Shown here: positions 1 to 64,000 of the stretch, in pieces | Numbering within the stretch: position 1 is the first letter of the stretch | Layout: every line of letters begins with the position of its first letter | Position numbers and translations under genes: made by a program | The notes under the pieces: generated by a model | What the model saw: the letters and a program-made list of their open reading frames with translations, nothing else | Databases searched by the model: none | Told to the model about the DNA's origin: nothing | Origin: Candidatus Mediterraneibacter merdigallinarum | GTDB taxonomy: Bacteria; Bacillota; Clostridia; Lachnospirales; Lachnospiraceae | Reading direction: 5' to 3' | Length of the DNA: 64,000 nucleotides | NCBI GenBank assembly: GCA_019117305.1 | Contig: DWZZ01000027.1 | Coordinates: 6,529 to 70,528, forward strand

Positions 1-921
1 CATGGAGATAATTGATATTGCCGTTGCCACAATTCCTGCATTAACTGCCATATTAATAACAGGATCATCTGCATTTTTTATATATTTATATCCAATTAAT
101 GATAAAATTGTAGGTACGGAATAAACCAAAACACGTATTGGATTAGTACCGTCATCTGCCATTGATTCCCAGTCACTTACAACATTAGTATATTGAGTGT
201 CAGAAAGAAGCGCATCTAACATATTAGTGAACTGATTTACAAATACTAAAGCCAACAAACTTAAAAAAATACAAATAAGCGTCTTTTTATTCCATGCTTT
301 TCCTTGAATTATAAATACAATTGGTAACATAAGTAATGCTGATCCGTGAATTGTAGATGCCACTAATATTATAATTATTAGTGGCACATATTTCTTTTTT
401 AACATTAATCCTGTTGTTGCAAAGACAATCGCAACAGCAGTAAATTGTCTAATTCCATTATGCATCCACGACATATAATCTGTAGAAACCACAAAAAGGA
501 AAATACTCAACCAATAATTACATGAATATTTTCTTAAAATTAAAACAATACAAAGCATTTGGATTAATGCCAAAATGAAAAAAAAGACAATAACCGAATT
601 ACCAAAAATCGATTTAATTATTACAGATAGCGCCTCAAATCCTTTATCTTTTCTCGCAGTCGATACGTATGAAATTAGCTGATCTAAAGAAGAGGGTACC
701 ATTTTATATAAATAGCGATATGAAGATGTATCTCCCCAACCATCTGGCCGAAACGCTGCCCAAACAACATAGGGAGCGGCCAAAATTAATGCCGGAATGA
801 TATTCCAACGCTCTACATACTGCCCCAAAACATTTTCTTTTTGTGTCAAGGGATACATAATAAATAATATCCCCACAATTGCAGGCCAAATTAATAGCCA
901 CCAATAATTTGTCAATTCCAT
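1..921 (-). CDS. EpsG-family (Wzy-like) polysaccharide polymerase, 3' end runs off the window
   Basis: Not in the ORF track because it has no stop in the window. Manual translation from ATG 921: MELTNYWWLLIWPAIVG...FRPDGWGDTSSY...KDKGF...WMHNGIRQFTAVAI. Multi-TM with EpsG-like GDT/N.IRQ motifs; visibly AT-rich. Confidence 0.75.
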   Translation of the reverse strand, partial: MELTNYWWLLIWPAIVGILFIMYPLTQKENVLGQYVERWNIIPALILAAPYVVWAAFRPDGWGDTSSYRYLYKMVPSSLDQLISYVSTARKDKGFEALSVIIKSIFGNSVIVFFFILALIQMLCIVLILRKYSCNYWLSIFLFVVSTDYMSWMHNGIRQFTAVAIVFATTGLMLKKKYVPLIIIILVASTIHGSALLMLPIVFIIQGKAWNKKTLICIFLSLLALVFVNQFTNMLDALLSDTQYTNVVSDWESMADDGTNPIRVLVYSVPTILSLIGYKYIKNADDPVINMAVNAGIVATAISIISM

Positions 922-958
922 CAATACGTCCTTATCCTTTATTGTGTCTGCATAGGAA

Positions 959-2755
959 CTATCCTCTGCTTATAATTTCAAATGTACTCTCGACAATCTT
1001 TTTCTTATCAAACAGCTTTTCCATGCGCTCCCTTGCGTATCTTCCCATCTCTTCTATTTCTTCTTCATTCTTATCCGCCATCAGTTTCATCTTCTCAAAG
1101 AGCATATCTGCATTTTTCACTTCACATAAATAACCACTCTTTCCATCTTCAACAGCCTCCCGGCATCCCGGAATAGCACTTGTAATAACCGGTCTGCCCA
1201 TTGCAGAGGCCTCCAGAAGAACATTGCTCATGCCCTCATGATAAGACGGAAGTACAACACAGTCTGCCATCGCATAATACGGTCTTGTCTCCTCCTGGAA
1301 CCCATGGAATACTGCAATACCGTCTTCCACCATTTTTTCAACTGTATCTCTATACTCATCTTCAAAAAAGCCGACAATATCAAGGACAACCTTGTCACCA
1401 TACTCGCTGTAAAGCATGCGCATAGCGGTAAAGAGTTCGTCAATGCCTTTTTCTTTCATAATTCTTCCGAGATAGAGAAAATGCATCTTCCCATCCCCAG
1501 ACCCTTTGCTTTCTTCGCCTTCCTGACGCAAAGAAAGTGGAGTATACGTATAGTGCTCCAGATTTACTCCTGCACCATTCAGGACAACGATCTTATCCTG
1601 AGCGACAAGCTTCCGGTTGATAAACTCCTGTGCATTGCCTTTGTTTTCAAAGAACACCGCACTTACCTTTCGAAATGCTGTTTTATACAGGATGCCTACA
1701 AACTTTGCCAGCAGTTTTTTCTGGAATGCAGTTCCCATTCCCTGAACATTTGCATAATAAGGTATTTTCCTGTGTCTACATACAAGTCCTGCATATATAT
1801 TCGGTTTTATAGAATATGTAATCACCTTGTCTGGTTTTTCGTCCGAGATTATTCTATTATAAAATTGCAGCAATTTAAAGTCAGTAACAGGATTAATACC
1901 TCTTCGATCGACATCCGTCTCCACACATTTGCATCCCATTGTAGCAAAATCATCCTCATGTCCCACAAATGGCATACTCAATACCACGTCATACTCATCC
2001 ATAAGTTTCTCTATAAGTTCTTTTCTGAACTGGTACAGCATATATGAATGATTCGTAATGATCAGGATTTTTTTCTTCTTTTCTTCCAAGGCTCCTGTTC
2101 CGCCTTCCACAACCCCGTCGCTGGTTGCCACCACGGCAATCGTTCTGATCAGACTGTACAGATCCACCACTGGGCCTACATACTGCGTATAGATCCCGTC
2201 ATATCTCGCTTTCACATCAATCGGCAGTTCATCCCGCCCCATAACCTGGGCCAGCCCCGTAATTCCCGGGCGTACAAAATTAGCGCCGTACTTATCACGC
2301 TCTGCCATCAGGTCTTCCTGATTATACAGCGCAGGACGCGGTCCCACAAGGTTCATATCCCCTTTCAGAACGTTAAACAGCTGAGGCAGCTCATCCAGCG
2401 AAGTCTTCCTTAGAAAATGTCCGGCCTTTGTAATAAAAGCATCCGGATTTTCAAGCATATGTGTCGGCATATCTTTCGGTGTATCCGTGTACATGGTCCG
2501 GAACTTATAAATTGTAAAATATCTGTATGTTCCGTCTGCCTCAGACCTGGCAACACGTTTCTGACGGAAGAGCACAGGGAAACCGCTGTCTGCAATAATC
2601 CAGATACATAAAATCAAAAATACCGGAGAAAGGATAATAACGCCAAGCAGAGCGCAGAAAAAACTTACTGCTCGCTGTACTTTCATATATGTTTTCTGAA
2701 ACGATGAAAATACCGGATAATACAGACTGCTGTTCTTTTTTACTTTTCTCTTCAT
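959..2755 (-). CDS. Fusion of priming sugar (phosphoglycosyl) transferase and GT4 glycosyltransferase
   Basis: N-half has KFRTM, LRKTSLDELPQLFNVLKGDMNLVGPRP and RPGITGLAQV (Bac_transf). C-half has VLPSYHEGMSNVLLEASAMGRPVI (GT4, CapM/PglA-like). Confidence 0.92.
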   Translation of the reverse strand: MKRKVKKNSSLYYPVFSSFQKTYMKVQRAVSFFCALLGVIILSPVFLILCIWIIADSGFPVLFRQKRVARSEADGTYRYFTIYKFRTMYTDTPKDMPTHMLENPDAFITKAGHFLRKTSLDELPQLFNVLKGDMNLVGPRPALYNQEDLMAERDKYGANFVRPGITGLAQVMGRDELPIDVKARYDGIYTQYVGPVVDLYSLIRTIAVVATSDGVVEGGTGALEEKKKKILIITNHSYMLYQFRKELIEKLMDEYDVVLSMPFVGHEDDFATMGCKCVETDVDRRGINPVTDFKLLQFYNRIISDEKPDKVITYSIKPNIYAGLVCRHRKIPYYANVQGMGTAFQKKLLAKFVGILYKTAFRKVSAVFFENKGNAQEFINRKLVAQDKIVVLNGAGVNLEHYTYTPLSLRQEGEESKGSGDGKMHFLYLGRIMKEKGIDELFTAMRMLYSEYGDKVVLDIVGFFEDEYRDTVEKMVEDGIAVFHGFQEETRPYYAMADCVVLPSYHEGMSNVLLEASAMGRPVITSAIPGCREAVEDGKSGYLCEVKNADMLFEKMKLMADKNEEEIEEMGRYARERMEKLFDKKKIVESTFEIISRG

Positions 2756-2775
2756 TTCTCAGTTTCCTTTTCCCT

Positions 2776-4650
2776 CTACTCTGTTTTATTCTTATACTCC
2801 GGTACAATCTTCTTTATCTCCGCCCGGATATCCTTATACTCATCATATGCCAGCCTGATCAGCCCATCGATCTTACGGCTCACCTCTGCCACATCAATCT
2901 CACCCATCTGTGCCACAAAGATTCTGTCATTCTCTGTCTCCACCAGATTGTCTTCATCGATCAGCAGCTCCTCATACAACTTTTCTCCGGGCCTCAGCCC
3001 TGTAAACTCGATCTTGATATCCTGTCCCGGCACATGTCCCGACAAACGGATCATCTTTTTCGCCAGATCCAGTATCTTCACCGGTTCTCCCATATCCAGA
3101 ATAAAGATCTCTCCGCCCTTTGCGTAGGCTCCGCACTGAAGCACCAGATTCACAGCTTCCGGAATGGTCATAAAATAACGGATAATATCCGGATGGGTAA
3201 CCGTTACCGGTCCTCCGTTTTTAATCTGCTGCCGGAAAACAGGAATCACACTTCCGTTGCTGCCCAGTACGTTTCCGAAACGCACCGCCGCATATTCGGT
3301 TGGGGATATCTGAGAAAAGATCTGTATGATCATCTCACAGAGCCTCTTGGACGCCCCCATTACATTTGTCGGACGCACTGCCTTATCTGTGGAGATCAGC
3401 ACCATCTTTTTCACATGATACTTATTCGCGGCGCTGGCCACATTATATGTACCAAGCACATTATTCTTTATTGCTTCATCCGGACTGTCTTCCATCAGCG
3501 GAACATGTTTATGCGCCGCCGCATGGTATACAATATCCGGGTGATATGTCTCAAATATATCCTCTATACGCTTCTTATCCCGCACAGATGCGATCAGCGT
3601 TTCCAGATTCAGTTCCGGATGTTTTTTCTTCAGTTCAAGCTGTATATTATAGGCATTGTTCTCATAAATATCGACGATAACCAGCTGTTTCGGATCATGC
3701 AGCGCTACCTGACGGCAGATCTCACTTCCGATAGAGCCGCCTCCTCCGGTAACAAGGATTACCTTGCCGGTAATATAATTACCGATAGACTCCATCCGCA
3801 GGTCCACCGGTTCTCTCCCCAGCAGATCTTCAATGCTTACGTCCCGCAGCATAGACACGTCCACTTCCTGATTCACCATCTGGTAAATACCGGGAAGCAT
3901 TTTGATTTTGCAGGCCGTCTCCTGACAGATTTCAAGCAGTTCCCTTCTTTTTTCCTCTTTCAGGGTGGGGATTGCTATGATAATTTCTTCAATATTATAT
4001 TTTTTTGCCATGGCAGGTATGTCTTTCTGACCGCCCACAATGGGAATACCCTGCAGATATGTACCGATCTTCTGCTTGTCGTCATCAATAATGCACGGAA
4101 CCTTCCGGTTGAGATGCTTGCTGTTTTTCATTTCCCGGACCAGCATATATCCTGCCGCTCCTGCTCCCACAACCATAGTTACAACAGGCTTGGACTGCCA
4201 GATTACTTCCCTGTTGTGGTATGCTATTCTGATAAAGCGATAGGAAAACCGCGGCACAATAATGCAGAATGACAGCAGCATTATATACAGAAATATATAA
4301 CTTCTCGGCACCGGATATTTAAATAGTTTCATACCGCAGTACTGTACAAAAGACGACAGCAAAATCGCAATGATGGCATTTTTCAGCTCCTCCAGACTTG
4401 CGAAACGCCACAGACTTGTATACAGACGGCAGAATGCATTTATGATAACCGTGCATACTACATTGATCCACATATAATCCTGCACAGACTCCCAGAATAC
4501 CGGATCGATATTTACAAAGCTGAAATCATACCGCATCCATAAGGCGCCTGTCATGCTGGCTATAATCAGGATGATATCAAGCAAAAAAAGAGCCGTACCT
4601 TTAATGACGGCTTCTCTGTTTCTGTAAAATCTCTGAATACTAAATCCCAT
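2776..4650 (-). CDS. Membrane-bound UDP-GlcNAc 4,6-dehydratase (PglF/CapD family)
   Basis: N-terminal TMs; TGGGGSIGSE, HAAAHKHVP, ISTDKAVRPTNVMGASK, RFGNVLGSNGSV, GLRPGEKLYEEL. Confidence 0.93.
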   Translation of the reverse strand: MGFSIQRFYRNREAVIKGTALFLLDIILIIASMTGALWMRYDFSFVNIDPVFWESVQDYMWINVVCTVIINAFCRLYTSLWRFASLEELKNAIIAILLSSFVQYCGMKLFKYPVPRSYIFLYIMLLSFCIIVPRFSYRFIRIAYHNREVIWQSKPVVTMVVGAGAAGYMLVREMKNSKHLNRKVPCIIDDDKQKIGTYLQGIPIVGGQKDIPAMAKKYNIEEIIIAIPTLKEEKRRELLEICQETACKIKMLPGIYQMVNQEVDVSMLRDVSIEDLLGREPVDLRMESIGNYITGKVILVTGGGGSIGSEICRQVALHDPKQLVIVDIYENNAYNIQLELKKKHPELNLETLIASVRDKKRIEDIFETYHPDIVYHAAAHKHVPLMEDSPDEAIKNNVLGTYNVASAANKYHVKKMVLISTDKAVRPTNVMGASKRLCEMIIQIFSQISPTEYAAVRFGNVLGSNGSVIPVFRQQIKNGGPVTVTHPDIIRYFMTIPEAVNLVLQCGAYAKGGEIFILDMGEPVKILDLAKKMIRLSGHVPGQDIKIEFTGLRPGEKLYEELLIDEDNLVETENDRIFVAQMGEIDVAEVSRKIDGLIRLAYDEYKDIRAEIKKIVPEYKNKTE

Positions 4651-4864
4651 AATAATCCCTCTGTTGCTCTCAAATTATTACAATTATGACTGATATTCAA
4701 CGTATTCTATATTATAACACAAACCAGGGGCCGTAAAGATGAAATATATGCTAATTCCTTGAATTTTGTCATAATTTGCCATTTTTTTGTAATAATCCGA
4801 AAATTGTCCGAAGGTCACCGTGTAAAGAATATGTAAAAGGATGTAAAGTTTCCCGAAACAGGAA

Positions 4865-4893
4865 CTGCTGCCGTCATTACATGGCGGCAGCAG
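4865..4893 (-). terminator. GC-rich hairpin downstream of LCP gene (probable terminator)
   Basis: ctgctgccgtcat-tac-atggcggcagcag inverted repeat; only a weak U-tract. Confidence 0.45.
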
Positions 4894-4956
4894 CATAAAA
4901 TTCCTTTTTCTTTTTTTCATAAACCCGTCTCAGATCTCCAGTCCGGAGCACGGATA

Positions 4957-6123
4957 TCAGTACAGCAGTTCTTTTATATACTCCTTATTTGCTTCCAGAT
5001 CAATAGTGAGAACGGACATGCTGTCATATGTGTCAAACTCATAAGTCCCGTCCCTCGGCACAGCAGCCTGCTGGGTCTTCAGGTGCTCCACTCCCATAAC
5101 ATCTGTAGCAAGGCTGTACAGTTCTGTCACTCCCATATTTGTGGATACCTGGGTCATACAGAACTTAATCAGCGGCAGGATATCTGCCGGATTTTTATTC
5201 TCCATTACTTTATTATAGATTCCGTAAAGCACGCTTCTCTGTCTGCTGGTACGGCCGAAGTCATTGTCCAGGCTTCGGTTTCTTGCATGTGCCAGCGCCT
5301 GAGATCCGGTCAGCGTTACCCAGCCGGACTGAATATCCGGCATTCCGGTCTGTCTGTAATACTCGGCCTCTTCCTCAGTAAGATTTACCTGAATGCCTCC
5401 CAGTTCATCTATGATCTCTACCAGATTTTCGAAGTTAATAATAATATAGTCCTGGATATCCAGATCAAACTGCTTATTCAGCGTATTAATGGTAAGGCCC
5501 ACACCGCCGTAAGCAAATGTATGCCCCAGCTTACTCATGCCGTATCCGTCGATATCAATCAGCGTATCTCTCAGGAAAGAAATAACGGTGGCTTTGCCTT
5601 CTGCTTTATTGAACGATACGAGCATCATCGTATCTGAACGCCCCAGCTCCGCGTCCGGGTCACGGGTGTCGGAACCTACAAGAAGAATATTTACTACATC
5701 CTGATCTTTCTGGTCCTCCCTGGCGATCTGGACCTCATCCGCGGTAGGATCCACATCATCCGGATCCACGATGCCTACACTGTCGTGATTCAGACTCCAC
5801 ACAATCGATCCGAATAGGCCGGCCACTGTCAGGATACAGATGAGAAAGAGAATGATGATAGCCGATGCCGCTTTATGCTTCTTCATCCATTTCCGCAGGC
5901 CTTTTTTCTTTTTCTTCTTTTTCCCCTTTTTCTTTCCTGTTTCTATTTCCTGTTTTTCGCCGTCATCCTTCTTCTGCTTTTCGCGTTCGGCTTTTTCTGC
6001 TCTCTTCCGGCCGCGCCGTCTGACATTTTGTTTCTTCTCAGCCGCCTCCGCAGCCTGTTCTTCAGTTTTTTCCACGGCCTGTTCTTCAGAAACATCTTCT
6101 GTTCTTATATCATTTTCTTTCAT
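4957..6123 (-). CDS. LCP (LytR-CpsA-Psr) family glycopolymer-cell wall ligase
   Basis: Lys-rich cytoplasmic N-terminus, one TM, NILLVGSD, GRSDTMML, RDT, LAHARNR..DFGRTSRQ. Confidence 0.93.
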   Translation of the reverse strand: MKENDIRTEDVSEEQAVEKTEEQAAEAAEKKQNVRRRGRKRAEKAEREKQKKDDGEKQEIETGKKKGKKKKKKKGLRKWMKKHKAASAIIILFLICILTVAGLFGSIVWSLNHDSVGIVDPDDVDPTADEVQIAREDQKDQDVVNILLVGSDTRDPDAELGRSDTMMLVSFNKAEGKATVISFLRDTLIDIDGYGMSKLGHTFAYGGVGLTINTLNKQFDLDIQDYIIINFENLVEIIDELGGIQVNLTEEEAEYYRQTGMPDIQSGWVTLTGSQALAHARNRSLDNDFGRTSRQRSVLYGIYNKVMENKNPADILPLIKFCMTQVSTNMGVTELYSLATDVMGVEHLKTQQAAVPRDGTYEFDTYDSMSVLTIDLEANKEYIKELLY

Positions 6124-6135
6124 CTGGCAAGCCTC

Positions 6136-7644
6136 CTACTCCTTAATCACACGGCCTGATGCGTCCTCGCGTTTTCCGGTATTTTTCAGTTTCCCGTAAC
6201 GGGAATAATGGCTGTAGCGGCCATACCGTCCATAGCGGCTGTAGCCGTAGCCGTAACCGTATCCATATCCGTATCGTCCGTCTTTTACCCGGGAATCTCC
6301 GTTAAATACAAAGCCCAGAATATCTACTTTCCGAATGGATAATGTCTCTATGCCGCTCCGGATTTTATTCATCTTGGTATAATCCGCACGGATCACATAT
6401 AATGCTGCATCCACATGCTTTGCGAGAAGGGATGCGTCTACAAGCAGCTCAGCCGGAGCTGTATCAAGGATAATGAAATCCGCCTGTTTCCTGAGTTTTT
6501 CCAGCAGCTCTCCCATCTGCTTCGTTCCCAGCAAAGCCGCGTCTTCAGTGTTTGGAGTTCCTCCGTACATGATCTTCAGTGAGCCTCCCGGGATCTCCGC
6601 ATCTGTAAATGCATGCTGCCATGCGATCTTATCTCTGAGAACAGCCCCCAGACCGTAATGCTTTTTCTCGTTGTGCATAACCTGCGCAACCGAGGGATTT
6701 CTCAGATCACAGTCGATCAGAATGACGGATCTCTTCTGTTTTGCCAGAGCAATGGCAAGATTTACGGCCACTGTCGTCTTTCCTTCACCCGGCACGGAAC
6801 TGGTAACCATCAGGACCTGCGCGTCCTTCATATCCATCTCACGCATCATGCGGATTCTGAGACGGCGGATTGCTTCTTCATATGCCGGAGATACTCTTTC
6901 ATCCAGAATATTAATATTATTATTCTCTGCATTTTTCCTTTTTTTGCGCTTTACATAAGGCAGACTTCCGAGATCGTGAATATTGATCTGTTTCTTCAGC
7001 TGTTCCTTTGTATGTACTGTACGTTTCAGAAATACATAAAGGCAGAGAATCACGGCGCTGATCAGAATTCCCTGAACTGCGCCCCGCCTGTATGAGCCCC
7101 GTATCACAACTTCCCTCTGTGTATCAGAAGGAATTCCGGTCTCATCAAGGATCTGCAGACGTGTCTCACCGAATATATATTCCGCTACTTCCGGGTAATT
7201 TTCAATAACAGATGTAAGGATATTATATGCCATCTGCGGATCATCGGAAGATACGGAGATGGTCAGCATATTCATATCTTCTTCCGCGTCTACACTGATA
7301 GAGCCCGGCAGGTACGTAAGCCCCAGATCATTCTGAATCACATCCCGGAGCACGCCGCTTGTCAGTATATACGGAAATATAGACGCCATTTCCTGGGCGG
7401 AGGTAATATTTGTATACGAACCGCCCGGCGTGGTAACCGACACCGTGGCAGAAGCGACATACTGGGGTGTGTAGGAAAAAGTTGTAGAAAAGTAAGAGCG
7501 CGCGGTGCATACAATTACAATTACCAGCATGAGAAGCCACAGTCTCCGGAAACCGTTCCAGAAGGCCGCCACAAGATTCATAATATCTATTTTCTGTATT
7601 TCTTCGTTTTTATTATTCTCTGAATTTTCTCTGATCTCACTCAT
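6136..7644 (-). CDS. Wzz/chain-length domain fused to BY-kinase (Wzc-like) with Tyr-rich tail, copy 1
   Basis: Two TMs, Walker A PGEGKTT, IDCDLRNPS, ILDTAP, tail YGYGYGYGYGYSRYGRYGRY. Start placed at MSEIRE (7644), overlapping the upstream gene's stop. Confidence 0.9.
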   Translation of the reverse strand: MSEIRENSENNKNEEIQKIDIMNLVAAFWNGFRRLWLLMLVIVIVCTARSYFSTTFSYTPQYVASATVSVTTPGGSYTNITSAQEMASIFPYILTSGVLRDVIQNDLGLTYLPGSISVDAEEDMNMLTISVSSDDPQMAYNILTSVIENYPEVAEYIFGETRLQILDETGIPSDTQREVVIRGSYRRGAVQGILISAVILCLYVFLKRTVHTKEQLKKQINIHDLGSLPYVKRKKRKNAENNNINILDERVSPAYEEAIRRLRIRMMREMDMKDAQVLMVTSSVPGEGKTTVAVNLAIALAKQKRSVILIDCDLRNPSVAQVMHNEKKHYGLGAVLRDKIAWQHAFTDAEIPGGSLKIMYGGTPNTEDAALLGTKQMGELLEKLRKQADFIILDTAPAELLVDASLLAKHVDAALYVIRADYTKMNKIRSGIETLSIRKVDILGFVFNGDSRVKDGRYGYGYGYGYGYSRYGRYGRYSHYSRYGKLKNTGKREDASGRVIKE

Positions 7645-9079
7645 CACTGACTTCCTTCTGTTTCTTACCATAATTGCCGTAATCACCATAACGGCCGTAG
7701 TATCTGCCTACAGTTGAGCCCGCAATCGTACCGAAGGACTGAACACTGTTCAGAACAACGCCCAGCACTTTTGACTTCTGCGCGCGGAACTTGTCAAGCA
7801 CTGTGTTAACGTCTTCCGCCAGAACGAAATTCTGCCGTTCCACAAAAAGCACTGTGTCTGCATACTGGCCCCACAGTTCTGCGTCTCCCAGCACGCCTGC
7901 GGGAGGTGTGTCTATAATTACAAAATCCGCCGATTCCCTGCACCGGTTCAGGAATTTCCATGTAATATCCGTCTGCAGAATATCGGTTGACGATGAGTAG
8001 CAGTTCCGTCCGCCGATCACATACAGCTTCGACACATCTGTGTTCATCAGCAGATTAAAATCCTGTTTTTCTCTCTTGAGAAATTCTCCCAGCTCATTTT
8101 CTTCTTTCGGATGAAGGCCGAAAATAAGAAACTGGGACGGGCGTCTCAAATCTCCGTCAATCAGAATTACCCTGTAGTCCTTCTCCGCCAGGCTGATTGC
8201 CAGATTGGCGGCAACCGTAGATTTTCCCTCGTTCTCTGAAACACTGGTTACCGCCAGCGTTTTATATCCTTCCTTTTCCATCCGGTATTCCACCCGGGAA
8301 GAAAACTTTCTGTAGCTTTCTACAAAACCAAAACCGGCCAGCGGATCATTGATCAGAAGCGCCTTTTTCTTCCGGCGGAACAGTTCCCGCAAAGATTTAT
8401 ATTTGAATTCATAAGTCAGCGCGCCCAGGCTTCTGGCATCCAGCTTATCTTTCAGATCATCCTCCGTCTTCAATGTATCCTTCAATACAGAAAGAATCCC
8501 GAACAGAACGACCATTGCCGCTGCCGCCAGCACAAATACTTTTTTCATCGTGCTTTCCGTGTTCAGCGGATTAACAGGTGAAAACGGCACGGAAGGATTC
8601 TGCAGAATATTCAGCGTAATATCTCCTACCGTATAAAGGGTAATATCCGAATAATTTTCCAGAATTCCCTCCATTATGTCAAAGGAATCCCTGGGATTGT
8701 CCGCGGTCACCCGCAGATCCAGGAGATTGGTGCCTTCCGCGACGCTTGCCTGAATATCCGCCTCAACCGCGTCCACACCCAGTTTCTTGCAGAGGATATC
8801 CTGCATGGCTGAACTCTCGACTATCTTCTGAAATGTGGTGGCCATTGTATTCGCCGTACCCAGAGAAGAGTAGGACGCGGAACTGTTCCGGTACGAAACA
8901 ACAAATGTAGCTGAAGTTGTGTACTGCGGAACATATCTTATATTCAGCACAACAGAAGAAATCATCGCGGCAGAAAGCGCCGCCAGAAGGATTACCCACC
9001 AGTTTACAAGGATATCATGTATCAGAGTAAATGGTTCTATCTTATAATTTTCCAGTGTTTGTCCGGTTGTTTTCTCCAT
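7637..9079 (-). CDS. Wzz-BY-kinase fusion (Wzc-like), copy 2
   Basis: ENEGKST, IDGDLRRPS, IIDTPP, tail YYGRYGDYGNYG. Confidence 0.9.
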   Translation of the reverse strand: MEKTTGQTLENYKIEPFTLIHDILVNWWVILLAALSAAMISSVVLNIRYVPQYTTSATFVVSYRNSSASYSSLGTANTMATTFQKIVESSAMQDILCKKLGVDAVEADIQASVAEGTNLLDLRVTADNPRDSFDIMEGILENYSDITLYTVGDITLNILQNPSVPFSPVNPLNTESTMKKVFVLAAAAMVVLFGILSVLKDTLKTEDDLKDKLDARSLGALTYEFKYKSLRELFRRKKKALLINDPLAGFGFVESYRKFSSRVEYRMEKEGYKTLAVTSVSENEGKSTVAANLAISLAEKDYRVILIDGDLRRPSQFLIFGLHPKEENELGEFLKREKQDFNLLMNTDVSKLYVIGGRNCYSSSTDILQTDITWKFLNRCRESADFVIIDTPPAGVLGDAELWGQYADTVLFVERQNFVLAEDVNTVLDKFRAQKSKVLGVVLNSVQSFGTIAGSTVGRYYGRYGDYGNYGKKQKEVSDE

Positions 9080-9084
9080 CGGTA

Positions 9085-9948
9085 CTACCTCACTACTACT
9101 GCCAGTTTCGTTGTCGCCGTTTCGCCGTCATCCGACGTATATGTATAATCCACATTATAAGTACCGGCCGTGTTATAATCGATTTCTTCTGAAATATCCA
9201 CATCTGACTTGTCACCCGGGGCAAATGAATCATCGTCATCAAACAGATACTCTGTGCCGCTGCTTTCCAGACCGATCAGCAGATCAGAAAGATTTACCGA
9301 TTTGCCCACATCCGTATAAACAATATAATCCGAAAGAACCGGATAATATTTGCCCCGCTCATTTTCCGGATCTGTCACTGTAACGGTAAGATTTACGGAG
9401 CAGGTATCGCCCGCGCTGTTGCTTACCTGTACAGTAACCCCATAATCGCCGGCCTGGGAAACATAGGCATTGTCATTATATGTCGCACGGATCTCCTGAC
9501 TGATATCACCGTCCAGGCAGTCCTGTACGCTCATGCTGCCGGTCAGATCAGCCTCTTCCATATCATCCAGACTGAATCTGAGCGGCGCGCTCAGTCTGAT
9601 CTGAGGCGAAGTGTAGTCTGTATACTCCAGATTTCTTGTCAGTGTAGCCGCATTATTTGACTCATCAAATACAACATAATTTACTGTCCGTTTTCCCGGC
9701 TCCGTAAAGTTTGACATCGATGATACCCGGATTGACTCTGTCAGGTCACCGTCCTTATTGTCAGTGGCCTGCAGTCCTTCAAGCATTTTGCTCTCATCAT
9801 CCTCCACACTGACAGAAACGGCATCCGACTCTGCAGTAATTACAGGAGGAACTTTATCCTGCGTCATTCTGGTCATGATATTATATCCGATATATGCGAT
9901 CAGTGACAAAATAAAAACGGCCACCACCGCGGCTCTGAGTTTTCTCAT
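9085..9948 (-). CDS. Membrane-anchored Ig-like repeat (DUF5011-like) protein
   Basis: N-terminal TM; PPVI, ATDNKDGDLT, G.Y.V.Y.V.D..GN repeats; paralog of 25124-25918. Confidence 0.7.
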   Translation of the reverse strand: MRKLRAAVVAVFILSLIAYIGYNIMTRMTQDKVPPVITAESDAVSVSVEDDESKMLEGLQATDNKDGDLTESIRVSSMSNFTEPGKRTVNYVVFDESNNAATLTRNLEYTDYTSPQIRLSAPLRFSLDDMEEADLTGSMSVQDCLDGDISQEIRATYNDNAYVSQAGDYGVTVQVSNSAGDTCSVNLTVTVTDPENERGKYYPVLSDYIVYTDVGKSVNLSDLLIGLESSGTEYLFDDDDSFAPGDKSDVDISEEIDYNTAGTYNVDYTYTSDDGETATTKLAVVVR

Positions 9949-10724
9949 CGTACATGCTCCTTCCAGCCATATGTCTTTTCAAAAGGAATTCTGCGGAACT
10001 GAACCGGTTTCACTCCATTGCAGATATTTCTCGGATTGATCTCAAACAGCGCATCCAGATATTCTTTCGGATACTCTCTGCTGAGATGATCATACGCGTC
10101 CGCCATACATGTGGTTCTGCGGATCGGGCTGTGGGCGTCGCTTGCCACAGCTGTCACAAGATTATGATTCAGAAGTTCATATGCCGTCTGCTGAGCCCCG
10201 GCTCCGAACCTTCCCATAAAACTGCCTTTATTGATCTGTATCTCGCACCCTTTCTTTTTCCATTCTGAGATAATCTCCGGATCATCCTGCACAAATTCAT
10301 ACCGCTCTGCATGGGCAATCAGAGGGATTGCCCGGACTTCCATTACCTGCCGTACCATCGCGCCGGCAAAATCCGGATCCTCCTGAAAATCAAATTCCAT
10401 AAGGACATATCTGGTCCGGTTAATCGGAAATATCCGGCCCTCCGTCAGAAGCCGCGGAAGATCTTCTGTCGTAAAGACTTCCATTCCCGCCAGAAGCGTA
10501 ATGCCCGGCTGCTCTCTCTGTATAATCTCCTTCGTTTTCCGGAAGACCCGGCAGTATTCTTTTCCAAAATAATTGTTATACTCTCCGGGAATATTGCAGT
10601 GGGGCGTCGCGACAATAACTTTCGTCCCGTTTTCATAAGCCAGCGCCGCCATCTCAATACTGTCATAGATATCCGCAGCGCCGTCATCCATTCCCGGAAG
10701 TATATGTGTATGTATATCTATCAT
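9945..10724 (-). CDS. cpsB: CpsB/CapC PHP-family protein-tyrosine phosphatase
   Basis: MIDIHTHILPGMDDGA, ATPH, IAHAERY, VASDAH. Confidence 0.93.
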   Translation of the reverse strand: MIDIHTHILPGMDDGAADIYDSIEMAALAYENGTKVIVATPHCNIPGEYNNYFGKEYCRVFRKTKEIIQREQPGITLLAGMEVFTTEDLPRLLTEGRIFPINRTRYVLMEFDFQEDPDFAGAMVRQVMEVRAIPLIAHAERYEFVQDDPEIISEWKKKGCEIQINKGSFMGRFGAGAQQTAYELLNHNLVTAVASDAHSPIRRTTCMADAYDHLSREYPKEYLDALFEINPRNICNGVKPVQFRRIPFEKTYGWKEHVR

Positions 10725-10882
10725 TTATCCTTTCCTTCAAAATACGACAAAATAATTCACCGGTATCTGCCTGACTTCTTTCCTGCAAATTCAATTCTGT
10801 CTGACAGACTGACGATTTCATCCTGACATTATAGCATATTTCCTCATGGCTGAGAACATAATCCGTCAGGTTTCCATATATT

Positions 10883-11365
10883 TCAGCCCTTTGCCGATTC
10901 ATTGTCGCCGGGATGCCTCCGCCTTGTGCATATCGCATACAGCCCTGTAATAATCCTTCTGGCCGGAAGAATCCGTATCCACACATGTTCAAAAAACTCC
11001 CACCAGAAGTCCCCCGGCTCCAGCATCCTGCCCTTCCGCTTCACCTTAATAACCCGCGCAAATATCTGATCCCGCCTTAACGGCCCCTCAACCTGAACCT
11101 GCGCGTCGCCCGCCATATAATAGGCGTCTCCCCTTTTTTTGTATATGCGGTGCATCACATACTGTCCGCCGTCCCTCTGATAGAAAACCATATCTCCTCT
11201 GCGCAGCTCTCTGTCCGGTCTGGTGAAATAAATATAATCCCGGTTGTGACAGAGGAATGGCGACATACTGCTCCCTGCGATCAGCATGGAAACCACCTTT
11301 CCTTCTTCGGCAATCTCCCGAAGTACGGATACATATTCTCTTGTATCTACAACTTTCCCGGCCAT
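10883..11365 (-). CDS. S24/S26-family peptidase (Ser-His type, no N-terminal TM anchor)
   Basis: GSSMSPFL, RGDMVFY, YVMHRI, AGDA motifs. Confidence 0.82.
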   Translation of the reverse strand: MAGKVVDTREYVSVLREIAEEGKVVSMLIAGSSMSPFLCHNRDYIYFTRPDRELRRGDMVFYQRDGGQYVMHRIYKKRGDAYYMAGDAQVQVEGPLRRDQIFARVIKVKRKGRMLEPGDFWWEFFEHVWIRILPARRIITGLYAICTRRRHPGDNESAKG

Positions 11366-11426
11366 TCCGGACTCTCCTTTCGCCTCTGCACTTCCCCCGG
11401 CAGAAATATTCCCCCCTGAAATTCTG

Positions 11427-13220
11427 TCAGAAATCCATAGCCATGCGGCTGGATTCTTCTTCGCTGAGTTCCGTTACTTTTGTTTCCATAACACGGTAAA
11501 CTCTCTGGCACAGATTCAGTACACTGGGACGATGTGTAGTTACAATACATGTTTTATTCGGATGCTGCTTTACTATGTTGCGCAGTACCGTCCGTTCTGT
11601 CGTCACATCCAGAGCCGATGTTGCCTCATCCAGAAGCAGCACCGGTGAATTTCTCAGAACAGCTCTTGCAATGGCAATACGCTGGGCCTGTCCTTCTGAA
11701 AGCCCGCGGCCTCTTTCTCCTACATTGCTGTTAATCGTATCCGGCAGCTTCTCTACAAAGTCCCAGGCGCAGGACACTTTCAGGGCTTCGATAATCTCCT
11801 CGTCTGTAGCGTCCTCTTTCACCATGCGCATATTTTCCGCAATTGTGCCGGAAATAATTGTATTTCCCTGAGGAACATAGGCAAAAAGATGCCTGGTTTC
11901 CGCGTTCATCTCTATCGTTTTTCCATCCGACGCACTAAGACTGACTGTGCCGTCCTGGGGACGGATCAGTCCCAGAATCAGACGGATCATTGTAGTCTTT
12001 CCTTCACCGGAAGGGCCTACCAGAGCAACAATTTCCCCCGGATTTGCCTCAAATGCAGATTCTGTAATCACACGGGTTCCCTCTACATAAGAGAAATTCA
12101 CATCTTTCATCCGAACCCGGAATCCGTCTTCCACATACCGGTCCATCTCGCTGCTCTCAGGGATATGAACTTCCCTTGGAAGCTGCACCAGTTCACGGAT
12201 TCTGTGGGCAGATACGGAACTGTTCAGAAATGACGGAATAATGGACACCACATTGCTGAATGCCGACGACAGTTTGCTCCGCTGCTGAAGGAACAATGTC
12301 ATTGTTCCATATGTAATATCATTGGTCCACAGACGGAACAGACAGTATCCGAACGCCAGAAACTGAACCAGAGTTCCCATGACAGACATGAGAATACTGG
12401 TCTTGATGCTGAACATGTTGTACTTCAGACTGATATCCCGGAACTTTCCCTGCCACCAGCGCATTTTCTTACTGTAGTGAGGCGCGATGCCAAAAGACTT
12501 GATCGTATCAAAATTATAGATGGCCTCTACTTCAAATGTCATCAGATCCGAACTCATCTCACGGACTTTCTTGCTGTAGTCCCTCTGTTTTTTAATCATA
12601 AACCGGGACATAAGCAGCATAAACGGCGCGCTTCCCAGAGCGATCACAGCCATGATCCAGTCATAATGCAGAATCACAAAAAACGTGGCTATAAAATTGT
12701 AAATTGCTATTATGATAGTAGGAAGCCAGCTGATGGCATTGCTGCTGACCGTACCGATATCTCCGTTAAAACGGTTCAGAATATCTCCATTGGAATACTG
12801 ATTCAGAGAGAGCCAGTCCGCATCCACAATCTTGTCAAAAATATCCGCCTGAATATCATTGTTAATATCAATGCTCAGTTTTGCGGTGATCCGGCTGATA
12901 ATGCTGCTGAACACAAGACTGAACACTGTGCTTCCTACCATGATAGAAACCATGACCCACAGCCTGCTGGAATCATGCCCGGTAATAATATCAATCATGT
13001 ATTTGCTCGCCACACTGCTGACCAGTCCCATGGAGGTGCTGAAAATACCCAGGATCAGATAAAACGCAATGGCGCCTTTGTATCTGACACTGTAGCTGAA
13101 AATCCACTTCCAGTCGTCTATAATCTCTGCGAAAGTTCCGTCCTTCCATCTGGAAATAAGTATATCCAGAGATTCGAAGGCCGGATTTTTATTTTCATTC
13201 TGCTGATTCTCTTCGTCCAT
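11427..13220 (-). CDS. ABC exporter, fused permease/ATPase
   Basis: TM domain plus GPSGEGKTT, LSEGQAQR, LLLDEATSALD; no C39 peptidase domain. Confidence 0.93.
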   Translation of the reverse strand: MDEENQQNENKNPAFESLDILISRWKDGTFAEIIDDWKWIFSYSVRYKGAIAFYLILGIFSTSMGLVSSVASKYMIDIITGHDSSRLWVMVSIMVGSTVFSLVFSSIISRITAKLSIDINNDIQADIFDKIVDADWLSLNQYSNGDILNRFNGDIGTVSSNAISWLPTIIIAIYNFIATFFVILHYDWIMAVIALGSAPFMLLMSRFMIKKQRDYSKKVREMSSDLMTFEVEAIYNFDTIKSFGIAPHYSKKMRWWQGKFRDISLKYNMFSIKTSILMSVMGTLVQFLAFGYCLFRLWTNDITYGTMTLFLQQRSKLSSAFSNVVSIIPSFLNSSVSAHRIRELVQLPREVHIPESSEMDRYVEDGFRVRMKDVNFSYVEGTRVITESAFEANPGEIVALVGPSGEGKTTMIRLILGLIRPQDGTVSLSASDGKTIEMNAETRHLFAYVPQGNTIISGTIAENMRMVKEDATDEEIIEALKVSCAWDFVEKLPDTINSNVGERGRGLSEGQAQRIAIARAVLRNSPVLLLDEATSALDVTTERTVLRNIVKQHPNKTCIVTTHRPSVLNLCQRVYRVMETKVTELSEEESSRMAMDF

Positions 13221-13348
13221 AATTCACCTCTTTTTCAGACTTTAACACGCTTCCCCGGCAGGATCTGCCGCGGCGAATCCTGCCCGTACAGGCGCGCCGC
13301 GCCCGTTCTGCGAACAATTATACTATTTCTGATTAAAAAAGCAATCGG

Positions 13349-14206
13349 TTAAATTGCCAGAACTTTCTCCAGACACTCTACCGCTTCTCTGGAAATCGTA
13401 CATCCCAGATGAAAGACCGGTACATTTCCCAGGAAATCTTCCATCAGATCCATTATATGGATATGAGCCTCCCTGTTCCATTTATTTACTGTAATCTGGC
13501 TGTACAGCAGCGGAAAAGCCCGGCCGGGAGACAGTCTTTCCGCATGATTCTCCTCTGCCTGGCTCAGCATAACTACCGCCCGGATCGGAACATCCTCGTT
13601 AAAACACACTTCTGACGTACCGCATACCGGCCAGCCCCGGGCCGTCCATCTGCCGTCCATCTTTCCAAGAAGCGCGCGGTCTCCGTTTACTGTCCTGCTT
13701 CCCCGGTATTTTTCCCACAGATTTGCCTGGGTCGTCTTCCCGGTCTCCGATGGCGCGGAAAAAAGAACAGCCTCCCCTTTATATTCCACATAAGCACAGT
13801 GAAGCACCATACTGTCCTTCTTCACCAGCCGCCGCTCCAGCGCAAGCAGAGACGTAAATACAGGATCAATATGCAGTTCTTTGATCTCATCTCTTACAAG
13901 CACAATCTCCGCCCTGTCCTCTGCCACTTCCCGGTAACAGGCATAGGGATCCTTTCGCCCTTTTACGCCGATCAGACGGCTTTCGAAAGTGCCCTCATCT
14001 GTCTTATGACAGAACACCGTCAGGTCAGGCCGCCGGGCAGATACGGTTCCATCCGGCCGGGGAAGCGCATCTGAAACTTCTATACGATAAGTGTACTCCG
14101 GACTGCCTGACGTACATTCAAACTTCATAAAGTTCTCCGGCGGCGTTACTTCCTCCGGACAGCAGAGACGGAATACAAACTCTCCGATCCGAAATAATTT
14201 ATCCAT
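13349..14206 (-). CDS. HPr-kinase-like P-loop kinase (RiPP-cluster type), copy 1
   Basis: VLHCAYV, FSAPSETGKTT, VNGDRALL, GWPVCGTS. Start placed at MDKLF (14206), overlapping the rSAM stop. Confidence 0.75.
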   Translation of the reverse strand: MDKLFRIGEFVFRLCCPEEVTPPENFMKFECTSGSPEYTYRIEVSDALPRPDGTVSARRPDLTVFCHKTDEGTFESRLIGVKGRKDPYACYREVAEDRAEIVLVRDEIKELHIDPVFTSLLALERRLVKKDSMVLHCAYVEYKGEAVLFSAPSETGKTTQANLWEKYRGSRTVNGDRALLGKMDGRWTARGWPVCGTSEVCFNEDVPIRAVVMLSQAEENHAERLSPGRAFPLLYSQITVNKWNREAHIHIMDLMEDFLGNVPVFHLGCTISREAVECLEKVLAI

Positions 14207-15329
14207 TCTCTCTGTTCTCCTGTATCTCTTTTTCCTCTTCCTCAAGCAACCGCAGAGACTCCTTCGCATACCGGCACATGTAGTCAGGAACTCCGGCATA
14301 GCTTCCTGTCTCCAGCAGAGCGCTGGCCGCGCAGGTACGGCACAGATGCCTCACCCGGCAGGTACTGCACTTTGCGTTCAGCAGGATCTTCCATGTCTCC
14401 TCTGTAATATATTTCCAGGCAGCCTCAAATCCTGCTTCAAACACAGAAACTTCCGGTTCGCTCATAACCACGCAGGGACGCATCTGCCCCTGCCAGTTAA
14501 TCGTAAATGAACACCGGCCGGCCATACAGGCCATATGCCCCGGCTTCTCTTCCGCCGGTTCCGGATGCTCTGCTTTTTCTATTGACTGACAGACATATGC
14601 CGGAAAAAGTTCCGGCCCCATCTCTCTCTTCAAAGCATGAATTCTGGCCTGTGCCGCTTCTTCCGGACCCAGCCGGGCCTGCAGATTATAGGGCAGATCC
14701 CGTTCTCTTGTGGCAGGCATCATGTAGGTGTCCACCCGGACAGGAATATCCAGTTCTTCGCCTATATCCAGCAGCTTATCAAGATCATCCCTGTTCGCGC
14801 GGGTAAGACTGCCGCCCACCTTCACGTCCACGCCGTTCTCCCGAAGCAGACGGATACCCTGCAGTGTCTTCTCAAATCCCCCGGGATAATGGCACAGATC
14901 CGCATAAGTCTCTTCGTCCGTCCCGTACAGAGTAATATTCACCCTGCGAGGTTTATGTTTTCCAAAAAACTCAGCCAGATCTTCGTCAATCAGCGTACCA
15001 TTTGTGTTGATCGTCAGAATCATGCCCATCTCTCTCAGGCCAAGGTAGAGCCTTCTGAAATCCGGATACAGGAAAGGCTCTCCTCCGGTCAGCAGGAGGA
15101 ACAGGACGCCGGCTTCCTTCATCTGCCTGCCGATCTCCAGCCACTCATCTGCGGTGCGAAGCCGTCCCTGCCGCTCCATCTCCTCTCTGCTGAGCCGGAC
15201 ATAACACATATCACAGTTCATGTTGCAAAGAGGAAGGAGTTCTATACTTCCATTGGCCGGGGTGCGGGTACGCTTCGCCTGATCGAGAATCATGCGTTCA
15301 ACTGTGGTCGCGCCTTCTAATTGTTCCAT
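14199..15329 (-). CDS. Radical SAM protein with SPASM-like C-terminus, copy 1
   Basis: CNMNCDMC, LTGGEP, TNGTL; C-terminal CMAGRCSFTINWQGQMRPC...CSTCRVRHLCRTC...YMC. Start at MEQLEG (15329) follows an aggag RBS. Confidence 0.92.
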   Translation of the reverse strand: MEQLEGATTVERMILDQAKRTRTPANGSIELLPLCNMNCDMCYVRLSREEMERQGRLRTADEWLEIGRQMKEAGVLFLLLTGGEPFLYPDFRRLYLGLREMGMILTINTNGTLIDEDLAEFFGKHKPRRVNITLYGTDEETYADLCHYPGGFEKTLQGIRLLRENGVDVKVGGSLTRANRDDLDKLLDIGEELDIPVRVDTYMMPATRERDLPYNLQARLGPEEAAQARIHALKREMGPELFPAYVCQSIEKAEHPEPAEEKPGHMACMAGRCSFTINWQGQMRPCVVMSEPEVSVFEAGFEAAWKYITEETWKILLNAKCSTCRVRHLCRTCAASALLETGSYAGVPDYMCRYAKESLRLLEEEEKEIQENRENG

Positions 15330-15357
15330 AGGATGATCTCCTTTCGGGGTAAATGAA

Positions 15358-15386
15358 AATAGACCGGAGGGCTGTTCCGGTCTATT
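15358..15386 (-). terminator. Hairpin/terminator between precursor A and rSAM 1
   Basis: aatagaccgga-N7-tccggtctatt perfect 11-bp stem, followed by ttcattt on the minus strand. Confidence 0.65.
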
Positions 15387-15405
15387 GTAATTATGTAGAT
15401 AAATA

Positions 15406-15810
15406 TTATGATTTTGCTGTTTCCCAAGAATCCTGATCAAGATTTGTAGTACAATGAACATCGGTGCCACCATCAGTCCAGATGATAACAGACGTTTTAG
15501 GATACTCTTTCCATCCACCAAACAATGTCCAATATCCTGTCTCATCAGTTCCGCCATTCTGGATATAATAACCTCTGATAAAATCATCCTGAGTTGAAGC
15601 TTCATGTGTTGCATCACAAGCATGATAATAACGAGCTCTACCTTTTGTTAAATTTGTTCCATCATCAGTGTATACATCGCCTTTTGCACCACCACCAGCA
15701 TCACATTTAAACTTATAAACTGTATTCCAGTCATGACAAGCCGCTACATACTCATTAGCCTCAAACTTCTGCACCTCAGTAAGAGGTCTCTTCCAAACTC
15801 TTCCTTCCAT
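15406..15810 (-). CDS. Putative RiPP precursor A (134 aa)
   Basis: Leader VWKRPLTEVQKFEANEYVAAC, near-identical to precursor B; 4 Cys; ends in Ser (TAKS); lies between PqqD and rSAM genes. Confidence 0.75.
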   Translation of the reverse strand: MEGRVWKRPLTEVQKFEANEYVAACHDWNTVYKFKCDAGGGAKGDVYTDDGTNLTKGRARYYHACDATHEASTQDDFIRGYYIQNGGTDETGYWTLFGGWKEYPKTSVIIWTDGGTDVHCTTNLDQDSWETAKS

Positions 15811-15812
15811 TT

Positions 15813-16085
15813 TTACTCCTCCTTTAATAGACCATACTGTAAATATTCTCTTATGAAATCTTTAATTCCCTGTTCCATTTCACCATCGGGATCGGAATAT
15901 TCTTTCTTCGCTTCAGCAATCACATCTTCCATCGTCCTCGGCTGTTGGAACAGCTGCCACAGAAAGCGGCAGGTTTCATTCAGCGATATCACGCTGTTCT
16001 CAAATATCCCCGCTTCGCCGACAGGCACCAGTACGGCTTCTCCTGCCACATTTCTCAGCAGGAAATCGGGGTTTGCTTTAAACAT
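15813..16085 (-). CDS. PqqD-family RiPP recognition element (RRE), copy 1
   Basis: FLLRNVAGEAVLVP, ISLNETCRFLWQLF, EYS....MEQGIKDFI..L..YGLL; 90 aa from MFKAN. Confidence 0.88.
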   Translation of the reverse strand: MFKANPDFLLRNVAGEAVLVPVGEAGIFENSVISLNETCRFLWQLFQQPRTMEDVIAEAKKEYSDPDGEMEQGIKDFIREYLQYGLLKEE

Positions 16086-16214
16086 CCTGACGCCTTCCTC
16101 TTTTGTATTTTCCGGAAGATGCTCCTGAGAACCGGAACCGGAGAGCATCTCGGATGACTTTTCTTTTCTCTCCAATATATTCCTCCCCTGTTTACCTATC
16201 ATATCTATCTCATT

Positions 16215-16242
16215 ACTATAGCACAACTTATTTGATTGTCAA
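16215..16242 (-). promoter_or_regulatory. Sigma-A-type promoter for PqqD-precursor A-rSAM operon
   Basis: TTGACA-N16-TATAGT with extended TG on the minus strand. Confidence 0.6.
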
Positions 16243-16361
16243 TGATGAAAAACACAGTTTTTTTATAAAAAATTCACAATTTATGGGCATTTTTGAATGT
16301 TTTTACACTTTATTACATATAATTGACATTTTATTACATTTGCATCCAAATCAGGAAACCA

Positions 16362-17477
16362 TTACATTTCAGTCATCTTTTCTATTTCTTTCAAAAGCAG
16401 TTTTTTATACTCTCCCGCATATCTGCACAAATATTCCGGCAGGCCGTCGTAGTTGCCTGTCTCCAGCCAGGCGCTGGCAGCACATGTTTTACATATGGGG
16501 CGAAGCGGGCATTCTGTGCATTTATCATTAATCCTGAATTTCTTCGCCTTTTCGGATATTTCCTGCCAGGCAGCCTCAAATCCGGTTTTAAATACAGACA
16601 CGGTCGGCTCTTCCAGCGTAACGCACGGCCGCATTTCCCCCTGCCAGTTCACGGCAAAAGAACAGTTTCCTGCCATACAGGTGATGCCGGACGGATATCC
16701 GGTTACAGGCTGTTCTGTCTGTTCCAGTTTCTGTTTTACATACACCGGGAACAGCTCCGGATCCATCTCAGCCCGTATTGTCTCCAGTTCCGCCGCGGCC
16801 GCTTCCTCCGGCATCAGTCTGGCCTGTTCTTCAAAGGGCCGCCTTCTCTCATGAAGGCCGGGCAGCATATATGTATCCATATGTACCGGCGCCTCAAGCT
16901 CCCGGCCGATGGCATATATTTTCTCCATATCGCTGCGGTTGGTTCTGGTTACACTGCCGTTGATTTTCACATCCACGCCCCGATCTTTCAGCAGCCGGAT
17001 GGCGTTTTTCGCTTTCTCAAATCCTCCGGGATAATGACAGAGTTTCTCATAGGCGCTGTCGTCTGCCCCGTAAAGGGTGATGTTAATCCGCCGGGGTTTG
17101 TATCTGCCGAAAAAATCTGCCCATCCTTCGTCCAGAAGTGTACCGTTGGTATTGACAGTCAGGATCATTCCCATCTGCCTGAGCTCTACATATAGCTTCT
17201 GGAAATCAGGAAAAAGCAGCGGTTCCCCGCCGGTCAGGAGCAGGAACAGCACTCCGGCCTTCTGCATCTCCCTTCCGAGACCGATCCATTCATCTGCCGT
17301 ATGCAGCCCGCCTTTTGCCTCTGTCTCCCTGGCGCTGAGCCGCACATAACACATATCACAGTTCATATTGCAGAGGGGCAGAAGCTCCAGACTTCCATTA
17401 ATAGGCCGCTGTGCTGCCGACGCCCGGCGCAGCATCCTCTTTTCCATTGTATTCGGTTCCATCTGCATTGGATCCAT
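16362..17477 (-). CDS. Radical SAM protein with SPASM-like C-terminus, copy 2
   Basis: CNMNCDMC, LTGGEP; CMAGNCSFAVNWQGEMRPC...CTECPLRPICKTC...YLC; close paralog of copy 1. Confidence 0.92.
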   Translation of the reverse strand: MDPMQMEPNTMEKRMLRRASAAQRPINGSLELLPLCNMNCDMCYVRLSARETEAKGGLHTADEWIGLGREMQKAGVLFLLLTGGEPLLFPDFQKLYVELRQMGMILTVNTNGTLLDEGWADFFGRYKPRRINITLYGADDSAYEKLCHYPGGFEKAKNAIRLLKDRGVDVKINGSVTRTNRSDMEKIYAIGRELEAPVHMDTYMLPGLHERRRPFEEQARLMPEEAAAAELETIRAEMDPELFPVYVKQKLEQTEQPVTGYPSGITCMAGNCSFAVNWQGEMRPCVTLEEPTVSVFKTGFEAAWQEISEKAKKFRINDKCTECPLRPICKTCAASAWLETGNYDGLPEYLCRYAGEYKKLLLKEIEKMTEM

Positions 17478-17491
17478 ATTTGCTATTCCTC

Positions 17492-17537
17492 CAAAAAAAG
17501 AGCGCCCCGCCAGGAAATAATCCTGTATGTGACACTC
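17492..17537 (-). terminator. Probable intrinsic terminator between precursor B and rSAM 2
   Basis: Minus strand gagtgtc..cagga-ttatt-tcctg..ggcgctc followed by T7 (stem contains G-U pairs). Confidence 0.5.
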
Positions 17538-17574
17538 CTTGTATTTCTTTTATTCCTCTCTATGTAACTAAAAA

Positions 17575-17994
17575 TTATGAGCGGTTCGGATGGCCTTCCG
17601 CTGTGGCAAATACTGTTCCTTTATGATTCCAGGTTCTTCCGTCGGAAGCACTTGTGGTCCAGTAAATTGTATCTCCAATATCAACCGTAGACACGTCTCT
17701 TGTAGAATTATAACGTTCATCCCAATAAATGGTACAACTCAAATCTCCCAGTCCGTCTGTACCTGTTTCAATCATTCGATCCGCAATTGTATCATTATTA
17801 TCATCAAAAATCACCTGATTAGAGGAATTACCACAGTGTGCGATATCATGCGTTACTCCGTTATGATAATCTCCCTCCTGCCATTCATATCTATTTGACC
17901 AGCCCACATCACATTTCACACCCCAGCAAGCCGCTACATACTCATTCGCCTCAAATACCTGTACTTCCGTTCTCGGTTTTACCCATCTTTTCAT
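17575..17994 (-). CDS. Putative RiPP precursor B (139 aa)
   Basis: MKRWVKPRTEVQVFEANEYVAAC leader; GGGAGG RBS before ATG 17994; 4 Cys; ends in Ser (PNRS). Confidence 0.75.
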   Translation of the reverse strand: MKRWVKPRTEVQVFEANEYVAACWGVKCDVGWSNRYEWQEGDYHNGVTHDIAHCGNSSNQVIFDDNNDTIADRMIETGTDGLGDLSCTIYWDERYNSTRDVSTVDIGDTIYWTTSASDGRTWNHKGTVFATAEGHPNRS

Positions 17995-18273
17995 AATCAA
18001 TGTACCTCCCAACTATAATTCACTGTCCATTTGATAATTCTATGACAAAGCGACGTACATCGTCATTATTAATCCCTGCGAGCTGTCAGATCAATGGTGC
18101 ATTCTCATAACAACATCCGCTTTATTGCCTGAACTCAAAAAACCTTCACGGAATTATTTTACGCCAAAAAAATCTGAAATTCAAGTATTTCAATAAACTT
18201 TTTCTTTCCATCCCGAATTTCAGGTTACATCTGACTGTACATCGGGTGTATTTTTGCATTTTTGCATATTTAT

Positions 18274-19521
18274 TCACTGTATAATTTTATATTTTTTCAT
18301 CAGATCAACTCTGTGACTACCGATCTCTATACTTTCTCTGGCGTCATTATTCCCCTGCTTGCCGCTCTCCCGCAGATATTTCCAGATCCGGGATACCCAG
18401 GCTGCGGGAAGGAGGAACGGATATTTCTTCAGCCGGGGATATGTACGTTCCATATATTTTCTGTCCGGGAAAATGGAGCTTAATACATGCGCGCCCGCTT
18501 TCTTTCCCTTCCTGTCTTCACTGACTGCCTGCAGGGTAATATTGCTGCTGTGCTTTCTGCTCATACTGGAATCTCCGAATACGCCTCCGTCAATCAGATC
18601 TTCCAGCATATCCGCGCTGTCCTCTTCCAACGCGGCCCAGCTTTCCGGATAACATGCTTTTGTCTCGTCAAACAGCAGTTCTTTCTTCCCGATATCGAAA
18701 AGAGCCGCGGCAAATACATCTGCATGGATCTCTCTGCACTTTTCCAGGATATACTGCCAGTCGGTCTCAGCGCCGTGAGCCTCCGCATATCTCACAATGT
18801 CGCATACCTGCCGGATACCGAAGCCGCTGTGCAGAAAATGTTTAAACGCATGAAGGATCAGGTAGAGGAGATGATCCGTATGGCACATTGTATAAACCGG
18901 CACGCCTTTGATTTCGGTCTGTATTTTCCTGTCAAATACCTCCGCGAACATTGCGTTCAGGCCGCCGTAAGCCTCTGACTCAGAAGAAAACAGTTCCTTG
19001 TGCAGTTCGATATGAAGCATGCCTCCCACTTTGTAATAGGGAACTTCTCCTTCCGCCTCCGGATCCAGATCCGGCACCAGCATATCCATGCCGTTCTGCC
19101 GGAACACCTGATCGCACAGCTTAAACTGCTCTTCCGGTATCAATACGTCTTCATCTCCGGAGCAGCGGTAATCCGGTTCCGGATAAAGTTCCCGGCAGAC
19201 CAACCCTTTGACTACCAGCGGAGTAAGACCTTTTTCTGTCAGCCTGCTGTACAGTTCCAGGAATTCTTCTGTCTTTCTGCTCTGCGTCATCACCTGGCGG
19301 ATCACCTGCCCCTTGAGCATCTGCACCATTTCCGGCGGACACGACGCGAACGCCGGACAGGTATATACAGTTTCATATATCATCGGGAGAATCTGATGAT
19401 GCTGGCTGAGCCGGAACAGATCTGACCAGTCTTCCTCAGACATACTGTCCTCCCACAATACTTTTTCACCATTCAGGAAGCAGCGAAACGCTTCCAGCAT
19501 TTTATTACTAATCGCACTCAT
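18274..19521 (-). CDS. Nucleotidyltransferase family protein (NTP_transf_5-like)
   Basis: LVVKGL..RELYPEPDYRCSGDEDVLI, IELH, LILHAFKH, GIRQVCD. Confidence 0.87.
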   Translation of the reverse strand: MSAISNKMLEAFRCFLNGEKVLWEDSMSEEDWSDLFRLSQHHQILPMIYETVYTCPAFASCPPEMVQMLKGQVIRQVMTQSRKTEEFLELYSRLTEKGLTPLVVKGLVCRELYPEPDYRCSGDEDVLIPEEQFKLCDQVFRQNGMDMLVPDLDPEAEGEVPYYKVGGMLHIELHKELFSSESEAYGGLNAMFAEVFDRKIQTEIKGVPVYTMCHTDHLLYLILHAFKHFLHSGFGIRQVCDIVRYAEAHGAETDWQYILEKCREIHADVFAAALFDIGKKELLFDETKACYPESWAALEEDSADMLEDLIDGGVFGDSSMSRKHSSNITLQAVSEDRKGKKAGAHVLSSIFPDRKYMERTYPRLKKYPFLLPAAWVSRIWKYLRESGKQGNNDARESIEIGSHRVDLMKKYKIIQ

Positions 19522-19722
19522 CTTTATATGTACCTTCTTTGTTCTGTTTTTTACTGATTCTGGTAATATGCATGCATGAGTCCGGGCATCGCTGCCCTCA
19601 ATGGTATTTTATACTAGTATTGTTATATTTTTCCAGTATTTTCTTCCAGAAATTTCCAGAGGAACTGTCTGAATATTTTTTTGAACAGTCACTGATTTTC
19701 ATTTCATCTTCGAAGTAGAACT

Positions 19723-19767
19723 ATTTTATCACCAAAAAAAGGAGGAAACCTCATACCTGAGCATGAG
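19723..19767 (-). promoter_or_regulatory. Extended -10 (TGnTAAAAT) plus inverted-repeat box CTCATAC-N4-GCATGAG, embedded in the luxR terminator hairpin
   Basis: -10 at 19723-19728; box at 19750-19767; 21-nt gap identical to the sites at 26029 and 36458. Confidence 0.55.
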
Positions 19768-19784
19768 ATAATCCTCCCTTTTTT
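19734..19784 (-). terminator. Intrinsic terminator after MalT/LuxR gene
   Basis: A7-ggagga...ctcat...atgag...tcctcc-c-T6 immediately after the stop codon. Confidence 0.6.
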
Positions 19785-19793
19785 CATCGTTTT

Positions 19794-22172
19794 CTAATCC
19801 TGAAGAATCCCTGTTTCCCGCGCTTTCTGCACGGCCTGTATCCGGGTAGTAACTCCCAGTTTTTTATAAATATTATAAATGTGACTCTTCACAGTAGAAA
19901 GCCGGATGTTCATTGTTTCTCCGATTGCCGCGTTGCTGTATCCTTTTTCAAGATATCGCAGCACCATCAGCTCTGTCACTGTCAGTTTTTCCACCCGGTA
20001 TATATTCTGCTGATCCTCTGTAAGATCCAGATAATGTTTCTTCTGCCGCCCTGCCTTTCTGATAATATAGTCAATCCAGTCTTCCAGGGGCATTTTCAGG
20101 ACGCTTCCGTATTTATATTTTTTCTTTTTCTGATGATACAGAATATCCGAACTCTCTATCCATTTTCTGTGCTCCTCCAAAAGCTCCGCGCCTCTCTTGC
20201 CGTATCCCGTATAGAGTCTTACATAGCGGCACGGATTGGCTGCCGCCAGGGATTCGGCTGTTGTTTTCAGAGCCTGTCCGTTTTCTCCCCGCTCCCGCTC
20301 CGCAATTGCTCTCTGAAAAAGGGTCTCTGCCAGCCACCGCCTGTTCTTGTTTTTTTCAAAATAAGGGATCAGCGTCTGGAGAATACTTTCGGCCTGGCTG
20401 TAATTTCCCAGATACATATTGATCTTCACTTCGGCAGTCAGATAAAACCTTGTCTTTCCCGCGTCGTTTCCAATGTCTCCTCCGGTCTCCCGGATCCACC
20501 TCATCAGATCTTCCTTTTCTCCCCACCTTGCTTCCGCCAGATAGTAAAGCGCCCTGGCGTTCCACCGGCAGATCTGTGATTCTTCATTTGCCAGAGAGGT
20601 CGCCATTTCACGGATATATTTCCGCACATGGTCCTGGGGCGCCTCCCCGTCCGCGAACAGGTAGGCGAGATACATAACGCCCAGCCGGATCTGCCACAGT
20701 GTGTCCTCTGCCGTTTCCGGCATATCTTCCAGCCATTTCCCGCTGCGGACACGGGCCGCGTCTGTCTGATAATCATATTCCATCCTTGCCAGCCGGTACG
20801 GAATATGGTTTTCCTGATCCAGACGTTCCTCCCACAGCCTCTGATATTTTTCCCTTTCCTTTTTTTCACAGGCAAACAATTCCGAGAGATCTCTTATTCC
20901 GCTCAGATAAGATACCGATTCTCCCAGCATATAATACAGCCGCACAGGATGCTCCGGATCGGTCTTTTCCCGTAGCAGTTCCATCCACTCCTTTGCGGTA
21001 ATCTCCGGATCAGTATATGCTATATTCAGGCAGATCTCCGTCATTCTGCGCCCGGCGGCTTCATCCTGCGGCGGATGTTCCATGATATCCGGCAGGCGCT
21101 GTCTCAGCCGTTTCATCTGTACAGTATCCTGCCGCAGAACTGCATCCATCCACCTGATATAAAACAGTTCCGGTATCTCTCTGTCTTCTTCCGGCCTGCC
21201 CGGATCGTCATAATTCAGAAATGATATTTTGTCATAATTTCTTATCAGGCAGTCCCGATATTCCTCTTTATCCTGGCGGTACCAGCAGCACGCCAGCGCG
21301 TCCTGAATACGCCCGTGTTCCTCATACCACGCCACTGCTTTCCCGCACAGTTCCTGAGATGTATATCTGTCAACCGCTATGCGAAGCGCAGGCTGTACAT
21401 GCCAGGACTCCCTGCCGGGGACATAAACCATCGCCCCGCGCGCGAACAGCCGTTCTTCCAGCTCTCTCTCCGGATCTTCCCAGAGTACTTCAGACAGTTC
21501 TCTGTTCAGATATGAAAATGCCGCCCGCTCCTTCAGTACACGCAGTTCCTCAGCCGGCATGCTCTTCAGAATCTTTTCCCGTATATACCTTCGGATCTCA
21601 TATCTGCTGCAAAGCTCCCACGCTGTCCAATGGGTTCCCAGCTGCTTCTCCAGACGCACCAGCATGGCGATACAGCCGGCCCATCCCCCTGTCAGATACT
21701 GTACTTCCCGGTAATGCAGGCTGCTCCGGCATTCTTTCAGATACCGGTAGGTCTCTGCTTCCGTAAACCAGAAGCTCTCAGGCAGGACCGCCGCCATGAT
21801 GCCGTTCCAGACAAATTCCAGGAAACTCTCAGGCATCATTCCATCTGCAGCGAGAAAAATCCGATCCTCTCCGGGCATCCTTTGTATGAATCTCCAGAAG
21901 CCCTGGCCCGAATCGGGATACCGGTTCTCCTGCGGCTTCCGGATCAGATACCAGTTTTTACTGTCCTGTTTTCTTTTTTCCAGAGCGCTCAGATTTTCTA
22001 TCTCTTCTACAGAACAATACACCGGATTTATTTCCGGATGCTTTTCAAGCAGAATCCGTACCGCTGTTTTTTTCCCCGTTCCGGGCAGGCCGATCAGGCA
22101 GACTGCAAGATGCTCTTTCAGCAGCTCTTCTATTCGCGCAGTCTTGTCGATGGTCACATTTCTAAAATTCAT
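19794..22172 (-). CDS. MalT-like large ATP-binding LuxR-family transcriptional regulator
   Basis: N-terminal GLPGTGKKT, F...E..Y, TGGWAG; C-terminal LTVTELMVLRYL..GYSNAAIGETMNIRLSTVKSHIYNIYKKLGV HTH. Confidence 0.9.
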   Translation of the reverse strand: MNFRNVTIDKTARIEELLKEHLAVCLIGLPGTGKKTAVRILLEKHPEINPVYCSVEEIENLSALEKRKQDSKNWYLIRKPQENRYPDSGQGFWRFIQRMPGEDRIFLAADGMMPESFLEFVWNGIMAAVLPESFWFTEAETYRYLKECRSSLHYREVQYLTGGWAGCIAMLVRLEKQLGTHWTAWELCSRYEIRRYIREKILKSMPAEELRVLKERAAFSYLNRELSEVLWEDPERELEERLFARGAMVYVPGRESWHVQPALRIAVDRYTSQELCGKAVAWYEEHGRIQDALACCWYRQDKEEYRDCLIRNYDKISFLNYDDPGRPEEDREIPELFYIRWMDAVLRQDTVQMKRLRQRLPDIMEHPPQDEAAGRRMTEICLNIAYTDPEITAKEWMELLREKTDPEHPVRLYYMLGESVSYLSGIRDLSELFACEKKEREKYQRLWEERLDQENHIPYRLARMEYDYQTDAARVRSGKWLEDMPETAEDTLWQIRLGVMYLAYLFADGEAPQDHVRKYIREMATSLANEESQICRWNARALYYLAEARWGEKEDLMRWIRETGGDIGNDAGKTRFYLTAEVKINMYLGNYSQAESILQTLIPYFEKNKNRRWLAETLFQRAIAERERGENGQALKTTAESLAAANPCRYVRLYTGYGKRGAELLEEHRKWIESSDILYHQKKKKYKYGSVLKMPLEDWIDYIIRKAGRQKKHYLDLTEDQQNIYRVEKLTVTELMVLRYLEKGYSNAAIGETMNIRLSTVKSHIYNIYKKLGVTTRIQAVQKARETGILQD

Positions 22173-22178
22173 ATCCTG

Positions 22179-23555
22179 TTATACTCCGTTCAGAATTCCT
22201 CCGATCAGGTGGACACGGCTCTCTGCCAGTTCTTCCAGACCGTCCATAATATGAGATGTGCCTGCATAATCCTTTTTGATAACGAATAATGCACTGTCTG
22301 CATACTGCGCGAGTACGCCTGCATCTGTCAGCATGCCGGCCGGAGCGCTGTCCAGTATCACAATGTCCACTTTTTTCTCAAGTACCTCAATGATCTTCCA
22401 CATTCTCTCTCTGCCGAGAAGTCTGGAGCCGTCTTCCACCGCCCTGCCGCCGGGAAGAAAATAAAATCTGAATTCATCATCCATCCCCAGGGCTCTTCCC
22501 GTTATCAGTACATCATGAAGCTTTGCCTCACCCGACAGAACTTCATATAATCCCGGTCCTTCCTCCATGCCGAATATCCGGCGGTTTGAAGGGTTGCGCA
22601 GATCACAGTCAATTAACGCGGCGCGCTTTCCGTTCCGGGCAAACGAGAGCGCCAGATTCACTGCCAGCGTACTTTTCCCTTCTCCTGCAAGAGCGCTTGT
22701 TACCAGTATGGTCTTTGAATGATGTCTCCATACGCTGTATTCGACTTTACTTCGAATCATCTGCAGCGCTTCCTCAAATCCGGGATCTGTTTTTTCATTC
22801 AGAATGTTAATAATATGCCCGTTGTCCCGGCTTCTCCTTTTCATGGCAATCTGGGGAATCTCCCCGAGGCATTTCATATTTGCCCGCTTCTGGAAATCTT
22901 CTTTTCTTTTTATAGTATTTCTGCTCAGCATCACTGCGCCCGTCCAGATCAGGCCAAGCGCGCAGCCCGCCGCGGCGCCTTTTACCGCATCCCGGGAACT
23001 GTTTCTCGGATTGTCCGGATATGCCGGGATTCCGGTCTCATCCAGCAGTTCCATATTCGTCCTCCCCAGAATCACTTCTGACACTTCAGGGTAACATTCA
23101 ATTACCGCCTGGAGCGTCCTGTAGGCCAGCTCGGCGTCCGTATCTGTCACGGACAAAGTGAACAGATTAGTGTTTTCTTCAGAAGACGCCGCAATCTGTC
23201 CGCTTACTGCAGGTCTCCCCATCGTCTCGGCAGCGCGCCGCGACAGCACGCCGCTGGTCAGAATATATGGGAACGTATTTACCATCTGCTCAGTCGTTGA
23301 ATTGTCGTAAAAGCTGTAGGACCCTTCTGTCTGTGACATGCCGTCCTGACTTGCGGTAATCGTAAAAGTGGCAGAAGCCGTATAAACCGGCGTATATGCC
23401 ATCCAGCTTCTGGCATAGGAGAATATGCCCCCGGCGGCTGCCAGAATCAGAACCCATATCCACATACGGCGTAGCGTCCTCAGATAATCTGTTAGTATAC
23501 CGACAATATCAATTAATCCCTCTTCCCGGTTCTTTTCCTCGTTTTGTGTATTCAT
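22179..23555 (-). CDS. Wzz-BY-kinase fusion, copy 3 (no Tyr tail)
   Basis: AGEGKST, IDCDLRNPS, ILDSAP; ends GGILNGV with no tyrosine cluster. Confidence 0.88.
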   Translation of the reverse strand: MNTQNEEKNREEGLIDIVGILTDYLRTLRRMWIWVLILAAAGGIFSYARSWMAYTPVYTASATFTITASQDGMSQTEGSYSFYDNSTTEQMVNTFPYILTSGVLSRRAAETMGRPAVSGQIAASSEENTNLFTLSVTDTDAELAYRTLQAVIECYPEVSEVILGRTNMELLDETGIPAYPDNPRNSSRDAVKGAAAGCALGLIWTGAVMLSRNTIKRKEDFQKRANMKCLGEIPQIAMKRRSRDNGHIINILNEKTDPGFEEALQMIRSKVEYSVWRHHSKTILVTSALAGEGKSTLAVNLALSFARNGKRAALIDCDLRNPSNRRIFGMEEGPGLYEVLSGEAKLHDVLITGRALGMDDEFRFYFLPGGRAVEDGSRLLGRERMWKIIEVLEKKVDIVILDSAPAGMLTDAGVLAQYADSALFVIKKDYAGTSHIMDGLEELAESRVHLIGGILNGV

Positions 23556-23573
23556 ATCCGTTTCATAGCCCTC

Positions 23574-25103
23574 TTAATCTTTTTCATGGTCTTCCCTGTG
23601 TTTATGCGGATAGTATTTCCCGTATCTGCCATATTTTCCGTACCGTCCGTACTTCCCGTATCTGCCGTATCCATAGCCGTATCCGTAACCGTAGCCATAA
23701 CCATACGACAGCAGGCCGAGCCTTCCCGGCACGTCATTGAATACACAGCCCAGCAGCTTATGGCTGTGTCCTTCCAGCACATCGACAGAGTCATTGATAT
23801 ATTTGGAAAGGACTCTGTTCTGTCTCGTAACAAGCAGACAGAAATCTGCTCTGCGCACCCACGCCTCTGTATCCGCCCTTCCCTTTACCGGAGGCGCATC
23901 TACAATGATCAGGTCCATCTCTTCTTTCATTTTCTCAATAAAACCGGTAATACGTGACGAGGAAAGAATCTCAGCGGAACGCGGGGTATATTCTCCGTTC
24001 AGCATAATATGAAATCCCAGCTTCTCACTGTAATAAACCGTATTCTCCGGATCACCTTTTGCGGCGGCGCATGCGCCCCAGCTCTTTGCTTCTTTCATAT
24101 TGATGCCCAGATATGCCGCGAGAGAACTTTCTCTTAAATTTCCTTCGATAAGAAGTACTTTCCGGGGGTATTCCGCGAACATAAGCGCAAGGTTTACCGC
24201 AAGGGTTGTTTTCCCCTCCCCCGGCGCCGCGCTGCTGATTACCAGTACCTTTGCCCCTGTTTTTCGCTGCTGATAAATCAGCTTTGTACGGATCTTTTTC
24301 ATCGTCTCTCCAAAGCCGAAGCTGACTGAAGGTTCCGTTATCCACAGTTTTTTTCTGTCCCGTCTTACAGCTGCTTTTATGTTTTTGTACTTCCGTTCGT
24401 GGGGAACTGCCGCAAAAAGTGTAGTATCCAGTTTCGTTTCAACTTCTTTTTCGTTTTTTACTGTATCTTTGAAATAAGAAAGCAGCCCGAAAAGGGCAAT
24501 CATAACCGCTGTTCCGGCCATAAAGCCTTTTTTCATCACATCATTTCCCTGAAAAAAGGCAGACGGATATGACGGATAATTCGGTTCCTCAAAAACCTCC
24601 AGAACAACCTGTCCCAGAACGCTTGCAGTGACAGATGAATACTGCTCCAGCATACCGTTCAGAAGCCGGAAAGCATCGGTCGGAGATCCCGCCGTCACAG
24701 ACACGGTCAGAAGATTTGTTTCCGGTACAATTGATACGGACACCTCGCCCGCAAACGTATCCATGCCAAGCTGATCTGCCACTTTTTTCTTCAGCACCTG
24801 ACTGTCCAGCACCGTCTTAAACGACTCGGCAAGCCGCTGGGTCTGGCTCAGATTGGCATAGGCGCCGGTGCTGCTCTCCCGGGCTGAAACTACAAATGTT
24901 GTCTGGGACATATATTCCGGATTATAGGTAATCCAGGCAGCTGTATACGCGAGAAATGACACAGACAGTCCCACAAGTACCGCCACCCAGATATTTTTCA
25001 GAATATCGTGGAATATTGCAGAAAAATCAGCTGTCACAGTTCTGCCGGCATTCTCTTCTGTCCTGTTATTCTCTTTCACGCTTTCTCCCCGCTGTTCCAT
25101 CAT
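23574..25103 (-). CDS. Wzz-BY-kinase fusion, copy 4 (degenerate DxD motif, long Tyr tail)
   Basis: PGEGKTT; IEGNLR instead of IDxDLR; tail SYGYGYGYGYGYGYGRYGKYGRYGKYGRYGKYY. Confidence 0.88.
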   Translation of the reverse strand: MMEQRGESVKENNRTEENAGRTVTADFSAIFHDILKNIWVAVLVGLSVSFLAYTAAWITYNPEYMSQTTFVVSARESSTGAYANLSQTQRLAESFKTVLDSQVLKKKVADQLGMDTFAGEVSVSIVPETNLLTVSVTAGSPTDAFRLLNGMLEQYSSVTASVLGQVVLEVFEEPNYPSYPSAFFQGNDVMKKGFMAGTAVMIALFGLLSYFKDTVKNEKEVETKLDTTLFAAVPHERKYKNIKAAVRRDRKKLWITEPSVSFGFGETMKKIRTKLIYQQRKTGAKVLVISSAAPGEGKTTLAVNLALMFAEYPRKVLLIEGNLRESSLAAYLGINMKEAKSWGACAAAKGDPENTVYYSEKLGFHIMLNGEYTPRSAEILSSSRITGFIEKMKEEMDLIIVDAPPVKGRADTEAWVRRADFCLLVTRQNRVLSKYINDSVDVLEGHSHKLLGCVFNDVPGRLGLLSYGYGYGYGYGYGYGRYGKYGRYGKYGRYGKYYPHKHREDHEKD

Positions 25104-25123
25104 TCATTACTTTCCTTCCTCAG

Positions 25124-25918
25124 TTATCTTACAATCACAATCAGTCTGCTCTTCCCCATAAGACCGTCTTCCGTTACTGTATAATCCACATAGTATGTCC
25201 CCGCCTGGGACGTATCCACATTTGATTCGATATCAGGTTCCCCTCCTGCTTCAGACTCCTGAAAATAGTCGGAAGCACGGAAAGAGTCATTCACATTCAG
25301 GTAGACAAGATAAGAAGTCAGCGTTACTTCCAGCTGCTCGTCTCTCGGATCATACACTTCCAGTTCTGTCGGAAGATAAGATGTATTTCCCGCGCTGTCT
25401 GTCACCCGGAATTCAATCTGATACGTTCCCGGAGCAGATGCCGATACCGTTCTGTCCAGATTATATTTAATATTATTGGAAAGATTTCCGTCCAGACTGC
25501 TCTCTGCGGATATTCCGGAACAAATATTAAAAGATGTGCCCATAGGGAAACGGAGCGGCGCACTCAGAGAAAATGTCGGCATCTGATAATCCGTATACTC
25601 CAGCTGTCTGCTGTAATATCCCACATTTCCGCTGCTGTCCGCCGCAGCATAATTCACAATGCGTCTTCCTTCTTCATCAAATCCTGAGATTGACTGCACT
25701 ACCAGAGACTCCGTCACATCTCCGCCCCTGTCGTCTTCCGCACGCATCCCTTCCAGCAGCTTTTCTTCGGGATCGGCCACACTCGCCTGAATCAGTCCTT
25801 CTCCGGTAATTACCGGAGGCGTGTGATCCGTCACAGCACCGTCATATACTCTGCACCCCGCATAAACCGCGGCAGAAAAGAGAAACAGGATGATGCTGAA
25901 AATCTTAATCTTTTTCAT
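25124..25918 (-). CDS. Membrane-anchored Ig-like repeat (DUF5011-like) protein, copy 2
   Basis: TM, TPPVI, AEDDRGGDVT, GTY.V.Y motifs; paralog of 9085-9948. Confidence 0.7.
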   Translation of the reverse strand: MKKIKIFSIILFLFSAAVYAGCRVYDGAVTDHTPPVITGEGLIQASVADPEEKLLEGMRAEDDRGGDVTESLVVQSISGFDEEGRRIVNYAAADSSGNVGYYSRQLEYTDYQMPTFSLSAPLRFPMGTSFNICSGISAESSLDGNLSNNIKYNLDRTVSASAPGTYQIEFRVTDSAGNTSYLPTELEVYDPRDEQLEVTLTSYLVYLNVNDSFRASDYFQESEAGGEPDIESNVDTSQAGTYYVDYTVTEDGLMGKSRLIVIVR

Positions 25919-26028
25919 ATGTCTGCCCTTACTTCCATTCTTTATAAAATCATTGCTGTATCTGAAACAGAACTCTATACATGAACGATTCTGCCATACT
26001 GCTCAAAAATGAGTAATGTCCGTAAGTA

Positions 26029-26073
26029 ATTATACCCAGTCGCCTTTTTCACCGCCTCATACCAAAGTCTTAG
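26029..26073 (-). promoter_or_regulatory. Activator-dependent promoter: TATAAT plus CTCATAC-N4-GTCTTAG box
   Basis: -10 at 26029-26034; box at 26056-26073; no consensus -35. Confidence 0.6.
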
Positions 26074-26103
26074 ATTTTTTTCATTTTTTGCTTATAAATA
26101 AAA

Positions 26104-26154
26104 ATATCTCCCTTTCAAATGCTTATTTATATACTGCATTCGAAAGGGAGATAT
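26104..26154 (-). repeat. Palindromic terminator-like element, copy 1
   Basis: atatctccctttcaaatgc-N13-gcattcgaaagggagatat; near-identical to 27575-27625. Confidence 0.75.
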
Positions 26155-26181
26155 GAAACTTCTTCCCTGACGTTTTATATT

Positions 26182-27486
26182 TTATTGAAAATACTCCAGA
26201 GGTATCGCGTCAACTGCCGTCTGCTGCCCCAGTTCCGTAAAGTGAGCCCCGTCTGTTGTATACTCCTTCTTCAGCTCTGCCGCCGTTTCGTCTGTGCACA
26301 TAAAATCCAGGTCAATATATCCGTCTGCCGGATTAGCGTCGCTCCTTATCCATGTATTAATATCCTGGCGCATCTGATCAATCTCCTGAGACCACTGAAC
26401 GTCATCACTTCCCAGAACATTTCTGGTATATCCTTTCCATGCGGTTCTCGTAAAAAGGTACACTTCGATTCCCTTCTCATGCGCCCGGTCAATCAGCTGT
26501 TCATATCCCGCGATCATCTCTTCCGCGGTAACTGCCCGCGCATCATCTTTCAGACTTTCACAGTTCGGATGCACCACATCGTTAACTCCGACTTTAAGAA
26601 AGATCTTCTCCACCCCCGGCTGGTTCAGCGCATCCCGTTCAAACCGGTCCACCATGGCTTCTCCATATGCCATGCCAAGGAATCCGGCCCCGTCATCCAG
26701 CAGACGGTTTCCTTTGATTGCCTGCTGCAGGATGCCCACATCTGTGATTCCCGCGTTCTGCAGTTTTTCCGCCAGAAGAATCGGAATATCGTTCGCCAGT
26801 GTAGAATCCCCGATTACAACTGCAGATGAAGCCCCGGGAGCATATACCTCTACACCTGTCAGAGCCGGAATAACTGAATACTCGCCGAAATCCGCCTCCA
26901 TTTTCATGGGAACACCGATCGTTGTCGCTGATTTCGCGAAATTTCCCGACATAATATAGGTATCCCCGCCGATCAGTCCGTAAGTTTTCATTGTCTCGGT
27001 TTTCTTCATAAACACAGATACCGTCAGATACTCCAGAGCATCTACGGACATGCCTGCAGGGTCTGACGTCACTGTTTCTCCGGCCGGAATGGTTACAGAG
27101 GATTTGCCGTTGAAAGTCACATTTTTTCTTGTCCACGTCTTAATCGCCTGAGGGAGCCGTTCATATCCCTTTGCGATACTTATGGTATCCACAGTCAATG
27201 GTCCTGTTCCGAATTCGTTTGACAAAGTGATCCTTACATCCTCACCGGATATCGTCGGCTGAATCCGGGTGCGGAACGTAAGATTTCTCAGGCCCGCGTC
27301 ACATTTAATCCAGTCCATTTCCAGCATTTTCTTCAGATTGAATTCCACCGGACTGGTGCTCCAGGCTCCGACCCAGCCATCGTCTGAGGCTGCCCTGACC
27401 TGTGATACAGGCGTTATACACATGCCGGTGATCAGAAGACAAAGTCCCAAAACAGCTGCCATGATTTTCTTTTTGATGTTTTTCAT
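26182..27486 (-). CDS. Secreted SGNH/GDSL hydrolase (esterase)
   Basis: Signal peptide; WVGAWSTSP, IGDST, AIKGNRLL, GVND, DGAHF catalytic blocks. Confidence 0.88.
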   Translation of the reverse strand: MKNIKKKIMAAVLGLCLLITGMCITPVSQVRAASDDGWVGAWSTSPVEFNLKKMLEMDWIKCDAGLRNLTFRTRIQPTISGEDVRITLSNEFGTGPLTVDTISIAKGYERLPQAIKTWTRKNVTFNGKSSVTIPAGETVTSDPAGMSVDALEYLTVSVFMKKTETMKTYGLIGGDTYIMSGNFAKSATTIGVPMKMEADFGEYSVIPALTGVEVYAPGASSAVVIGDSTLANDIPILLAEKLQNAGITDVGILQQAIKGNRLLDDGAGFLGMAYGEAMVDRFERDALNQPGVEKIFLKVGVNDVVHPNCESLKDDARAVTAEEMIAGYEQLIDRAHEKGIEVYLFTRTAWKGYTRNVLGSDDVQWSQEIDQMRQDINTWIRSDANPADGYIDLDFMCTDETAAELKKEYTTDGAHFTELGQQTAVDAIPLEYFQ

Positions 27487-27574
27487 AAAAAGCCCCCTTT
27501 TCCATATAATTTTATTTATATTTTATCATTGTCTGCCGATTACAAACAAGTTAAGAATATGCCAATCTAATAAA

Positions 27575-27625
27575 ATATCTCCCTTCCAAATGCATATTTA
27601 TTTTGCGCATTTGAAAGGGAGATAT
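27575..27625 (-). repeat. Palindromic terminator-like element, copy 2
   Basis: atatctcccttccaaatgc-N13-gcatttgaaagggagatat, downstream of the sialidase gene. Confidence 0.75.
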
Positions 27626-27688
27626 AACCCGTCTGAAAAGTACAGTATTCTATACTATACTCATCCGGCATTTTTATCAGCTGCTAAT

Positions 27689-30600
27689 TTACCAGCTGAA
27701 TAATGATTTGAAGAAATCAGTAACCGTATTTACCACTGACTTAATCGCATTGCCCAGTTTTGTAAAGAAGCCTTCATCATTGCTTCCTTCCGGTTCCTCA
27801 GCCTCTGCTTCAGAAGCGCTAAATTCTACGCTTTCCGACTCACCGTATGCCACTTCCACATCACTGTACTCTGCATCGGTCAGTTCATAGCCTTCCGGCA
27901 GGATTCCCTCTGCCACTGTCTGTATATCTGCTGCGGCAAATGTGTGAGTCTCGCCCACTGTACCGTTTGCCGTAAGGACTGTCTCTGCCACAGCATTGCC
28001 GTTGGCATCGACTACGTTTACTGTCAGCGCGGCGTCCGCCGTCTCAACAGTCTCTGTCTCGTCGGCAATACACTGAAGCGCAAACGCCATCGTATCAGCG
28101 TCGATTGTAAACAGTGACGCACCGCCTGCTTCATATACAGGATTTGTCACCTTGATCTTTGTAAGGGCAAGTACGTTCTCGCCTCTATTTTCGATAACAA
28201 TCATGCCATCATTCGGCTCTACTTCATAGTACATATCTACTGTAGAGGACAACGTACTTTCTGGCTGATCATTAATCTGATAGCTCACCGTACCGCTGTT
28301 CAGGCTTCTCATTCCGACTGCCACTTTATCATATGCTGACGCCGTCAGTCTCATGGCAATCGTCTGTCCCGATTTGAGATAAATCTCGTTCTTCGGACCG
28401 TTATTGATCATATCCGCGTCTGCCGTAACCTCGTTTCCAGCCCCGAGAATCACCGCTCCCGAGCCGTTATTCGAAGCATCATAGACCGCGCTGATAATAT
28501 TTTCACCGTACTTGTACCAGTCGTCAATATCTGCCAGATCGTAGGTGCTTCCTGCAATCGTAATATCACGGACTTCCGCTGTAAGAGCCTGGTCTTCCTG
28601 ATCAGCAGCATAAACGCTCTCATATGCATCGCCCTGCGTATGATATACGCGGAAGCCGTCCAGTGAGATCTCACCGCTGTTCACAATAATCTTCACTGTG
28701 TACGTTCCGGCTGTAAGATCCTTATAGCTGAATACCGGCGTGTTGTAGTAATTTCCATTATTTTCTTCCAGCCAGTTATTTGCGGTGTCTACATATCCCA
28801 GTTTGAGAAGAGTTCCGTCGGTTCCCTCGCCCTCGTACAGCCACAGGCTCATGCTGCCGGATGACTGTGTCGTCAGTGCGTAGATATCCAGACCTGTACC
28901 GTTGAATGTAAATGTTGCTGTGCCATTCTTTGTACTGCTTACCGCAGCAGTATTGTTGCTGTTTCCATTTGCAGAAGCATACAGATCGTCATAACCATAC
29001 AGATCAACTGTCTCATCATCTGCGACGCTTACTGTCTGGTTTTCGGTTACGGCTGAACCAGGTGACCAGCTGCCGTCATAGGAGGCAAATCCTTCCTCAT
29101 AGTATACGCTTGATGCCGGGTAGACTGTGAATGTATAAACAGCGCCCCGCTCATTTGTGATTCGGACGGTATCCGCTTCTGTAAGTACAGCGTTCGGTGT
29201 ATATGTTACTTCCATTCCGTTTGTCTGAACGGTTCCGAAGTTTGCGCTGCCGCTCACAAAATTATAACTTGTTTTTCCTGTAAAGTCGACTGTGATCGGT
29301 GAACCGAAGTCGATGATATAGTCGTCCGGATCGAAGGTAAGGACGGATACCTCGGCAACCGCCTCAGCCTCTGCCGTCAGTTCACCGGTACTGTAAGCCG
29401 CCCGATATCCATAAGAAAGACTTACTGTATTCGTGATCATACTATCCAGATCAGAATCCCGGACGGTATACTCGGCTTCATACAGAAAATCTCTCGCAGG
29501 TGCCGGATCCCCGCTCGTTCCCAGATCACTGGTAATGTTCTTCGATGTCGTTCCATCTGAAAATTCCGCTCCGCTCAGCAACTCTCGCAACTGAGCATTA
29601 CTATACACTATGCCGTATTCCGTCTCATAGCGGTGTACGGTAATGTCATAAACAAGTGTATCGCCTGGGTAAATCTGCATACCTTCTGTATAATCTACAG
29701 TCTCTCCACTATGGATAACTGACTTAATAGATTTTTCCAGGCTGGGCAGTCTCTCTGAAATAACATTGATAATTGCCTGACAGCTATTTGTTGCATCAGT
29801 ACCTCTGGTAAACCAGAAACCGCCATCAGCGCCTAACTCTTTAGCGCCCTGCAGCATAGCAATGATTTCGTTATCTGTATAAAGATGAGTATCCTCGTTA
29901 TTCAACGATCCTTTATTTTGGAAGAACGTCGTCTGACGCATATTGCTGTAATCCTGAATTGCATACCAATTCGTCTGATCCAAATTATTAGCCGCACTCA
30001 TATAGGTTAATGCATAATTTTCGTCCACCGGTGCGCCAAAAAATGTCATAGCCCAAGCCGCTTCTGTACTGATGTAAATAGCGGTATCTGCAAAAACCTC
30101 TTTATATTCGCCTTCATCATTCTGTACATAGTACAATCTGGAGTCTTGGATCTCATTAACATAAATTTCTACAATTCGTTCCCCATTATCCGAAGGTCTA
30201 GAATTTTCATATATAGGTTCGATATCCAGAACCGTAACTGTCGCAGAATGACGTCCTACAATATTTCCTTCTTCATCTGTAATCTCTGCGATAACCACAG
30301 TTTCTCCCGGGGTTACTCCGGTTACTGTACCATTCTGACCTACTGTGGCAATACTAGCATTCTCACTTTTCCATGTCACATTATAACCATCTGCACCATT
30401 GAGATTCAGATCATAAGATATACCTGGTGTTAAAATCAGATGGGAAACCGTTTTTCCCCTGCTGTATGTTGTATCTCCAGTATTGGATACAAAACTCAGA
30501 TCTCCAATATTACTGAAATCTCCATCCGGAATTTCTGTAACTGTAATATTATACGTTCCTGCTCCTACAACAACAGTAGTTGTTCCTGCCGCCACACCTG

Positions 30601-33331
30601 TGATCGTCATAGTATTACCGTCAATCACTGCTGTCGCAAAAGTTTCATCCGGTCCCTGAGTCATTGTTCCGTCTACTGTGACTGATATACTCTGTCCCAC
30701 TGCTACAGAAAGCTCTTCCGTAAACGGTTTTCTCTGCAATGCGGCAATTGCTTCTGCAATTCTCTGTGCTGCCTGGTCAATAGTATTCTGTGCTGCCTGC
30801 GCTTCACTCTCAGAAGAATACTCAGAAGAAGATAAGCTCTCTGCAGCTTCTACCGCATCCTGTAAGACGTTCCAGGAATCTGTTGTATAGTTATCTGCTG
30901 TCAAATCATTTGCAGCATTGATCTGTTCCTGCAGCTTGCTGAGGTCGGTAGACCAGGAGGGATCTTCGGTGGTTTTACGGTAGAGGGAGACTGTGGATGC
31001 AGTATTGGATGGTTCAAACCCTTCTCCCATTCCCATAAAACCACTATTATAATGTAAATATCTATTAGATCCATAAATAGTATATCTTCCATTACTACCG
31101 TCCAACAAACAGATTTGTTCCGTTGTATCCAGTGTTTTTGATTCTACACTCCATCCGCTTCTTTCATAATGTAAATAAATATATGCATTTGTATTTCTGA
31201 TAGTAAACCGATCACCTGAACCCTCGAATGTCCAGAGAAGATGGTCATCATTGCTTTCGTTTACATTTGTGACTTCATTTCCGCTGACTGTTACATCTCG
31301 GTCGCCTGTAGAAGTCTCTCCGTCCGTATTCTCCAGAGCATGCCCGTCATAAACGATCAGGTATTGTCCTCCATTATCAATTCCATCCGTATCAAGCACA
31401 TAGCTCGTTCCGCCGGGATTCTGGGTGATCGATCCGGTATATGCTTCATCCACACCACTCACAGTTACCGTCAGTTCATATTGGCTTCCGTCTTCCACGC
31501 TGCGGCTGTTTGTCTGCACAGTCGCTGTGATTGTCGCTGTTCCTGCACCAACCGGTGTAACAGTAACACTGCTGCCGTCAGCTTTTGCCGTCGCTACAGT
31601 CTCACTGCTTGTCGTGACTGTAAGATACTGGCTATCAGATAAGCCGCGGAATTCCACAGTCTTTTCTCTGTCTGTAGCAGCAAAATTCAGGCTGTTGATA
31701 AGCGTTCCGTCCTCCGATACAAATCCCGGATCCGGATCGCCGATCTGCGCGTCTTTTGCCAGATTCTCAATCTGGAAATTCGTATACTGGATACTTGCGC
31801 TGCCGTTTTCATACAGGAGTCCCACAGAACCATCACTCAGCTCCGTCAGGCAGGAATACTGGAATGTTCCATTCGTAACAGCGGTTGCAGAAAAACTGTT
31901 GAAGTCCATGGTTCCATCATCATTCACAAGTCCCACAAAAATTTTCCCTGCACTTCTGCTTCCCCAGCTACTATCAGTCGGGCAGGAAAGAAGAATCGCT
32001 TCCTTGCCATTGATTGTCTGGGAATATTTTAATGCTGAAATCTGGCAATTGGAGTTATTGCTGACTTCCGTCTGCATAATGCTTCCCCAGATATATCCCT
32101 CATCAGCATTTCCTGTGGCATCCACATAGCAGATCTGGTTACTGCCGTTTCGGAAAAACATACGGATTGTACCATCATTCAGCTCTACCAGCTGGTTCTC
32201 ACTGGACCAGGTGCCTCCTGTAGCATTTTCTGTTCTTTCCCATGTCTCGCCGCCGTCTGTGGAATAGATAAAGCTGCTCCTCTGGGAGCTATCAGTTCCA
32301 TTCCATTCGTAAGCAGAAAATAGAATCGTACCATCACTGGTCACAATACCGGTTCCCGGTCCCACACCGTAAAACTGCTCATCGTCTGCCTTCACATTGA
32401 TCAGAGTCGGAGCTGACCATGTCGCACCCTTATCTGTGGATTTTGTCAGATACAGATAGGAAGTCTTCACTACCTGATAAGGAGAATCTGAAAAGAACAG
32501 ATTGCTGACTTCTACATCTCCCTGGTACAGGTTGAAATACTCATCCACCGTGTAGTCTTCTACAGCATTTCCATCAGCGCCAAAGATCTGTGCACGGCCA
32601 TTCTCAAATTCGCCCAGATAATAGCTGTAATCGCTGCTGCCGGACTGGGCCAGTTTCAGCTGTCCCTGCTCATCAAATGCCGCTGCCGCCTCAGGCTTCT
32701 GATTGGATGAGTTCAGCGCCACACCGCCCGGGAACAGATCTGCCAGCATATAGATTGTACTGCCGTCTGTAGCCAAAGCCGGGTCAATAAATGTTGCAGA
32801 TTCTTTTACATAGGCATTTCCATTATCTCCCAGATAATTGGCAAATGTATAGTTCCAGTTTGCTCCATTATCAGATGAACGGGAAACTATCGTATCCAGT
32901 CCGCCCGCATCTGCTGAAGTATTCCATCTTGCATCCGCTGCCGCAATGATAGTGCCGTCATCCAGCGTTACTATTGCGGGGATGCGGAAGTTCTGGCTTC
33001 CTCCTGTCCCTGCTGCAAAGGGCTGTCCGCTTGTTGTTCCGTCAGCCGGCTTGTCTGACACATTACTGCGGACCGCCGGCTCAGACTCATCGCTTTGAAC
33101 AGCCGCGCCATCGTCCTCCGAAGTAGCAGCTTCTTCTGTATCCTGTCCCTCACTGCTGTCAGGAACATCAGCCGTGTTGTCTTCTGTGCCCGTCTCAGTC
33201 TCTGTCTGGATATCCTGAGTCTGGATGTCACTCTCAGAGTCTGTTCCCACAGCAAATGTCTGCATGCCCATACTCAGAACCATCGTCAGAGTCAGCAGCA
33301 GCGCGAGAAAACGCTTTTTCGTCTTCTTCAT
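27689..33331 (-). CDS. Large secreted multidomain GH33 exo-alpha-sialidase (Ig-like/Big, FIVAR and unknown domains), 1880 aa
   Basis: Signal peptide; NFRIPAI; Asp boxes SSDNGANW, STDKGATW, STDGGETW; SENQLVE; QYSCL; FIVAR YTTDSWNVLQDAV; Big_2-like VTWKSENASIATV. Confidence 0.88.
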   Translation of the reverse strand: MKKTKKRFLALLLTLTMVLSMGMQTFAVGTDSESDIQTQDIQTETETGTEDNTADVPDSSEGQDTEEAATSEDDGAAVQSDESEPAVRSNVSDKPADGTTSGQPFAAGTGGSQNFRIPAIVTLDDGTIIAAADARWNTSADAGGLDTIVSRSSDNGANWNYTFANYLGDNGNAYVKESATFIDPALATDGSTIYMLADLFPGGVALNSSNQKPEAAAAFDEQGQLKLAQSGSSDYSYYLGEFENGRAQIFGADGNAVEDYTVDEYFNLYQGDVEVSNLFFSDSPYQVVKTSYLYLTKSTDKGATWSAPTLINVKADDEQFYGVGPGTGIVTSDGTILFSAYEWNGTDSSQRSSFIYSTDGGETWERTENATGGTWSSENQLVELNDGTIRMFFRNGSNQICYVDATGNADEGYIWGSIMQTEVSNNSNCQISALKYSQTINGKEAILLSCPTDSSWGSRSAGKIFVGLVNDDGTMDFNSFSATAVTNGTFQYSCLTELSDGSVGLLYENGSASIQYTNFQIENLAKDAQIGDPDPGFVSEDGTLINSLNFAATDREKTVEFRGLSDSQYLTVTTSSETVATAKADGSSVTVTPVGAGTATITATVQTNSRSVEDGSQYELTVTVSGVDEAYTGSITQNPGGTSYVLDTDGIDNGGQYLIVYDGHALENTDGETSTGDRDVTVSGNEVTNVNESNDDHLLWTFEGSGDRFTIRNTNAYIYLHYERSGWSVESKTLDTTEQICLLDGSNGRYTIYGSNRYLHYNSGFMGMGEGFEPSNTASTVSLYRKTTEDPSWSTDLSKLQEQINAANDLTADNYTTDSWNVLQDAVEAAESLSSSEYSSESEAQAAQNTIDQAAQRIAEAIAALQRKPFTEELSVAVGQSISVTVDGTMTQGPDETFATAVIDGNTMTITGVAAGTTTVVVGAGTYNITVTEIPDGDFSNIGDLSFVSNTGDTTYSRGKTVSHLILTPGISYDLNLNGADGYNVTWKSENASIATVGQNGTVTGVTPGETVVIAEITDEEGNIVGRHSATVTVLDIEPIYENSRPSDNGERIVEIYVNEIQDSRLYYVQNDEGEYKEVFADTAIYISTEAAWAMTFFGAPVDENYALTYMSAANNLDQTNWYAIQDYSNMRQTTFFQNKGSLNNEDTHLYTDNEIIAMLQGAKELGADGGFWFTRGTDATNSCQAIINVISERLPSLEKSIKSVIHSGETVDYTEGMQIYPGDTLVYDITVHRYETEYGIVYSNAQLRELLSGAEFSDGTTSKNITSDLGTSGDPAPARDFLYEAEYTVRDSDLDSMITNTVSLSYGYRAAYSTGELTAEAEAVAEVSVLTFDPDDYIIDFGSPITVDFTGKTSYNFVSGSANFGTVQTNGMEVTYTPNAVLTEADTVRITNERGAVYTFTVYPASSVYYEEGFASYDGSWSPGSAVTENQTVSVADDETVDLYGYDDLYASANGNSNNTAAVSSTKNGTATFTFNGTGLDIYALTTQSSGSMSLWLYEGEGTDGTLLKLGYVDTANNWLEENNGNYYNTPVFSYKDLTAGTYTVKIIVNSGEISLDGFRVYHTQGDAYESVYAADQEDQALTAEVRDITIAGSTYDLADIDDWYKYGENIISAVYDASNNGSGAVILGAGNEVTADADMINNGPKNEIYLKSGQTIAMRLTASAYDKVAVGMRSLNSGTVSYQINDQPESTLSSTVDMYYEVEPNDGMIVIENRGENVLALTKIKVTNPVYEAGGASLFTIDADTMAFALQCIADETETVETADAALTVNVVDANGNAVAETVLTANGTVGETHTFAAADIQTVAEGILPEGYELTDAEYSDVEVAYGESESVEFSASEAEAEEPEGSNDEGFFTKLGNAIKSVVNTVTDFFKSLFSW

Positions 33332-33391
33332 CTCTGTTTGTTCCTCCTTACTTGAAATAGTTTTATATAAAAGGTAGTATTATCTACACTT

Positions 33392-34513
33392 TTACAGGTT
33401 CAACCGGAAAGACGCCTCCTTCCGAAGTGCATTCACTATCCGGCATAAATATCCGGGAGTCTTTTCAAATTCTCCCGTTTCCGCAAACGCCATTGCGGCG
33501 CATGCATGACAGATCTTCTGGCTTTCACACCGGGAGCATGTTCCCGACAGTCTGATCTGTCCCGTCAATTCGGTTAATTCTTTCCATGCTTCACTGAAAT
33601 TTCTTTTCCGCACCGATACGCCCGGCCGCTCCATCATCCCGCAGGGACGCATCTCACCGTGCCAGGTCACCCAGAATGTTGCCCTTCCTGCCCGGCATCT
33701 GACAGTCCCGTCGGGAACTGCCTCCTGACATTCCTCCAGACTCACAGGCATACTGCCCTGCAGTATCTGACGGGCAAATGGTTTCACCGCATCCTCTCCA
33801 TACTGGAGCCTGCGGATCTCAAACATATAATGCGCGGTCTCTTCCGGTGTAAAGCGGTTATTTTTCCCGATATTTTCCTCACCCCGGCGTATAGCCGGAA
33901 ACATATAGGATGCGATTTCCAGAATCAGTCCCCGCTCATCTGCAAACCGGATCATTTCTTCCAGATCGCATACATTATATGGAGTCAGACTGCAGTTCAG
34001 CTTTACGGAAATTCCCGCTTTCTGCAGGCCTTCAATCGCATGTTTCACCCGCTCATAACTGTCTGCCCTTCCGCACAGTTTTTCATAAGTATCCCCTGAA
34101 GCCCCGTACAGAGTAATATTTATCCTGCATGGAGGCCTGTCCTTCAGCCAGCGGATCACATCATCATCGATCAATGTCCCGTTGGTGTTGATCGAGAGTA
34201 TAAATCCCATGCCTGCCAGTTTCTCATACAGCTCACGGAATCCCGGATGGAGAAACGGCTCGCCGCCTGTCAGCAGCAGATAGAGCATTCCCTGCCCCTT
34301 CGCTTCTTCTGCAAGCTTCAGCCACTCGTCATTGCTCATCATAATAAGCCCGGATTCCCTGACCTGCTGTGCCGTCATATGCACGTAACACATCCGGCAG
34401 TTAAAATTGCAAAGAGGCGACAATTCAAAAGTCCCGTTGATCGGTGTGTGCTCTCTGGCCGCTTTTGCAAATAAATATGAAGTTACCTGAGGTTCTACGT
34501 AAGTCCCTTTCAT
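33392..34513 (-). CDS. Radical SAM protein with SPASM-like C-terminus, copy 3
   Basis: CNFNCRMC, LTGGEP; CRAGRATFWVTWHGEMRPC...CSRCESQKICHAC...YLC. Start MKGTY (34513) is coupled to the kinase stop. Confidence 0.92.
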   Translation of the reverse strand: MKGTYVEPQVTSYLFAKAAREHTPINGTFELSPLCNFNCRMCYVHMTAQQVRESGLIMMSNDEWLKLAEEAKGQGMLYLLLTGGEPFLHPGFRELYEKLAGMGFILSINTNGTLIDDDVIRWLKDRPPCRINITLYGASGDTYEKLCGRADSYERVKHAIEGLQKAGISVKLNCSLTPYNVCDLEEMIRFADERGLILEIASYMFPAIRRGEENIGKNNRFTPEETAHYMFEIRRLQYGEDAVKPFARQILQGSMPVSLEECQEAVPDGTVRCRAGRATFWVTWHGEMRPCGMMERPGVSVRKRNFSEAWKELTELTGQIRLSGTCSRCESQKICHACAAMAFAETGEFEKTPGYLCRIVNALRKEASFRLNL

Positions 34514-35379
34514 CTGTCCATTCCCAGCTCTTTCCTGACATTTTCTACGGCACGGATATCCGGCGGACATATCATCTCATATATCGGAATTGCCGAAATC
34601 ATATCCTTAATCACGGACGACACGGTATTTACCGCATAGGCATTCCACTGATGGACGGTCACATTTCTGTATACTTCACGAAACGCTTTTGTCCCTGCCA
34701 TTCTCTGTATACTTATCTCATCTTCTCCGCCGCGTTTTACAGACATCACAGCCCGGATCGGGACATTTTTATTTACATAATATCCGGATGAGCCGGCATA
34801 GGGCGATCCATACGCTTTCCAGATACCGCAGGAATCTCTGTTTACAAAAGCTCTGTCACCGTTTATAATCTCTGCCCCGGCGTATTGCCGCCAGAGATCG
34901 GCTCGTGTAGATTTTCCCGCGCCTGACGGTCCCATAAACAGAATTCCTTCGCCCGATACATCAATCAGGGCCGCGTGCAGAATCACGGTTTCCAGTCCGG
35001 CATATATATTATCTATGCCAATCCATCCAAACAGCTGTTCCATCTTCTGAAACTGCCGCAGGCCACGTTCCAGATAACAGATCGTCTCCCGGCAGCCTTC
35101 ATAGTCCAGATATGCTTTTGCGAACATCTCGCCGCACAGTCCCTCATGGAATACCTGAACAATCCCATCTGACTCTTCATGCGCCGAGATCCTGCTGTCA
35201 TAGTCATTCGAAATATTCGGCGTCTGTGGATGTGACAGATGATCTGTCTTTTCAAAACATATTGTAAAATCAGGTTTATTCCCTTCTGTTTTGAACTGCT
35301 CGATCTTATCCGATATTTCAGGCTCAAAATCTGCAGATATTTCCAGGATCCGTCCTGCTATGTAATACTGTCTTTTCAT
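34510..35379 (-). CDS. HPr-kinase-like P-loop kinase, copy 2
   Basis: ILHAALI, GPSGAGKST, INGDRA, YGSPYAGSS. Confidence 0.75.
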   Translation of the reverse strand: MKRQYYIAGRILEISADFEPEISDKIEQFKTEGNKPDFTICFEKTDHLSHPQTPNISNDYDSRISAHEESDGIVQVFHEGLCGEMFAKAYLDYEGCRETICYLERGLRQFQKMEQLFGWIGIDNIYAGLETVILHAALIDVSGEGILFMGPSGAGKSTRADLWRQYAGAEIINGDRAFVNRDSCGIWKAYGSPYAGSSGYYVNKNVPIRAVMSVKRGGEDEISIQRMAGTKAFREVYRNVTVHQWNAYAVNTVSSVIKDMISAIPIYEMICPPDIRAVENVRKELGMDR

Positions 35380-35385
35380 GATTTA

Positions 35386-35643
35386 TCAGGATATGAAGAC
35401 AAATGTATTTGACCCGCCCTCGGTGTAACAGTACATATCTTCGCCGTCAACGCTACAAGCACCTGCCAGATCGGTATAGAATAAATCCGGCGGCGCTATC
35501 GATGAAGAACCTGGTTTAGGATCTGCATCACATCCGTTACGTATAGCCTGATTACTCACCATAAGGTTCTGGCAGGCGGCAATATGCTGGCTCAGTTCAA
35601 AGTTCTCAATGACTGCCAGCGGTTTTTGGTATACCTTTTTCAT
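35386..35643 (-). CDS. Putative RiPP precursor C (85 aa)
   Basis: MKKVYQKPLAVIENFELSQHIAAC leader; 4 Cys; ends in Ser (VFIS); AGGAGG RBS. Confidence 0.75.
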   Translation of the reverse strand: MKKVYQKPLAVIENFELSQHIAACQNLMVSNQAIRNGCDADPKPGSSSIAPPDLFYTDLAGACSVDGEDMYCYTEGGSNTFVFIS

Positions 35644-35659
35644 CTTTGCCCTCCTTGTC

Positions 35660-36361
35660 TTAATCTATTTCAACACCGACCGCCTCCGGAGTTCCGAGCA
35701 GACATTTACTGTCTTCATACTCAAAACTCTCTCCGCCAGCCAGTCCTGAAACCGGAATTTCATAGGATAATCCTCCGATATAGGAATCCCCTGTCGTACA
35801 GCGGTAAATGACCACTGCATTGTCAATCTGCTGTTCCGTAATATTTGTAATGATAAGTTTGGATCCGTCTGCAGTGATCTGTACAGCATCCTCCCTCATC
35901 GAAATGTCGCTCATCTGTGTCGTACATTCAATTTCCCGGCAGACTGCCTGTCCGTCATAACTCTGACCGGCAAGTTCAAACGCTACCGTCTCACTTCCTG
36001 TCGGAAGATCTCTCACCAGAAAACTGTATTCCGTCTCATCGTCTATCCTTACTTTTACTTCTGCTTCATCTAAATACTGATCAGATATGTTTCTGACCTG
36101 AAGCCCTGCTATATCCTCGCCATCCGCATTTTCGGCATCCACATTCGGTCCTGTAAACTGGATAAGGGCCGTGATCTGTAAATTGCCGTCTTCTGAAGTG
36201 TACGGGAAATCAATTCCACTGTCTGTCGCCTCCCCACCTTCAGTTTTATTCTGTAAATAGCGGTTATATATAACAGCCGCTGCAAATACTGCGATAACTG
36301 CTATAAGAATTAGAATAAAAATCTGCTTTTTTCTTTTATCTTTTTTCTTTCTCATTATCAT
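35660..36361 (-). CDS. Membrane-anchored hypothetical protein
   Basis: Basic N-terminus, single TM, acidic beta-rich extracellular region. Confidence 0.7.
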   Translation of the reverse strand: MIMRKKKDKRKKQIFILILIAVIAVFAAAVIYNRYLQNKTEGGEATDSGIDFPYTSEDGNLQITALIQFTGPNVDAENADGEDIAGLQVRNISDQYLDEAEVKVRIDDETEYSFLVRDLPTGSETVAFELAGQSYDGQAVCREIECTTQMSDISMREDAVQITADGSKLIITNITEQQIDNAVVIYRCTTGDSYIGGLSYEIPVSGLAGGESFEYEDSKCLLGTPEAVGVEID

Positions 36362-36457
36362 GGTATTCCCTTTTTTAAAATGAATATAATCAGTCAGATA
36401 AAGTGTCCTTTATCTGACCCGGTTTACAATTTATGGCATACTTTTGAAATCTTACTT

Positions 36458-36502
36458 ATTATACCTACTGTTCCTTTTCATCGCCTCATACAAAAGTATT
36501 AC
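36458..36502 (-). promoter_or_regulatory. Activator-dependent promoter: TATAAT plus CTCATAC-N4-GTATTAC box
   Basis: -10 at 36458-36463; box at 36485-36502; flanks closely match the 26029-26080 region. Confidence 0.6.
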
Positions 36503-36651
36503 ATTTTATCCATTTTTTCGTCAGCGTTTCATAAACAGCACAGAAACCAAATATAAGAGCATGTATTTTCTCTTACTTCTCTGCGCACAAAAAAAGAACG
36601 GCCATCTCTCATCCGGATGATCCGTCCCTTTAATCTTCTATATACAATTAT

Positions 36652-36927
36652 TTACACTTCTTCTTTTTCCAGCACTCCGCCCTTTTCCAGTGTATCCAGA
36701 AATTCCCGGATATCCTCTTTTGCCGTTTCCTCATCCACATCATAAATCTCAAGAATTCCCTTCGTCAGATCTTCAAATGTTACATCTGACTGCAGCATCT
36801 TCCACAATTCTGATCCCACTTCATTTACCGTTATCAGCCCGTTAAATGTCAATGCCGTCTTCCCGGTCGGAATTATTACATAATCTCCCGCGATCTCCCG
36901 CAGGACAAACTCTTTCTGTATTTTCAT
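36652..36927 (-). CDS. PqqD-family RiPP recognition element, copy 2
   Basis: MKIQKEFVLREIAGDYVIIPTG...NEVGSELWKML...YDVDEETAKEDIREFLDTL. Confidence 0.9.
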   Translation of the reverse strand: MKIQKEFVLREIAGDYVIIPTGKTALTFNGLITVNEVGSELWKMLQSDVTFEDLTKGILEIYDVDEETAKEDIREFLDTLEKGGVLEKEEV

Positions 36928-37080
36928 TATTTTTTCCTTATTCAAACCAAAAATATACATGTATATTATACGCTGACATGAATAAGTATGCAATAACTAA
37001 TCATTACAGTCAAGCGGCAAATAATTACATTTTCCGGCCTCCCGCCTTTCTGCTTTTGTGGATTTATCCGGCGCTTTACG

Positions 37081-37953
37081 TTATTTTACCGTCACTACAG
37101 CAATCTCCGGCGGATTATTAAATCTGGGCAGTTTCTGCCTGTCGCTTCCCAGCCCGCTGGTAATAAACATCTGCATATTTCCTACTTTATATATTCCATG
37201 TACGTATTCCGGAAACCAGCCCTGATCGCCGCCGTAGAGTCCTCCTTTAAACGGAATAACCACCTGACCTCCGTGGTTATGTCCGCTGATCACCAGATCC
37301 ACATTCCATACTTCGCTTGCATCGCCGAATATGAAGCTGTCCGGTCTGTGGGAAAGCATAATCTTCAGCCGGTCTGTGTCCTGAAAATCTGTCAGGAAAT
37401 CTTTAGTATCCTCCGGCGCCGCATCCGCATCATTATTTCCATTCAATCCGAAAGCATAGTCATAGAGACCGCCCAGGCGGACCGGTGTGCCATTTACTTC
37501 AATATCTCTGTACTCTTTATCCAGAACTACTGCGCCCGCTTCTTCTAGCTCTTCCGTCAGGTCGGCATGTCCGTTTTCCATATAAGAGATCTCATGATTG
37601 CCCAGCGCATAGTACACCGGTACTGTATCTGTCAGCTGCCGGATCAGCTCCAGCGGTACGGACGCATCCTCTGACTCTGCATTCAGCATATCTCCATCCA
37701 TCAGGATAAGATCCGGATCTGCCTGGCGGATCTTTTCTGCAAGTTTCTCATTTTCTTTTCCGAATTCATGGTCATGCAGATCTGATATAACCACCGCACG
37801 GAAGGGAGTCCCGTTCTTGCCTGTATCAATGGAATATTCTCTTGTCACAATAAAATTGACAGATATCCAGAGACTGATGAGGATATATGCCGCAAAAATA
37901 ATTATTATACTGAGGATTATAATTAAAACCGTTTTCTTCTTTCTCCTTTTCAT
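37081..37953 (-). CDS. Membrane-anchored metallophosphoesterase (calcineurin-like)
   Basis: SDLH, DGDM, LGNHE, LSHRP, SGHNHGGQ. Confidence 0.9.
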   Translation of the reverse strand: MKRRKKKTVLIIILSIIIIFAAYILISLWISVNFIVTREYSIDTGKNGTPFRAVVISDLHDHEFGKENEKLAEKIRQADPDLILMDGDMLNAESEDASVPLELIRQLTDTVPVYYALGNHEISYMENGHADLTEELEEAGAVVLDKEYRDIEVNGTPVRLGGLYDYAFGLNGNNDADAAPEDTKDFLTDFQDTDRLKIMLSHRPDSFIFGDASEVWNVDLVISGHNHGGQVVIPFKGGLYGGDQGWFPEYVHGIYKVGNMQMFITSGLGSDRQKLPRFNNPPEIAVVTVK

Positions 37954-38109
37954 TCGAAATATACTCCTTCTACAAGATGAATATATCCTATATGTCCAGT
38001 ATTATACCACTTTTTCCCATAAATAAGTGAAAAAACGGAGGCACTGTCAACAGCGCCCCCTGACTTTCTTGCGATTTACGCTTCTATGCATTTGTCTGAA
38101 TCCCATATC

Positions 38110-39492
38110 TTATTCTCGCACACTCTGCAGCTGCTTCATACATTTCTTCCTTACAAACCAGAAGCACACCGCCTGCATTGCAATTGTAATAATCCAGGAC
38201 CCCGGATATGAGATAAACAGGAAATGCAGGGATCTGTGCTGCGGAAAGAATCCGTAGATCCACACAATCCTCGTTCCTACCGTACCGATCACAGACAGAA
38301 TCATAGGCACCGCGGAATGTCCCATTCCCCGCAGAGCGCCCGGTATCAGATCCATAATGCCGCACAGGAAATACGGCACTGTAGTAATAGACAGTATTTC
38401 CAGACCGCACTGAATTACTTCTGTCTCTGTCGTATAGATCCGCAGGATCTGAGAACCGAATACATATGCTCCCACGCCCAGTACGACAGATACTCCCGCG
38501 GACAGCAGCATGCAGTCCAGAAGCACCCGGTCCATACGTTTCTGTTTTCCCACACTGTAATTCTGGCTGGTAAAGCTCATGCACGCCTGTGTCACTGCAT
38601 TTACGGCCGCATACAGAAATCCCAGGATATTATTTGCCGCCGTATAGCCTGCCATTGCCGTGGAACCGAAGGAGTTCACAGACGACTGCAGCAGTGCATT
38701 GGAGAAATTGATTACCGTGCTCTGAATCCCGGCCGGTATGCCCACCTGAAAAATCCGTTTCAGATAAACCCAGCGAATCATAAGTCTGGAGAACCGGAGC
38801 TGATAACTTCCTTCGGATTTATACAGGCAGCGCAGAACCAGAATACAGGATATCATCTGGGAAGCCACCGTACCGATGGCCACGCCTGCAACACCCAGAG
38901 GAATCACAATCACCAGCAGCAGATCCAGTACCACATTGGTCAGCCCTGCGGCAATAAGGAATACAAGGGGGCGTTTTGTATCGCCCACCGCTCTCAGGAT
39001 CGCCGCGCCGTAATTGTACAGCATGAAAAACGGCATTCCCATAAAATAAATTCTCATATAAACTGCAGACAGATCAATTACATCCGGCGGCGTAGCCATC
39101 AGAGCCAGAGCTGTTCTGGACATTCCCACTCCCACAAACGCCATGATAACGCCGCTGATCAGCGCCAGAGTAATGGCCGTATGTACTGCTTCTGACATCT
39201 CTTTGTCCCGGCCTGCCGCGAAATATCTTGCCGCCAGCACATTTGCCCCGAGAGAAATCCCGATAAACAGATTCGTAAATATATTGATCAGCGCCGTCGT
39301 CGATCCCACCGCCGCCAGCGCCTGACTGCTGCTGAACCTTCCCACAACAATGATATCCACCGCATTGAACATCAGCTGAAGGATACTGGAAAGCATCAGG
39401 GGCAGAGAAAAAGAAATCAGTTTATCCATGATTGATCCGTTGCACATGTCAATCTCATATTTACTTGTTTTCACAAAAACCCCTCCACTCAT
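38110..39492 (-). CDS. MATE-family efflux transporter
   Basis: Multi-TM; QLMFNAVDIIVVGRF, LRAVGDTKRPL, GVAGVAIGT. Confidence 0.93.
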   Translation of the reverse strand: MSGGVFVKTSKYEIDMCNGSIMDKLISFSLPLMLSSILQLMFNAVDIIVVGRFSSSQALAAVGSTTALINIFTNLFIGISLGANVLAARYFAAGRDKEMSEAVHTAITLALISGVIMAFVGVGMSRTALALMATPPDVIDLSAVYMRIYFMGMPFFMLYNYGAAILRAVGDTKRPLVFLIAAGLTNVVLDLLLVIVIPLGVAGVAIGTVASQMISCILVLRCLYKSEGSYQLRFSRLMIRWVYLKRIFQVGIPAGIQSTVINFSNALLQSSVNSFGSTAMAGYTAANNILGFLYAAVNAVTQACMSFTSQNYSVGKQKRMDRVLLDCMLLSAGVSVVLGVGAYVFGSQILRIYTTETEVIQCGLEILSITTVPYFLCGIMDLIPGALRGMGHSAVPMILSVIGTVGTRIVWIYGFFPQHRSLHFLFISYPGSWIITIAMQAVCFWFVRKKCMKQLQSVRE

Positions 39493-39520
39493 TTTCTATT
39501 CACTTTTCGCCCTGCCTATC

Positions 39521-40003
39521 TTACTGCTTTCTTTTCTCCGGGTCAATACCCAGTCCGATCAGACCTCCTTTTTCCTCATATCCGGTATCCCACAGGTCTT
39601 TCAGTCGAAATATGGATGCTTTTCCGTATGTGGCGACGGTAATCCACATGCCGTCTCTTCTCTCCTCATACCCGTAACACAGAAACCAGTGCCATACAAA
39701 GTCCTTATAATATGCCTTTTTATGCCGCAGCATAAGATAAGGCACAGGATAGCCGCTGTCGATCTGTCTCCTGATAAATGTCTCCGCACCGCGATAGTCC
39801 TCCGTTCCCGGAAATTCTTCCATCCTCAGAGAGTGCTCCCCCATATCGGACAGATAGCTGCCGAATCCTTCTGTAAACATCCAGAGCTTATTCACTCCGT
39901 TTACTCTTGGCCTGAGATAGGGTTTCATCTTCATGGAAAAATCAATATAATCCTGTTTTGTATCCTGATTTCCTGCTTTCAGAATTTGTCTGTCCCTTGT
40001 TTT
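39521..40003 (-). pseudogene. Probably 5'-truncated conserved hypothetical (peptidase C39-like fold?) gene
   Basis: ORF 39521-39934 (…PVPYLMLRH…VWHWFLCYGY…VATYG) is open upstream only to a TGA at 40004-40006; no clear RBS; no catalytic Cys-containing N-terminus. Confidence 0.45.
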
Positions 40004-40173
40004 TCAAAACGCCGCATTTCGCATTTCCATCACAACAAAATTTCCGATCAGTTCCAATCCTTAATTCCCGGTCCGGGCCAGCCACTATCGCCTAAAAACC
40101 ATGTACCACTGTCCCCGGATATATCATCCCTCTCCTGTCACAAACCTTTTCTAAGTGACTTTAATCTGACTGA

Positions 40174-40475
40174 TACGGTTAAACATCAATTCTTCTTGCT
40201 TTTAACCGTATTATCTCATCCATTTCTACGGTCAGAATCAAGCTCTGCCTGTTTTTAACCGTAGTATCATCTGCATTCATACGGTTGAAATTAAGTCTTA
40301 CTCATTTTTAACCGTAGGCCCGCCTGTATTCTTACGGTTCAATTCAAGCTCCTCTCCTTCTTAACCGTAGGCCCGTCTGTATTCTTACGGTTCAATTCAA
40401 GTTTCCTCCTTCTCAACCGTACTTTCTCCCCCATTCCTACGGTTCAAACCATCCCCCTCCCCGTTCTCAACCGTA
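40174..40475. repeat. Non-coding degenerate tandem array, ~53-bp period, 6 units, alternating TACGGTT / AACCGTA
   Basis: TACGGTY at 40174, 40227, 40280, 40333, 40386, 40438; AACCGTA at 40204, 40257, 40310, 40363, 40415, 40469. Confidence 0.9.
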
Positions 40476-40523
40476 CTCCCACCAAATTAATATCAAGTAG
40501 GAACCCAAACAGCTGAAAAGTAA

Positions 40524-40551
40524 AGAACAGCCGGGATGCCCCGGCTGTTCT
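40524..40551 (-). terminator. Intrinsic terminator of the sortase-anchored protein gene
   Basis: agaacagccggg-atgc-cccggctgttct, followed by ttactttt on the minus strand. Confidence 0.8.
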
Positions 40552-40572
40552 CTTCTTTTGTTTTACGCTGTA

Positions 40573-43500
40573 TTACAGCTGTTTTCTTCTCTTTTTCTCA
40601 AATATAACAACTGCTGCCGCTGATGCTGCCAGAACTGCTGCCCACAGCAGAATCGGGCTGTCGTCTCCTGTCTGTACTGCTTTCTGCTGATCATCATCCT
40701 GACTTCCGGAGCCGCCGGATGATCCTGATGTATTATTTCCGTTCTGGCCGTTCTGATCATCCTGTCCGCCCTGGTTATTCGAATCGTCTGTATTTCCGTC
40801 CTGGCTGCCATCTCCATCCGGATTCTCGCTGCCTCCCTGGCCGCCGTCTCCATCCGGATTTTCTGTATCTCCGTCCTGACCGCCGTTGCCGCCCGGGTTA
40901 TCATTTCCGCCCTGGTTTGCCAGATTTTCCTCCACTGCGGCGATTGCATCCTGAAGGTTGGTCACTGCCAGTGATACTTCTTCTTCGTCCGCTTCACTGT
41001 CGTCATATACGTTCTTAGCTTCTTCCAGCGCGATGTTGAATGTATCTGCCACTTCTTTGTCCACGCCGGTCAGATCCATTCCTTCTGCCGTCTGAATCAT
41101 CGCTTCCAGCAGTTCTTTGCTCGGTTTGAGACGCAGCTGGCTCATTGCCGTCAGAAGCTCATTCCATGCACTGTCCACTTCCTTCTGCATGGCGTCCGCA
41201 TCGTCCATAACTGCTTTTGCCGCGTCAAGCGCTGCGGTAAATTCTTCCTGGCCTTCGCTTAAGTATTTCTCCAGGTCAATTCCTTCTGCCACATCAATTA
41301 CCTTTTGCAGGTTGGTCTTGTCTCCCTGCTTAAAGGAGAGATACTGCATAATATCAATCAGGTTCATCCAGCTCTGGTCCACCATTTCCTGTGTCACTTC
41401 CGAATCACCTGCCTGTGCTCTCTCAAGAATACTCTGCGCTTCCGCCTTGATCTGATTAAACCGCTCGACAACGGAAGGTACTGTACCCTCTGTATCTGCT
41501 GCCTCCGCAAGTTCCAGGGTCTTCTCCAGCACCTGCGTATCAACGGTTACAGTCTTTTCACTGACATTGACCCAGATCGGATTTGCGTAGAAGCACATGC
41601 TACTGTAATTGTAATCATTGATTGTGTCAAATCTTGTCTTGTTATCTGTAATGCCGGAGTAGTCCGGATCCGGAAGAGGATCTCCGTTTTCGTCTACCTC
41701 AGTTACTGTTGTTCCACGGAGGCGGTAATAGCAGTTCTGGTCCGCGTCTGCCGTAAATGTCAGAGTGTAGTAACCATCATCGCCTTTTGCCTCTGCCAGT
41801 TCTTCTTTTGTAAATGTCTTTACAATCTTCGCGTCACTGCTGATCTCGCCGTACTGATCTTCGCTTACTTTTCCGGTCACGCTGCCCGCGATCAGATCCA
41901 CATGATCAAGCTCCGGTGTGTTGTCCGCGGAGATTCCGGTATCTGTTCCGTAAAGTGTCTCATAATTGTTCTTTTCCGGAACTTTAAATTTGACGGTTAC
42001 TGTAATTTTGTCGCCTTCTGTGGCATTGAGCTCGCCGCCCATTGTAGCACTGCTGTCTCCGGCCGCTGCCGTAAAGCTCAGATCGGAAATCAGATTTCCG
42101 TATGTAGAGTAGCTGTTTCCGGAACGAAGCCCGTCTACCACGTCGCTGTAGTCGTACACTCCGTCTTCACCCGGCTGTACATATACATTGTTTGAAGAGT
42201 ATTCACTTGCCCAGTATCCGCTGGAGTACTGCTCGTCCGCACTCACCTTAAAGTGGAAGTCAGAGTTTGCGAAGTTGTAGATCTTTCTGCCCTCTGACAG
42301 AAGAGAATCCCACACGCCTCCGGTTACGGCAATCATCTCATCCGCGCCGTTTCTGATATCTCCCGCCGGCAGTTCCGCACGTCCGCTTCCTGACATCTGG
42401 TTGCCGGGCATTCCTTCAAATCCGAATACAACATCCGGCGCCGCGTCATTGAGACGTCTCAGATTTTCGATAGTTACCTGGCCGCTGCCGCCGTTATGAC
42501 GGGACGGGTGGTTCGGCAGAAGGTAGCTGTCCGGATAGTTCTCCTGAAGCCATGCCGCCGCGTCATATGCAGTCTGCGGATCTCCGCTGCCGCCCTGACG
42601 TTCGCCCCATACACTCTGCTCGTCCATGTCATCTGCTTTATCGTCCAGAGTGAAAAGAGACTCCGGATCGTCGGATGTACTTGCATATTTCCACTCAAAT
42701 TCGTGTACTCCGTTAATGGATACATCTCCGTATTCATCCAGAATACCTACGGATGCGTGATCCAGTCCGGGCATATCCCACTCAAATCCGTTGGAAATGA
42801 TTTTGTCTGTATAAAGACCTTTTACTTTCAGTTTCTCAATCTCTCTCATCTGCGTCTGGAGAGCGACATAAAATGCAGTATTATACTGTCCGTTACCGTT
42901 TCCGTCCGTGCCGTTATAGGATGCGCGAAGGTGATCGGCAAGAGCCAGGAAATCAAATTCTCCGTCATCTGTAAGAGCGGATAACTTTGCCGCCGGATCC
43001 GCCTCGCCGATTACAGCTTCGTTACGGAAGGCTGCGCCCAGCACATTTTCAAGAGACATATAGGTCGAAGTAGCGTCTTTTGACTGTCCGGTATGGGTAT
43101 GATACTCACCCTTCATATATCTGCCGTCGTCATCTGCCGTATTGTCCGCGATCTCCATTCCAGGGAAACGGGAGTCAAAATCAAGGCTGATCTCTCCTTC
43201 ATTTCCGTCGCCGGTCATGAAGTTTACATCAAAGAAGCTCTTCTCATTCTCCGGAAGTGACGCCGCATACGGAGAATAGGTTGAGTAGTAAATCTTGTCC
43301 GCGCTTTCATCGAATTCCAGATAACGGAAAAATCCGTTTCCACCATTGTACGCGAACTGGTAATCCGTCAGAATGCTGACTACAGGCTTTCCGTTTGTAT
43401 TCTCCAGCATCTCCACGCCCGAACCGTGGCTGTGTCCGCCTACCATCATAAATACCTGATCATAGTCTTTTACAATATTCCAGAGTCTTGTTCCCTGTGA

Positions 43501-45063
43501 ACTGAGCGTAATGGAACTTGGCTCTGTCTCAGAACAGTTCTGAAGGTCGTGAGTTGTTACAATGGTCGGGCAGTCCGGATATTCTTCCAGAACGCTTCTG
43601 AGCCACGCTTCATCTCTCGAATCCCATGATGTATTATTATTCTGCCCGGAGCCGCTTCCTGTGCATGACAGAGAAATCACAAGGTAATTATAGCTGCCGC
43701 CCTGTACGAACATGTAAGAGCTGTTGCCGTCCCCGTTGGGTGAATTTGTCAGATACCAGGACGCTCTTCTTAAAAAGCTGGTACTCTTTCCGGAAAAGCT
43801 GTTGTAGTAGTTATGGGTTCCGCTCGACCATCCGTCATGATTTCCCATCTGTACAAGGAACTTGATACCGGCGTCCGGAAGCTGATAAAAGACATTCCGC
43901 GCGGTAACATACTGCGCGTCGTCATTGTTGTCGTCAACTACATCTCCCAGGTGGATTACGCCTTTGACATTCAGTTCATCCGCTGTATCAATCAGACCGT
44001 CAACTGCAGCGTCCATAACGTCTCCGCAGTATTCTACCGTATTCTGTGTATCCGGAATCAGAACGATATTATAATTGTCCTCATTTTTCAGAGTGTAGCT
44101 TTCATTGCTTCCGTACTCTCCCAGATACCGCTCCGGATTCTCCACAAGCCACTGGCTTTTATCCAGGCATCCTTCGGAGATTCTTACTTCCTGAAGATTG
44201 CCCTGAAGGAACTTGTCCAGCGTCTGTCCGCCTTCCTGCCACCAGCTGGATCCAATACGGAAACGGCCGTCTTCCGGATCTGCGTACAGACCTTTCATAT
44301 CATCGGAAACATAATCACGGAATGCCTCGCATCCGTTTACATATGTACTGATCTCATGTCCGTCGGAAGTAACGGCAATGTGATACCATACACCGCCTTT
44401 ATCCATTGTTACGGACCATGCCGCGTTGGACATCATGTGGCTGTCGTCCTTGTTTGCCGCAATAAACTGTATCTCTTTACAGTTTGAGACAGAGGTAAAC
44501 ATTGTTCCCTGCTGCCATTCGGATACAGAATCCGCTCTTCCCTGTCTGGCAATCAGACTCATCCAGGAGTCTGCTGTAGTCCAGTCTGTTGGAAAGTAGT
44601 AAATAAACTCCATCGTATATCCGTTTTCAAAAGTTTCTGAATTAATCGCCGCGTCGTCTACGGTGATAAAATCGGCTCCCGCGTTGCTGCTGTCGCCGTT
44701 AAATACCATACTGCCGTCTCCGGTCATACTGTCATCAGAAAATGACAGGTACTGTGTCCAGTCGGCTGCTGATGTATCTTCTGTAGGCTGTTTGCCGGTA
44801 TACAGCTGCATTCTCAGATCATTGTCATTCCCGCTCTGATCGGCAATGACAAGATTTCCGTCGGCAATAGTTCCGCTTTCCACCCCGCTTTCGCTGAATT
44901 TCCAGTCTGCTACTACCTCCGGCGCGCTTTCAGCCTGAGAAGTTTCTGTCTGATTTTCTTCGGCATGTACAAGGCCTGCCGGAACTGTGCCTGCCGCAAC
45001 TGCCGTGCAGATTCCTGCTGCGAGAAATCTTCTGGCCCATTCCCGCACACGTCTCTTTTTCAT
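40573..45063 (-). CDS. Sortase-anchored surface protein: LamG-like + calcineurin-like phosphoesterase + PHP domain + FIVAR
   Basis: Signal peptide; WYHIAVT; PDTQ/HLGDVVD/GNHD/GHSHG; GEYHTHT...ADH...NHPSR...NSDFH; G/D/N linker; VQTGD + TM + KRRK tail. Confidence 0.85.
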   Translation of the reverse strand: MKKRRVREWARRFLAAGICTAVAAGTVPAGLVHAEENQTETSQAESAPEVVADWKFSESGVESGTIADGNLVIADQSGNDNDLRMQLYTGKQPTEDTSAADWTQYLSFSDDSMTGDGSMVFNGDSSNAGADFITVDDAAINSETFENGYTMEFIYYFPTDWTTADSWMSLIARQGRADSVSEWQQGTMFTSVSNCKEIQFIAANKDDSHMMSNAAWSVTMDKGGVWYHIAVTSDGHEISTYVNGCEAFRDYVSDDMKGLYADPEDGRFRIGSSWWQEGGQTLDKFLQGNLQEVRISEGCLDKSQWLVENPERYLGEYGSNESYTLKNEDNYNIVLIPDTQNTVEYCGDVMDAAVDGLIDTADELNVKGVIHLGDVVDDNNDDAQYVTARNVFYQLPDAGIKFLVQMGNHDGWSSGTHNYYNSFSGKSTSFLRRASWYLTNSPNGDGNSSYMFVQGGSYNYLVISLSCTGSGSGQNNNTSWDSRDEAWLRSVLEEYPDCPTIVTTHDLQNCSETEPSSITLSSQGTRLWNIVKDYDQVFMMVGGHSHGSGVEMLENTNGKPVVSILTDYQFAYNGGNGFFRYLEFDESADKIYYSTYSPYAASLPENEKSFFDVNFMTGDGNEGEISLDFDSRFPGMEIADNTADDDGRYMKGEYHTHTGQSKDATSTYMSLENVLGAAFRNEAVIGEADPAAKLSALTDDGEFDFLALADHLRASYNGTDGNGNGQYNTAFYVALQTQMREIEKLKVKGLYTDKIISNGFEWDMPGLDHASVGILDEYGDVSINGVHEFEWKYASTSDDPESLFTLDDKADDMDEQSVWGERQGGSGDPQTAYDAAAWLQENYPDSYLLPNHPSRHNGGSGQVTIENLRRLNDAAPDVVFGFEGMPGNQMSGSGRAELPAGDIRNGADEMIAVTGGVWDSLLSEGRKIYNFANSDFHFKVSADEQYSSGYWASEYSSNNVYVQPGEDGVYDYSDVVDGLRSGNSYSTYGNLISDLSFTAAAGDSSATMGGELNATEGDKITVTVKFKVPEKNNYETLYGTDTGISADNTPELDHVDLIAGSVTGKVSEDQYGEISSDAKIVKTFTKEELAEAKGDDGYYTLTFTADADQNCYYRLRGTTVTEVDENGDPLPDPDYSGITDNKTRFDTINDYNYSSMCFYANPIWVNVSEKTVTVDTQVLEKTLELAEAADTEGTVPSVVERFNQIKAEAQSILERAQAGDSEVTQEMVDQSWMNLIDIMQYLSFKQGDKTNLQKVIDVAEGIDLEKYLSEGQEEFTAALDAAKAVMDDADAMQKEVDSAWNELLTAMSQLRLKPSKELLEAMIQTAEGMDLTGVDKEVADTFNIALEEAKNVYDDSEADEEEVSLAVTNLQDAIAAVEENLANQGGNDNPGGNGGQDGDTENPDGDGGQGGSENPDGDGSQDGNTDDSNNQGGQDDQNGQNGNNTSGSSGGSGSQDDDQQKAVQTGDDSPILLWAAVLAASAAAVVIFEKKRRKQL

Positions 45064-45305
45064 CCTTTCTCCTCCTTCATCCAGTTCATATTTCTAATTG
45101 TGCCGGAGTAATTTTAGCATACCGGTTCCGATGGAAATATCATCATTATGTAAAATCTTTGATACAGTTCTGTAAAGTAAAAAGGGACTTTCCTGCATCA
45201 TACAGCAAAGTCCCTTTCTGAAAATGTCTTTGTTTTTCTTCTGGTTTCCAGGTCAGACGGAAGATTCTGACTCCCGGTTCCCGGACATGTCTTTCTGCGC
45301 TCTTC

Positions 45306-46328
45306 TCACTGCCGCAGCTGTGCAACCGCATCCCCAAGCCGTCCCAGATCCGCCTCATCCGGATGAGACAGGGCGTTATCAAAATTCCGGATCATGCCCT
45401 TCACCCTCTCATCTTCCGGATTCTGCTCCAGCATGGCTTCGTAGCGTTTCCGCACGCTGAAAGGCATCTTGCCCTGACACATGTAGCGTCCGGCCACCGT
45501 GCTGTCAGCAGGAAGGAAAGCCGCCGCCCGGTCCAGGATCCGGTCAAAATATTCCTGAGCCCCGCCGAATCCGGCCGTTCCGAAAAGGAATACCGTCCTG
45601 CCGCTCAGAGTTCCCAGAAACTGCTCCATCTCAGCGCTGCAGCTCCCCTTGTCCGTCCAGAATCCCGCGTATATTATTTCCGCGCCGTCCAGACGGCCGG
45701 ATATGTCTTCTGAAGGCGCTCCGAAGTATACACAGTTCTCCTCACCTTTTGCCTTTCGGATTTCTTCCGCCAGAAGAGCCGTATTTCCTGTAGCGCTTGC
45801 AAAGACTACCGCATATTTTCCGCTGCTCTTCCGGTTCTTTCCGCGCTCCTCCTCCAGATCAAGGGGCGTCCCGTCCAGAGCCGCATATTTCAGAACATCC
45901 TCTGTGTCATAAACAAGCTTAAGTGAAAAGAATTCCCTCCCTTCATCCAGCAAGCGGAAGAAGATCTTGTCTCCCTCCCAGAGTTCCAGATCATACAGCC
46001 GGTCCTTCTCCACCCATTCCAGGTCTCCTTCATCACAGGCAATGGGCTCCCCTTCAAACCCGTCTGCCGTGTACAGGGACATGTATTCCACCGTATCCTC
46101 TCCGTACACAAAGGTTACAATTCCCCTGTATTTCCAGCTTGTCAGCGTATATCCCGTCTCTTCCTTCACTTCCCGCAGAAGACATTCCTCCGGACTTTCC
46201 CCGTGTTCAAAATGTCCTCCCACGCCGATCCATTTATCCTTATTTACATCATTCTCCTTCACTGTGCGGTGAAGCATCAGATATTTTCCGTCTTTTTCGA
46301 TATAACAGAGTGTGCTTTCTTTTGTCAT
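45306..46328 (-). CDS. NUDIX (MutT-like) hydrolase fused to flavodoxin (BilS-like)
   Basis: Nudix box GGHFEHGESPEECLLREVKEETG; C-half SATGNT, GFWTDKG, LFGTAGFGG, CQGKM, SHPDEAD. Confidence 0.85.
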   Translation of the reverse strand: MTKESTLCYIEKDGKYLMLHRTVKENDVNKDKWIGVGGHFEHGESPEECLLREVKEETGYTLTSWKYRGIVTFVYGEDTVEYMSLYTADGFEGEPIACDEGDLEWVEKDRLYDLELWEGDKIFFRLLDEGREFFSLKLVYDTEDVLKYAALDGTPLDLEEERGKNRKSSGKYAVVFASATGNTALLAEEIRKAKGEENCVYFGAPSEDISGRLDGAEIIYAGFWTDKGSCSAEMEQFLGTLSGRTVFLFGTAGFGGAQEYFDRILDRAAAFLPADSTVAGRYMCQGKMPFSVRKRYEAMLEQNPEDERVKGMIRNFDNALSHPDEADLGRLGDAVAQLRQ

Positions 46329-46373
46329 TGTATCCGTTCCTTCTTTCTTATGTCTGAAACTTTGCGCTTCCTC

Positions 46374-48164
46374 TTATGACGCCTCGCTTGTTTCCGCGAA
46401 CTGACTCATATAGAGTTTCTTATAAAATCCGCCCTGTCTGAGCAGTTCTTCGTGTTTCCCCTGCTCGATGATCTTTCCGTCCTTCATAACAAGAATCCGG
46501 TCTGCCTCCCGGATGGTGGACAGCCTGTGGGCCACAATGAACGTGGTCCTTCCCTCCATAAGCCGTGCAAATGCATTCTGGATCTTAAGTTCTGTCCTGG
46601 TATCTATAGAGGACGTAGCTTCATCCAGAATCAGCATCGGCGGCCTGCACAGCATAACCCGGGCAATGCACAGAAGCTGTTTCTGTCCCTGGGAAATGCC
46701 GCCTCCCTCTTCGGTGATCCAGGTATCATAGCCCTCCGGCAGACGCATGATAAAACTGTGAATATAGGAAGCCTTCGCGGCCTCGATAATCTCATCCATC
46801 CCCGCGTTCGGCCGTCCCATGGCAATATTGTCCCGGATCGTACCGGTCTTCAGCCAGGTATCCTGCAGCACCATGCCGTAGGCCGCCCGGAGGCTGTGCC
46901 GGGTCATCTGATCCACCGCCGCGCCGTCTACTTCGATCTTTCCCTTATCCACATCATAGAAACGCATCAGCAGATTGATCAGCGTGGTCTTGCCGCAGCC
47001 GGTGGGACCTACGATGGCAATCCTCTGTCCCGGCTTTACATCCAGATTGAAATGCTCAATCAGCTTCCGCCCCGGCAGATAGGAGAAAGACACGTCCTTT
47101 GCCGACACATATCCTTTTACATCCTTCAGCTCCACTGCATTCTCCGGCTCCGGCGTCTGGGGTTCCTCCTCGATCAGCTCAAAGATCCGGGCAGCGCAGG
47201 CAATGGCGTTCTGAAGCTCCGTCACCACTCCCGAGATCTCGTTAAAAGGTTTGGTATACTGGTTGGCGTAGCTTAGAAAACTGGACAGCTGCCCCACAGT
47301 AAGAGCCTGATGGATAACACCGAAAGCTCCCGCGATACCGACTCCCGTATAAACCAGACTGTTTACAAATCTCGTGGACGGATTTGTAATTGAAGAGAAA
47401 AATGTAGCCCGCAGAGAACTGCTTCTGAGCCGCTCGTTTATCTCGTCAAACCGCTCTGTTACGTCTTTTCCTTTTCCGAACATCCGGACGATCTTCTGAT
47501 TTTCCACCATTTCTTCAATCAGCTCCGTCTGTTCTCCCCGGATCTCAGACTGGAGCCGGAACATATCAAAGGTCTTTTTTGCAATAAATCCTGCCACAAG
47601 GAAGGAAACCGGCGTAATGAGAACTACCACAAAAGTAATGCCCACATTTACCGACAGCATAAATCCGAAAGTTCCCACAATGGTAGCCACCCCGGTAAAA
47701 AACTGAGTAAATCCCATCAGAAGCCCGTCCGCGAACTGATCCACGTCCGCGATCACGCGGCTGACCACATCTCCCGCCGGATGCCCGTCAATGTATTTCA
47801 GCGGCAGAATCTCAATCCTGCGGAAGGCCTCGTTCCGGATATCCCGCACAACCTGATAGGTCATTTTATTGTTGCACACATTCATAAGCCACTGGGCAAG
47901 GGCTGTGATCAGCGTACACACGCCGATCTGAATCATTACCCGGAACACCGCCGGAAAATCCACCTGTCCCTCTGACACAATATAGTCCACCGCCTGTCCG
48001 GTCAGTTTCGGAATATAAAGAGTCAGCGCCACACTCAGAGCCGCCAGCAGAATGGAAAAGATAAGGAAAATCCGGTACTTTCCAAGATACTGCAGCACTT
48101 TTTTTATTGTTTTTATCTGATTTGCTTTCTTAATCTGTTTGTTCTTTTTCTTCTTATCAGCCAT
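46374..48164 (-). CDS. Heterodimeric ABC exporter subunit B
   Basis: GPTGCGKTT, ISQGQKQ, LILDEATSSID; start MADKK (48164). Confidence 0.92.
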   Translation of the reverse strand: MADKKKKNKQIKKANQIKTIKKVLQYLGKYRIFLIFSILLAALSVALTLYIPKLTGQAVDYIVSEGQVDFPAVFRVMIQIGVCTLITALAQWLMNVCNNKMTYQVVRDIRNEAFRRIEILPLKYIDGHPAGDVVSRVIADVDQFADGLLMGFTQFFTGVATIVGTFGFMLSVNVGITFVVVLITPVSFLVAGFIAKKTFDMFRLQSEIRGEQTELIEEMVENQKIVRMFGKGKDVTERFDEINERLRSSSLRATFFSSITNPSTRFVNSLVYTGVGIAGAFGVIHQALTVGQLSSFLSYANQYTKPFNEISGVVTELQNAIACAARIFELIEEEPQTPEPENAVELKDVKGYVSAKDVSFSYLPGRKLIEHFNLDVKPGQRIAIVGPTGCGKTTLINLLMRFYDVDKGKIEVDGAAVDQMTRHSLRAAYGMVLQDTWLKTGTIRDNIAMGRPNAGMDEIIEAAKASYIHSFIMRLPEGYDTWITEEGGGISQGQKQLLCIARVMLCRPPMLILDEATSSIDTRTELKIQNAFARLMEGRTTFIVAHRLSTIREADRILVMKDGKIIEQGKHEELLRQGGFYKKLYMSQFAETSEAS

Positions 48165-49983
48165 TTGACACTGCCTCCTTCGGGAACTGGGAATAGTAAA
48201 TCTCCCGATAAACCGGGCAGTTTTCAAGCAGCTCTTCGTGGGTGCCCCGCCCCGCCAGCCTGCCGTCGTCCAGCACAAGAATCTGATCTGCATGCCAGAT
48301 GGACGCCGCCCGCTGGGAGACAATAAATACAAGAGGCTGCTCCTTCATCCCCGCGATAGCTTTCCGGAGCGCCGCGTCCGTGGCAAAATCCAGAGCGGAA
48401 GCGCTGTCGTCCAGAATAAGGATCTCAGGCTTTCTCACCAGCGCCCTTGCAATAGTAAGACGCTGCTTCTGTCCGCCGGACAGATTCCGTCCGCCCTGTT
48501 CCACCTGCGCGTCCAGTCCGCCTTCTTTCTTTCCTACAAACTCTGCCGCCTGGGAGATCTGAAGCGCTTCCTGCAGTTCCTCATCTGAAGCCTGCTGATT
48601 TCCCCAGCGCAGATTGTCCCCGATCGTCCCCCGGAACAGCACCGTCTTCTGGGGCACGACTCCGATATGGGCCCGCAGGCTGTCTGTCTGATATTCTTTC
48701 ACATCTCTTCCATCCAGGCGGACCGTTCCTTCTGTGGCATCGTAGAAACGGGGAATCAGATTTACAAGGGAAGATTTCCCCGATCCGGTTCCGCCGATGA
48801 CACCGATGGTCTGGCCCCGCTCCGCCCGGAAGGAAATATCGGTCAGGGCCTCCCCTGCCGCTCCTTTATACGTAAGAGAGACGTGAGAAAATTCCAGGAA
48901 CGGTTTTCCCTGATTTTTCCCATTCTCCTGCTTTTCTTCTCTCTCCGCCTTCCGGTCTGATTTTCCGGCTTCTCTTCCGGTTTCTCTTCCGGCTGCTGCC
49001 TGATCCGCGGCATTCCACTGCAGGCTTCCATCCTTCATATCCGGCTTCTCCAGCAGCACTTTCTCGATCCGGTTGGCGCAGGCCACCGCCTTTGTCACTG
49101 TAATAATCAGGTTGGCCAGCTTTACAAGTTCCACCAGAATCTGAGACATATAATTTAAGAGGGCCACAACTTCTCCCTGGGTCAGGTCGCCGATATTTAC
49201 CCGCGCCGCCCCGACATAGATCAGCACAACAATGGCGCCGTTTACGATTACATAGGTCAGCGGATTCATAAGCCCTGAGATCCGCCCGGCAAACTTCTGG
49301 GCGTCGGTCAGCAGCTGATTGGCTGTATAAAACCGCTCTCTCTCCTCATTCTCCTGATTAAAGGCACGGATTACTCTGGCGCCGGTCAGATTTTCCCTGG
49401 TAGCCAGCAGGACCCGGTCCAGTCTTGCCTGTACTTTCCGGTAGAGGGGCATGGTGATCAGCATAACCCCGAACACAATAACGGACAGCAGCGGTATGGC
49501 CGCCACAAACACAAGGGCAGCCTTCCCATCCACGGTAAAGGCCATAACCATCGCGCCGAACACGATAAACGGCGAGCGCAGAAACAGGCGCAGCACCAGA
49601 TTGACGCCGGACTGCACCTGATTGATATCACTTGTCATTCTTGTAATGAGGGTGGAGGTACCGATGGTGTCCATCTCCGTAAAGGAAAAACTCTGAATAT
49701 GGGCAAACAGAGCGTGCCTTACCCCCGCTCCGAAGCCTGCCGCCGCCTTGGCCGAGAAATACTGGGCCGTAATGGAGCAGACCAGCCCGATCAGACCCAG
49801 GGCAATCAGCAGAAGACACATCCGTATAATATAGCCGCTGTCTTTTTCTGCAATGCCCACATCAATCACAGCAGCCATTACAAGCGGCACAAGCAATTCA
49901 AAAGACGCCTCCAACATCTTAAAGAGAGGCGCCAGTATGGATTCTTTTCTGTATTGTTTCAGATAGACAAGAAGTGAACGCAT
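48157..49983 (-). CDS. Heterodimeric ABC exporter subunit A
   Basis: [17 protein letters not shown], degenerate LDDSASALD, VSQR. Confidence 0.92.
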   Translation of the reverse strand: MRSLLVYLKQYRKESILAPLFKMLEASFELLVPLVMAAVIDVGIAEKDSGYIIRMCLLLIALGLIGLVCSITAQYFSAKAAAGFGAGVRHALFAHIQSFSFTEMDTIGTSTLITRMTSDINQVQSGVNLVLRLFLRSPFIVFGAMVMAFTVDGKAALVFVAAIPLLSVIVFGVMLITMPLYRKVQARLDRVLLATRENLTGARVIRAFNQENEERERFYTANQLLTDAQKFAGRISGLMNPLTYVIVNGAIVVLIYVGAARVNIGDLTQGEVVALLNYMSQILVELVKLANLIITVTKAVACANRIEKVLLEKPDMKDGSLQWNAADQAAAGRETGREAGKSDRKAEREEKQENGKNQGKPFLEFSHVSLTYKGAAGEALTDISFRAERGQTIGVIGGTGSGKSSLVNLIPRFYDATEGTVRLDGRDVKEYQTDSLRAHIGVVPQKTVLFRGTIGDNLRWGNQQASDEELQEALQISQAAEFVGKKEGGLDAQVEQGGRNLSGGQKQRLTIARALVRKPEILILDDSASALDFATDAALRKAIAGMKEQPLVFIVSQRAASIWHADQILVLDDGRLAGRGTHEELLENCPVYREIYYSQFPKEAVSNG

Positions 49984-50106
49984 ATCATTTCCCCTTTCAT
50001 TTCTTTGTCTATCTTAACACATTTCTTACGGGAAGGACAGGCGGTATTCCATCTGATTTCCTCCATAAATTACAGTTTAATTACAATTTTCAATCCCGAT
50101 CGGTCA

Positions 50107-50739
50107 TTACTGCCCAAAGGATTTCAGCATCCGGAACACAAAAGCCTCTGTCAGCTCATAAATAGAACCTTCTGCGATTTCCACTCCGGCAATCCGCATC
50201 GCCTCCAGCTGCTTTTCCGTGTGACAAGTATAGGGATGCACGCCGAATAAGAACGGAAAGAAAGCATATAAAAACTGCTGTATACTCTCTTTCGTCATTG
50301 AAAGGAAAAATTTTTCAAGGCATCTGCCCACAGCATCAAAAGCAACTGCGTAGACTTTCTTAAATTCCACCAGATTTTCCAGACGGCTGTTTACTTCCAT
50401 GTCATAAATATTCATGGACAGCAGTTTGAGCATCGTACGCCGTTTCTCCAGTATCCGCGCCATAGTCCCGGCGAACATCTCCGCGCTCATGGAATCATTC
50501 TGTTTCATCATTTCTTCCAGATCGAGTATCCACGCCTCATGTTCTTTCTGAAGCAGGGCGAGAAAGATTTCTTCCTTTGTCTGAAAATAATTATAGATCG
50601 ACGTTCTCGTAAATGAAGTCTTTGCCCCGATATCCCGAATGGTAATATCCTTAAAGCTCATTGTCTCATAGAGCGCCGCGCAGGCGCCTATGATCTCTTC
50701 TTTTCTCGCATTCGTCAATTCTTCTGAACCTTTTGGCAT
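50107..50739 (-). CDS. TetR/AcrR-family regulator
   Basis: ITIRDIGAKTSFTRTSIYNYFQTKEEIF HTH. Confidence 0.92.
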   Translation of the reverse strand: MPKGSEELTNARKEEIIGACAALYETMSFKDITIRDIGAKTSFTRTSIYNYFQTKEEIFLALLQKEHEAWILDLEEMMKQNDSMSAEMFAGTMARILEKRRTMLKLLSMNIYDMEVNSRLENLVEFKKVYAVAFDAVGRCLEKFFLSMTKESIQQFLYAFFPFLFGVHPYTCHTEKQLEAMRIAGVEIAEGSIYELTEAFVFRMLKSFGQ

Positions 50740-50746
50740 AGAGTCC

Positions 50747-50932
50747 TCACTTTCCCATGACGGACTTCGCCCATGCAGCCGCTCCGCTGTTTACCAGTTT
50801 CCCCTGTTTCCACTCTGCTTCCGGACAGTGTTCCCGCATACTCTTCTGTGCCCCGCCGATACCGCTGCCTCCGGAAGTAGCGAACGGGATCAACGTCTTC
50901 CCGGAAAAATATGCAACTAATGTTTTTTTCAT
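50747..50932 (-). pseudogene. Flavodoxin with large internal in-frame deletion
   Basis: MKKTLVAYFS joined directly to GKTLIPFATSGGSG; the FMN-binding loop and middle of the fold are missing. Confidence 0.85.
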
Positions 50933-51490
50933 TTCATACTCTCCTTTAATATCTCAACAATCTCGTCATGCTCCAGTACCTTGTATCCGCCCGGCAGGAT
51001 AATCGTGCCGCCGGCGATTCCCTCCAGCATTTCTTCTGTGGCTCCCAGATCAGAAATATTCATGACCAGCCCCAGTTCATTCATCCACGCCTCCATTGCG
51101 TCAAGTCCTTCCTGCGCGGTCTGTTCATCGGTCTTTCCTGCCGGATCGATATCCCATACATTCACGGCAAAGCGTTTGAACTTCTGTACGCCGTAAGGCA
51201 GAATATACCGATAATAAGGCAGAGATACAGCGGCAAGCGTCATACCGTGAGTCGCATTGGTATAAGCGCCCACAGACTGACCGATCTTCTGATGAGTATG
51301 CGGGTTCGTGATCACCGCCCCTGCATTCATCTCTGATCCGGTCCCAACCATGGTCAGCACGCAGCCCACCGGCAGCGTCTCACAGGACGGCTCTTCAAAA
51401 CGTATATAATACTTCTCCCACGGGTCTTCCCCGCAGTTAACGGATACAGAAACTGCCTTGGCATAATCACAGACTGATCCTCCTGTTCAT
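50929..51490 (-). pseudogene. Iron-containing alcohol (butanol) dehydrogenase remnant
   Basis: GGSVCDYAK...TMVGTGSEMNAGAVIT..KIG fused to QSVGAYTNATHGMTLA; N-terminus absent and ATG 51490 out of frame. Confidence 0.85.
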
Positions 51491-51511
51491 TTTGTTTCTA
51501 TATTTTTATTC

Positions 51512-51561
51512 TGACATAGTGTCATTAATTGCAATATACCATTATTCTGACACAGCGTCAA
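51512..51561 (-). promoter_or_regulatory. Sigma-A promoter with two TGACA-N3-YGTCA operators (probable TetR sites)
   Basis: TTGACG-N17-TATATT; palindromes tgacatagtgtca (51512-51524) and tgacacagcgtca (51548-51560). Confidence 0.7.
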
Positions 51562-51722
51562 CATTCTGCTGAAAATTTATTTCCTCATGTGTCAATATCC
51601 CCTCTGCCTTCAATAAAAAACACCCGCAATTACTGCAAGTGCTTTTTTATCCGCTTATCATTATACTGATAAATTATGCCTGTCACAGTACATCTGTTCA
51701 GCCGATAATCCCCAGGGGCTTC

Positions 51723-53465
51723 TCAGCTGTTCGGCAGGCTGTCCCTGACACACAGTACCCCGTACCCAAGCTGCGCGTTCGGCCACCGGTCATACCCCGG
51801 CACTTCCCGGGCGCCCCGCCTGAGATACGCCTTTACCTTCTCCCCGTACAGATATGGGTCGTTGCCCTGCACGATTCCCCATTCCATCAGAAGGGCCGCG
51901 CTGCCGGTGACGAAAGGCGCGGCAAAAGATGTTCCTGTATTCTCCCGGTAGCCTCCGCCGGGCACCGGAGCAGTTATCCGCACTCCCGGCGCCGCCAGAT
52001 CCGGTTTTGTCCCTTCCCCTTCATAAAGGGAAGCCGGCCCCCTTCCGGAAAAGTCCGCATAGGAAAAAGTCAGAGCGTCATAGGCAGCCACGGTAATGAC
52101 CAGAGACGCTGTGGATGGAATCGTCAGCGTGGTGTCAGGAGAGGGCCGCAGGAAAGCGGTTCCCACATTGAGCACATTCTGGCTGGGCAGCCACATCTCA
52201 TAGGAGCCGTCCACAATGTGCCGGGGAGTCAGGACAATCTGCCATACTCCGCTTTCAATATAGGATGACTCCGGAAGCAAAGAAATGTAAATCTCCTGCT
52301 TTACGCTGTATGGCTTTGGCTCCCCATAATACAGAAGAAGTTCCGTCCCTCCCAGAAACAGCCGCTGAGGCCCCAGAATTTCCTGAATGGGGCCTGCCCT
52401 CATGCCTGACGGGCTGATTACGGAAATATCCATCTCATCCACATAGGATTTCCAGATCTGTACGTTCAGACCGGTCTCTCTTGGCTGGACAGCAATCTCC
52501 ACTTTTTCCTCTTCCTCATCAGATACCTGCCCGCCGGTATGCCCGCCGCTGCTGCCTTCATTTCCGGTTCCCACACAGATTACATTCTTCCATGTCTGTG
52601 AAATATCATTGAGAAATCGCTCCATAAGGGACGTTCCATCATGGGAGCCGTATGTATTTCCGAAACTGATATTCACCGCCACCGGTTTACCCAGCCTCAG
52701 AGCAGTGCGTACAATATAATCCACTCCCTGCATCAGTTCTGTGGTTCTGGGAAAACCATCCTGCCTGGGCGAATTCATTTTCACTACAATCAGTTCCGCG
52801 CCGGGTGCTGCTCCCCGGTACCTTCTGCTTTCGCTGCCCCGGCCGTTTCCCGCGGCAATGCCCGCCACCGCTGTTCCGTGTCCGCTCAGATCCCGGCTGG
52901 GGAGCAGATCCAGCCGGGCCGCGGGATCCGTTTCCTGCAGCGCCCGGTTGATCTGTTCGCCGGTAAATTCACGGCCCAGATTATATCCCTCCGGCGGATT
53001 TCCGGGAGCCGACTGATCCCAGAGCGCTGCAATCCGGGTGGTTCCGTCCTCGTTTCTGAAATCCGGATTGGCATAATCAATACCGCTGTCTACAATTCCT
53101 ACCAGCACACCCTGCCCGGACAGTGAAAAAGGCGGAGCCTGTACCGCATCGATACAGGATGTCCGCCTTCCGTTTTCCGCCTCAAAAAACAGACTTTTCG
53201 GTTTTTCAATAAAGTCCACCTCCGGCAGTCCCGCCAGCACTTCGATCTGAGGTTCCCTTACAATTACTACTGCATACCCGTTCAGCAGCTCTGTAACAGA
53301 AACAGACACTTCTCTTACCCGGTCCAGGGAGCCGGAATATTTTATGATCAGCTCCCATTCATTTGCTTCTGTTATATACCCCACATCCAGTTCCTGCGAT
53401 TTCCGAAGTTCCTCCGGCGTCGCGTCCAGCGCCAGATTCAGCAGGTTTTCCATTTTCTGGCTCAA
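51723..53465 (-). CDS. S8 subtilase, CspA/CspB-like germination protease
   Basis: Intact triad VDSGID, GHGTAVAG, GTSFAAP; probable TTG start at 53465 after GAGGAG (alternative ATG 53483). Confidence 0.88.
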   Translation of the reverse strand: MSQKMENLLNLALDATPEELRKSQELDVGYITEANEWELIIKYSGSLDRVREVSVSVTELLNGYAVVIVREPQIEVLAGLPEVDFIEKPKSLFFEAENGRRTSCIDAVQAPPFSLSGQGVLVGIVDSGIDYANPDFRNEDGTTRIAALWDQSAPGNPPEGYNLGREFTGEQINRALQETDPAARLDLLPSRDLSGHGTAVAGIAAGNGRGSESRRYRGAAPGAELIVVKMNSPRQDGFPRTTELMQGVDYIVRTALRLGKPVAVNISFGNTYGSHDGTSLMERFLNDISQTWKNVICVGTGNEGSSGGHTGGQVSDEEEEKVEIAVQPRETGLNVQIWKSYVDEMDISVISPSGMRAGPIQEILGPQRLFLGGTELLLYYGEPKPYSVKQEIYISLLPESSYIESGVWQIVLTPRHIVDGSYEMWLPSQNVLNVGTAFLRPSPDTTLTIPSTASLVITVAAYDALTFSYADFSGRGPASLYEGEGTKPDLAAPGVRITAPVPGGGYRENTGTSFAAPFVTGSAALLMEWGIVQGNDPYLYGEKVKAYLRRGAREVPGYDRWPNAQLGYGVLCVRDSLPNS

Positions 53466-53547
53466 TATCTGTCTCCTCTCCATTATACAAATGCACTTTA
53501 TTCCCTCATCTATGCCGTCCGTTTTTATGCCTGCTTCTGTTTCTGTG

Positions 53548-54159
53548 CTATTTCCCCGGCGTCTCCACTTTATATCCTGCCAGCTCATAAGGAATAAAAT
53601 ATCCTTTCTCATGGCGGCATACCGGGCAAAGTTCGGGGGCCAGTTTTCCTTCATGTATATAGCCGCAGTTGGTACACATCCATTTCCGCACTTCTGTTCC
53701 TTTATACCATGTATCATTCTCCAGCATCTGAGCCAGTTTCCCGAAACGCTGCTCATGGGTATGCTCAATTTCCGCAATCTGGTAAAATGCAGAAGCAGCT
53801 TCCAGGAATCCTTCCTCCCGGGCTGTGTCGCCAAAAGCCTGGTATACATCCGCGTATTCTTCATGCTCGTTGTGCTCAGCAGCCCGCAGAACCGCCTCCA
53901 GGCATTCCCGGGGATCCACCGGATATGTGCCGTCAATATGGACTGATTCTCCCGCCAGCGATTTCAGCAGATCATAATACCGTTCCGCGTGGGCCCGTTC
54001 CTGGTCGGCCGTATATCTGAAGATTTCCGCAATGGTGTACATTCCTTCTTTGTCCGCGCGTTCCGCCGCGATAGTATACCGGTTCCGGGCCTGACTCTCC
54101 CCGGCAAACGCCCGCATCAGATTTTCTTTTGTCATGCTCTCTGAAAAATTAACAGCCAT
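53548..54159 (-). CDS. rbr: Rubrerythrin
   Basis: AFAGESQARNRY, E..H diiron motifs, C-terminal CTNCGY...CPVC. Confidence 0.93.
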   Translation of the reverse strand: MAVNFSESMTKENLMRAFAGESQARNRYTIAAERADKEGMYTIAEIFRYTADQERAHAERYYDLLKSLAGESVHIDGTYPVDPRECLEAVLRAAEHNEHEEYADVYQAFGDTAREEGFLEAASAFYQIAEIEHTHEQRFGKLAQMLENDTWYKGTEVRKWMCTNCGYIHEGKLAPELCPVCRHEKGYFIPYELAGYKVETPGK

Positions 54160-54233
54160 GATACATATTACTCCTTTACTTTTTAAATAGTAATATGCGC
54201 CATGGCTGAAAAATTATTCAAATTATGGAAATT

Positions 54234-55250
54234 TTAATTAAATCCGATCAGCCTTCTCGCGACACTGTATGCCAGAGAAGATACTTTCCGTCCCGGGCGT
54301 CCCGGCAGGTTCATGGTCTGACCCAGAATACCATATCGGATTTTTAAATAAGTTTTATAATCTTTCTTCTTCAGATAAGCCCAGAGTTCCTTTTTCTTTA
54401 CAAGGTTTTCCGGCTTCTTTGAACGTATGCACAGAATGGAAGATACGGTCATCATAATCGCGAGGTAATTAATCATATATTTTCTGAGCTTTTTGCTCGT
54501 AATCATTTTCAGCTCATACATCGCGATCATGGTCCTGGTAACAAACAGCTGCTGGTCAATCCGGCTGATCATGACTTTTTCATTAACCGACTGATCCTCG
54601 CGCCCGATAAAATATCTGTAGAAATCCACATTCAGATAGTACAGGGTGCGCACATGCGGCAGCGGATAATACACATAAATGTTGTCCACATAGAAGGTAT
54701 GCTTCGGAAGTTCCAGCTGACACAGCCGGAGCATCTCTGTCCGGTAAATCACTGAATGCATCAGGATATACTGATCCAGGTGGAATCTGCCGATATCATC
54801 CCAACGGAAGATCTGGTTCTCCGGAAGCACGTTATCATACCGGATAACTTTTTTCTTTGTCATACCTACCTTCTCATATACGTAATTTGCAATCACCATA
54901 TCAACCTGGGTATCAGTATCTACAAACCCTTTTACTGCTTCCAGAATCTTCATCAGAGAATCTTTGTCCACCCAGTCATCGCTGTCCACAACTTTAAAAT
55001 AGTGTCCCGTGGCATGGGCAAGTCCGCAGTTGACTGCATCTCCGTGCCCGCCGTTTTCTTTATTGACTGCTTTGACAATTGTCGGATACTTCGCGGCATA
55101 GCGCTCCGCAATTTTCTGTGTCCCGTCTTTTGATCCGTCGTTTACTACGATAATCTCCACATCTTCTCCGCCTTCCAGTATGGAATTAATGGCTTTTTCC
55201 ATATAGGCTTCCGAATTATAGCACGGAATGGCGAATGAAATATATTTCAT
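54234..55250 (-). CDS. GT2 family glycosyltransferase
   Basis: IPCYNS, VNDGSKD, ENGGHG, VVDSDDW. Confidence 0.92.
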   Translation of the reverse strand: MKYISFAIPCYNSEAYMEKAINSILEGGEDVEIIVVNDGSKDGTQKIAERYAAKYPTIVKAVNKENGGHGDAVNCGLAHATGHYFKVVDSDDWVDKDSLMKILEAVKGFVDTDTQVDMVIANYVYEKVGMTKKKVIRYDNVLPENQIFRWDDIGRFHLDQYILMHSVIYRTEMLRLCQLELPKHTFYVDNIYVYYPLPHVRTLYYLNVDFYRYFIGREDQSVNEKVMISRIDQQLFVTRTMIAMYELKMITSKKLRKYMINYLAIMMTVSSILCIRSKKPENLVKKKELWAYLKKKDYKTYLKIRYGILGQTMNLPGRPGRKVSSLAYSVARRLIGFN

Positions 55251-55406
55251 AACTCTTTTCCTCCTAGTATGAGTTTACGGATAGTATACCATTATTTTAA
55301 ATGTTATTCCATGTGTATTGTAAATTTTATTTTTTTCCGATATAGTAGATACTAGAAAATACATCCCGGGCGGGATCGTTTCTGCCCGGAAAACAGGAGG
55401 TAACAC

Positions 55407-56630
55407 ATGAAGAAAAATGTAATCGTCGGACAGTCCGGCGGACCAACAGCAGTGATCAACGCAAGCCTGTACGGAGTTGTCTCCGAAGCGCTTAAGAGAA
55501 GCGATTCCTTTGACAAAGTATATGGCATGGTAAACGGAATTGAAGGCTTCCTGAACGGCCATATCATGGATATGAAACCACTGGAAGAAAGCGGAGAACT
55601 GGAACTGGTAAAGACAACTCCCGGCTCCTATCTGGGTTCCTGCCGCTACAAACTTCCCGAAGATCTGAGCGATGAAGTGTATCCGGCCCTTTTCAGCAGA
55701 TTTGAAGAGTACGGTATCGGCTATTTCTTCTACATCGGAGGCAATGACTCCATGGATACAGTAAGCAAGCTTTCCCGCTACGCAGAAGGCATTCAGAGCG
55801 ATATCCGCTTTATCGGCGTTCCGAAAACCATCGACAATGATCTGGTGCTCACCGACCACACACCGGGATTCGGAAGCGCGGCAAAATATGTGGCTTCCAC
55901 CGTTCGCGAAGTGGCAGTGGACGCATCTGTATATGACAACAAAAAGTCAGTTACCATCGTGGAAATCATGGGACGCCACGCAGGATGGCTCACCGCAGCC
56001 AGCGTCCTGGCACGCAAATTTGAAGGAGACAATCCGGTGCTGATCTATCTTCCGGAAACCGCCTTTGACCAGGAGACATTTATCTCCCAGGTACAGGACG
56101 CTCTGGAAAAAGTGTCCAACCTGGTTGTCTGCATCTCCGAGGGAATCAACGACGGCAAGGGAACTTTCGTCTGCGAGCTTGCCAGCGACGTAGGTGTGGA
56201 CAACTTCGGTCACAAGATGCTCACCGGCTCCGGCAAATATCTGGAGAACCTTGTAAAAGCACGCCTGGGCGTTAAGGTTCGCTCCATTGAGCTCAATGTC
56301 TGCCAGCGCTGCTCTTCCTCCATGCTTTCCGCCGCGGACCATCAGGAGGCCATCGGAGCAGGCGCTTACGGCGTACAGGCCGCGCTTGCAGGTGAGACCG
56401 GAAAGATGATTTCCTTTAAGCGGATCGACGGCGATACATACAAGATGGAATATACTACTGAAGACGTGAACCGGATCTGCAACCAGGAAAAAACAGTTCC
56501 TCTGGACTGGATCACAAACAACGGCTCCGATATCGGGCAGGCATTTATCGACTACGCGCTTCCCCTGGTACAGGGCAGCGTAAAAGTTCCCGAAGAAAAC
56601 GGCCTTCCGAAATTTGCGTACCGGAAATAG
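55407..56630 (+). CDS. pfp: 6-phosphofructokinase, PPi-dependent type
   Basis: QSGGPTAVIN, IGGNDSMDT, PKTIDNDL, EIMGRHAGW. Confidence 0.88.
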   Translation: MKKNVIVGQSGGPTAVINASLYGVVSEALKRSDSFDKVYGMVNGIEGFLNGHIMDMKPLEESGELELVKTTPGSYLGSCRYKLPEDLSDEVYPALFSRFEEYGIGYFFYIGGNDSMDTVSKLSRYAEGIQSDIRFIGVPKTIDNDLVLTDHTPGFGSAAKYVASTVREVAVDASVYDNKKSVTIVEIMGRHAGWLTAASVLARKFEGDNPVLIYLPETAFDQETFISQVQDALEKVSNLVVCISEGINDGKGTFVCELASDVGVDNFGHKMLTGSGKYLENLVKARLGVKVRSIELNVCQRCSSSMLSAADHQEAIGAGAYGVQAALAGETGKMISFKRIDGDTYKMEYTTEDVNRICNQEKTVPLDWITNNGSDIGQAFIDYALPLVQGSVKVPEENGLPKFAYRK

Positions 56631-56695
56631 ATTTCTGTATAACCGGGAAAATCTGTATAAGCAGACTATATACCAGAAAAAAGACTATACACCAG

Positions 56696-56738
56696 AAAAA
56701 GGAAGCCGGCTTTCTCCTGAAAAGCCGCTTCCTTTTTT
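56696..56738. terminator. Bidirectional terminator between convergent pfp and flavin reductase genes
   Basis: aaaaaggaagccggctttc-tcct-gaaaagccgcttcctttttt. Confidence 0.75.
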
Positions 56739-56788
56739 CCATTTTCCCGGATCCCGGGTCTTCTGCCCTGTGTTTCTCCGGACAATTC

Positions 56789-57307
56789 TTATTTCCCGGC
56801 GTCCTCTTTCACCAGAACTTTCTCGATGGACGCCATGTACATCACATGATAATCCTTATCCGGATACCATTTTCCGTCAATCCAGTCCTCGGTAAAATAC
56901 TCCGATCCCATTGGCTGAGCATACATTTTTCTGCAGACAAAGATCATATCTGCCTCTTCAAATGCTGTTGTTCCATCTGTATAATACGGAGTCAGTCCGG
57001 CTTCTTTTTCCTTATCGCAGTCCCGGCCTGATTTTGTGCCGCATATATTCAGAGCGCCGCGGTGATCCGCGGAATAAAAAGACACTGTAAACAGTTCACC
57101 CGCATCCACAAACTCTTTTGTATATCTCTGGGGACGGAGGTATACGCTTACTACATTTTTGCCCCACATAACGCCCATGGCGCCCCAGCTTGCAGTCATG
57201 GTATTGTGCTTTTTCTCGTCGCCGGCTGTGACCAGCATCCATTCTTTTCCGATTTTTGTAAAGGGATTGAACTGAAGCTCCTCTGCTTTGATTTCACGAA
57301 ATGCCAT
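56789..57307 (-). CDS. Flavin reductase (flavoredoxin-like) family protein
   Basis: WMLVTAG, NTMTASWG, RPQRYT, CGTKSGRD.DK. Confidence 0.88.
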   Translation of the reverse strand: MAFREIKAEELQFNPFTKIGKEWMLVTAGDEKKHNTMTASWGAMGVMWGKNVVSVYLRPQRYTKEFVDAGELFTVSFYSADHRGALNICGTKSGRDCDKEKEAGLTPYYTDGTTAFEEADMIFVCRKMYAQPMGSEYFTEDWIDGKWYPDKDYHVMYMASIEKVLVKEDAGK

Positions 57308-57401
57308 AATCTCTCCTCCTGTCTGTGCATTTTATGTCTCTGCTTTTTACGTTGGCGCCGGCACCGGGCGTCTGTCCCTGTATGCCGGCGCTGAAACGCT
57401 A

Positions 57402-58625
57402 TTATTTTGCTATAACTCTGCGGAAGTTTTTCTTTCCTTTTTTGAGAATGACTCCGTCTCCTGAAAGAGCGTCTTTTGTGTAGAAGGTTCCGATATCGGT
57501 TACCTTCTCACCGTCCACGGTAACGCCGCCCTGCTGTACGGCACGTCTTGCCTCTGATCTTGACGGCACCAGACCGCTCCTGGAAAGCATGGATAAAATA
57601 TCAATGCTGCCATCTTTGAAATCTTCCTCTGTCAGCTCTGCTGTTGGCATCTCTGCCGCATTTCCCTGGCTGAACAGCGCACGCGCGCTTTCCCGTGCTT
57701 TCTTCGCTTCTTCCTCACCGTGTACCAGCTTGGTCAGCTCAAATGCCAGGATTTCTTTTGCCGTATTCAGCTGCGCTCCTTCCCAGGAATCCATCTTATC
57801 GATCTCTTCAAGCGGAAGGAAGGTAAGCATGCGGATACATTTCAACACATCGGCGTCAGCCACATTTCTCCAGTACTGGTAGAAGTCGAAAGGAGAAGTC
57901 TTCTCCGGGTCAAGCCATACAGCGCCGGACTGGGTTTTTCCCATCTTCTTTCCTTCTGAATTGAGAAGCAGGGTTATCGTCATAGCGCCTGCATCCTTGC
58001 CCAGTTTTCTGCGGATCAGTTCTGTTCCGGCAAGCATGTTGCTCCACTGATCGTCTCCGCCGAACTGCAGGTTGCAGCCATATTTCTGGAACAGTGCGTA
58101 GAAATCGTATGCCTGCATGATCATATAGTTGAACTCAAGAAAGCTCAATCCTCTCTCCATCCTCTGCTTGTAGCACTCTGCCGTAAGCATTCGGTTGACA
58201 GAAAAATGTGGGCCCACTTCTCTGAGCAGTTCAATATAATTCAGATCCAGCAGCCAGTCCGCGTTGTTTACCATCAGCGCTTTGCCCTCGGAAAAGTCGA
58301 TAAACCTGCTCATCTGTTTTTTAAAGCAGTCACAGTTGTGCTGAATCTGCTCCGGCGTCATCATGCTTCTCATGTCTGTTCTTCCGGAAGGGTCTCCGAT
58401 ATATCCTGTGCCGCCGCCGATCAGCGCGATCGGCTTATTGCCCGCCTCCTGCAGACGCTTCATCAGACACAGAGCCATAAAATGGCCTACATGAAGGCTG
58501 TCCGCCGTAGGGTCAAAGCCGATATAAAAAACAGCCTTTCCATTATTAACAAGCTCCCGGATTTCCTCCTCATCCGTAACCTGGGCGATCAGCCCTCTCG
58601 CCTGAAGTTCTTCGTAAATTCCCAT
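57402..58625 (-). CDS. tyrS: Tyrosine--tRNA ligase
   Basis: [25 protein letters not shown]-terminal S4 domain. Confidence 0.97.
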
Positions 58626-58730
58626 CTTCTTTCTCTCCTTTTCTTGTTTTCCCGTTTGTGATTTTCCAAAATGTCAGACAATTTCGCTGAAAGGGGTCTG
58701 TCCCCTTTCGCCGAAGTCGTCTGACGCAAC

Positions 58731-59000
58731 AAAAAATCCGTCCTTACTGTCTGACAATAAGGACGGATATAACCGCGGTACCACCTTGTTTTCCGGGCAG
58801 CTCACACTGTCCGGCTCTGTAAGTGCCTGAATCAGCACTCTGTGCGGTAACGTGCACTCACGTCACAGCCTACTGGTCAATAAACTGATTTTCGGTGTGA
58901 AGCTCCGGGATGTATTCACAAAACCGTATCATGCGCCTCTCATCAGCCGGCTGCTTTCTGTTTTCGCGGTATTCTGCTACTTCTTCCCTTCACAGCGTTT
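58731..59000 (-). ncRNA. T-box riboswitch (Tyr) leader of tyrS
   Basis: Minus strand: GAA-TAC specifier at 58912-58914, T-box AAGGTGGTACCGCG (58774-58787), terminator atccgtcctta...taaggacggat-T6. Confidence 0.9.
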
Positions 59001-59027
59001 GTTTTATATTTCTGTTCTTACAGAGAG

Positions 59028-59056
59028 ATATTAGACTATCCCCCGCCGTTTGTCAA
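59028..59056 (-). promoter_or_regulatory. Sigma-A promoter of the tyrS T-box leader
   Basis: TTGACA-N17-TAATAT. Confidence 0.75.
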
Positions 59057-59142
59057 GCCTGTTTTCTCTTTGTCTGTTCTTTCTTTTACCGTTCTTTTCG
59101 TCTGATTTTATTTTTGTTTCAGACCCATACCGCCGGATAAAT

Positions 59143-59931
59143 TCAGCCGGATTCTGTCAGATGACTGAGGATATGGGACGCAGCTCTGACATTTGCCTCA
59201 TCAGTCTGCCAGATTTTATATTCATCAAATCCCGGCAGCCCCATGGGCACCCCTTCTCTGCGAAAGAGCATTCTGCTCTCTTTCACGGTTTTTCCTGACA
59301 TATGAAAAGATCTCACTCCGGTAAATGCCGCAAGATCCGGAATCGTCTCCGGTCCGATTCCCGCGCCGGCCAGTATCTCGATTTTCCCTTCCGCCTTTTT
59401 TATCAGCTCTGCCAGCAGAAATCTCCCCTCCCATGCGGACGCTCTCTGTCCGCTGGTCAGGATTGTATTAATCCCCAGTTTTCTGCACTGCTCCAGCGCT
59501 TCAAAAGGATCCCGGCACACGTCAAAAGCCCGGTGCATGGTTATCTTCATGCCTTGGGCCAGATGTACCATCTCATCCATCTGCTCCATATTCAGCGTTC
59601 CGTCAGGATTAAGGCTGCCGATTACAACTCCGTCAGCTCCCAGTTCCCGAAACATCTGCACTTCCTCCTTCAGCACATCCTGTTCATATCTGCTGTAACA
59701 GAAATCGCCAAATCTGGAACGCAGAAGAACACGTACCTCAAGATCTGTATATCTCCGAACCAGGCGGAAAAGAGCCGCGCCCGGCGATGTGCCTCCGATA
59801 ATCAAATCAGAGCACAATTCTATCCGGTCTGCTCCTCCTGTCTGTGCCGCAATTGCAGACTCTACACTGTCTGCGCACACTTCCAGCACACAGCGATGAT
59901 TCTCATACCTGCCTTTTTCTGTCGTCTCCAT
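59143..59931 (-). CDS. cutC: Copper homeostasis protein CutC
   Basis: LEVCADSVESA..AQTGGADRIELC, GDFCYS, TMHRAFD, ILTSGQ. Confidence 0.92.
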   Translation of the reverse strand: METTEKGRYENHRCVLEVCADSVESAIAAQTGGADRIELCSDLIIGGTSPGAALFRLVRRYTDLEVRVLLRSRFGDFCYSRYEQDVLKEEVQMFRELGADGVVIGSLNPDGTLNMEQMDEMVHLAQGMKITMHRAFDVCRDPFEALEQCRKLGINTILTSGQRASAWEGRFLLAELIKKAEGKIEILAGAGIGPETIPDLAAFTGVRSFHMSGKTVKESRMLFRREGVPMGLPGFDEYKIWQTDEANVRAASHILSHLTESG

Positions 59932-60013
59932 CCGTTCCCTTCTCCTGTTTCAGGCTTTTTATATCTTTACTGTGCCGGCCCGTTTCTTTACTTCCCTGTT
60001 CCGGACATTCTTT

Positions 60014-60745
60014 CTATTTAGGGCACTTTGACAGTGCGGCGCTGTCTGCGATTACAACAACATCACTGTGGAACTGAAGAATGGAAGCCGGCATTTCCGG
60101 CGTCACCGGGCCAAAGAACGCTTGTGCAACCGCGTCTGCTTTATCTTCTCCGCTGGCAATCAAAAGGATCTTTTTTGCCTTCATAATCGTTCCGATTCCC
60201 ATGGAAACTGCCTGTTTGGGCACATCATCCGCGGATGCAAAGAATCTCTTGTTCGCCTCAATAGTGCTCTCTGTCAGATCAACGCAGTGCGTCATCTTAT
60301 CAAAAATATCTGACGGTTCATTAAAACCGATATGTCCGTTGCGCCCGATTCCCAGAAGCTGAATATCCACACCTCCCAGTGAACGGATCAGTTTCTCATA
60401 TCTTTCGCACTCTGCGTCAATATCTTCCGCCATGCCGTCCGGCACATTTGTATTTGCCGGATCAATATTGACACGGTCAAAAAGATGGCTGTGCATAAAA
60501 TAATAATAGCTCTGGTCATTCTCATGATCCAGCCCGATATACTCATCCAGATTAACTGTTTTTACCTCAGCAAAATTCAGGTCTCCTCTGTTGTATCCTT
60601 CCACAAGCTGATCATATGTACCGATGGGCGAAGAACCGGTTGCAAGCCCCAGTACGCAGTCCGGTTTCAGAATAATCTGTGCCGCCAGGATATTGGCCGC
60701 TTTTCTGCTCATGTCCTGATAATCATTTGCCTCATAGATTCTCAT
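60014..60745 (-). CDS. nagB: Glucosamine-6-phosphate deaminase
   Basis: [33 protein letters not shown]. Confidence 0.96.
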
Positions 60746-61010
60746 ATCTTTTTCCTCCTCAAATTACATATTCGTGCATTCTGCAGCCTGTCAGCATGTA
60801 CCGCTGTCCGCACAGCGCCGGCGCCGGCTTCTGCCCGTCCCCGCTTACGTTCAAAGTTCCCCGGTCCCTGTATCTGTATCTGTGTCTGATCCGCCCTGCC
60901 TGAAGACTGCATCCAACTAAATTTATACTAACAATATTATGAACAAATAGCAAGAAAAAGAAGGGCAAATCCGCCCCAACCGGAAATATCCGGCATGGGA
61001 TAATATGCTT

Positions 61011-61751
61011 TTATTCCTCATACCGGATATCCTTTAATATAAGTCCTCTGGCCGGAGCCGTTGCAGCCGCTTTTCCACGGTCTGCCGACTCCAGAATTTC
61101 TTTTATTCTTTCCGGCGGCCATGCGCCTCTCCCCACATTGATCAGAGTTCCCGCTATAATGCGCACCATATTGTAGAGGAACCCGTTCCCGCTGATCCGA
61201 AGCGTAATAATATCGCCGTCTCTTTCAATCGTAATATCATAGATCGTACGCACCGTACTTTTTACATCCGTGTGAATACTGCAGAAACTTTTAAAATCAT
61301 GTTCTCCCCGAAGATAGCCCGCCGCCTCTCTCATTGCCTCCGGATTCAGCGGATAAGACACGTGAAATGTCGTAAATCTGCGCACCGGATCCGGCATCTC
61401 ACGGTTGAGAATCCGGTACTCATAAGTCTTTACCGAATCCTGGTAACGGGGATGCCAGTTTTCCGGCACTTCCTCCGATTTTACAACTACAATGTCCTCC
61501 GGAAGGAGCCGGTTTACCGCATATGCAATCCGCTCCGGAGGGATGCCGGTTTTTGTATCAAACACTGCCACATTCCCTTCTGCATGTACCCCTGCATCTG
61601 TCCGGCTGGCGCCGATTACTTTAATCTCCTCGCCTGTCAGCTGCGACAGAGCCGCGTTTAATACTTCTTCCACAGTTATACCGTTTGGCTGCACCTGCCA
61701 TCCGCAGTAGCCTGTACCGTCATAGGCAACTGTCAGTCTGATTCTCTTCAT
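61011..61751 (-). CDS. truA: tRNA pseudouridine(38-40) synthase
   Basis: AYDGTGYCGWQVQ, SRTDAGVHA, GNGFLYNMVRII; start MKRIRL (61751). Confidence 0.96.
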   Translation of the reverse strand: MKRIRLTVAYDGTGYCGWQVQPNGITVEEVLNAALSQLTGEEIKVIGASRTDAGVHAEGNVAVFDTKTGIPPERIAYAVNRLLPEDIVVVKSEEVPENWHPRYQDSVKTYEYRILNREMPDPVRRFTTFHVSYPLNPEAMREAAGYLRGEHDFKSFCSIHTDVKSTVRTIYDITIERDGDIITLRISGNGFLYNMVRIIAGTLINVGRGAWPPERIKEILESADRGKAAATAPARGLILKDIRYEE

Positions 61752-61798
61752 AATCTTTGCTCTCCCCGTCTCCACAGATACACATCTGTACCGGCCCG

Positions 61799-62623
61799 TC
61801 AGAAAATCCACAGCTTAAATGGAACAAATCTGCCCACAACAAAAATAACTACCATATAAAGGATCGTCGCAGCATAAGCTGCCCGGTCTCTTCCATGATA
61901 TTTCAGCGGTTTCATCTTGGTCCGTCCCTCACCGCCGTGATAGCAGCGGGCCTCCATTGCCATTGCCAGATCATTTGCCCGACGGAACGCAGACACAAAC
62001 AAAGGCACCAGGATGGGAATCATGGCCCTGGCTCTCTGGATCAGATTGCCTGACTCAAAATCCGCTCCCCTGGCCATCTGGGCCTTCATAATCTTATCCG
62101 TTTCCTCCAGAAGAATCGGAATAAACCGCAGGGCGATGGACATCATCATGGCCACCTCATGGACCGGAACACGGATCTTGTTCAGCGGATGAAGCAGCTT
62201 CTCGATTCCGTCTGTCAGACCGTTCGGTGTAGTGGTAAATGTCATGATGGAAGATCCTGCAACCAGATACATCAGCCTCACTGCCATGAAAACCGATGTC
62301 CGCAGACCGCCTTCCGTAATTGTGATTATCCAGAAATGAACCAGAGTCTCCCCGCCTCTTGTAAGCAACAGATTCATGACCACTGTAAAAAGAAGCAGAA
62401 TTACAACAGGTTTCAGCCCTTTGACAATGTACTTCAGCGGCACTTTTGACAGATGTATGACTGTCCCCAGAAAGGCTGTGGCAACAACATATCCCGGAAG
62501 GCTGTTCTGTATAAATAAGGATATCAGAAAAAGCAGGGTACAGACAATCTTCACCCTGGGATCCAGTCTGTGGATCCGGCTTTCTGCCGGATAATACTGT
62601 CCGATTGTAATATCTCTAACCAT
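61799..62623 (-). CDS. ecfT: ECF transporter transmembrane component T
   Basis: IHRLDPRVK, ALRFIP, AQMARG, AMEARCY. Confidence 0.95.
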   Translation of the reverse strand: MVRDITIGQYYPAESRIHRLDPRVKIVCTLLFLISLFIQNSLPGYVVATAFLGTVIHLSKVPLKYIVKGLKPVVILLLFTVVMNLLLTRGGETLVHFWIITITEGGLRTSVFMAVRLMYLVAGSSIMTFTTTPNGLTDGIEKLLHPLNKIRVPVHEVAMMMSIALRFIPILLEETDKIMKAQMARGADFESGNLIQRARAMIPILVPLFVSAFRRANDLAMAMEARCYHGGEGRTKMKPLKYHGRDRAAYAATILYMVVIFVVGRFVPFKLWIF

Positions 62624-63464
62624 GTAAACTCCTCATTATCTCATCTGCCGCCTCCTGAATCGTAGTTGCATCCGGAGATACCGAAAAACCTCTCTCCTTC
62701 AGGTCGTGCATCACATAGGTTACCTGGGGCGCCGCAAGCCCCACTTTTTCCAGTTCTTTATAGTGGGAAAATACTTCCCGGGGCGTCCCGTCCAGCATCA
62801 TTTCTCCATGATTCATCACAATGATCCGCTCCACATACCGGGCGATATCTTCCATACTGTGTGACACAAGGATTACTGTCATTCCGGTCTCTTTGTGGAG
62901 ATGTTCCACCTGATCCAGTATCTCGTCCCGGCCCTTCGGATCCAGCCCTGCCGTAGGCTCGTCCAGCACCAGCACCTTCGGGTGCATGGCAAGGATTCCC
63001 GCTATGGCCACCCGGCGTTTCTGTCCACCGGACAGCTCAAAGGGAGACTGTTTATAATATTTTTCCGGAAATCCTACCAGATCCAGAGCCCATCGGGCAT
63101 TCCGCTCGCATTCTTCCTGGGACAGGCCCTGATTTTTCGGTCCGAAACATACATCGGTAATAACATCCACTTCAAAAAGCTGATACTCCGGATACTGAAA
63201 CACAAGCCCCACCTGCCCTCTCAGCTTTCGCATATCATAGCCCTCTTCATATATGCTGCGTCCGTCATAGTACACCGTTCCCGACGTAGCTTTAATCAGT
63301 CCGTTCAGATGCTGAATCAGGGTGGATTTTCCGGAACCGGTATGTCCGATAATTCCCACAAACTGTCCCTGGGGGATCTCAAGATTTACATCTTTCAGCG
63401 CGCGCTTCTCATAAGCCGTCCCCTGACTGTATACATAATTCACATGCTCTAACTTAATTGACAT
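62616..63464 (-). CDS. ecfA2: ECF transporter ATPase A2
   Basis: [35 protein letters not shown]. Confidence 0.94.
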
Positions 63465-64000
63465 AATGCTTCCACCAATTCTTCCCTTCTCAGGATGCCC
63501 CGGGGCAGGTCAAGCCCCCGGTTTCTCAGTTCCTCTGCCAGCATGGTAACCTGGGGCACATCCATCCGGTACCGCTTCAGCTCGTCCACCCGACTGAAGA
63601 TTTCCCGGGGTGTACCGTGCATAACAATATGCCCGTCGTCCATGACAAACACCTGATCCGCGTCAGTCACTTCTTCCATATAATGGGTAATCAGAATAAC
63701 TGTAACATTTTTTTTCTTCTGCAGCTTTTCTACCGCATCAATAACCTCCCGCCGTCCATTTGGATCCAGCATTGCAGTAGGTTCATCCAGGACAATGCAC
63801 TTTGGTTCCATGGCAATGACTCCGGCTATGGCAACCCTCTGCTTCTGTCCGCCGGACAGTTTGTTCGGAGAATGAGTACGGTACTCCAGCATTCCTACCG
63901 CACGCAGACTGTCCTCCACCCGCTTCCAGATCTCGTCTGCAGGCACGCCCAGATTTTCCGGGCCGAATCCCACATCTTCTTCTACTACAGTTCCGATAAT
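63449..64000 (-). CDS. ecfA1: ECF transporter ATPase A1 (5' end outside window)
   Basis: [31 protein letters not shown]. Confidence 0.92.

Follow-up and report, generated by a model that had tools for sequence, protein, structure and literature searches.

The locus analysed here encodes what we regard as a variant, equipped with radical SAM enzymes, of the phosphopeptide pathway known from LPP and paeninodin, with products that are likely cell-surface components and with one precursor, C, that is predicted to bind the CD region of a giant secreted protein; we give this reading as a whole an even chance. The host locus is a capsule locus of a gut bacterium of the Lachnospiraceae, lying in a window of 64,000 nucleotides, by which we mean the whole stretch of DNA analysed. 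Judged by gene content, the locus consists of two modules (Table 1). Module I combines precursors A and B with rSAM1, rSAM2, Kin1, RRE1, the S26 peptidase, the nucleotidyltransferase (NTase) and the ABC exporter, and module II combines C with U, Kin2, rSAM3, RRE2 and the giant CD protein. On sequence grounds, the three small products are likely to be cross-linked, phosphorylated, sugar-tagged and exported.

The preliminary description had proposed a candidate RiPP system of three precursors, three rSAMs, two RREs, two kinases, an NTase, an S26 peptidase and an ABC exporter, and all of these genes are present and co-oriented on the (-) strand. Its view of a single pathway gave way to the two modules, with module II tied mainly to the giant surface protein. 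The four Wzz-BY kinases, cpsB and LCP that it placed among them were all found, but BY1, BY2, cpsB and LCP lie just outside positions 10883..36927. It had overlooked the 1880-aa CD protein, U and the two Ig-repeat membrane proteins, all conserved system members.

Table 1. Features of the locus and its surroundings in the window
Feature	Position	Strand	Remarks
cpsB-Ig1-BY2-BY1-LCP	4957..10724	(-)	behind module I, ahead of capsule synthesis genes
LCP	4957-6123	(-)	
Four Wzz-BY kinases	6136-7689, 7637-9079, 22179-23555, 23574-25103	(-)	
Two Ig-repeat membrane proteins	9085-9948, 25124-25918	(-)	conserved system members
cpsB	9945-10724	(-)	
S24/S26 SpI-like peptidase	10883..11365	(-)	invariant S33, H72, D87; without strong membrane anchor
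ABC exporter, MsbA-like	11427..13220	(-)	no match to peptidase domain
Kin1, HPrK/ScmC-like kinase	13349..14206	(-)	His, Walker A, NGD motif; TIGR04249 E 5e-8, below cut-off
rSAM1/SPASM	14199..15329	(-)	clade pairs with A-type precursors, SH-aLRT 99
11-bp hairpin	15386-15358	(-)	after A; pattern match only
Precursor A, 134 aa	15406..15810	(-)	leader WKRP..FEANEYVAA|C; end ETAKS
RRE1, stand-alone PqqD/RRE, 90 aa	15813..16085	(-)	PF05402 E 2e-11; 2 bp upstream of A
Consensus promoter	16242-16215	(-)	11/12 + TG, ahead of RRE1-A; pattern match only
rSAM2/SPASM	16362..17477	(-)	clade pairs with B-type precursors, SH-aLRT 99
Precursor B, 139 aa	17575..17994	(-)	leader as in A; tail HPNRS
NTP_transf_5, PsmN/LppN-like (NTase)	18274..19521	(-)	PF14907 E 2e-54; invariant D123-x-D125
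MalT-like LuxR regulator	19794..22172	(-)	recurs across cassette loci
Ig2-BY4-BY3 (Ig-repeat membrane protein + two fused Wzz/tyrosine kinases)	22179..25918	(-)	behind module II
Giant secreted protein, 1880 aa	27689..33331	(-)	signal peptide, BNR cargo, Ig/FIVAR, CD, tail
CD region	27953..29353	(-)	within giant protein; predicted Ig domain + two jelly rolls
rSAM3/SPASM	33392..34513	(-)	seven SPASM Cys; occurs with C-type precursors
Kin2, HPrK-like kinase	34510..35379	(-)	module II; PF07475 E 4e-5
Precursor C, 85 aa	35386..35643	(-)	YxKP leader; four conserved Cys; CY..F-x-S end
U, membrane-anchored extracellular protein	35660..36361	(-)	module II; no family above cut-off
RRE2, stand-alone PqqD/RRE, 91 aa	36652..36927	(-)	PF05402 E 1e-15; best PDB match TbiB1 5v1u, E 6.6e-5
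Metallophosphoesterase	37081..37953	(-)	recurs in module-I loci; possible editing enzyme

Precursors with a common leader and a terminal serine

Precursors A, B and C all carry a W/YxxP…AAC leader and end in Ser. In the A/B/C family, the leader follows the pattern W/YxxPxxxVxxFExxxxVAAC (at about nt 15739-15810 in A), the cores start at Cys and the sequence closes with the conserved Ser; the core of A contains Cys and His. All three genes are preceded by Shine-Dalgarno-like sequences. A scan of all genome ORFs for the motif M..[WY]xxP-x6-F..C (60-200 aa, final residue S) returned 3 matches, while 0 matches were obtained in nine of 10 shuffled controls and 1 in the other. Under looser criteria, the scan gave one further ORF besides the three precursors, a spurious one of 33 aa. 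No NCBIfam family matched any of the three precursors at E<=1.

Profile searches identified 1995 of 2170 candidates as A/B/C homologues (90% clustering), suggesting a large rSAM/SPASM family that putatively acts on protein-sized substrates. Among the best 120 of the 1995, 118 end in Ser. The C-type profile scored 215 of 323 candidates; in its top 120, a final Ser is seen in 119 and exactly 4 Cys in 117. The leader and the terminal Ser are kept while the cores vary, and in contigs from close strains the B core (17592-17922) and the C core (35451-35558) have been swapped with both flanks unchanged. This pattern supports the RRE-dependent RiPP-type pathway proposed earlier. Very probably, the three small proteins are its substrates, with the RRE binding to their W/YxxP leader.

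The predicted model of B (mean pLDDT 79) has a folded beta core at approximately residues 21-130, flanked by a disordered leader and a disordered Ser tail, and the core model matched no solved fold. A and B would be larger folded mini-proteins with the same Ser handle and without a CD partner of their own. The V/I-A-A-C at the leader end resembles what we take to be a lipobox; a lipoprotein reading was rejected because there is no hydrophobic h-region (highest 15-residue hydropathy 0.35-0.73).

Relationship to known peptide pathways

The combination of kinase, RRE, SpI, NTase and ABC genes in capsule loci has already been published for the linear polyphosphorylated peptides (LPP; lppA-K-B-S-D-N) of Paenibacillus alginolyticus (Popov et al. 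2026, PMC13381572). The earlier statement that no example had been characterised therefore holds only for the version with rSAMs, Cys and a terminal Ser, which is undescribed in the available text of that paper. As presented there, LPP loci share with ours the SpI-like peptidase, a discrete RRE, the HprK-like kinase, the NTP transferase and the MsbA-like exporter, together with the absence of a cyclase, a [Y/W]xxP leader, 1-3 precursors of 35-200 aa and the capsule-locus setting. However, the LPP leader YxxPxVLxHQxIxFETxxS is missing here, and the phosphorylated Ser of LPPs is at core position 3, whereas our conserved Ser is C-terminal. The LPP core set is described without a cross-linking enzyme, giving a linear product, whereas our locus has three rSAM/SPASM enzymes and Cys-containing cores; the main text of the LPP paper has 0 occurrences of "Radical SAM" (PMC13381572). 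Our locus further differs from LPP as described there by its giant CD protein, by U and by its dedicated Ig-BY-BY sets. Based on the leader, the Ser position and the rSAMs, we consider the locus a distinct variant of an LPP-type pathway. Visually similar clostridial S26/RRE pairs are among the non-LPP clusters 4, 9 and 20 of that paper, with no precursor assigned (PMC13381572).

Paeninodin/pseudomycoidin lasso loci (PadeK, PsmK, PsmN), as far as described in PMC6993621, share the WxxP leader (A, B), the C-terminal Ser, the HprK kinase, a DxD NTP transferase, the ABC exporter and the capsule-locus neighbourhood. Paeninodin-type lasso pathways have a macrolactam synthase and a B2 peptidase; in agreement with the preliminary description, neither was found in this 89%-complete genome, with 0 matches to PF00733 (Asn_synthase) and PF13471 (Transglut_core3). 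In contrast to paeninodin, the cores here measure 60-115 aa, are Cys-first and, in B, are predicted to be folded.

The SynChlorMet cassette (TIGR04248-04251) also contains paired rSAM/SPASM enzymes, PqqD and an ScmC-like kinase; membership was rejected because ScmC/D/E/F scores are far below cut-off (ScmC 32.6 vs 125, ScmE 88 vs 400). AlbA, CteB and PapB, which mature sacti- and ranthipeptides, appear to have in common with our system a Cys-rich substrate, an RRE and a SPASM domain with seven conserved Cys, whereas here the RRE is stand-alone, kinase and NTase provide tailoring and the cores are protein-sized.

Association of precursor C with CD proteins

CD is an undescribed conserved unit of about 470-530 aa. 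In gut Clostridia, it is part of surface proteins that bear sialidase, GH43 or VWA domains. The cargo upstream of CD varies (sialidase, VWA, GH43, LamG, PA14), and many CD proteins have SLH, LPXTG-like or amphipathic anchors of their own. The giant protein of the window has a sialidase-like BNR cargo and an amphipathic C-terminal tail.

Of 301 genomes, each from a different genus, 11 have CD and 11 have C-type precursors, and the two sets coincide fully; all 11 are rSAM-positive, and 4 are outside the seed alignments. C is located <=60 bp from the CD gene in 30 of 43 cases and <=5.3 kb in 41, the remaining 2 being near contig ends. Metagenome loci, pulled by CD alone and mostly from one clade (43 clusters at 80%), showed C directly downstream of CD in 70 of 71 informative contigs; of 80 contigs, 9 had been set aside because the downstream sequence was <400 bp or the end was open. 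Among the 46 long metagenome CD loci, each of U, kinase, rSAM and RRE occurred in 45, and BY or Ig genes occurred in 0 within the fetched 6-kb flanks. Thus, module II is tied far tighter to the giant surface protein than to capsule genes. It is usually not beside BY, Ig, NTase or ABC genes, with BY genes in 6 of 28 long GTDB module-II loci.

With one precursor nearly always beside a giant surface protein, the peptides may be surface parts rather than antibiotics. Our best reading from sequence takes C for a matured partner of CD that bears a sugar phosphate; binding outside the cell is predicted, with the odds evenly balanced. The C core tracks CD in 35 loci (partial r 0.37, 0/999 permutations). 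After strict dereplication, r was 0.15 (44/499, n=23), and it was 0.08 in the 11 loci, this window included, where CD is not directly upstream and where the core tracks the rSAM. A search for C-CD fusions, a weak test, found none.

This lack of robustness would fit a CD that is a lectin for surface polysaccharide, or only for the phosphoserine sugar of the peptide, with C serving glycan assembly or display through U and not touching CD. Jelly roll 1 of the CD model is CBM35/CBM6-like (Z 14.5, rmsd 1.8, 112 aligned to 3nqh; Z 11.3 to CBM35 4qb1), a shared fold that shows no function, and none of 30 CD members had a Pfam CBM match. The near-constant presence of U and the tracking of U by the C tail in the 11 non-adjacent loci (r 0.36, 3/499) point the same way. 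We nevertheless consider a lectin unlikely, since the core does not track U overall (r -0.14), C is placed directly behind the CD gene, and the extra CD genes in G045, G228 and G007 each have their own C.

Alternatively, the peptides could be matured likewise but freely secreted as a bacteriocin or signal, with capsule genes and giant proteins as co-regulated neighbours. The cores are hypervariable, as in conflict systems, the capsule module occurs without the cassette in 5 genomes, and LPPs and paeninodins have a patchy distribution and, in capsule loci, a role stated as unknown by the LPP authors (PMC13381572). Free secretion is quite unlikely given that CD and C remain concordant in all 11 genomes and adjacent in nearly all contigs despite changing cargo, that A, B and C are acidic and non-hydrophobic, and that the loci inspected contain no recurrent immunity-type gene. 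Compared with paeninodins and LPPs, our locus adds a conserved and specific candidate for a partner, namely CD, as well as dedicated sets of polysaccharide co-polymerases, which makes a structural cell-surface role testable with purified proteins.

Association with capsule genes

The Ig marker of the Ig-BY-BY module was present in 24 of 27 rSAM-positive genomes (absent from 3), as compared to 11 of 274 others, 5 of which contain a more distant cassette. Five Ig-marker (Wzz/BY-associated) genomes are without a cassette kinase. The association between cassette and polysaccharide is strong but not obligate. In one other genome (G130), both Ig-BY-BY paralogue sets keep to the same modules as in the window, and the set orthologous to Ig2-BY4-BY3 adjoins the C module.

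Attachment of the peptide to polysaccharide, or priming of it, is plausible but unproven. It is rather doubtful that the Ser-phosphate-sugar end would be extended by, or joined to, Wzz/BY-controlled polysaccharide, the peptide linking glycan to cargo protein or wall. Somewhat more doubtful still is a complete surface-assembly system, in which a cross-linked mini-protein with a phosphoserine-linked glycan, primed by the NTase and extended by or coupled to the Wzz/BY/LCP machinery, would dock on CD and tie interchangeable enzymes or adhesins to the capsule. If true, it would be the counterpart, in peptide and glycan, of anchoring by cohesin-dockerin or sortase.

In cohesin-dockerin systems, a small module joins varied cargo to the cell surface. 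In LcpA-GspA of Actinomyces oris, an LCP-made phospho-linked glycan is carried on a protein (PMC6381275). Both are precedents without a shown sequence or fold relationship to the locus, where the putative linker is made on ribosomes and matured by enzymes of its own. Points against our best explanation are the anchors of many CD proteins, the CBM35-like fold that could bind glycan directly, the Ig-marker genomes without cassette kinase, the fading core-CD covariation, and a sister clade whose precursor-like gene encodes a single Cys, lacks YxxP and in most cases also lacks the terminal Ser.

Radical SAM enzymes and cysteine chemistry

The clades of the rSAM tree match precursor type, and leader distance tracks the rSAM in all four subsets (partial r 0.32-0.52, 0/499 permutations), which further supports a RiPP-type pathway. 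The rSAMs of the locus gave only weak sub-cut-off matches, to PapB, AlbA and StsB. Seven SPASM Cys are near-invariant, and an eighth is variable, being present in 12/19 A/B-clade, 4/44 C-type and 0/29 D-type enzymes. An anaerobic sulfatase maturase (formylglycine) was rejected, since V, G, S or I occupies the Asp column in 92/92 enzymes; we presume that the hallmark Asp is placed right after the AuxI Cys.

Modification of the core Cys by the cognate rSAM, most likely to thioether cross-links, has in our view a one-in-two chance. The Cys could instead bind metal or form disulfides within a folded mini-protein, and the rSAM would then act elsewhere: it might cross-link aromatic or His residues, or modify the Cys that becomes N-terminal or the Ser at the end. 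The model of B folds without any cross-link, His-Cys motifs as well as Trp/Tyr are conserved in A and B, and the eighth SPASM Cys of the A/B-clade may close the open iron site. This reading is improbable, as conserved Cys are the single feature common to A, B, C and D-type substrates, the eighth Cys is mostly missing from C-type and D-type rSAMs, and the presumed anSME Asp is absent.

Serine tailoring, leader removal and export

Catalytic residues are intact in both kinases, the NTase and the S26 peptidase. The kinase would probably phosphorylate the terminal Ser, and the ABC pump would with similar probability export the product. Experimental precedents are available for LppK, LppS and LppB (PMC13381572) and for PsmK/PsmN (PMC6993621); LppN was inactive in a heterologous host (PMC13381572). 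PsmN, the only tested NTase of its kind in the available text, was needed for +162 hexose on phosphoserine, although its authors allowed for an indirect role (PMC6993621). By analogy, hexose on phosphoserine is likelier than the +NMP suggested earlier, and we slightly favour an NTase that adds, or enables, a sugar on the Ser phosphate. That the NTase leaves NMP on phosphoserine, as end product or activated polysaccharide donor, is highly improbable given that PsmN-dependent masses were +162 and +324 (PMC6993621), even with the Pfam placement among nucleotidyltransferases, the intact DxD, the possible indirect role of PsmN and the ability of LCPs to phospho-transfer to proteins (PMC6381275).

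The S26 peptidase is likely to remove the leader, as LppS provides an experimental precedent for an S26-type leader peptidase (PMC13381572); cleavage at or near V/I-A-A|C has slightly less than an even chance. It matched TIGR02228 (E 4.9e-6, below cut-off) and PF00717, and its S33-H72 spacing equals that of S29-H68 in LppS.

Gene inventory and precursor families

All genes named in the preliminary description were found in the window, co-oriented on the minus strand. The window lies on contig C76. The assembly has a size of 2.4 Mb and is 89% complete, and no second copies of the cassette genes were found elsewhere in it. The precursor genes A, B and C have in common a leader of the form W/Y-x-x-P-x3-V-x2-F-E-x4-V/I-A-A-C and a terminal Ser, and their products are acidic and have no signal peptide. 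Scanning the genome for the precursor motif gave 3 matches, as compared to 0–1 per shuffle in ten shuffles. With a joint A/B/C profile, 1,995 of 2,170 candidates scored as family members, and 118 of the best 120 homologues ended in Ser. The C-type family included 215 of 323 candidates; among its best 120 homologues, the terminal Ser was present in 119, four Cys in 117 and a Tyr-to-Cys spacing fixed at 20 in 112. In contigs from related strains the cores of B and C were replaced and the leader and tail retained, as expected for precursors with constant handles.

Metatranscriptome contigs from four studies match B, C, the enzymes and a portion of the giant gene outside CD; as contigs alone, and with no silent stretch as control, they do not demonstrate transcription or its level. 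An extended, near-consensus promoter pattern lies ahead of the gene pair RRE1-A and a hairpin directly 3' of A, an arrangement that could provide surplus A transcript.

Positions of features, in window coordinates unless a locus or contig is named
Feature	Position	Strand	Further loci
Phosphoglycosyltransferase and GT4 (fused in the window)	959-2755		L033:2321-4154 (G203)
Promoter pattern, RRE1-A and hairpin	15358-16242
Precursor A	15406-15810	minus
Precursor B	17575-17994	minus
MalT-like LuxR regulator	19794-22172		L032, L042, L052, L053, L150
GDSL/SGNH esterase	26182-27486		L070
Giant protein	27689-33331
Tail of giant (CD) protein	27689-27770		L042, L045, L056, L063, L186-L265
Precursor C	35386-35643	minus
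Protein U	35660-36361	minus
Metallophosphoesterase	37081-37953		L032, L034, L036, L158
Second large surface protein	40573-45063
D-type gene (example)	L102:11010-11405		L101-L129, L159, L161, L167, L173, L174, L182, L184
Kinases of G503	C2:12110-12637; C7:16378-17160

Modules and rSAM clades

Relatives of the rSAM/SPASM enzyme rSAM2 (E ≤ 1e-50) were identified in 27 of 301 same-family genomes, sampled at one per genus, and the neighbourhoods of these loci fell into two modules. Module I consists of an A/B-type precursor of ~125–155 aa, rSAM1/2, the HPrK-like kinase Kin1, an RRE (PqqD/RRE), the SpI-like peptidase S26, the NTP_transf_5 protein NTase and an MsbA-like ABC exporter. Module II consists of a C-type precursor of ~75–100 aa, the membrane-anchored extracellular protein U, a kinase, rSAM3, an RRE and a giant secreted protein. 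A quick ML tree was built from 118 rSAMs; in it the A/B-linked enzymes formed a single clade (SH-aLRT 100) with the subclades rSAM1+A and rSAM2+B (99 each), and rSAM3 was placed among the C-linked enzymes.

The same tree contained a further clade of 29 rows (support 100). That these distant loci (L101–L129) are precursor-less was excluded by clustering, which identified a conserved gene of 111–150 aa, here called D-type, flanked by the rSAM and kinase genes; it was present in 27 of these 29 loci, and the remaining two are cut off by a contig edge. Its product has a single conserved Cys near the end and a W/G-rich middle; YxxP is absent and the terminal Ser mostly so. The enzyme set is thus not commonly found without a small substrate-like gene, a situation that the preliminary description had said would count against it. 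The D-type cassette has the order RRE-rSAM-D-kinase-ABC-Ig-BY-BY-cpsB and usually stands behind a two-component system.

Two further genes recur: a MalT-like LuxR regulator with the cassette, and in module I loci a metallophosphoesterase, a candidate phosphate-editing enzyme. Module II was also found in assemblies labelled Collinsella and Bacteroidaceae (L061, L064), where the two sets of rSAMs are near-identical and branch within those of Clostridia, a placement that mis-binning or recent transfer would explain. The same-genus genome G503 contains two related kinases, and neither CD (see below) nor a C-type precursor was found there, showing that cassette content varies within the genus.

The CD region of the giant proteins and its association with C

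The proteins neighbouring C are secreted, 1,000–3,800 aa long and carry unrelated cargo (a sialidase in the window; VWA, GH43, LamG and PA14 in others), with one region of ~470–530 aa, CD, common to them; in the giant protein of the window, CD is located at about aa 1327-1760. A Pfam search with 30 CD members gave just 3 weak matches. In the predicted model of CD (mean pLDDT 77), an Ig domain is combined with two jelly rolls; roll 1 resembles CBM35/CBM6-type modules (Z 14.5, rmsd 1.8, 112 residues). Foldseek with the whole of CD reached a TM of about 0.2 only, and the leads from the atlas search were all under 0.9. An isopeptide (Lys/Asn/Glu) in CD was considered and dropped, since the conserved acidic and basic residues would fit repeated jelly-roll ends.

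CD and C-type precursors occurred in an identical set of 11 of the 301 same-family genomes, all rSAM-positive; seed sequences came from seven of these, including the genome of the window, and not from G007, G037, G045 or G297. For 43 CD genes in genome loci, most of which were retrieved via rSAM, C was located at most 60 bp away in 30 cases and at most 5.3 kb away in 41. The rSAM-independent test consisted of 80 metagenome loci retrieved by CD alone (43 clusters at 80%, mostly one clade). In 71 of them the CD gene had its complete end and was followed by 400 bp or more of sequence, and C was directly behind it in 70 of these. Among the 46 long loci, U, kinase, rSAM and RRE were present in 45, S26 in 8, and BY, Ig, NTase and ABC in none within the fetched flank. 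In other genomes sampled class-wide, CD was found in 0 of 389 and C in 0 of 388, one or two genomes being unscored; these absences are concordant with the co-occurrence and add no positive pairs. A C-core fused to a longer protein was found in none of 6,171 candidates, a weak test.

Covariation was analyzed in 35 dereplicated loci. Leader distance tracked rSAM distance (partial r 0.32, 0/999 permutations), a result that was upheld in every subset, and core distance tracked CD (partial r 0.37, 0/999 permutations), most strongly its CBM35-like roll (0.40). The core-CD correlation was not upheld throughout: it was 0.47 in the 24 loci with CD directly upstream, 0.08 in the other 11 (the window among them) and 0.15 after strict dereplication, lending weak support to a C-CD link.

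The C-terminus of most CD proteins is a short amphipathic tail rich in Trp and Phe, possibly an undescribed sorting signal; the remainder terminate in SLH, LPXTG-like or other anchors. The window encodes another large surface protein (LamG, metallophosphoesterase, FIVAR, sortase-type tail) with no similarity to CD proteins. A secreted GDSL/SGNH esterase, possibly editing polysaccharide acetyl groups, lies between the giant protein and Ig2, and one homologue adjoins module II.

Relation to known systems and proposed mechanism

The system works like the linear polyphosphorylated peptides (LPP) and the paeninodin-type pathways, yet fails membership of both; closeness to LPP was judged by comparison to family models, by the spacing of residues and by an RRE search of the PDB that gave a weak result. 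It likewise fails membership of SynChlorMet. A lasso pathway was rejected, as no match to the lasso cyclase or B2 families was found across the assembly, in agreement with the preliminary description, and lipoprotein and anSME-type readings were rejected for lack of a hydrophobic h-region and of the Asp following the AuxI Cys, respectively. A literature search, with subscription journals and bioRxiv supplements outside its coverage, turned up no description of the rSAM version or of the CD partner, and the searched terms were absent from the RRE-Finder paper. We conclude that the system is real and, in the literature covered, an undescribed variant of the LPP/paeninodin-like kind.

The catalytic motifs are intact in the kinases (His/Walker A/NGD), the NTase (D123-x-D125) and S26 (S33/H72/D87), and the rSAMs retain CxxxCxxC and seven SPASM Cys, the eighth being variable. 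Meaningful PDB sequence relatives were not found for U and the NTase. The prediction for B is a folded mini-protein from which leader and Ser tail extend freely; its best structural match had a Z of 4.0 and Foldseek gave none at E ≤ 0.001, which is no proof that the fold is new, and the atlas search led to unnamed clusters (0.94). Small residues are the rule at positions -3 and -1 of the cleavage site.

In the LPP study, the leader is cut by an SpI peptidase only with the RRE, and one Ser is polyphosphorylated by the kinase (PMC13381572). In pseudomycoidin, the attachment of one or two hexoses to the phosphoserine at the C-terminus depends on the NTase PsmN with its DxD (PMC6993621), and phospho-glycosylation of a protein by LCP is a precedent (PMC6381275). 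By the LPP and pseudomycoidin precedents, the leader would be bound, the terminal Ser phosphorylated, a sugar placed on the Ser phosphate and the product exported. Cleavage would fall before the first Cys, as suggested by precedent and the -3/-1 rule. A thioether may be formed at Cys, because no other feature is shared by the four types of substrate. In the least supported step, proposed by analogy, the Ser-phosphate-sugar would be joined to polysaccharide. The products of A, B and C are probably surface components, with C as the predicted partner of CD. That matured, glycan-bearing C docks on CD and ties the cargo to the capsule is a doubtful reading; should it hold, it would represent a new mode of Gram-positive surface assembly.

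Association with polysaccharide genes

The window contains two Ig-BY-BY sets (an Ig-repeat membrane protein and two Wzz/tyrosine kinases), one behind each module, and in G130 both orthologous sets are kept with the same modules. The Ig marker was present in 35 of the 301 genomes and in 24 of the 27 rSAM-positive ones. Outside the rSAM-positive set were 11 Ig-marker genomes, five with a distant cassette, one with kinases and five without a cassette kinase. Of 12 genomes inspected, 8 have an Ig-BY-BY set adjoining module I, in some cases with no glycosyltransferases close by. Thus, the link between cassette and polysaccharide is strong but not obligate, the counts being from kin and non-independent.

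Adjacent LCP and sortase genes were observed in L165, L166, L169, L172, L181, L035 and L061, mostly beside the Ig-BY-BY-cpsB module, and such pairs also occur in genomes without a cassette kinase. The pair may provide another route for anchoring, similar to that of LcpA/GspA/SrtA. The window also encodes a priming phosphoglycosyltransferase fused to a GT4 domain, which in G203 is present as two separate ORFs.

Follow-up and report, generated by a model that had tools for sequence, protein, structure and literature searches.

What kind of product is made by a locus that encodes three small proteins with a common leader, dissimilar cores and the same last residue, beside radical SAM (rSAM) enzymes? 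We analysed this locus in the window, the whole 64,000-nucleotide stretch of Candidatus Mediterraneibacter merdigallinarum DNA (Table 1). The explanation that we prefer, and hold to be fairly probable, is that proteins A, B and C are precursors of a radical SAM version of the phosphoserine pathway of LPPs and paeninodin-type lasso peptides. A constant leader and Ser tail would frame an exchangeable core, which in A and B would be a folded small domain. The gene set, the conservation of leader and tail, the in-frame replacement of cores among close strains, and the grouping of rSAM clades by adjacent core class are direct observations; it is likely that the neighbouring enzymes cross-link, phosphorylate, trim and export the precursors.

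Table 1. Features of the locus, with positions in the window.
Feature	Position	Strand	Description
Precursor A	15406..15810	-	134 aa, ETAKS core class; leader 1-24; Cys25/36/65/120; terminal Ser134
Precursor B	17575..17994	-	139 aa, HPN(R/H)S core class; Cys23/28/54/87; terminal Ser139
Precursor C	35386..35643	-	85 aa, short four-Cys class; terminal Ser85
Radical SAM/SPASM 1	14199..15329	-	Directly downstream of A; in clade of ETAKS-adjacent enzymes
Radical SAM/SPASM 2	16362..17477	-	Directly downstream of B; in clade of HPNxS-adjacent enzymes
Radical SAM/SPASM 3	33392..34570	-	Downstream of C and kinase 2; groups with enzymes beside short precursors
Discrete RRE (PqqD) 1	15813..16085	-	PF05402 E 2e-11
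Discrete RRE (PqqD) 2	36652..36993	-	PF05402 E 1e-15; ORF limits, true start probably further in
HPr-kinase-like (ScmC-like) protein 1	13349..14206	-	TIGR04249 E 5e-8, below cut-off; His, Walker A Lys, NGDR
HPr-kinase-like protein 2	34510..35379	-	PF07475 E 4e-5, below cut-off; His, Walker A Lys, NGDR
NTP_transf_5 nucleotidyltransferase (PsmN/LppN-like)	18274..19521	-	PF14907 E 2e-54; DxD
S24/S26 (SipW-like) peptidase, candidate leader peptidase	10883..11365	-	Ser, His, Asp motifs
MsbA-like ABC exporter	11427..13220	-	ABC membrane and ATPase domains
Capsule/EPS genes adjoining cassette	959..10724	-	CpsB phosphatase, Ig-like protein, two Wzz/Wzc-like proteins, LCP ligase family protein, CapD-like enzyme, priming glycosyltransferase
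233-aa membrane-anchored protein, no named family	35660..36361	-	Co-occurs with short-class cassettes
1880-aa secreted BNR/sialidase-like protein	27689..33331	-	C-terminal region recurs beside short-class precursors
Terminator-like hairpin	15358..15386	-	Between A and rSAM1; z -4.0
Hairpin with U-run	17497..17542	-	Between B and rSAM2; z -3.5
A segment replaced in frame	15457..15736	-	Cys25 to residue 118; seen in 96%-identical contig
B segment replaced in frame	17596..17921	-	Residues 25-133; contigs ~98-99% identical in flanks

Leader and terminal Ser of the precursors

An earlier note on this DNA described three precursor-like proteins with RRE-type leaders, and this description holds: A, B and C are minus-strand open reading frames with the leaders and tails that it quoted, and the core lengths that it gave (110, 117 and 62 aa) are correct when counted from the AAC Cys. 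All three have a [W/Y]xxP...AAC leader (WxxP in A and B, YxxP in C; consensus [W/Y]xxPxxxVQxFxxNEYVAAC), end in Ser, and are preceded by a GGAGG-type ribosome site. B most likely starts at the ATG at 17994 (139 aa) rather than the TTG at 18012. A regular expression for the leader matched 22 of the 43,795 frames of the genome, among which A, B and C alone were, by eye, gene-like with a full leader; a leader profile search of the genome returned exactly these three. The note's “exactly four Cys” is true of each whole protein, but the AAC Cys is one of the four, so only three Cys follow AAC. Pfam and NCBIfam searches assigned none of the three precursors to a family. One of 115 A homologs matched StsA weakly (E 0.003), which we took as chance.

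As the note had suggested, we collected homologs by leader, using a rule that is blind to the tail (n = 103, 13 core clusters), and found the terminal Ser conserved in 98 of 103. It is the last residue in 11 of the 13 core clusters and penultimate in two. By comparison, Ser is terminal in 19 of 515 other gene products, a set that contains a few off-frame rows, and in 29 of 376 small ORFs that have a ribosome site and lack the leader motif. Furthermore, in the alignments of A and of B no other Ser column exceeds 90%, and the terminal one reaches 0.99 in each. Hence, the Ser that was called invariant is near-invariant; some distant classes lack it or have it one residue before the C-terminus. 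Among the matches listed for distant members, two of seven end in KGPK(K) and two of seven have a penultimate Ser; in the precursors of locus L122, AAS replaces AAC and the C-terminus is CLA. In a search of 50% representatives, Ser is terminal in 51 of 150 members and in 36 of the 46 that are at least 120 aa long; most of the members shorter than 120 aa look, by eye, truncated or frameshifted. We count the distant members that lack a terminal Ser against our preferred explanation.

Predicted folds of the A and B cores

The cores differ between the three precursors, as had been noted, but each belongs to a large conserved family (788 homologs for A, 482 for B and 36 for C) rather than free sequence. 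AlphaFold2 models predict that the A and B cores, of 110-117 residues, are folded beta-rich domains (pLDDT 80 and 82), a new finding that fits the earlier suggestion of modified mini-proteins. Foldseek gave no match for either model at E <= 0.001, and the best VIA-align hits matched no known fold (A: Z 3.6, rmsd 2.0, 44 aligned; B: Z 3.6, rmsd 17.3, 97 aligned). Absent matches do not prove new folds. Searches of the Atlas returned just unnamed Bacillota clusters for A and for the 233-aa membrane-anchored protein. Profile comparison does not align the A core with the B core (probability 0.7%); a W...H pattern near the C-terminus of both families (40/41 and 42/42) hints at remote kinship. The earlier note would have been undermined by loss of the terminal Ser among homologs or by cores matching known unrelated domains; the Ser is conserved and no known fold was matched.

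Pairing of radical SAM enzymes with core classes

Are A and B modified by the enzymes next to them? Confident folds are predicted for both without any modification, and Cys and His residues are invariant in the A family (C25, C36, C65, H69) and the B family (C23, C28, C54, H124). A and B could be small metal-binding or disulfide-bonded proteins with Cys/His ligands, while the rSAM acts on another substrate, e.g. a sugar. The Cys count, which deviates from four in 10-19 of 121 homologs, is consistent with this. However, a precursor is present in 67 of 71 rSAM loci, mostly directly upstream, and rSAM enzymes group into clades according to the core class of the precursor beside them. We therefore regard unmodified A and B as the least probable of the explanations considered here.

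The sorting of rSAM clades by core class is a new observation. In a tree of 77 rows, made with FastTree only, the labels ETAKS and HPNxS change into one another four times, as counted without an independent-pairs test. The three rSAMs of the window sit in three separate clades, and a different rSAM clade accompanies PNAS-type precursors that occupy the A slot. Locus L056 is a counter-example. There are also eight rSAM-kinase-PqqD loci without a nearby precursor, and no convincing precursor was found elsewhere in five of those genomes. Both L056 and the precursor-less loci weigh against our preferred explanation. The earlier note named neither the LPP family nor the precursor-rSAM pairing.

All three rSAMs have the seven-Cys SPASM motif. 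Most long-class enzymes have an extra SPASM Cys (37/40 and 29/37), which is present in rSAM1 and rSAM2 and absent from rSAM3. This residue, which we also count against the preferred explanation, could fill the open site on auxiliary cluster 1 that thioether enzymes use, as described in the accessible part of PMC10177961.

Exchange of cores between strains

It is a further new observation that contigs 96-99% identical in their flanks carry another A or B core, replaced in frame from the leader Cys to the C-terminal tail. The replacements differ in length by +21, +21, +9 and -3 nt, all in frame, and they bear out the idea of exchangeable cassettes put forward in the earlier note. The same note described the leader DNA of A and B as near-identical. 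A 20-nt stretch is indeed exact at 15737 and 17927, has just these two copies in the window, and extends to a patch of 28/29 nt; whole leaders match at just 44 of 60 nt, so the description is valid for the patch alone. We propose that homologous recombination, with leader DNA and tail DNA as its anchors, would carry cores between strains and species.

As had been remarked, A and B have a higher AT content than the neighbouring enzyme genes (GC 0.40 and 0.43 versus 0.51-0.54), and the silent sites of A and B are foreign-like: GC4 is 0.11 in A and 0.39 in B, for a genome median of 0.56. High expression was rejected as the cause on the use of C at two-fold sites (0.06 in A, 0.18 in B) against 0.51 in a GAPDH fragment, the sole reference; L2, S2, L12, GroEL and EF-Tu, sought as further codon references, were not found in the assembly. 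The locus is present in RNA-labelled runs as contigs, which say nothing on expression level or strand.

What drives this turnover? The in-frame swaps seen among close strains suggest diversifying pressure from phages, hosts or kin. If the products were free secreted mini-proteins, bacteriocin-like or polymorphic-toxin-like, core swapping would shift their target range. Strong core turnover, foreign-like codon use, and the ABC exporter and leader peptidase in the locus agree with such a function, as does one B allele in which 8 of 12 changed codons alter the residue (16 of 17 differences listed). On the other hand, the gaps between precursor and rSAM (76 and 97 nt) hold no candidate immunity gene, and swaps replace the core alone. 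Moreover, the cores are acidic, with abundant Asp, Thr and Gly, and capsule genes accompany the cassette in 16 of 30 genera. Together, these observations make secreted toxins quite unlikely.

Comparison with known systems

The gene set of the locus is the toolkit of linear polyphosphorylated peptides (LPPs; genes LppA/K/B/S/D/N; Popov et al. 2026, PMC13381572) and of paeninodin-type lassos, plus radical SAM enzymes. LPP loci encode one to three precursors of 35-200 aa with a conserved N-terminus, a variable C-terminus and a [Y/W]xxP leader, a layout that A, B and C resemble. They share with our locus a discrete RRE, a SipW-like peptidase, an NTP transferase, an MsbA-like exporter and a capsule setting; roles of LppS, LppB and LppK are described in the same study, in which LppN was inactive, a result that we count against our preferred explanation. 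By eye, the peptidase and RRE of the window resemble rows of SSN cluster 4 in that paper, for which the paper lists no precursor. In contrast, A, B and C lack the LPP motif YxxPxVLxHQxIxFETxxS. LPPs are phosphorylated on Ser+3, whereas here an invariant Cys is at the comparable position, the first part of the A and B cores lacks a conserved Ser, and it is the C-terminal Ser that is conserved. LPP loci also have an HprK-like kinase, for which the two candidate homologs in the window fall below family cut-offs and have GD in place of DD. Our locus has three radical SAM enzymes; the word “radical” has 0 matches in the LPP main text.

Paeninodin and pseudomycoidin lassos (PadeK, ThcoK, PsmK, PsmN; PMC9266682, PMC6993621) share the WxxP leader, C-terminal Ser, discrete RRE, NTP transferase and ABC exporter, as far as the available portions of these papers go. 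According to the same portions, lasso kinases act on the C-terminal Ser of the precursor and have an H-K-DD motif, for which the window kinases have H-K-GD, and lasso cores are 15-30 aa long, unlike the Cys-containing 62-117 aa here. No macrolactam cyclase or B2 protease was found among 29 locus proteins, and neither PF00733 nor PF13471 in the genome, which is 88.8% complete.

Ranthipeptide and sactipeptide maturases (PapB, CteB, Tte1186), in the accessible text of PMC10177961, likewise combine radical SAM and seven-Cys SPASM domains beside Cys-containing precursors. However, the rSAMs of the window score far below the corresponding NCBIfam cut-offs (PapB 49 bits versus 340). Relative to that text, the RRE is a separate gene here, long-class enzymes mostly have an eighth Cys, and a kinase, an NTase and an S26 peptidase are added. 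The SynChlorMet profiles (NCBIfam TIGR04248-04251) for kinase-like ScmC, PqqD-like ScmD and radical SAM ScmE/F all match, but with best bits far below cut-off (33 versus 125, 22 versus 100, 88 versus 400 and 74 versus 400 for ScmC/D/E/F). The literature searched had no paper on SynChlorMet, so this likeness gives a name and not a mechanism. Literature searches, judged by titles and abstract openings, found no paper on this cassette.

A proposed pathway and its possible role

In our preferred explanation, PqqD would bind the [W/Y]xxP leader; a complex model of PqqD1 with the A leader scored 0.35, and the control 0.50. Each adjacent rSAM would cross-link precursors of its own class, with the Cys region near the leader as the most likely site and thioether as the default. 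The S24/S26 peptidase (PF00717 above cut-off; TIGR02228 E 5e-6, below cut-off; GSSM, MHR and GDAQ motifs) would cut just before the conserved Cys, and the ABC transporter would export the product.

We infer that the precursors are phosphorylated on Ser, and the HPr-kinase-like protein would phosphorylate the terminal residue. Could the Ser, or the C-terminal carboxylate, be modified otherwise? N-x-S is the N-glycosylation sequon, and many tails have it (PNRS, PNHS, PNAS). Hence, direct nucleotidylation or glycosylation, e.g. at these tails, might act on precursors that are processed and exported beside a GD-type protein that is not an active Ser kinase. GD occurs in 72 of 83 kinase homologs, and in the available portions of the lasso papers (PMC9266682, PMC6993621) loss of DD abolishes PsmK activity. 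Nonetheless, ETAKS, FIS and WTS tails end in Ser but have no Asn, 75 of 83 homologs retain His and the Walker A Lys, and no partner is more constant than the kinase, which is present in 27 of 30 genomes. We judge an inactive kinase to be unlikely, and count the GD and the below-cut-off scores of both window kinases against phosphorylation. A search of the kinase against PDB sequences gave no match. With phosphorylation as the preferred reading, the NTP transferase would add a sugar to the phosphate, as the same portions of the lasso papers describe for PsmN, which adds hexose to Ser phosphate.

What is the function of the putative product? The discussion of PMC13381572 states that the role of LPPs and paeninodins, and the reason for their position in capsule loci, are unknown. 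The A/B/C pathway would be a variable surface or signalling mini-protein system, and attachment of its product to the capsule is speculative. We tentatively suggest, as a possibility that we think may well be wrong, that gut Clostridia wear a coat of radical-SAM-stapled, new-fold mini-proteins, tied to the capsule via Ser-phosphate-sugar and varied by core swaps between fixed leader and Ser tail. This would be a RiPP pathway for protein-to-polysaccharide anchoring and surface variation. The radical SAM variant gives protein-sized products that are easily tagged and tracked, in cultured strains, so the purpose of the phosphoserine is directly testable. Cultured carriers include Anaerostipes butyraticus JCM 17466, Sellimonas caecigallum JCM 35759 and Merdimonas faecis BR31. 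Should the pathway tolerate unrelated folded domains framed by a fixed leader and Ser tail, it would also serve as a tool to phosphorylate or glycoconjugate proteins site-specifically at the C-terminus.

The variant is common: the rSAM family is present in 30 of 300 genera of the window's family, and 1,248 protein clusters carry the shared leader. In these 30 rSAM-picked genera, within regions of at most 20 kb, many of them ended by contig ends, the partners are the kinase (27), PqqD (21), the ABC exporter (21), the NTase (17), Wzc (16) and the peptidase (14).

Precursors and terminal Ser

The locus likely combines tailoring resembling that of linear polyphosphorylated peptides (LPPs) and paeninodin with paired radical SAM (rSAM) enzymes, acting on protein-sized, exchangeable cores. 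The three precursor ORFs described in the earlier note are present, all with a terminal Ser, and they were the only matches of a leader profile to the genome. Each has exactly four Cys, as had been stated, but not as a core count, since the Cys of the leader AAC motif is included. The near-identity of the A and B leader DNA amounts to 20 exact nt, and to 28 of 29 nt up to the Cys codon.

Precursor genes of the locus
Feature	Position	Strand	Length
Precursor A	15406-15810	minus	134 aa
Precursor B	17575-17994	minus	139 aa, taking the ATG that follows the ribosome site as start
Precursor C	35386-35643	minus	85 aa

Among whole-sequence homologs, Ser is terminal in 120/121 for A and 117/120 for B (the best 120 of 788 and the best 120 of 482 matches, respectively) and in 37/37 for C, the tallies for A and C including the query. 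Such homologs are not independent of the tail, and we therefore applied a rule that selects by leader only. By this rule, Ser is the last residue in 98 of 103 distinct proteins; the remaining five comprise two S-W ends, a single S-I, a single S-T, and a frameshifted copy in which an alternative frame reads HPNRS at the end. Tail-trimmed cores form 13 clusters, with Ser last in 11 and penultimate in 2, and controls gave terminal Ser in 19/515 and 29/376. In the A and B alignments it is the sole strongly conserved Ser. The terminal Ser is thus near-invariant, rather than invariant as claimed, among leader-selected proteins, and is less well kept in distant precursors: in the seven distant short precursors shown, Ser is last in three, penultimate in two and absent in two. 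A search of 50% representatives gave terminal Ser in 51/150; among rows of at least 120 aa it is last in 36/46 and penultimate in 6 more, and most shorter rows seem broken by eye. Truncated forms, many of them also in this search, may reflect assembly error or real inactivation. Broken copies with a frameshift or internal stop occur at L028:9474-9960 and L018:8500-9000, in related loci of other genomes.

Relation to known systems

For comparison we drew on PMC13381572, PMC6993621, PMC9266682, PMC10177961 and PMC7533575. As described in PMC13381572, LPPs are cleaved by a SipW-like peptidase in an RRE-dependent manner, and Ser+3 is polyphosphorylated. Counted from the leader aromatic, the LPP Ser is at +18, whereas the invariant Cys of the window family is at +19; this Cys therefore sits roughly where LPPs have the acceptor Ser. 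One related locus, L122, encodes two 84-aa precursors (7646-7900 and 10331-10585) with a WKKP leader, AAS in place of AAC and a CLA end; judged from sequence, these Ser-for-Cys precursors are a possible link to LPP-type acceptors. A strongly conserved C-terminal Ser is shared with the lasso peptides paeninodin and pseudomycoidin, as PMC6993621 and PMC9266682 describe them. Attachment to capsule would be a speculative further step, suggested by gene neighbourhood and the precedent of PsmN, the NTP transferase of pseudomycoidin. The chief doubts about the mechanism concern the GD motif in the kinases and the chemistry of the predicted rSAM step. Our literature search, with most subscription journals outside its scope, found no paper uniting these parts.

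Cores and their exchange between strains

The cores had been described as largely unalignable by eye. This is true of A against B, where alignment is confined to the leader and the core profiles do not align, but each of these two cores represents a conserved family in which certain Cys, His, Trp and Gly residues are invariant. AlphaFold2 models of A and B are compact and beta-rich; mean pLDDT is 79.8 for A and 82.3 for B, the cores being mainly >80 and the leaders 53-59. Fold-library searches with these models gave no match, which does not prove the folds novel.

The proposal that the cores are exchangeable is borne out by in-frame replacement between near-identical flanks in contigs of three sequencing runs, X10, X15 and X16, a core counting as replaced where similarity falls under 85-90%. 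A 3,828-nt X16 contig has 20 differences in 1,787 nt over 15809-17595 and 4 in 379 over 17922-18300, and between them 347 other letters stand for 17596-17921, the B core; a second contig of similar depth carries A with 0 differences. Run X10, from a different study, has both B breakpoints within 3 nt of those in X16, with 350 letters replacing 329. Conversely, a 7,084-nt X15 contig retains the B core in full, with 99 differences over 2,564 nt, and has 289 other letters instead of 15457-15736, in A; the break at 15736 recurs in another X16 contig, which comes from a more distant relative. Each of the four changes in length is divisible by three, and the breakpoints lie at the leader Cys (residue 25) on one side and 6 or 16 residues from the C-terminus on the other. 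These Logan contigs could be chimeric, but out-and-back switches recur at the same places in separate studies, which argues against chimerism. The exchanged cores are probably far-diverged members of one class, since the loose end in a further run, X1, can be read as one more B-class allele. The pattern extends across species: syntenic loci, with the ABC exporter 88-94% identical, have A-slot cores 33-57% identical to A, or ~25% for a further type, PNAS.

How are cores exchanged? No recombinase was found among 29 locus proteins, and homologous recombination is hence the simplest route. Silent sites in the A and B cores are AT-rich, a composition that would fit import from AT-richer donors, and precursor GC is below that of the rSAM gene in 60/64 loci. 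The enzyme genes of A and B, rSAM1 and rSAM2, resemble each other in their 5ʹ parts (15200-15260 and 17334-17394), and in X15 61 nt at the rSAM1 position are exact rSAM2 sequence, which suggests gene conversion between paralogs.

Pairing of rSAM clade and core class

We coined the labels ETAKS and HPNxS for the core classes of A and B, and PNAS likewise. N-x-S is the N-glycosylation sequon. On a FastTree of 126 enzymes labelled by adjacent precursor, ETAKS required 7 changes (34 when shuffled) and HPNxS 9 (32), ETAKS against HPNxS alone 4 over 77 rows, and short (C-like) against long 2, a sorting that is inflated by kinship. Furthermore, same-genome rSAM paralogs, such as the three of the window, sort by precursor, and in two loci with PNAS in the slot (L005 and L012) the rSAM belongs to a clade of its own; L056 breaks the pattern. 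Together, the tree, the paralogs and the PNAS loci suggest that cores exchange within one class under one rSAM, and that a change of class usually brings a new rSAM.

Gene neighbourhood and distribution

Every gene of the locus is minus-strand; read in that direction, they encode PqqD2 (a discrete RRE), a membrane-anchored 233-aa protein, C, kinase 2, rSAM3, an 1880-aa BNR-repeat protein, a GDSL esterase, an Ig-like protein, two Wzz/Wzc-like proteins, a MalT-like regulator, an NTP transferase (NTase), B, rSAM2, PqqD1, A, rSAM1, kinase 1, an ABC exporter, an S24/S26 peptidase, CpsB, an Ig-like protein, two Wzz/Wzc-like proteins, an LCP protein, a CapD-like enzyme and a priming glycosyltransferase. 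A strong hairpin stands 3ʹ of A (z -4.0) and another 3ʹ of B (z -3.5), but none as strong 3ʹ of C (z -1.0); the precursor transcripts of A and B would therefore be expected to exceed those of the enzymes.

In a sample of 300 genera of the window's family, an rSAM3 query (E <= 1e-40) matched 30. In regions of at most 20 kb, many ended by contig edges, these 30 genomes have a kinase in 27, PqqD in 21, ABC in 21, NTase in 17, Wzc in 16 and peptidase in 14. Loci found with rSAM2 have a leader match in 67/71, and the 45 spanning at least 17 kb have a kinase in 35, Wzc in 27, peptidase in 22 and NTase in 21. A 20-row leader profile matched 10/400 genomes across the phylum, with the same gene set adjoining in 9, and 1,248 protein clusters (50% identity). 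The closest named loci are from Lachnospiraceae, e.g. Mediterraneibacter, and locus DNA is present in chicken-gut sequencing runs.

Arrays of 2-4 precursors with differing cores lie near one rSAM in L014, L045, L017 and L061 (Anaerostipes and others). A well-supported rSAM clade (L120, L121, L123-L126, L131, L132) lies in capsule loci with PqqD, kinase and ABC; no recognisable precursor was found nearby, and none convincing elsewhere in the five genomes searched. Its substrate may carry a different leader.

The MalT-like LuxR regulator (19794-22172) is directly upstream of the NTase, a position it has in 12/71 loci. The Ig-like gene with two Wzz/Wzc-like genes occurs twice (6136-9948 and 22179-25918); the assembly has four Wzc-like genes, all inside the window, and three of them have Tyr-Gly-rich tails. 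A secreted 1496-aa protein (40573-45063) has an LPXTG-like anchor at its C-terminus. Residues ~1330-1750 of the 1880-aa protein (27689-33331) are common to large secreted proteins in nine loci (L015, L036, L102, L103, L104, L106, L107, L109, L110), which adjoin short-class cassettes and one YQLS precursor cassette; several have an amphipathic, Phe/Trp-rich C-terminal tail.
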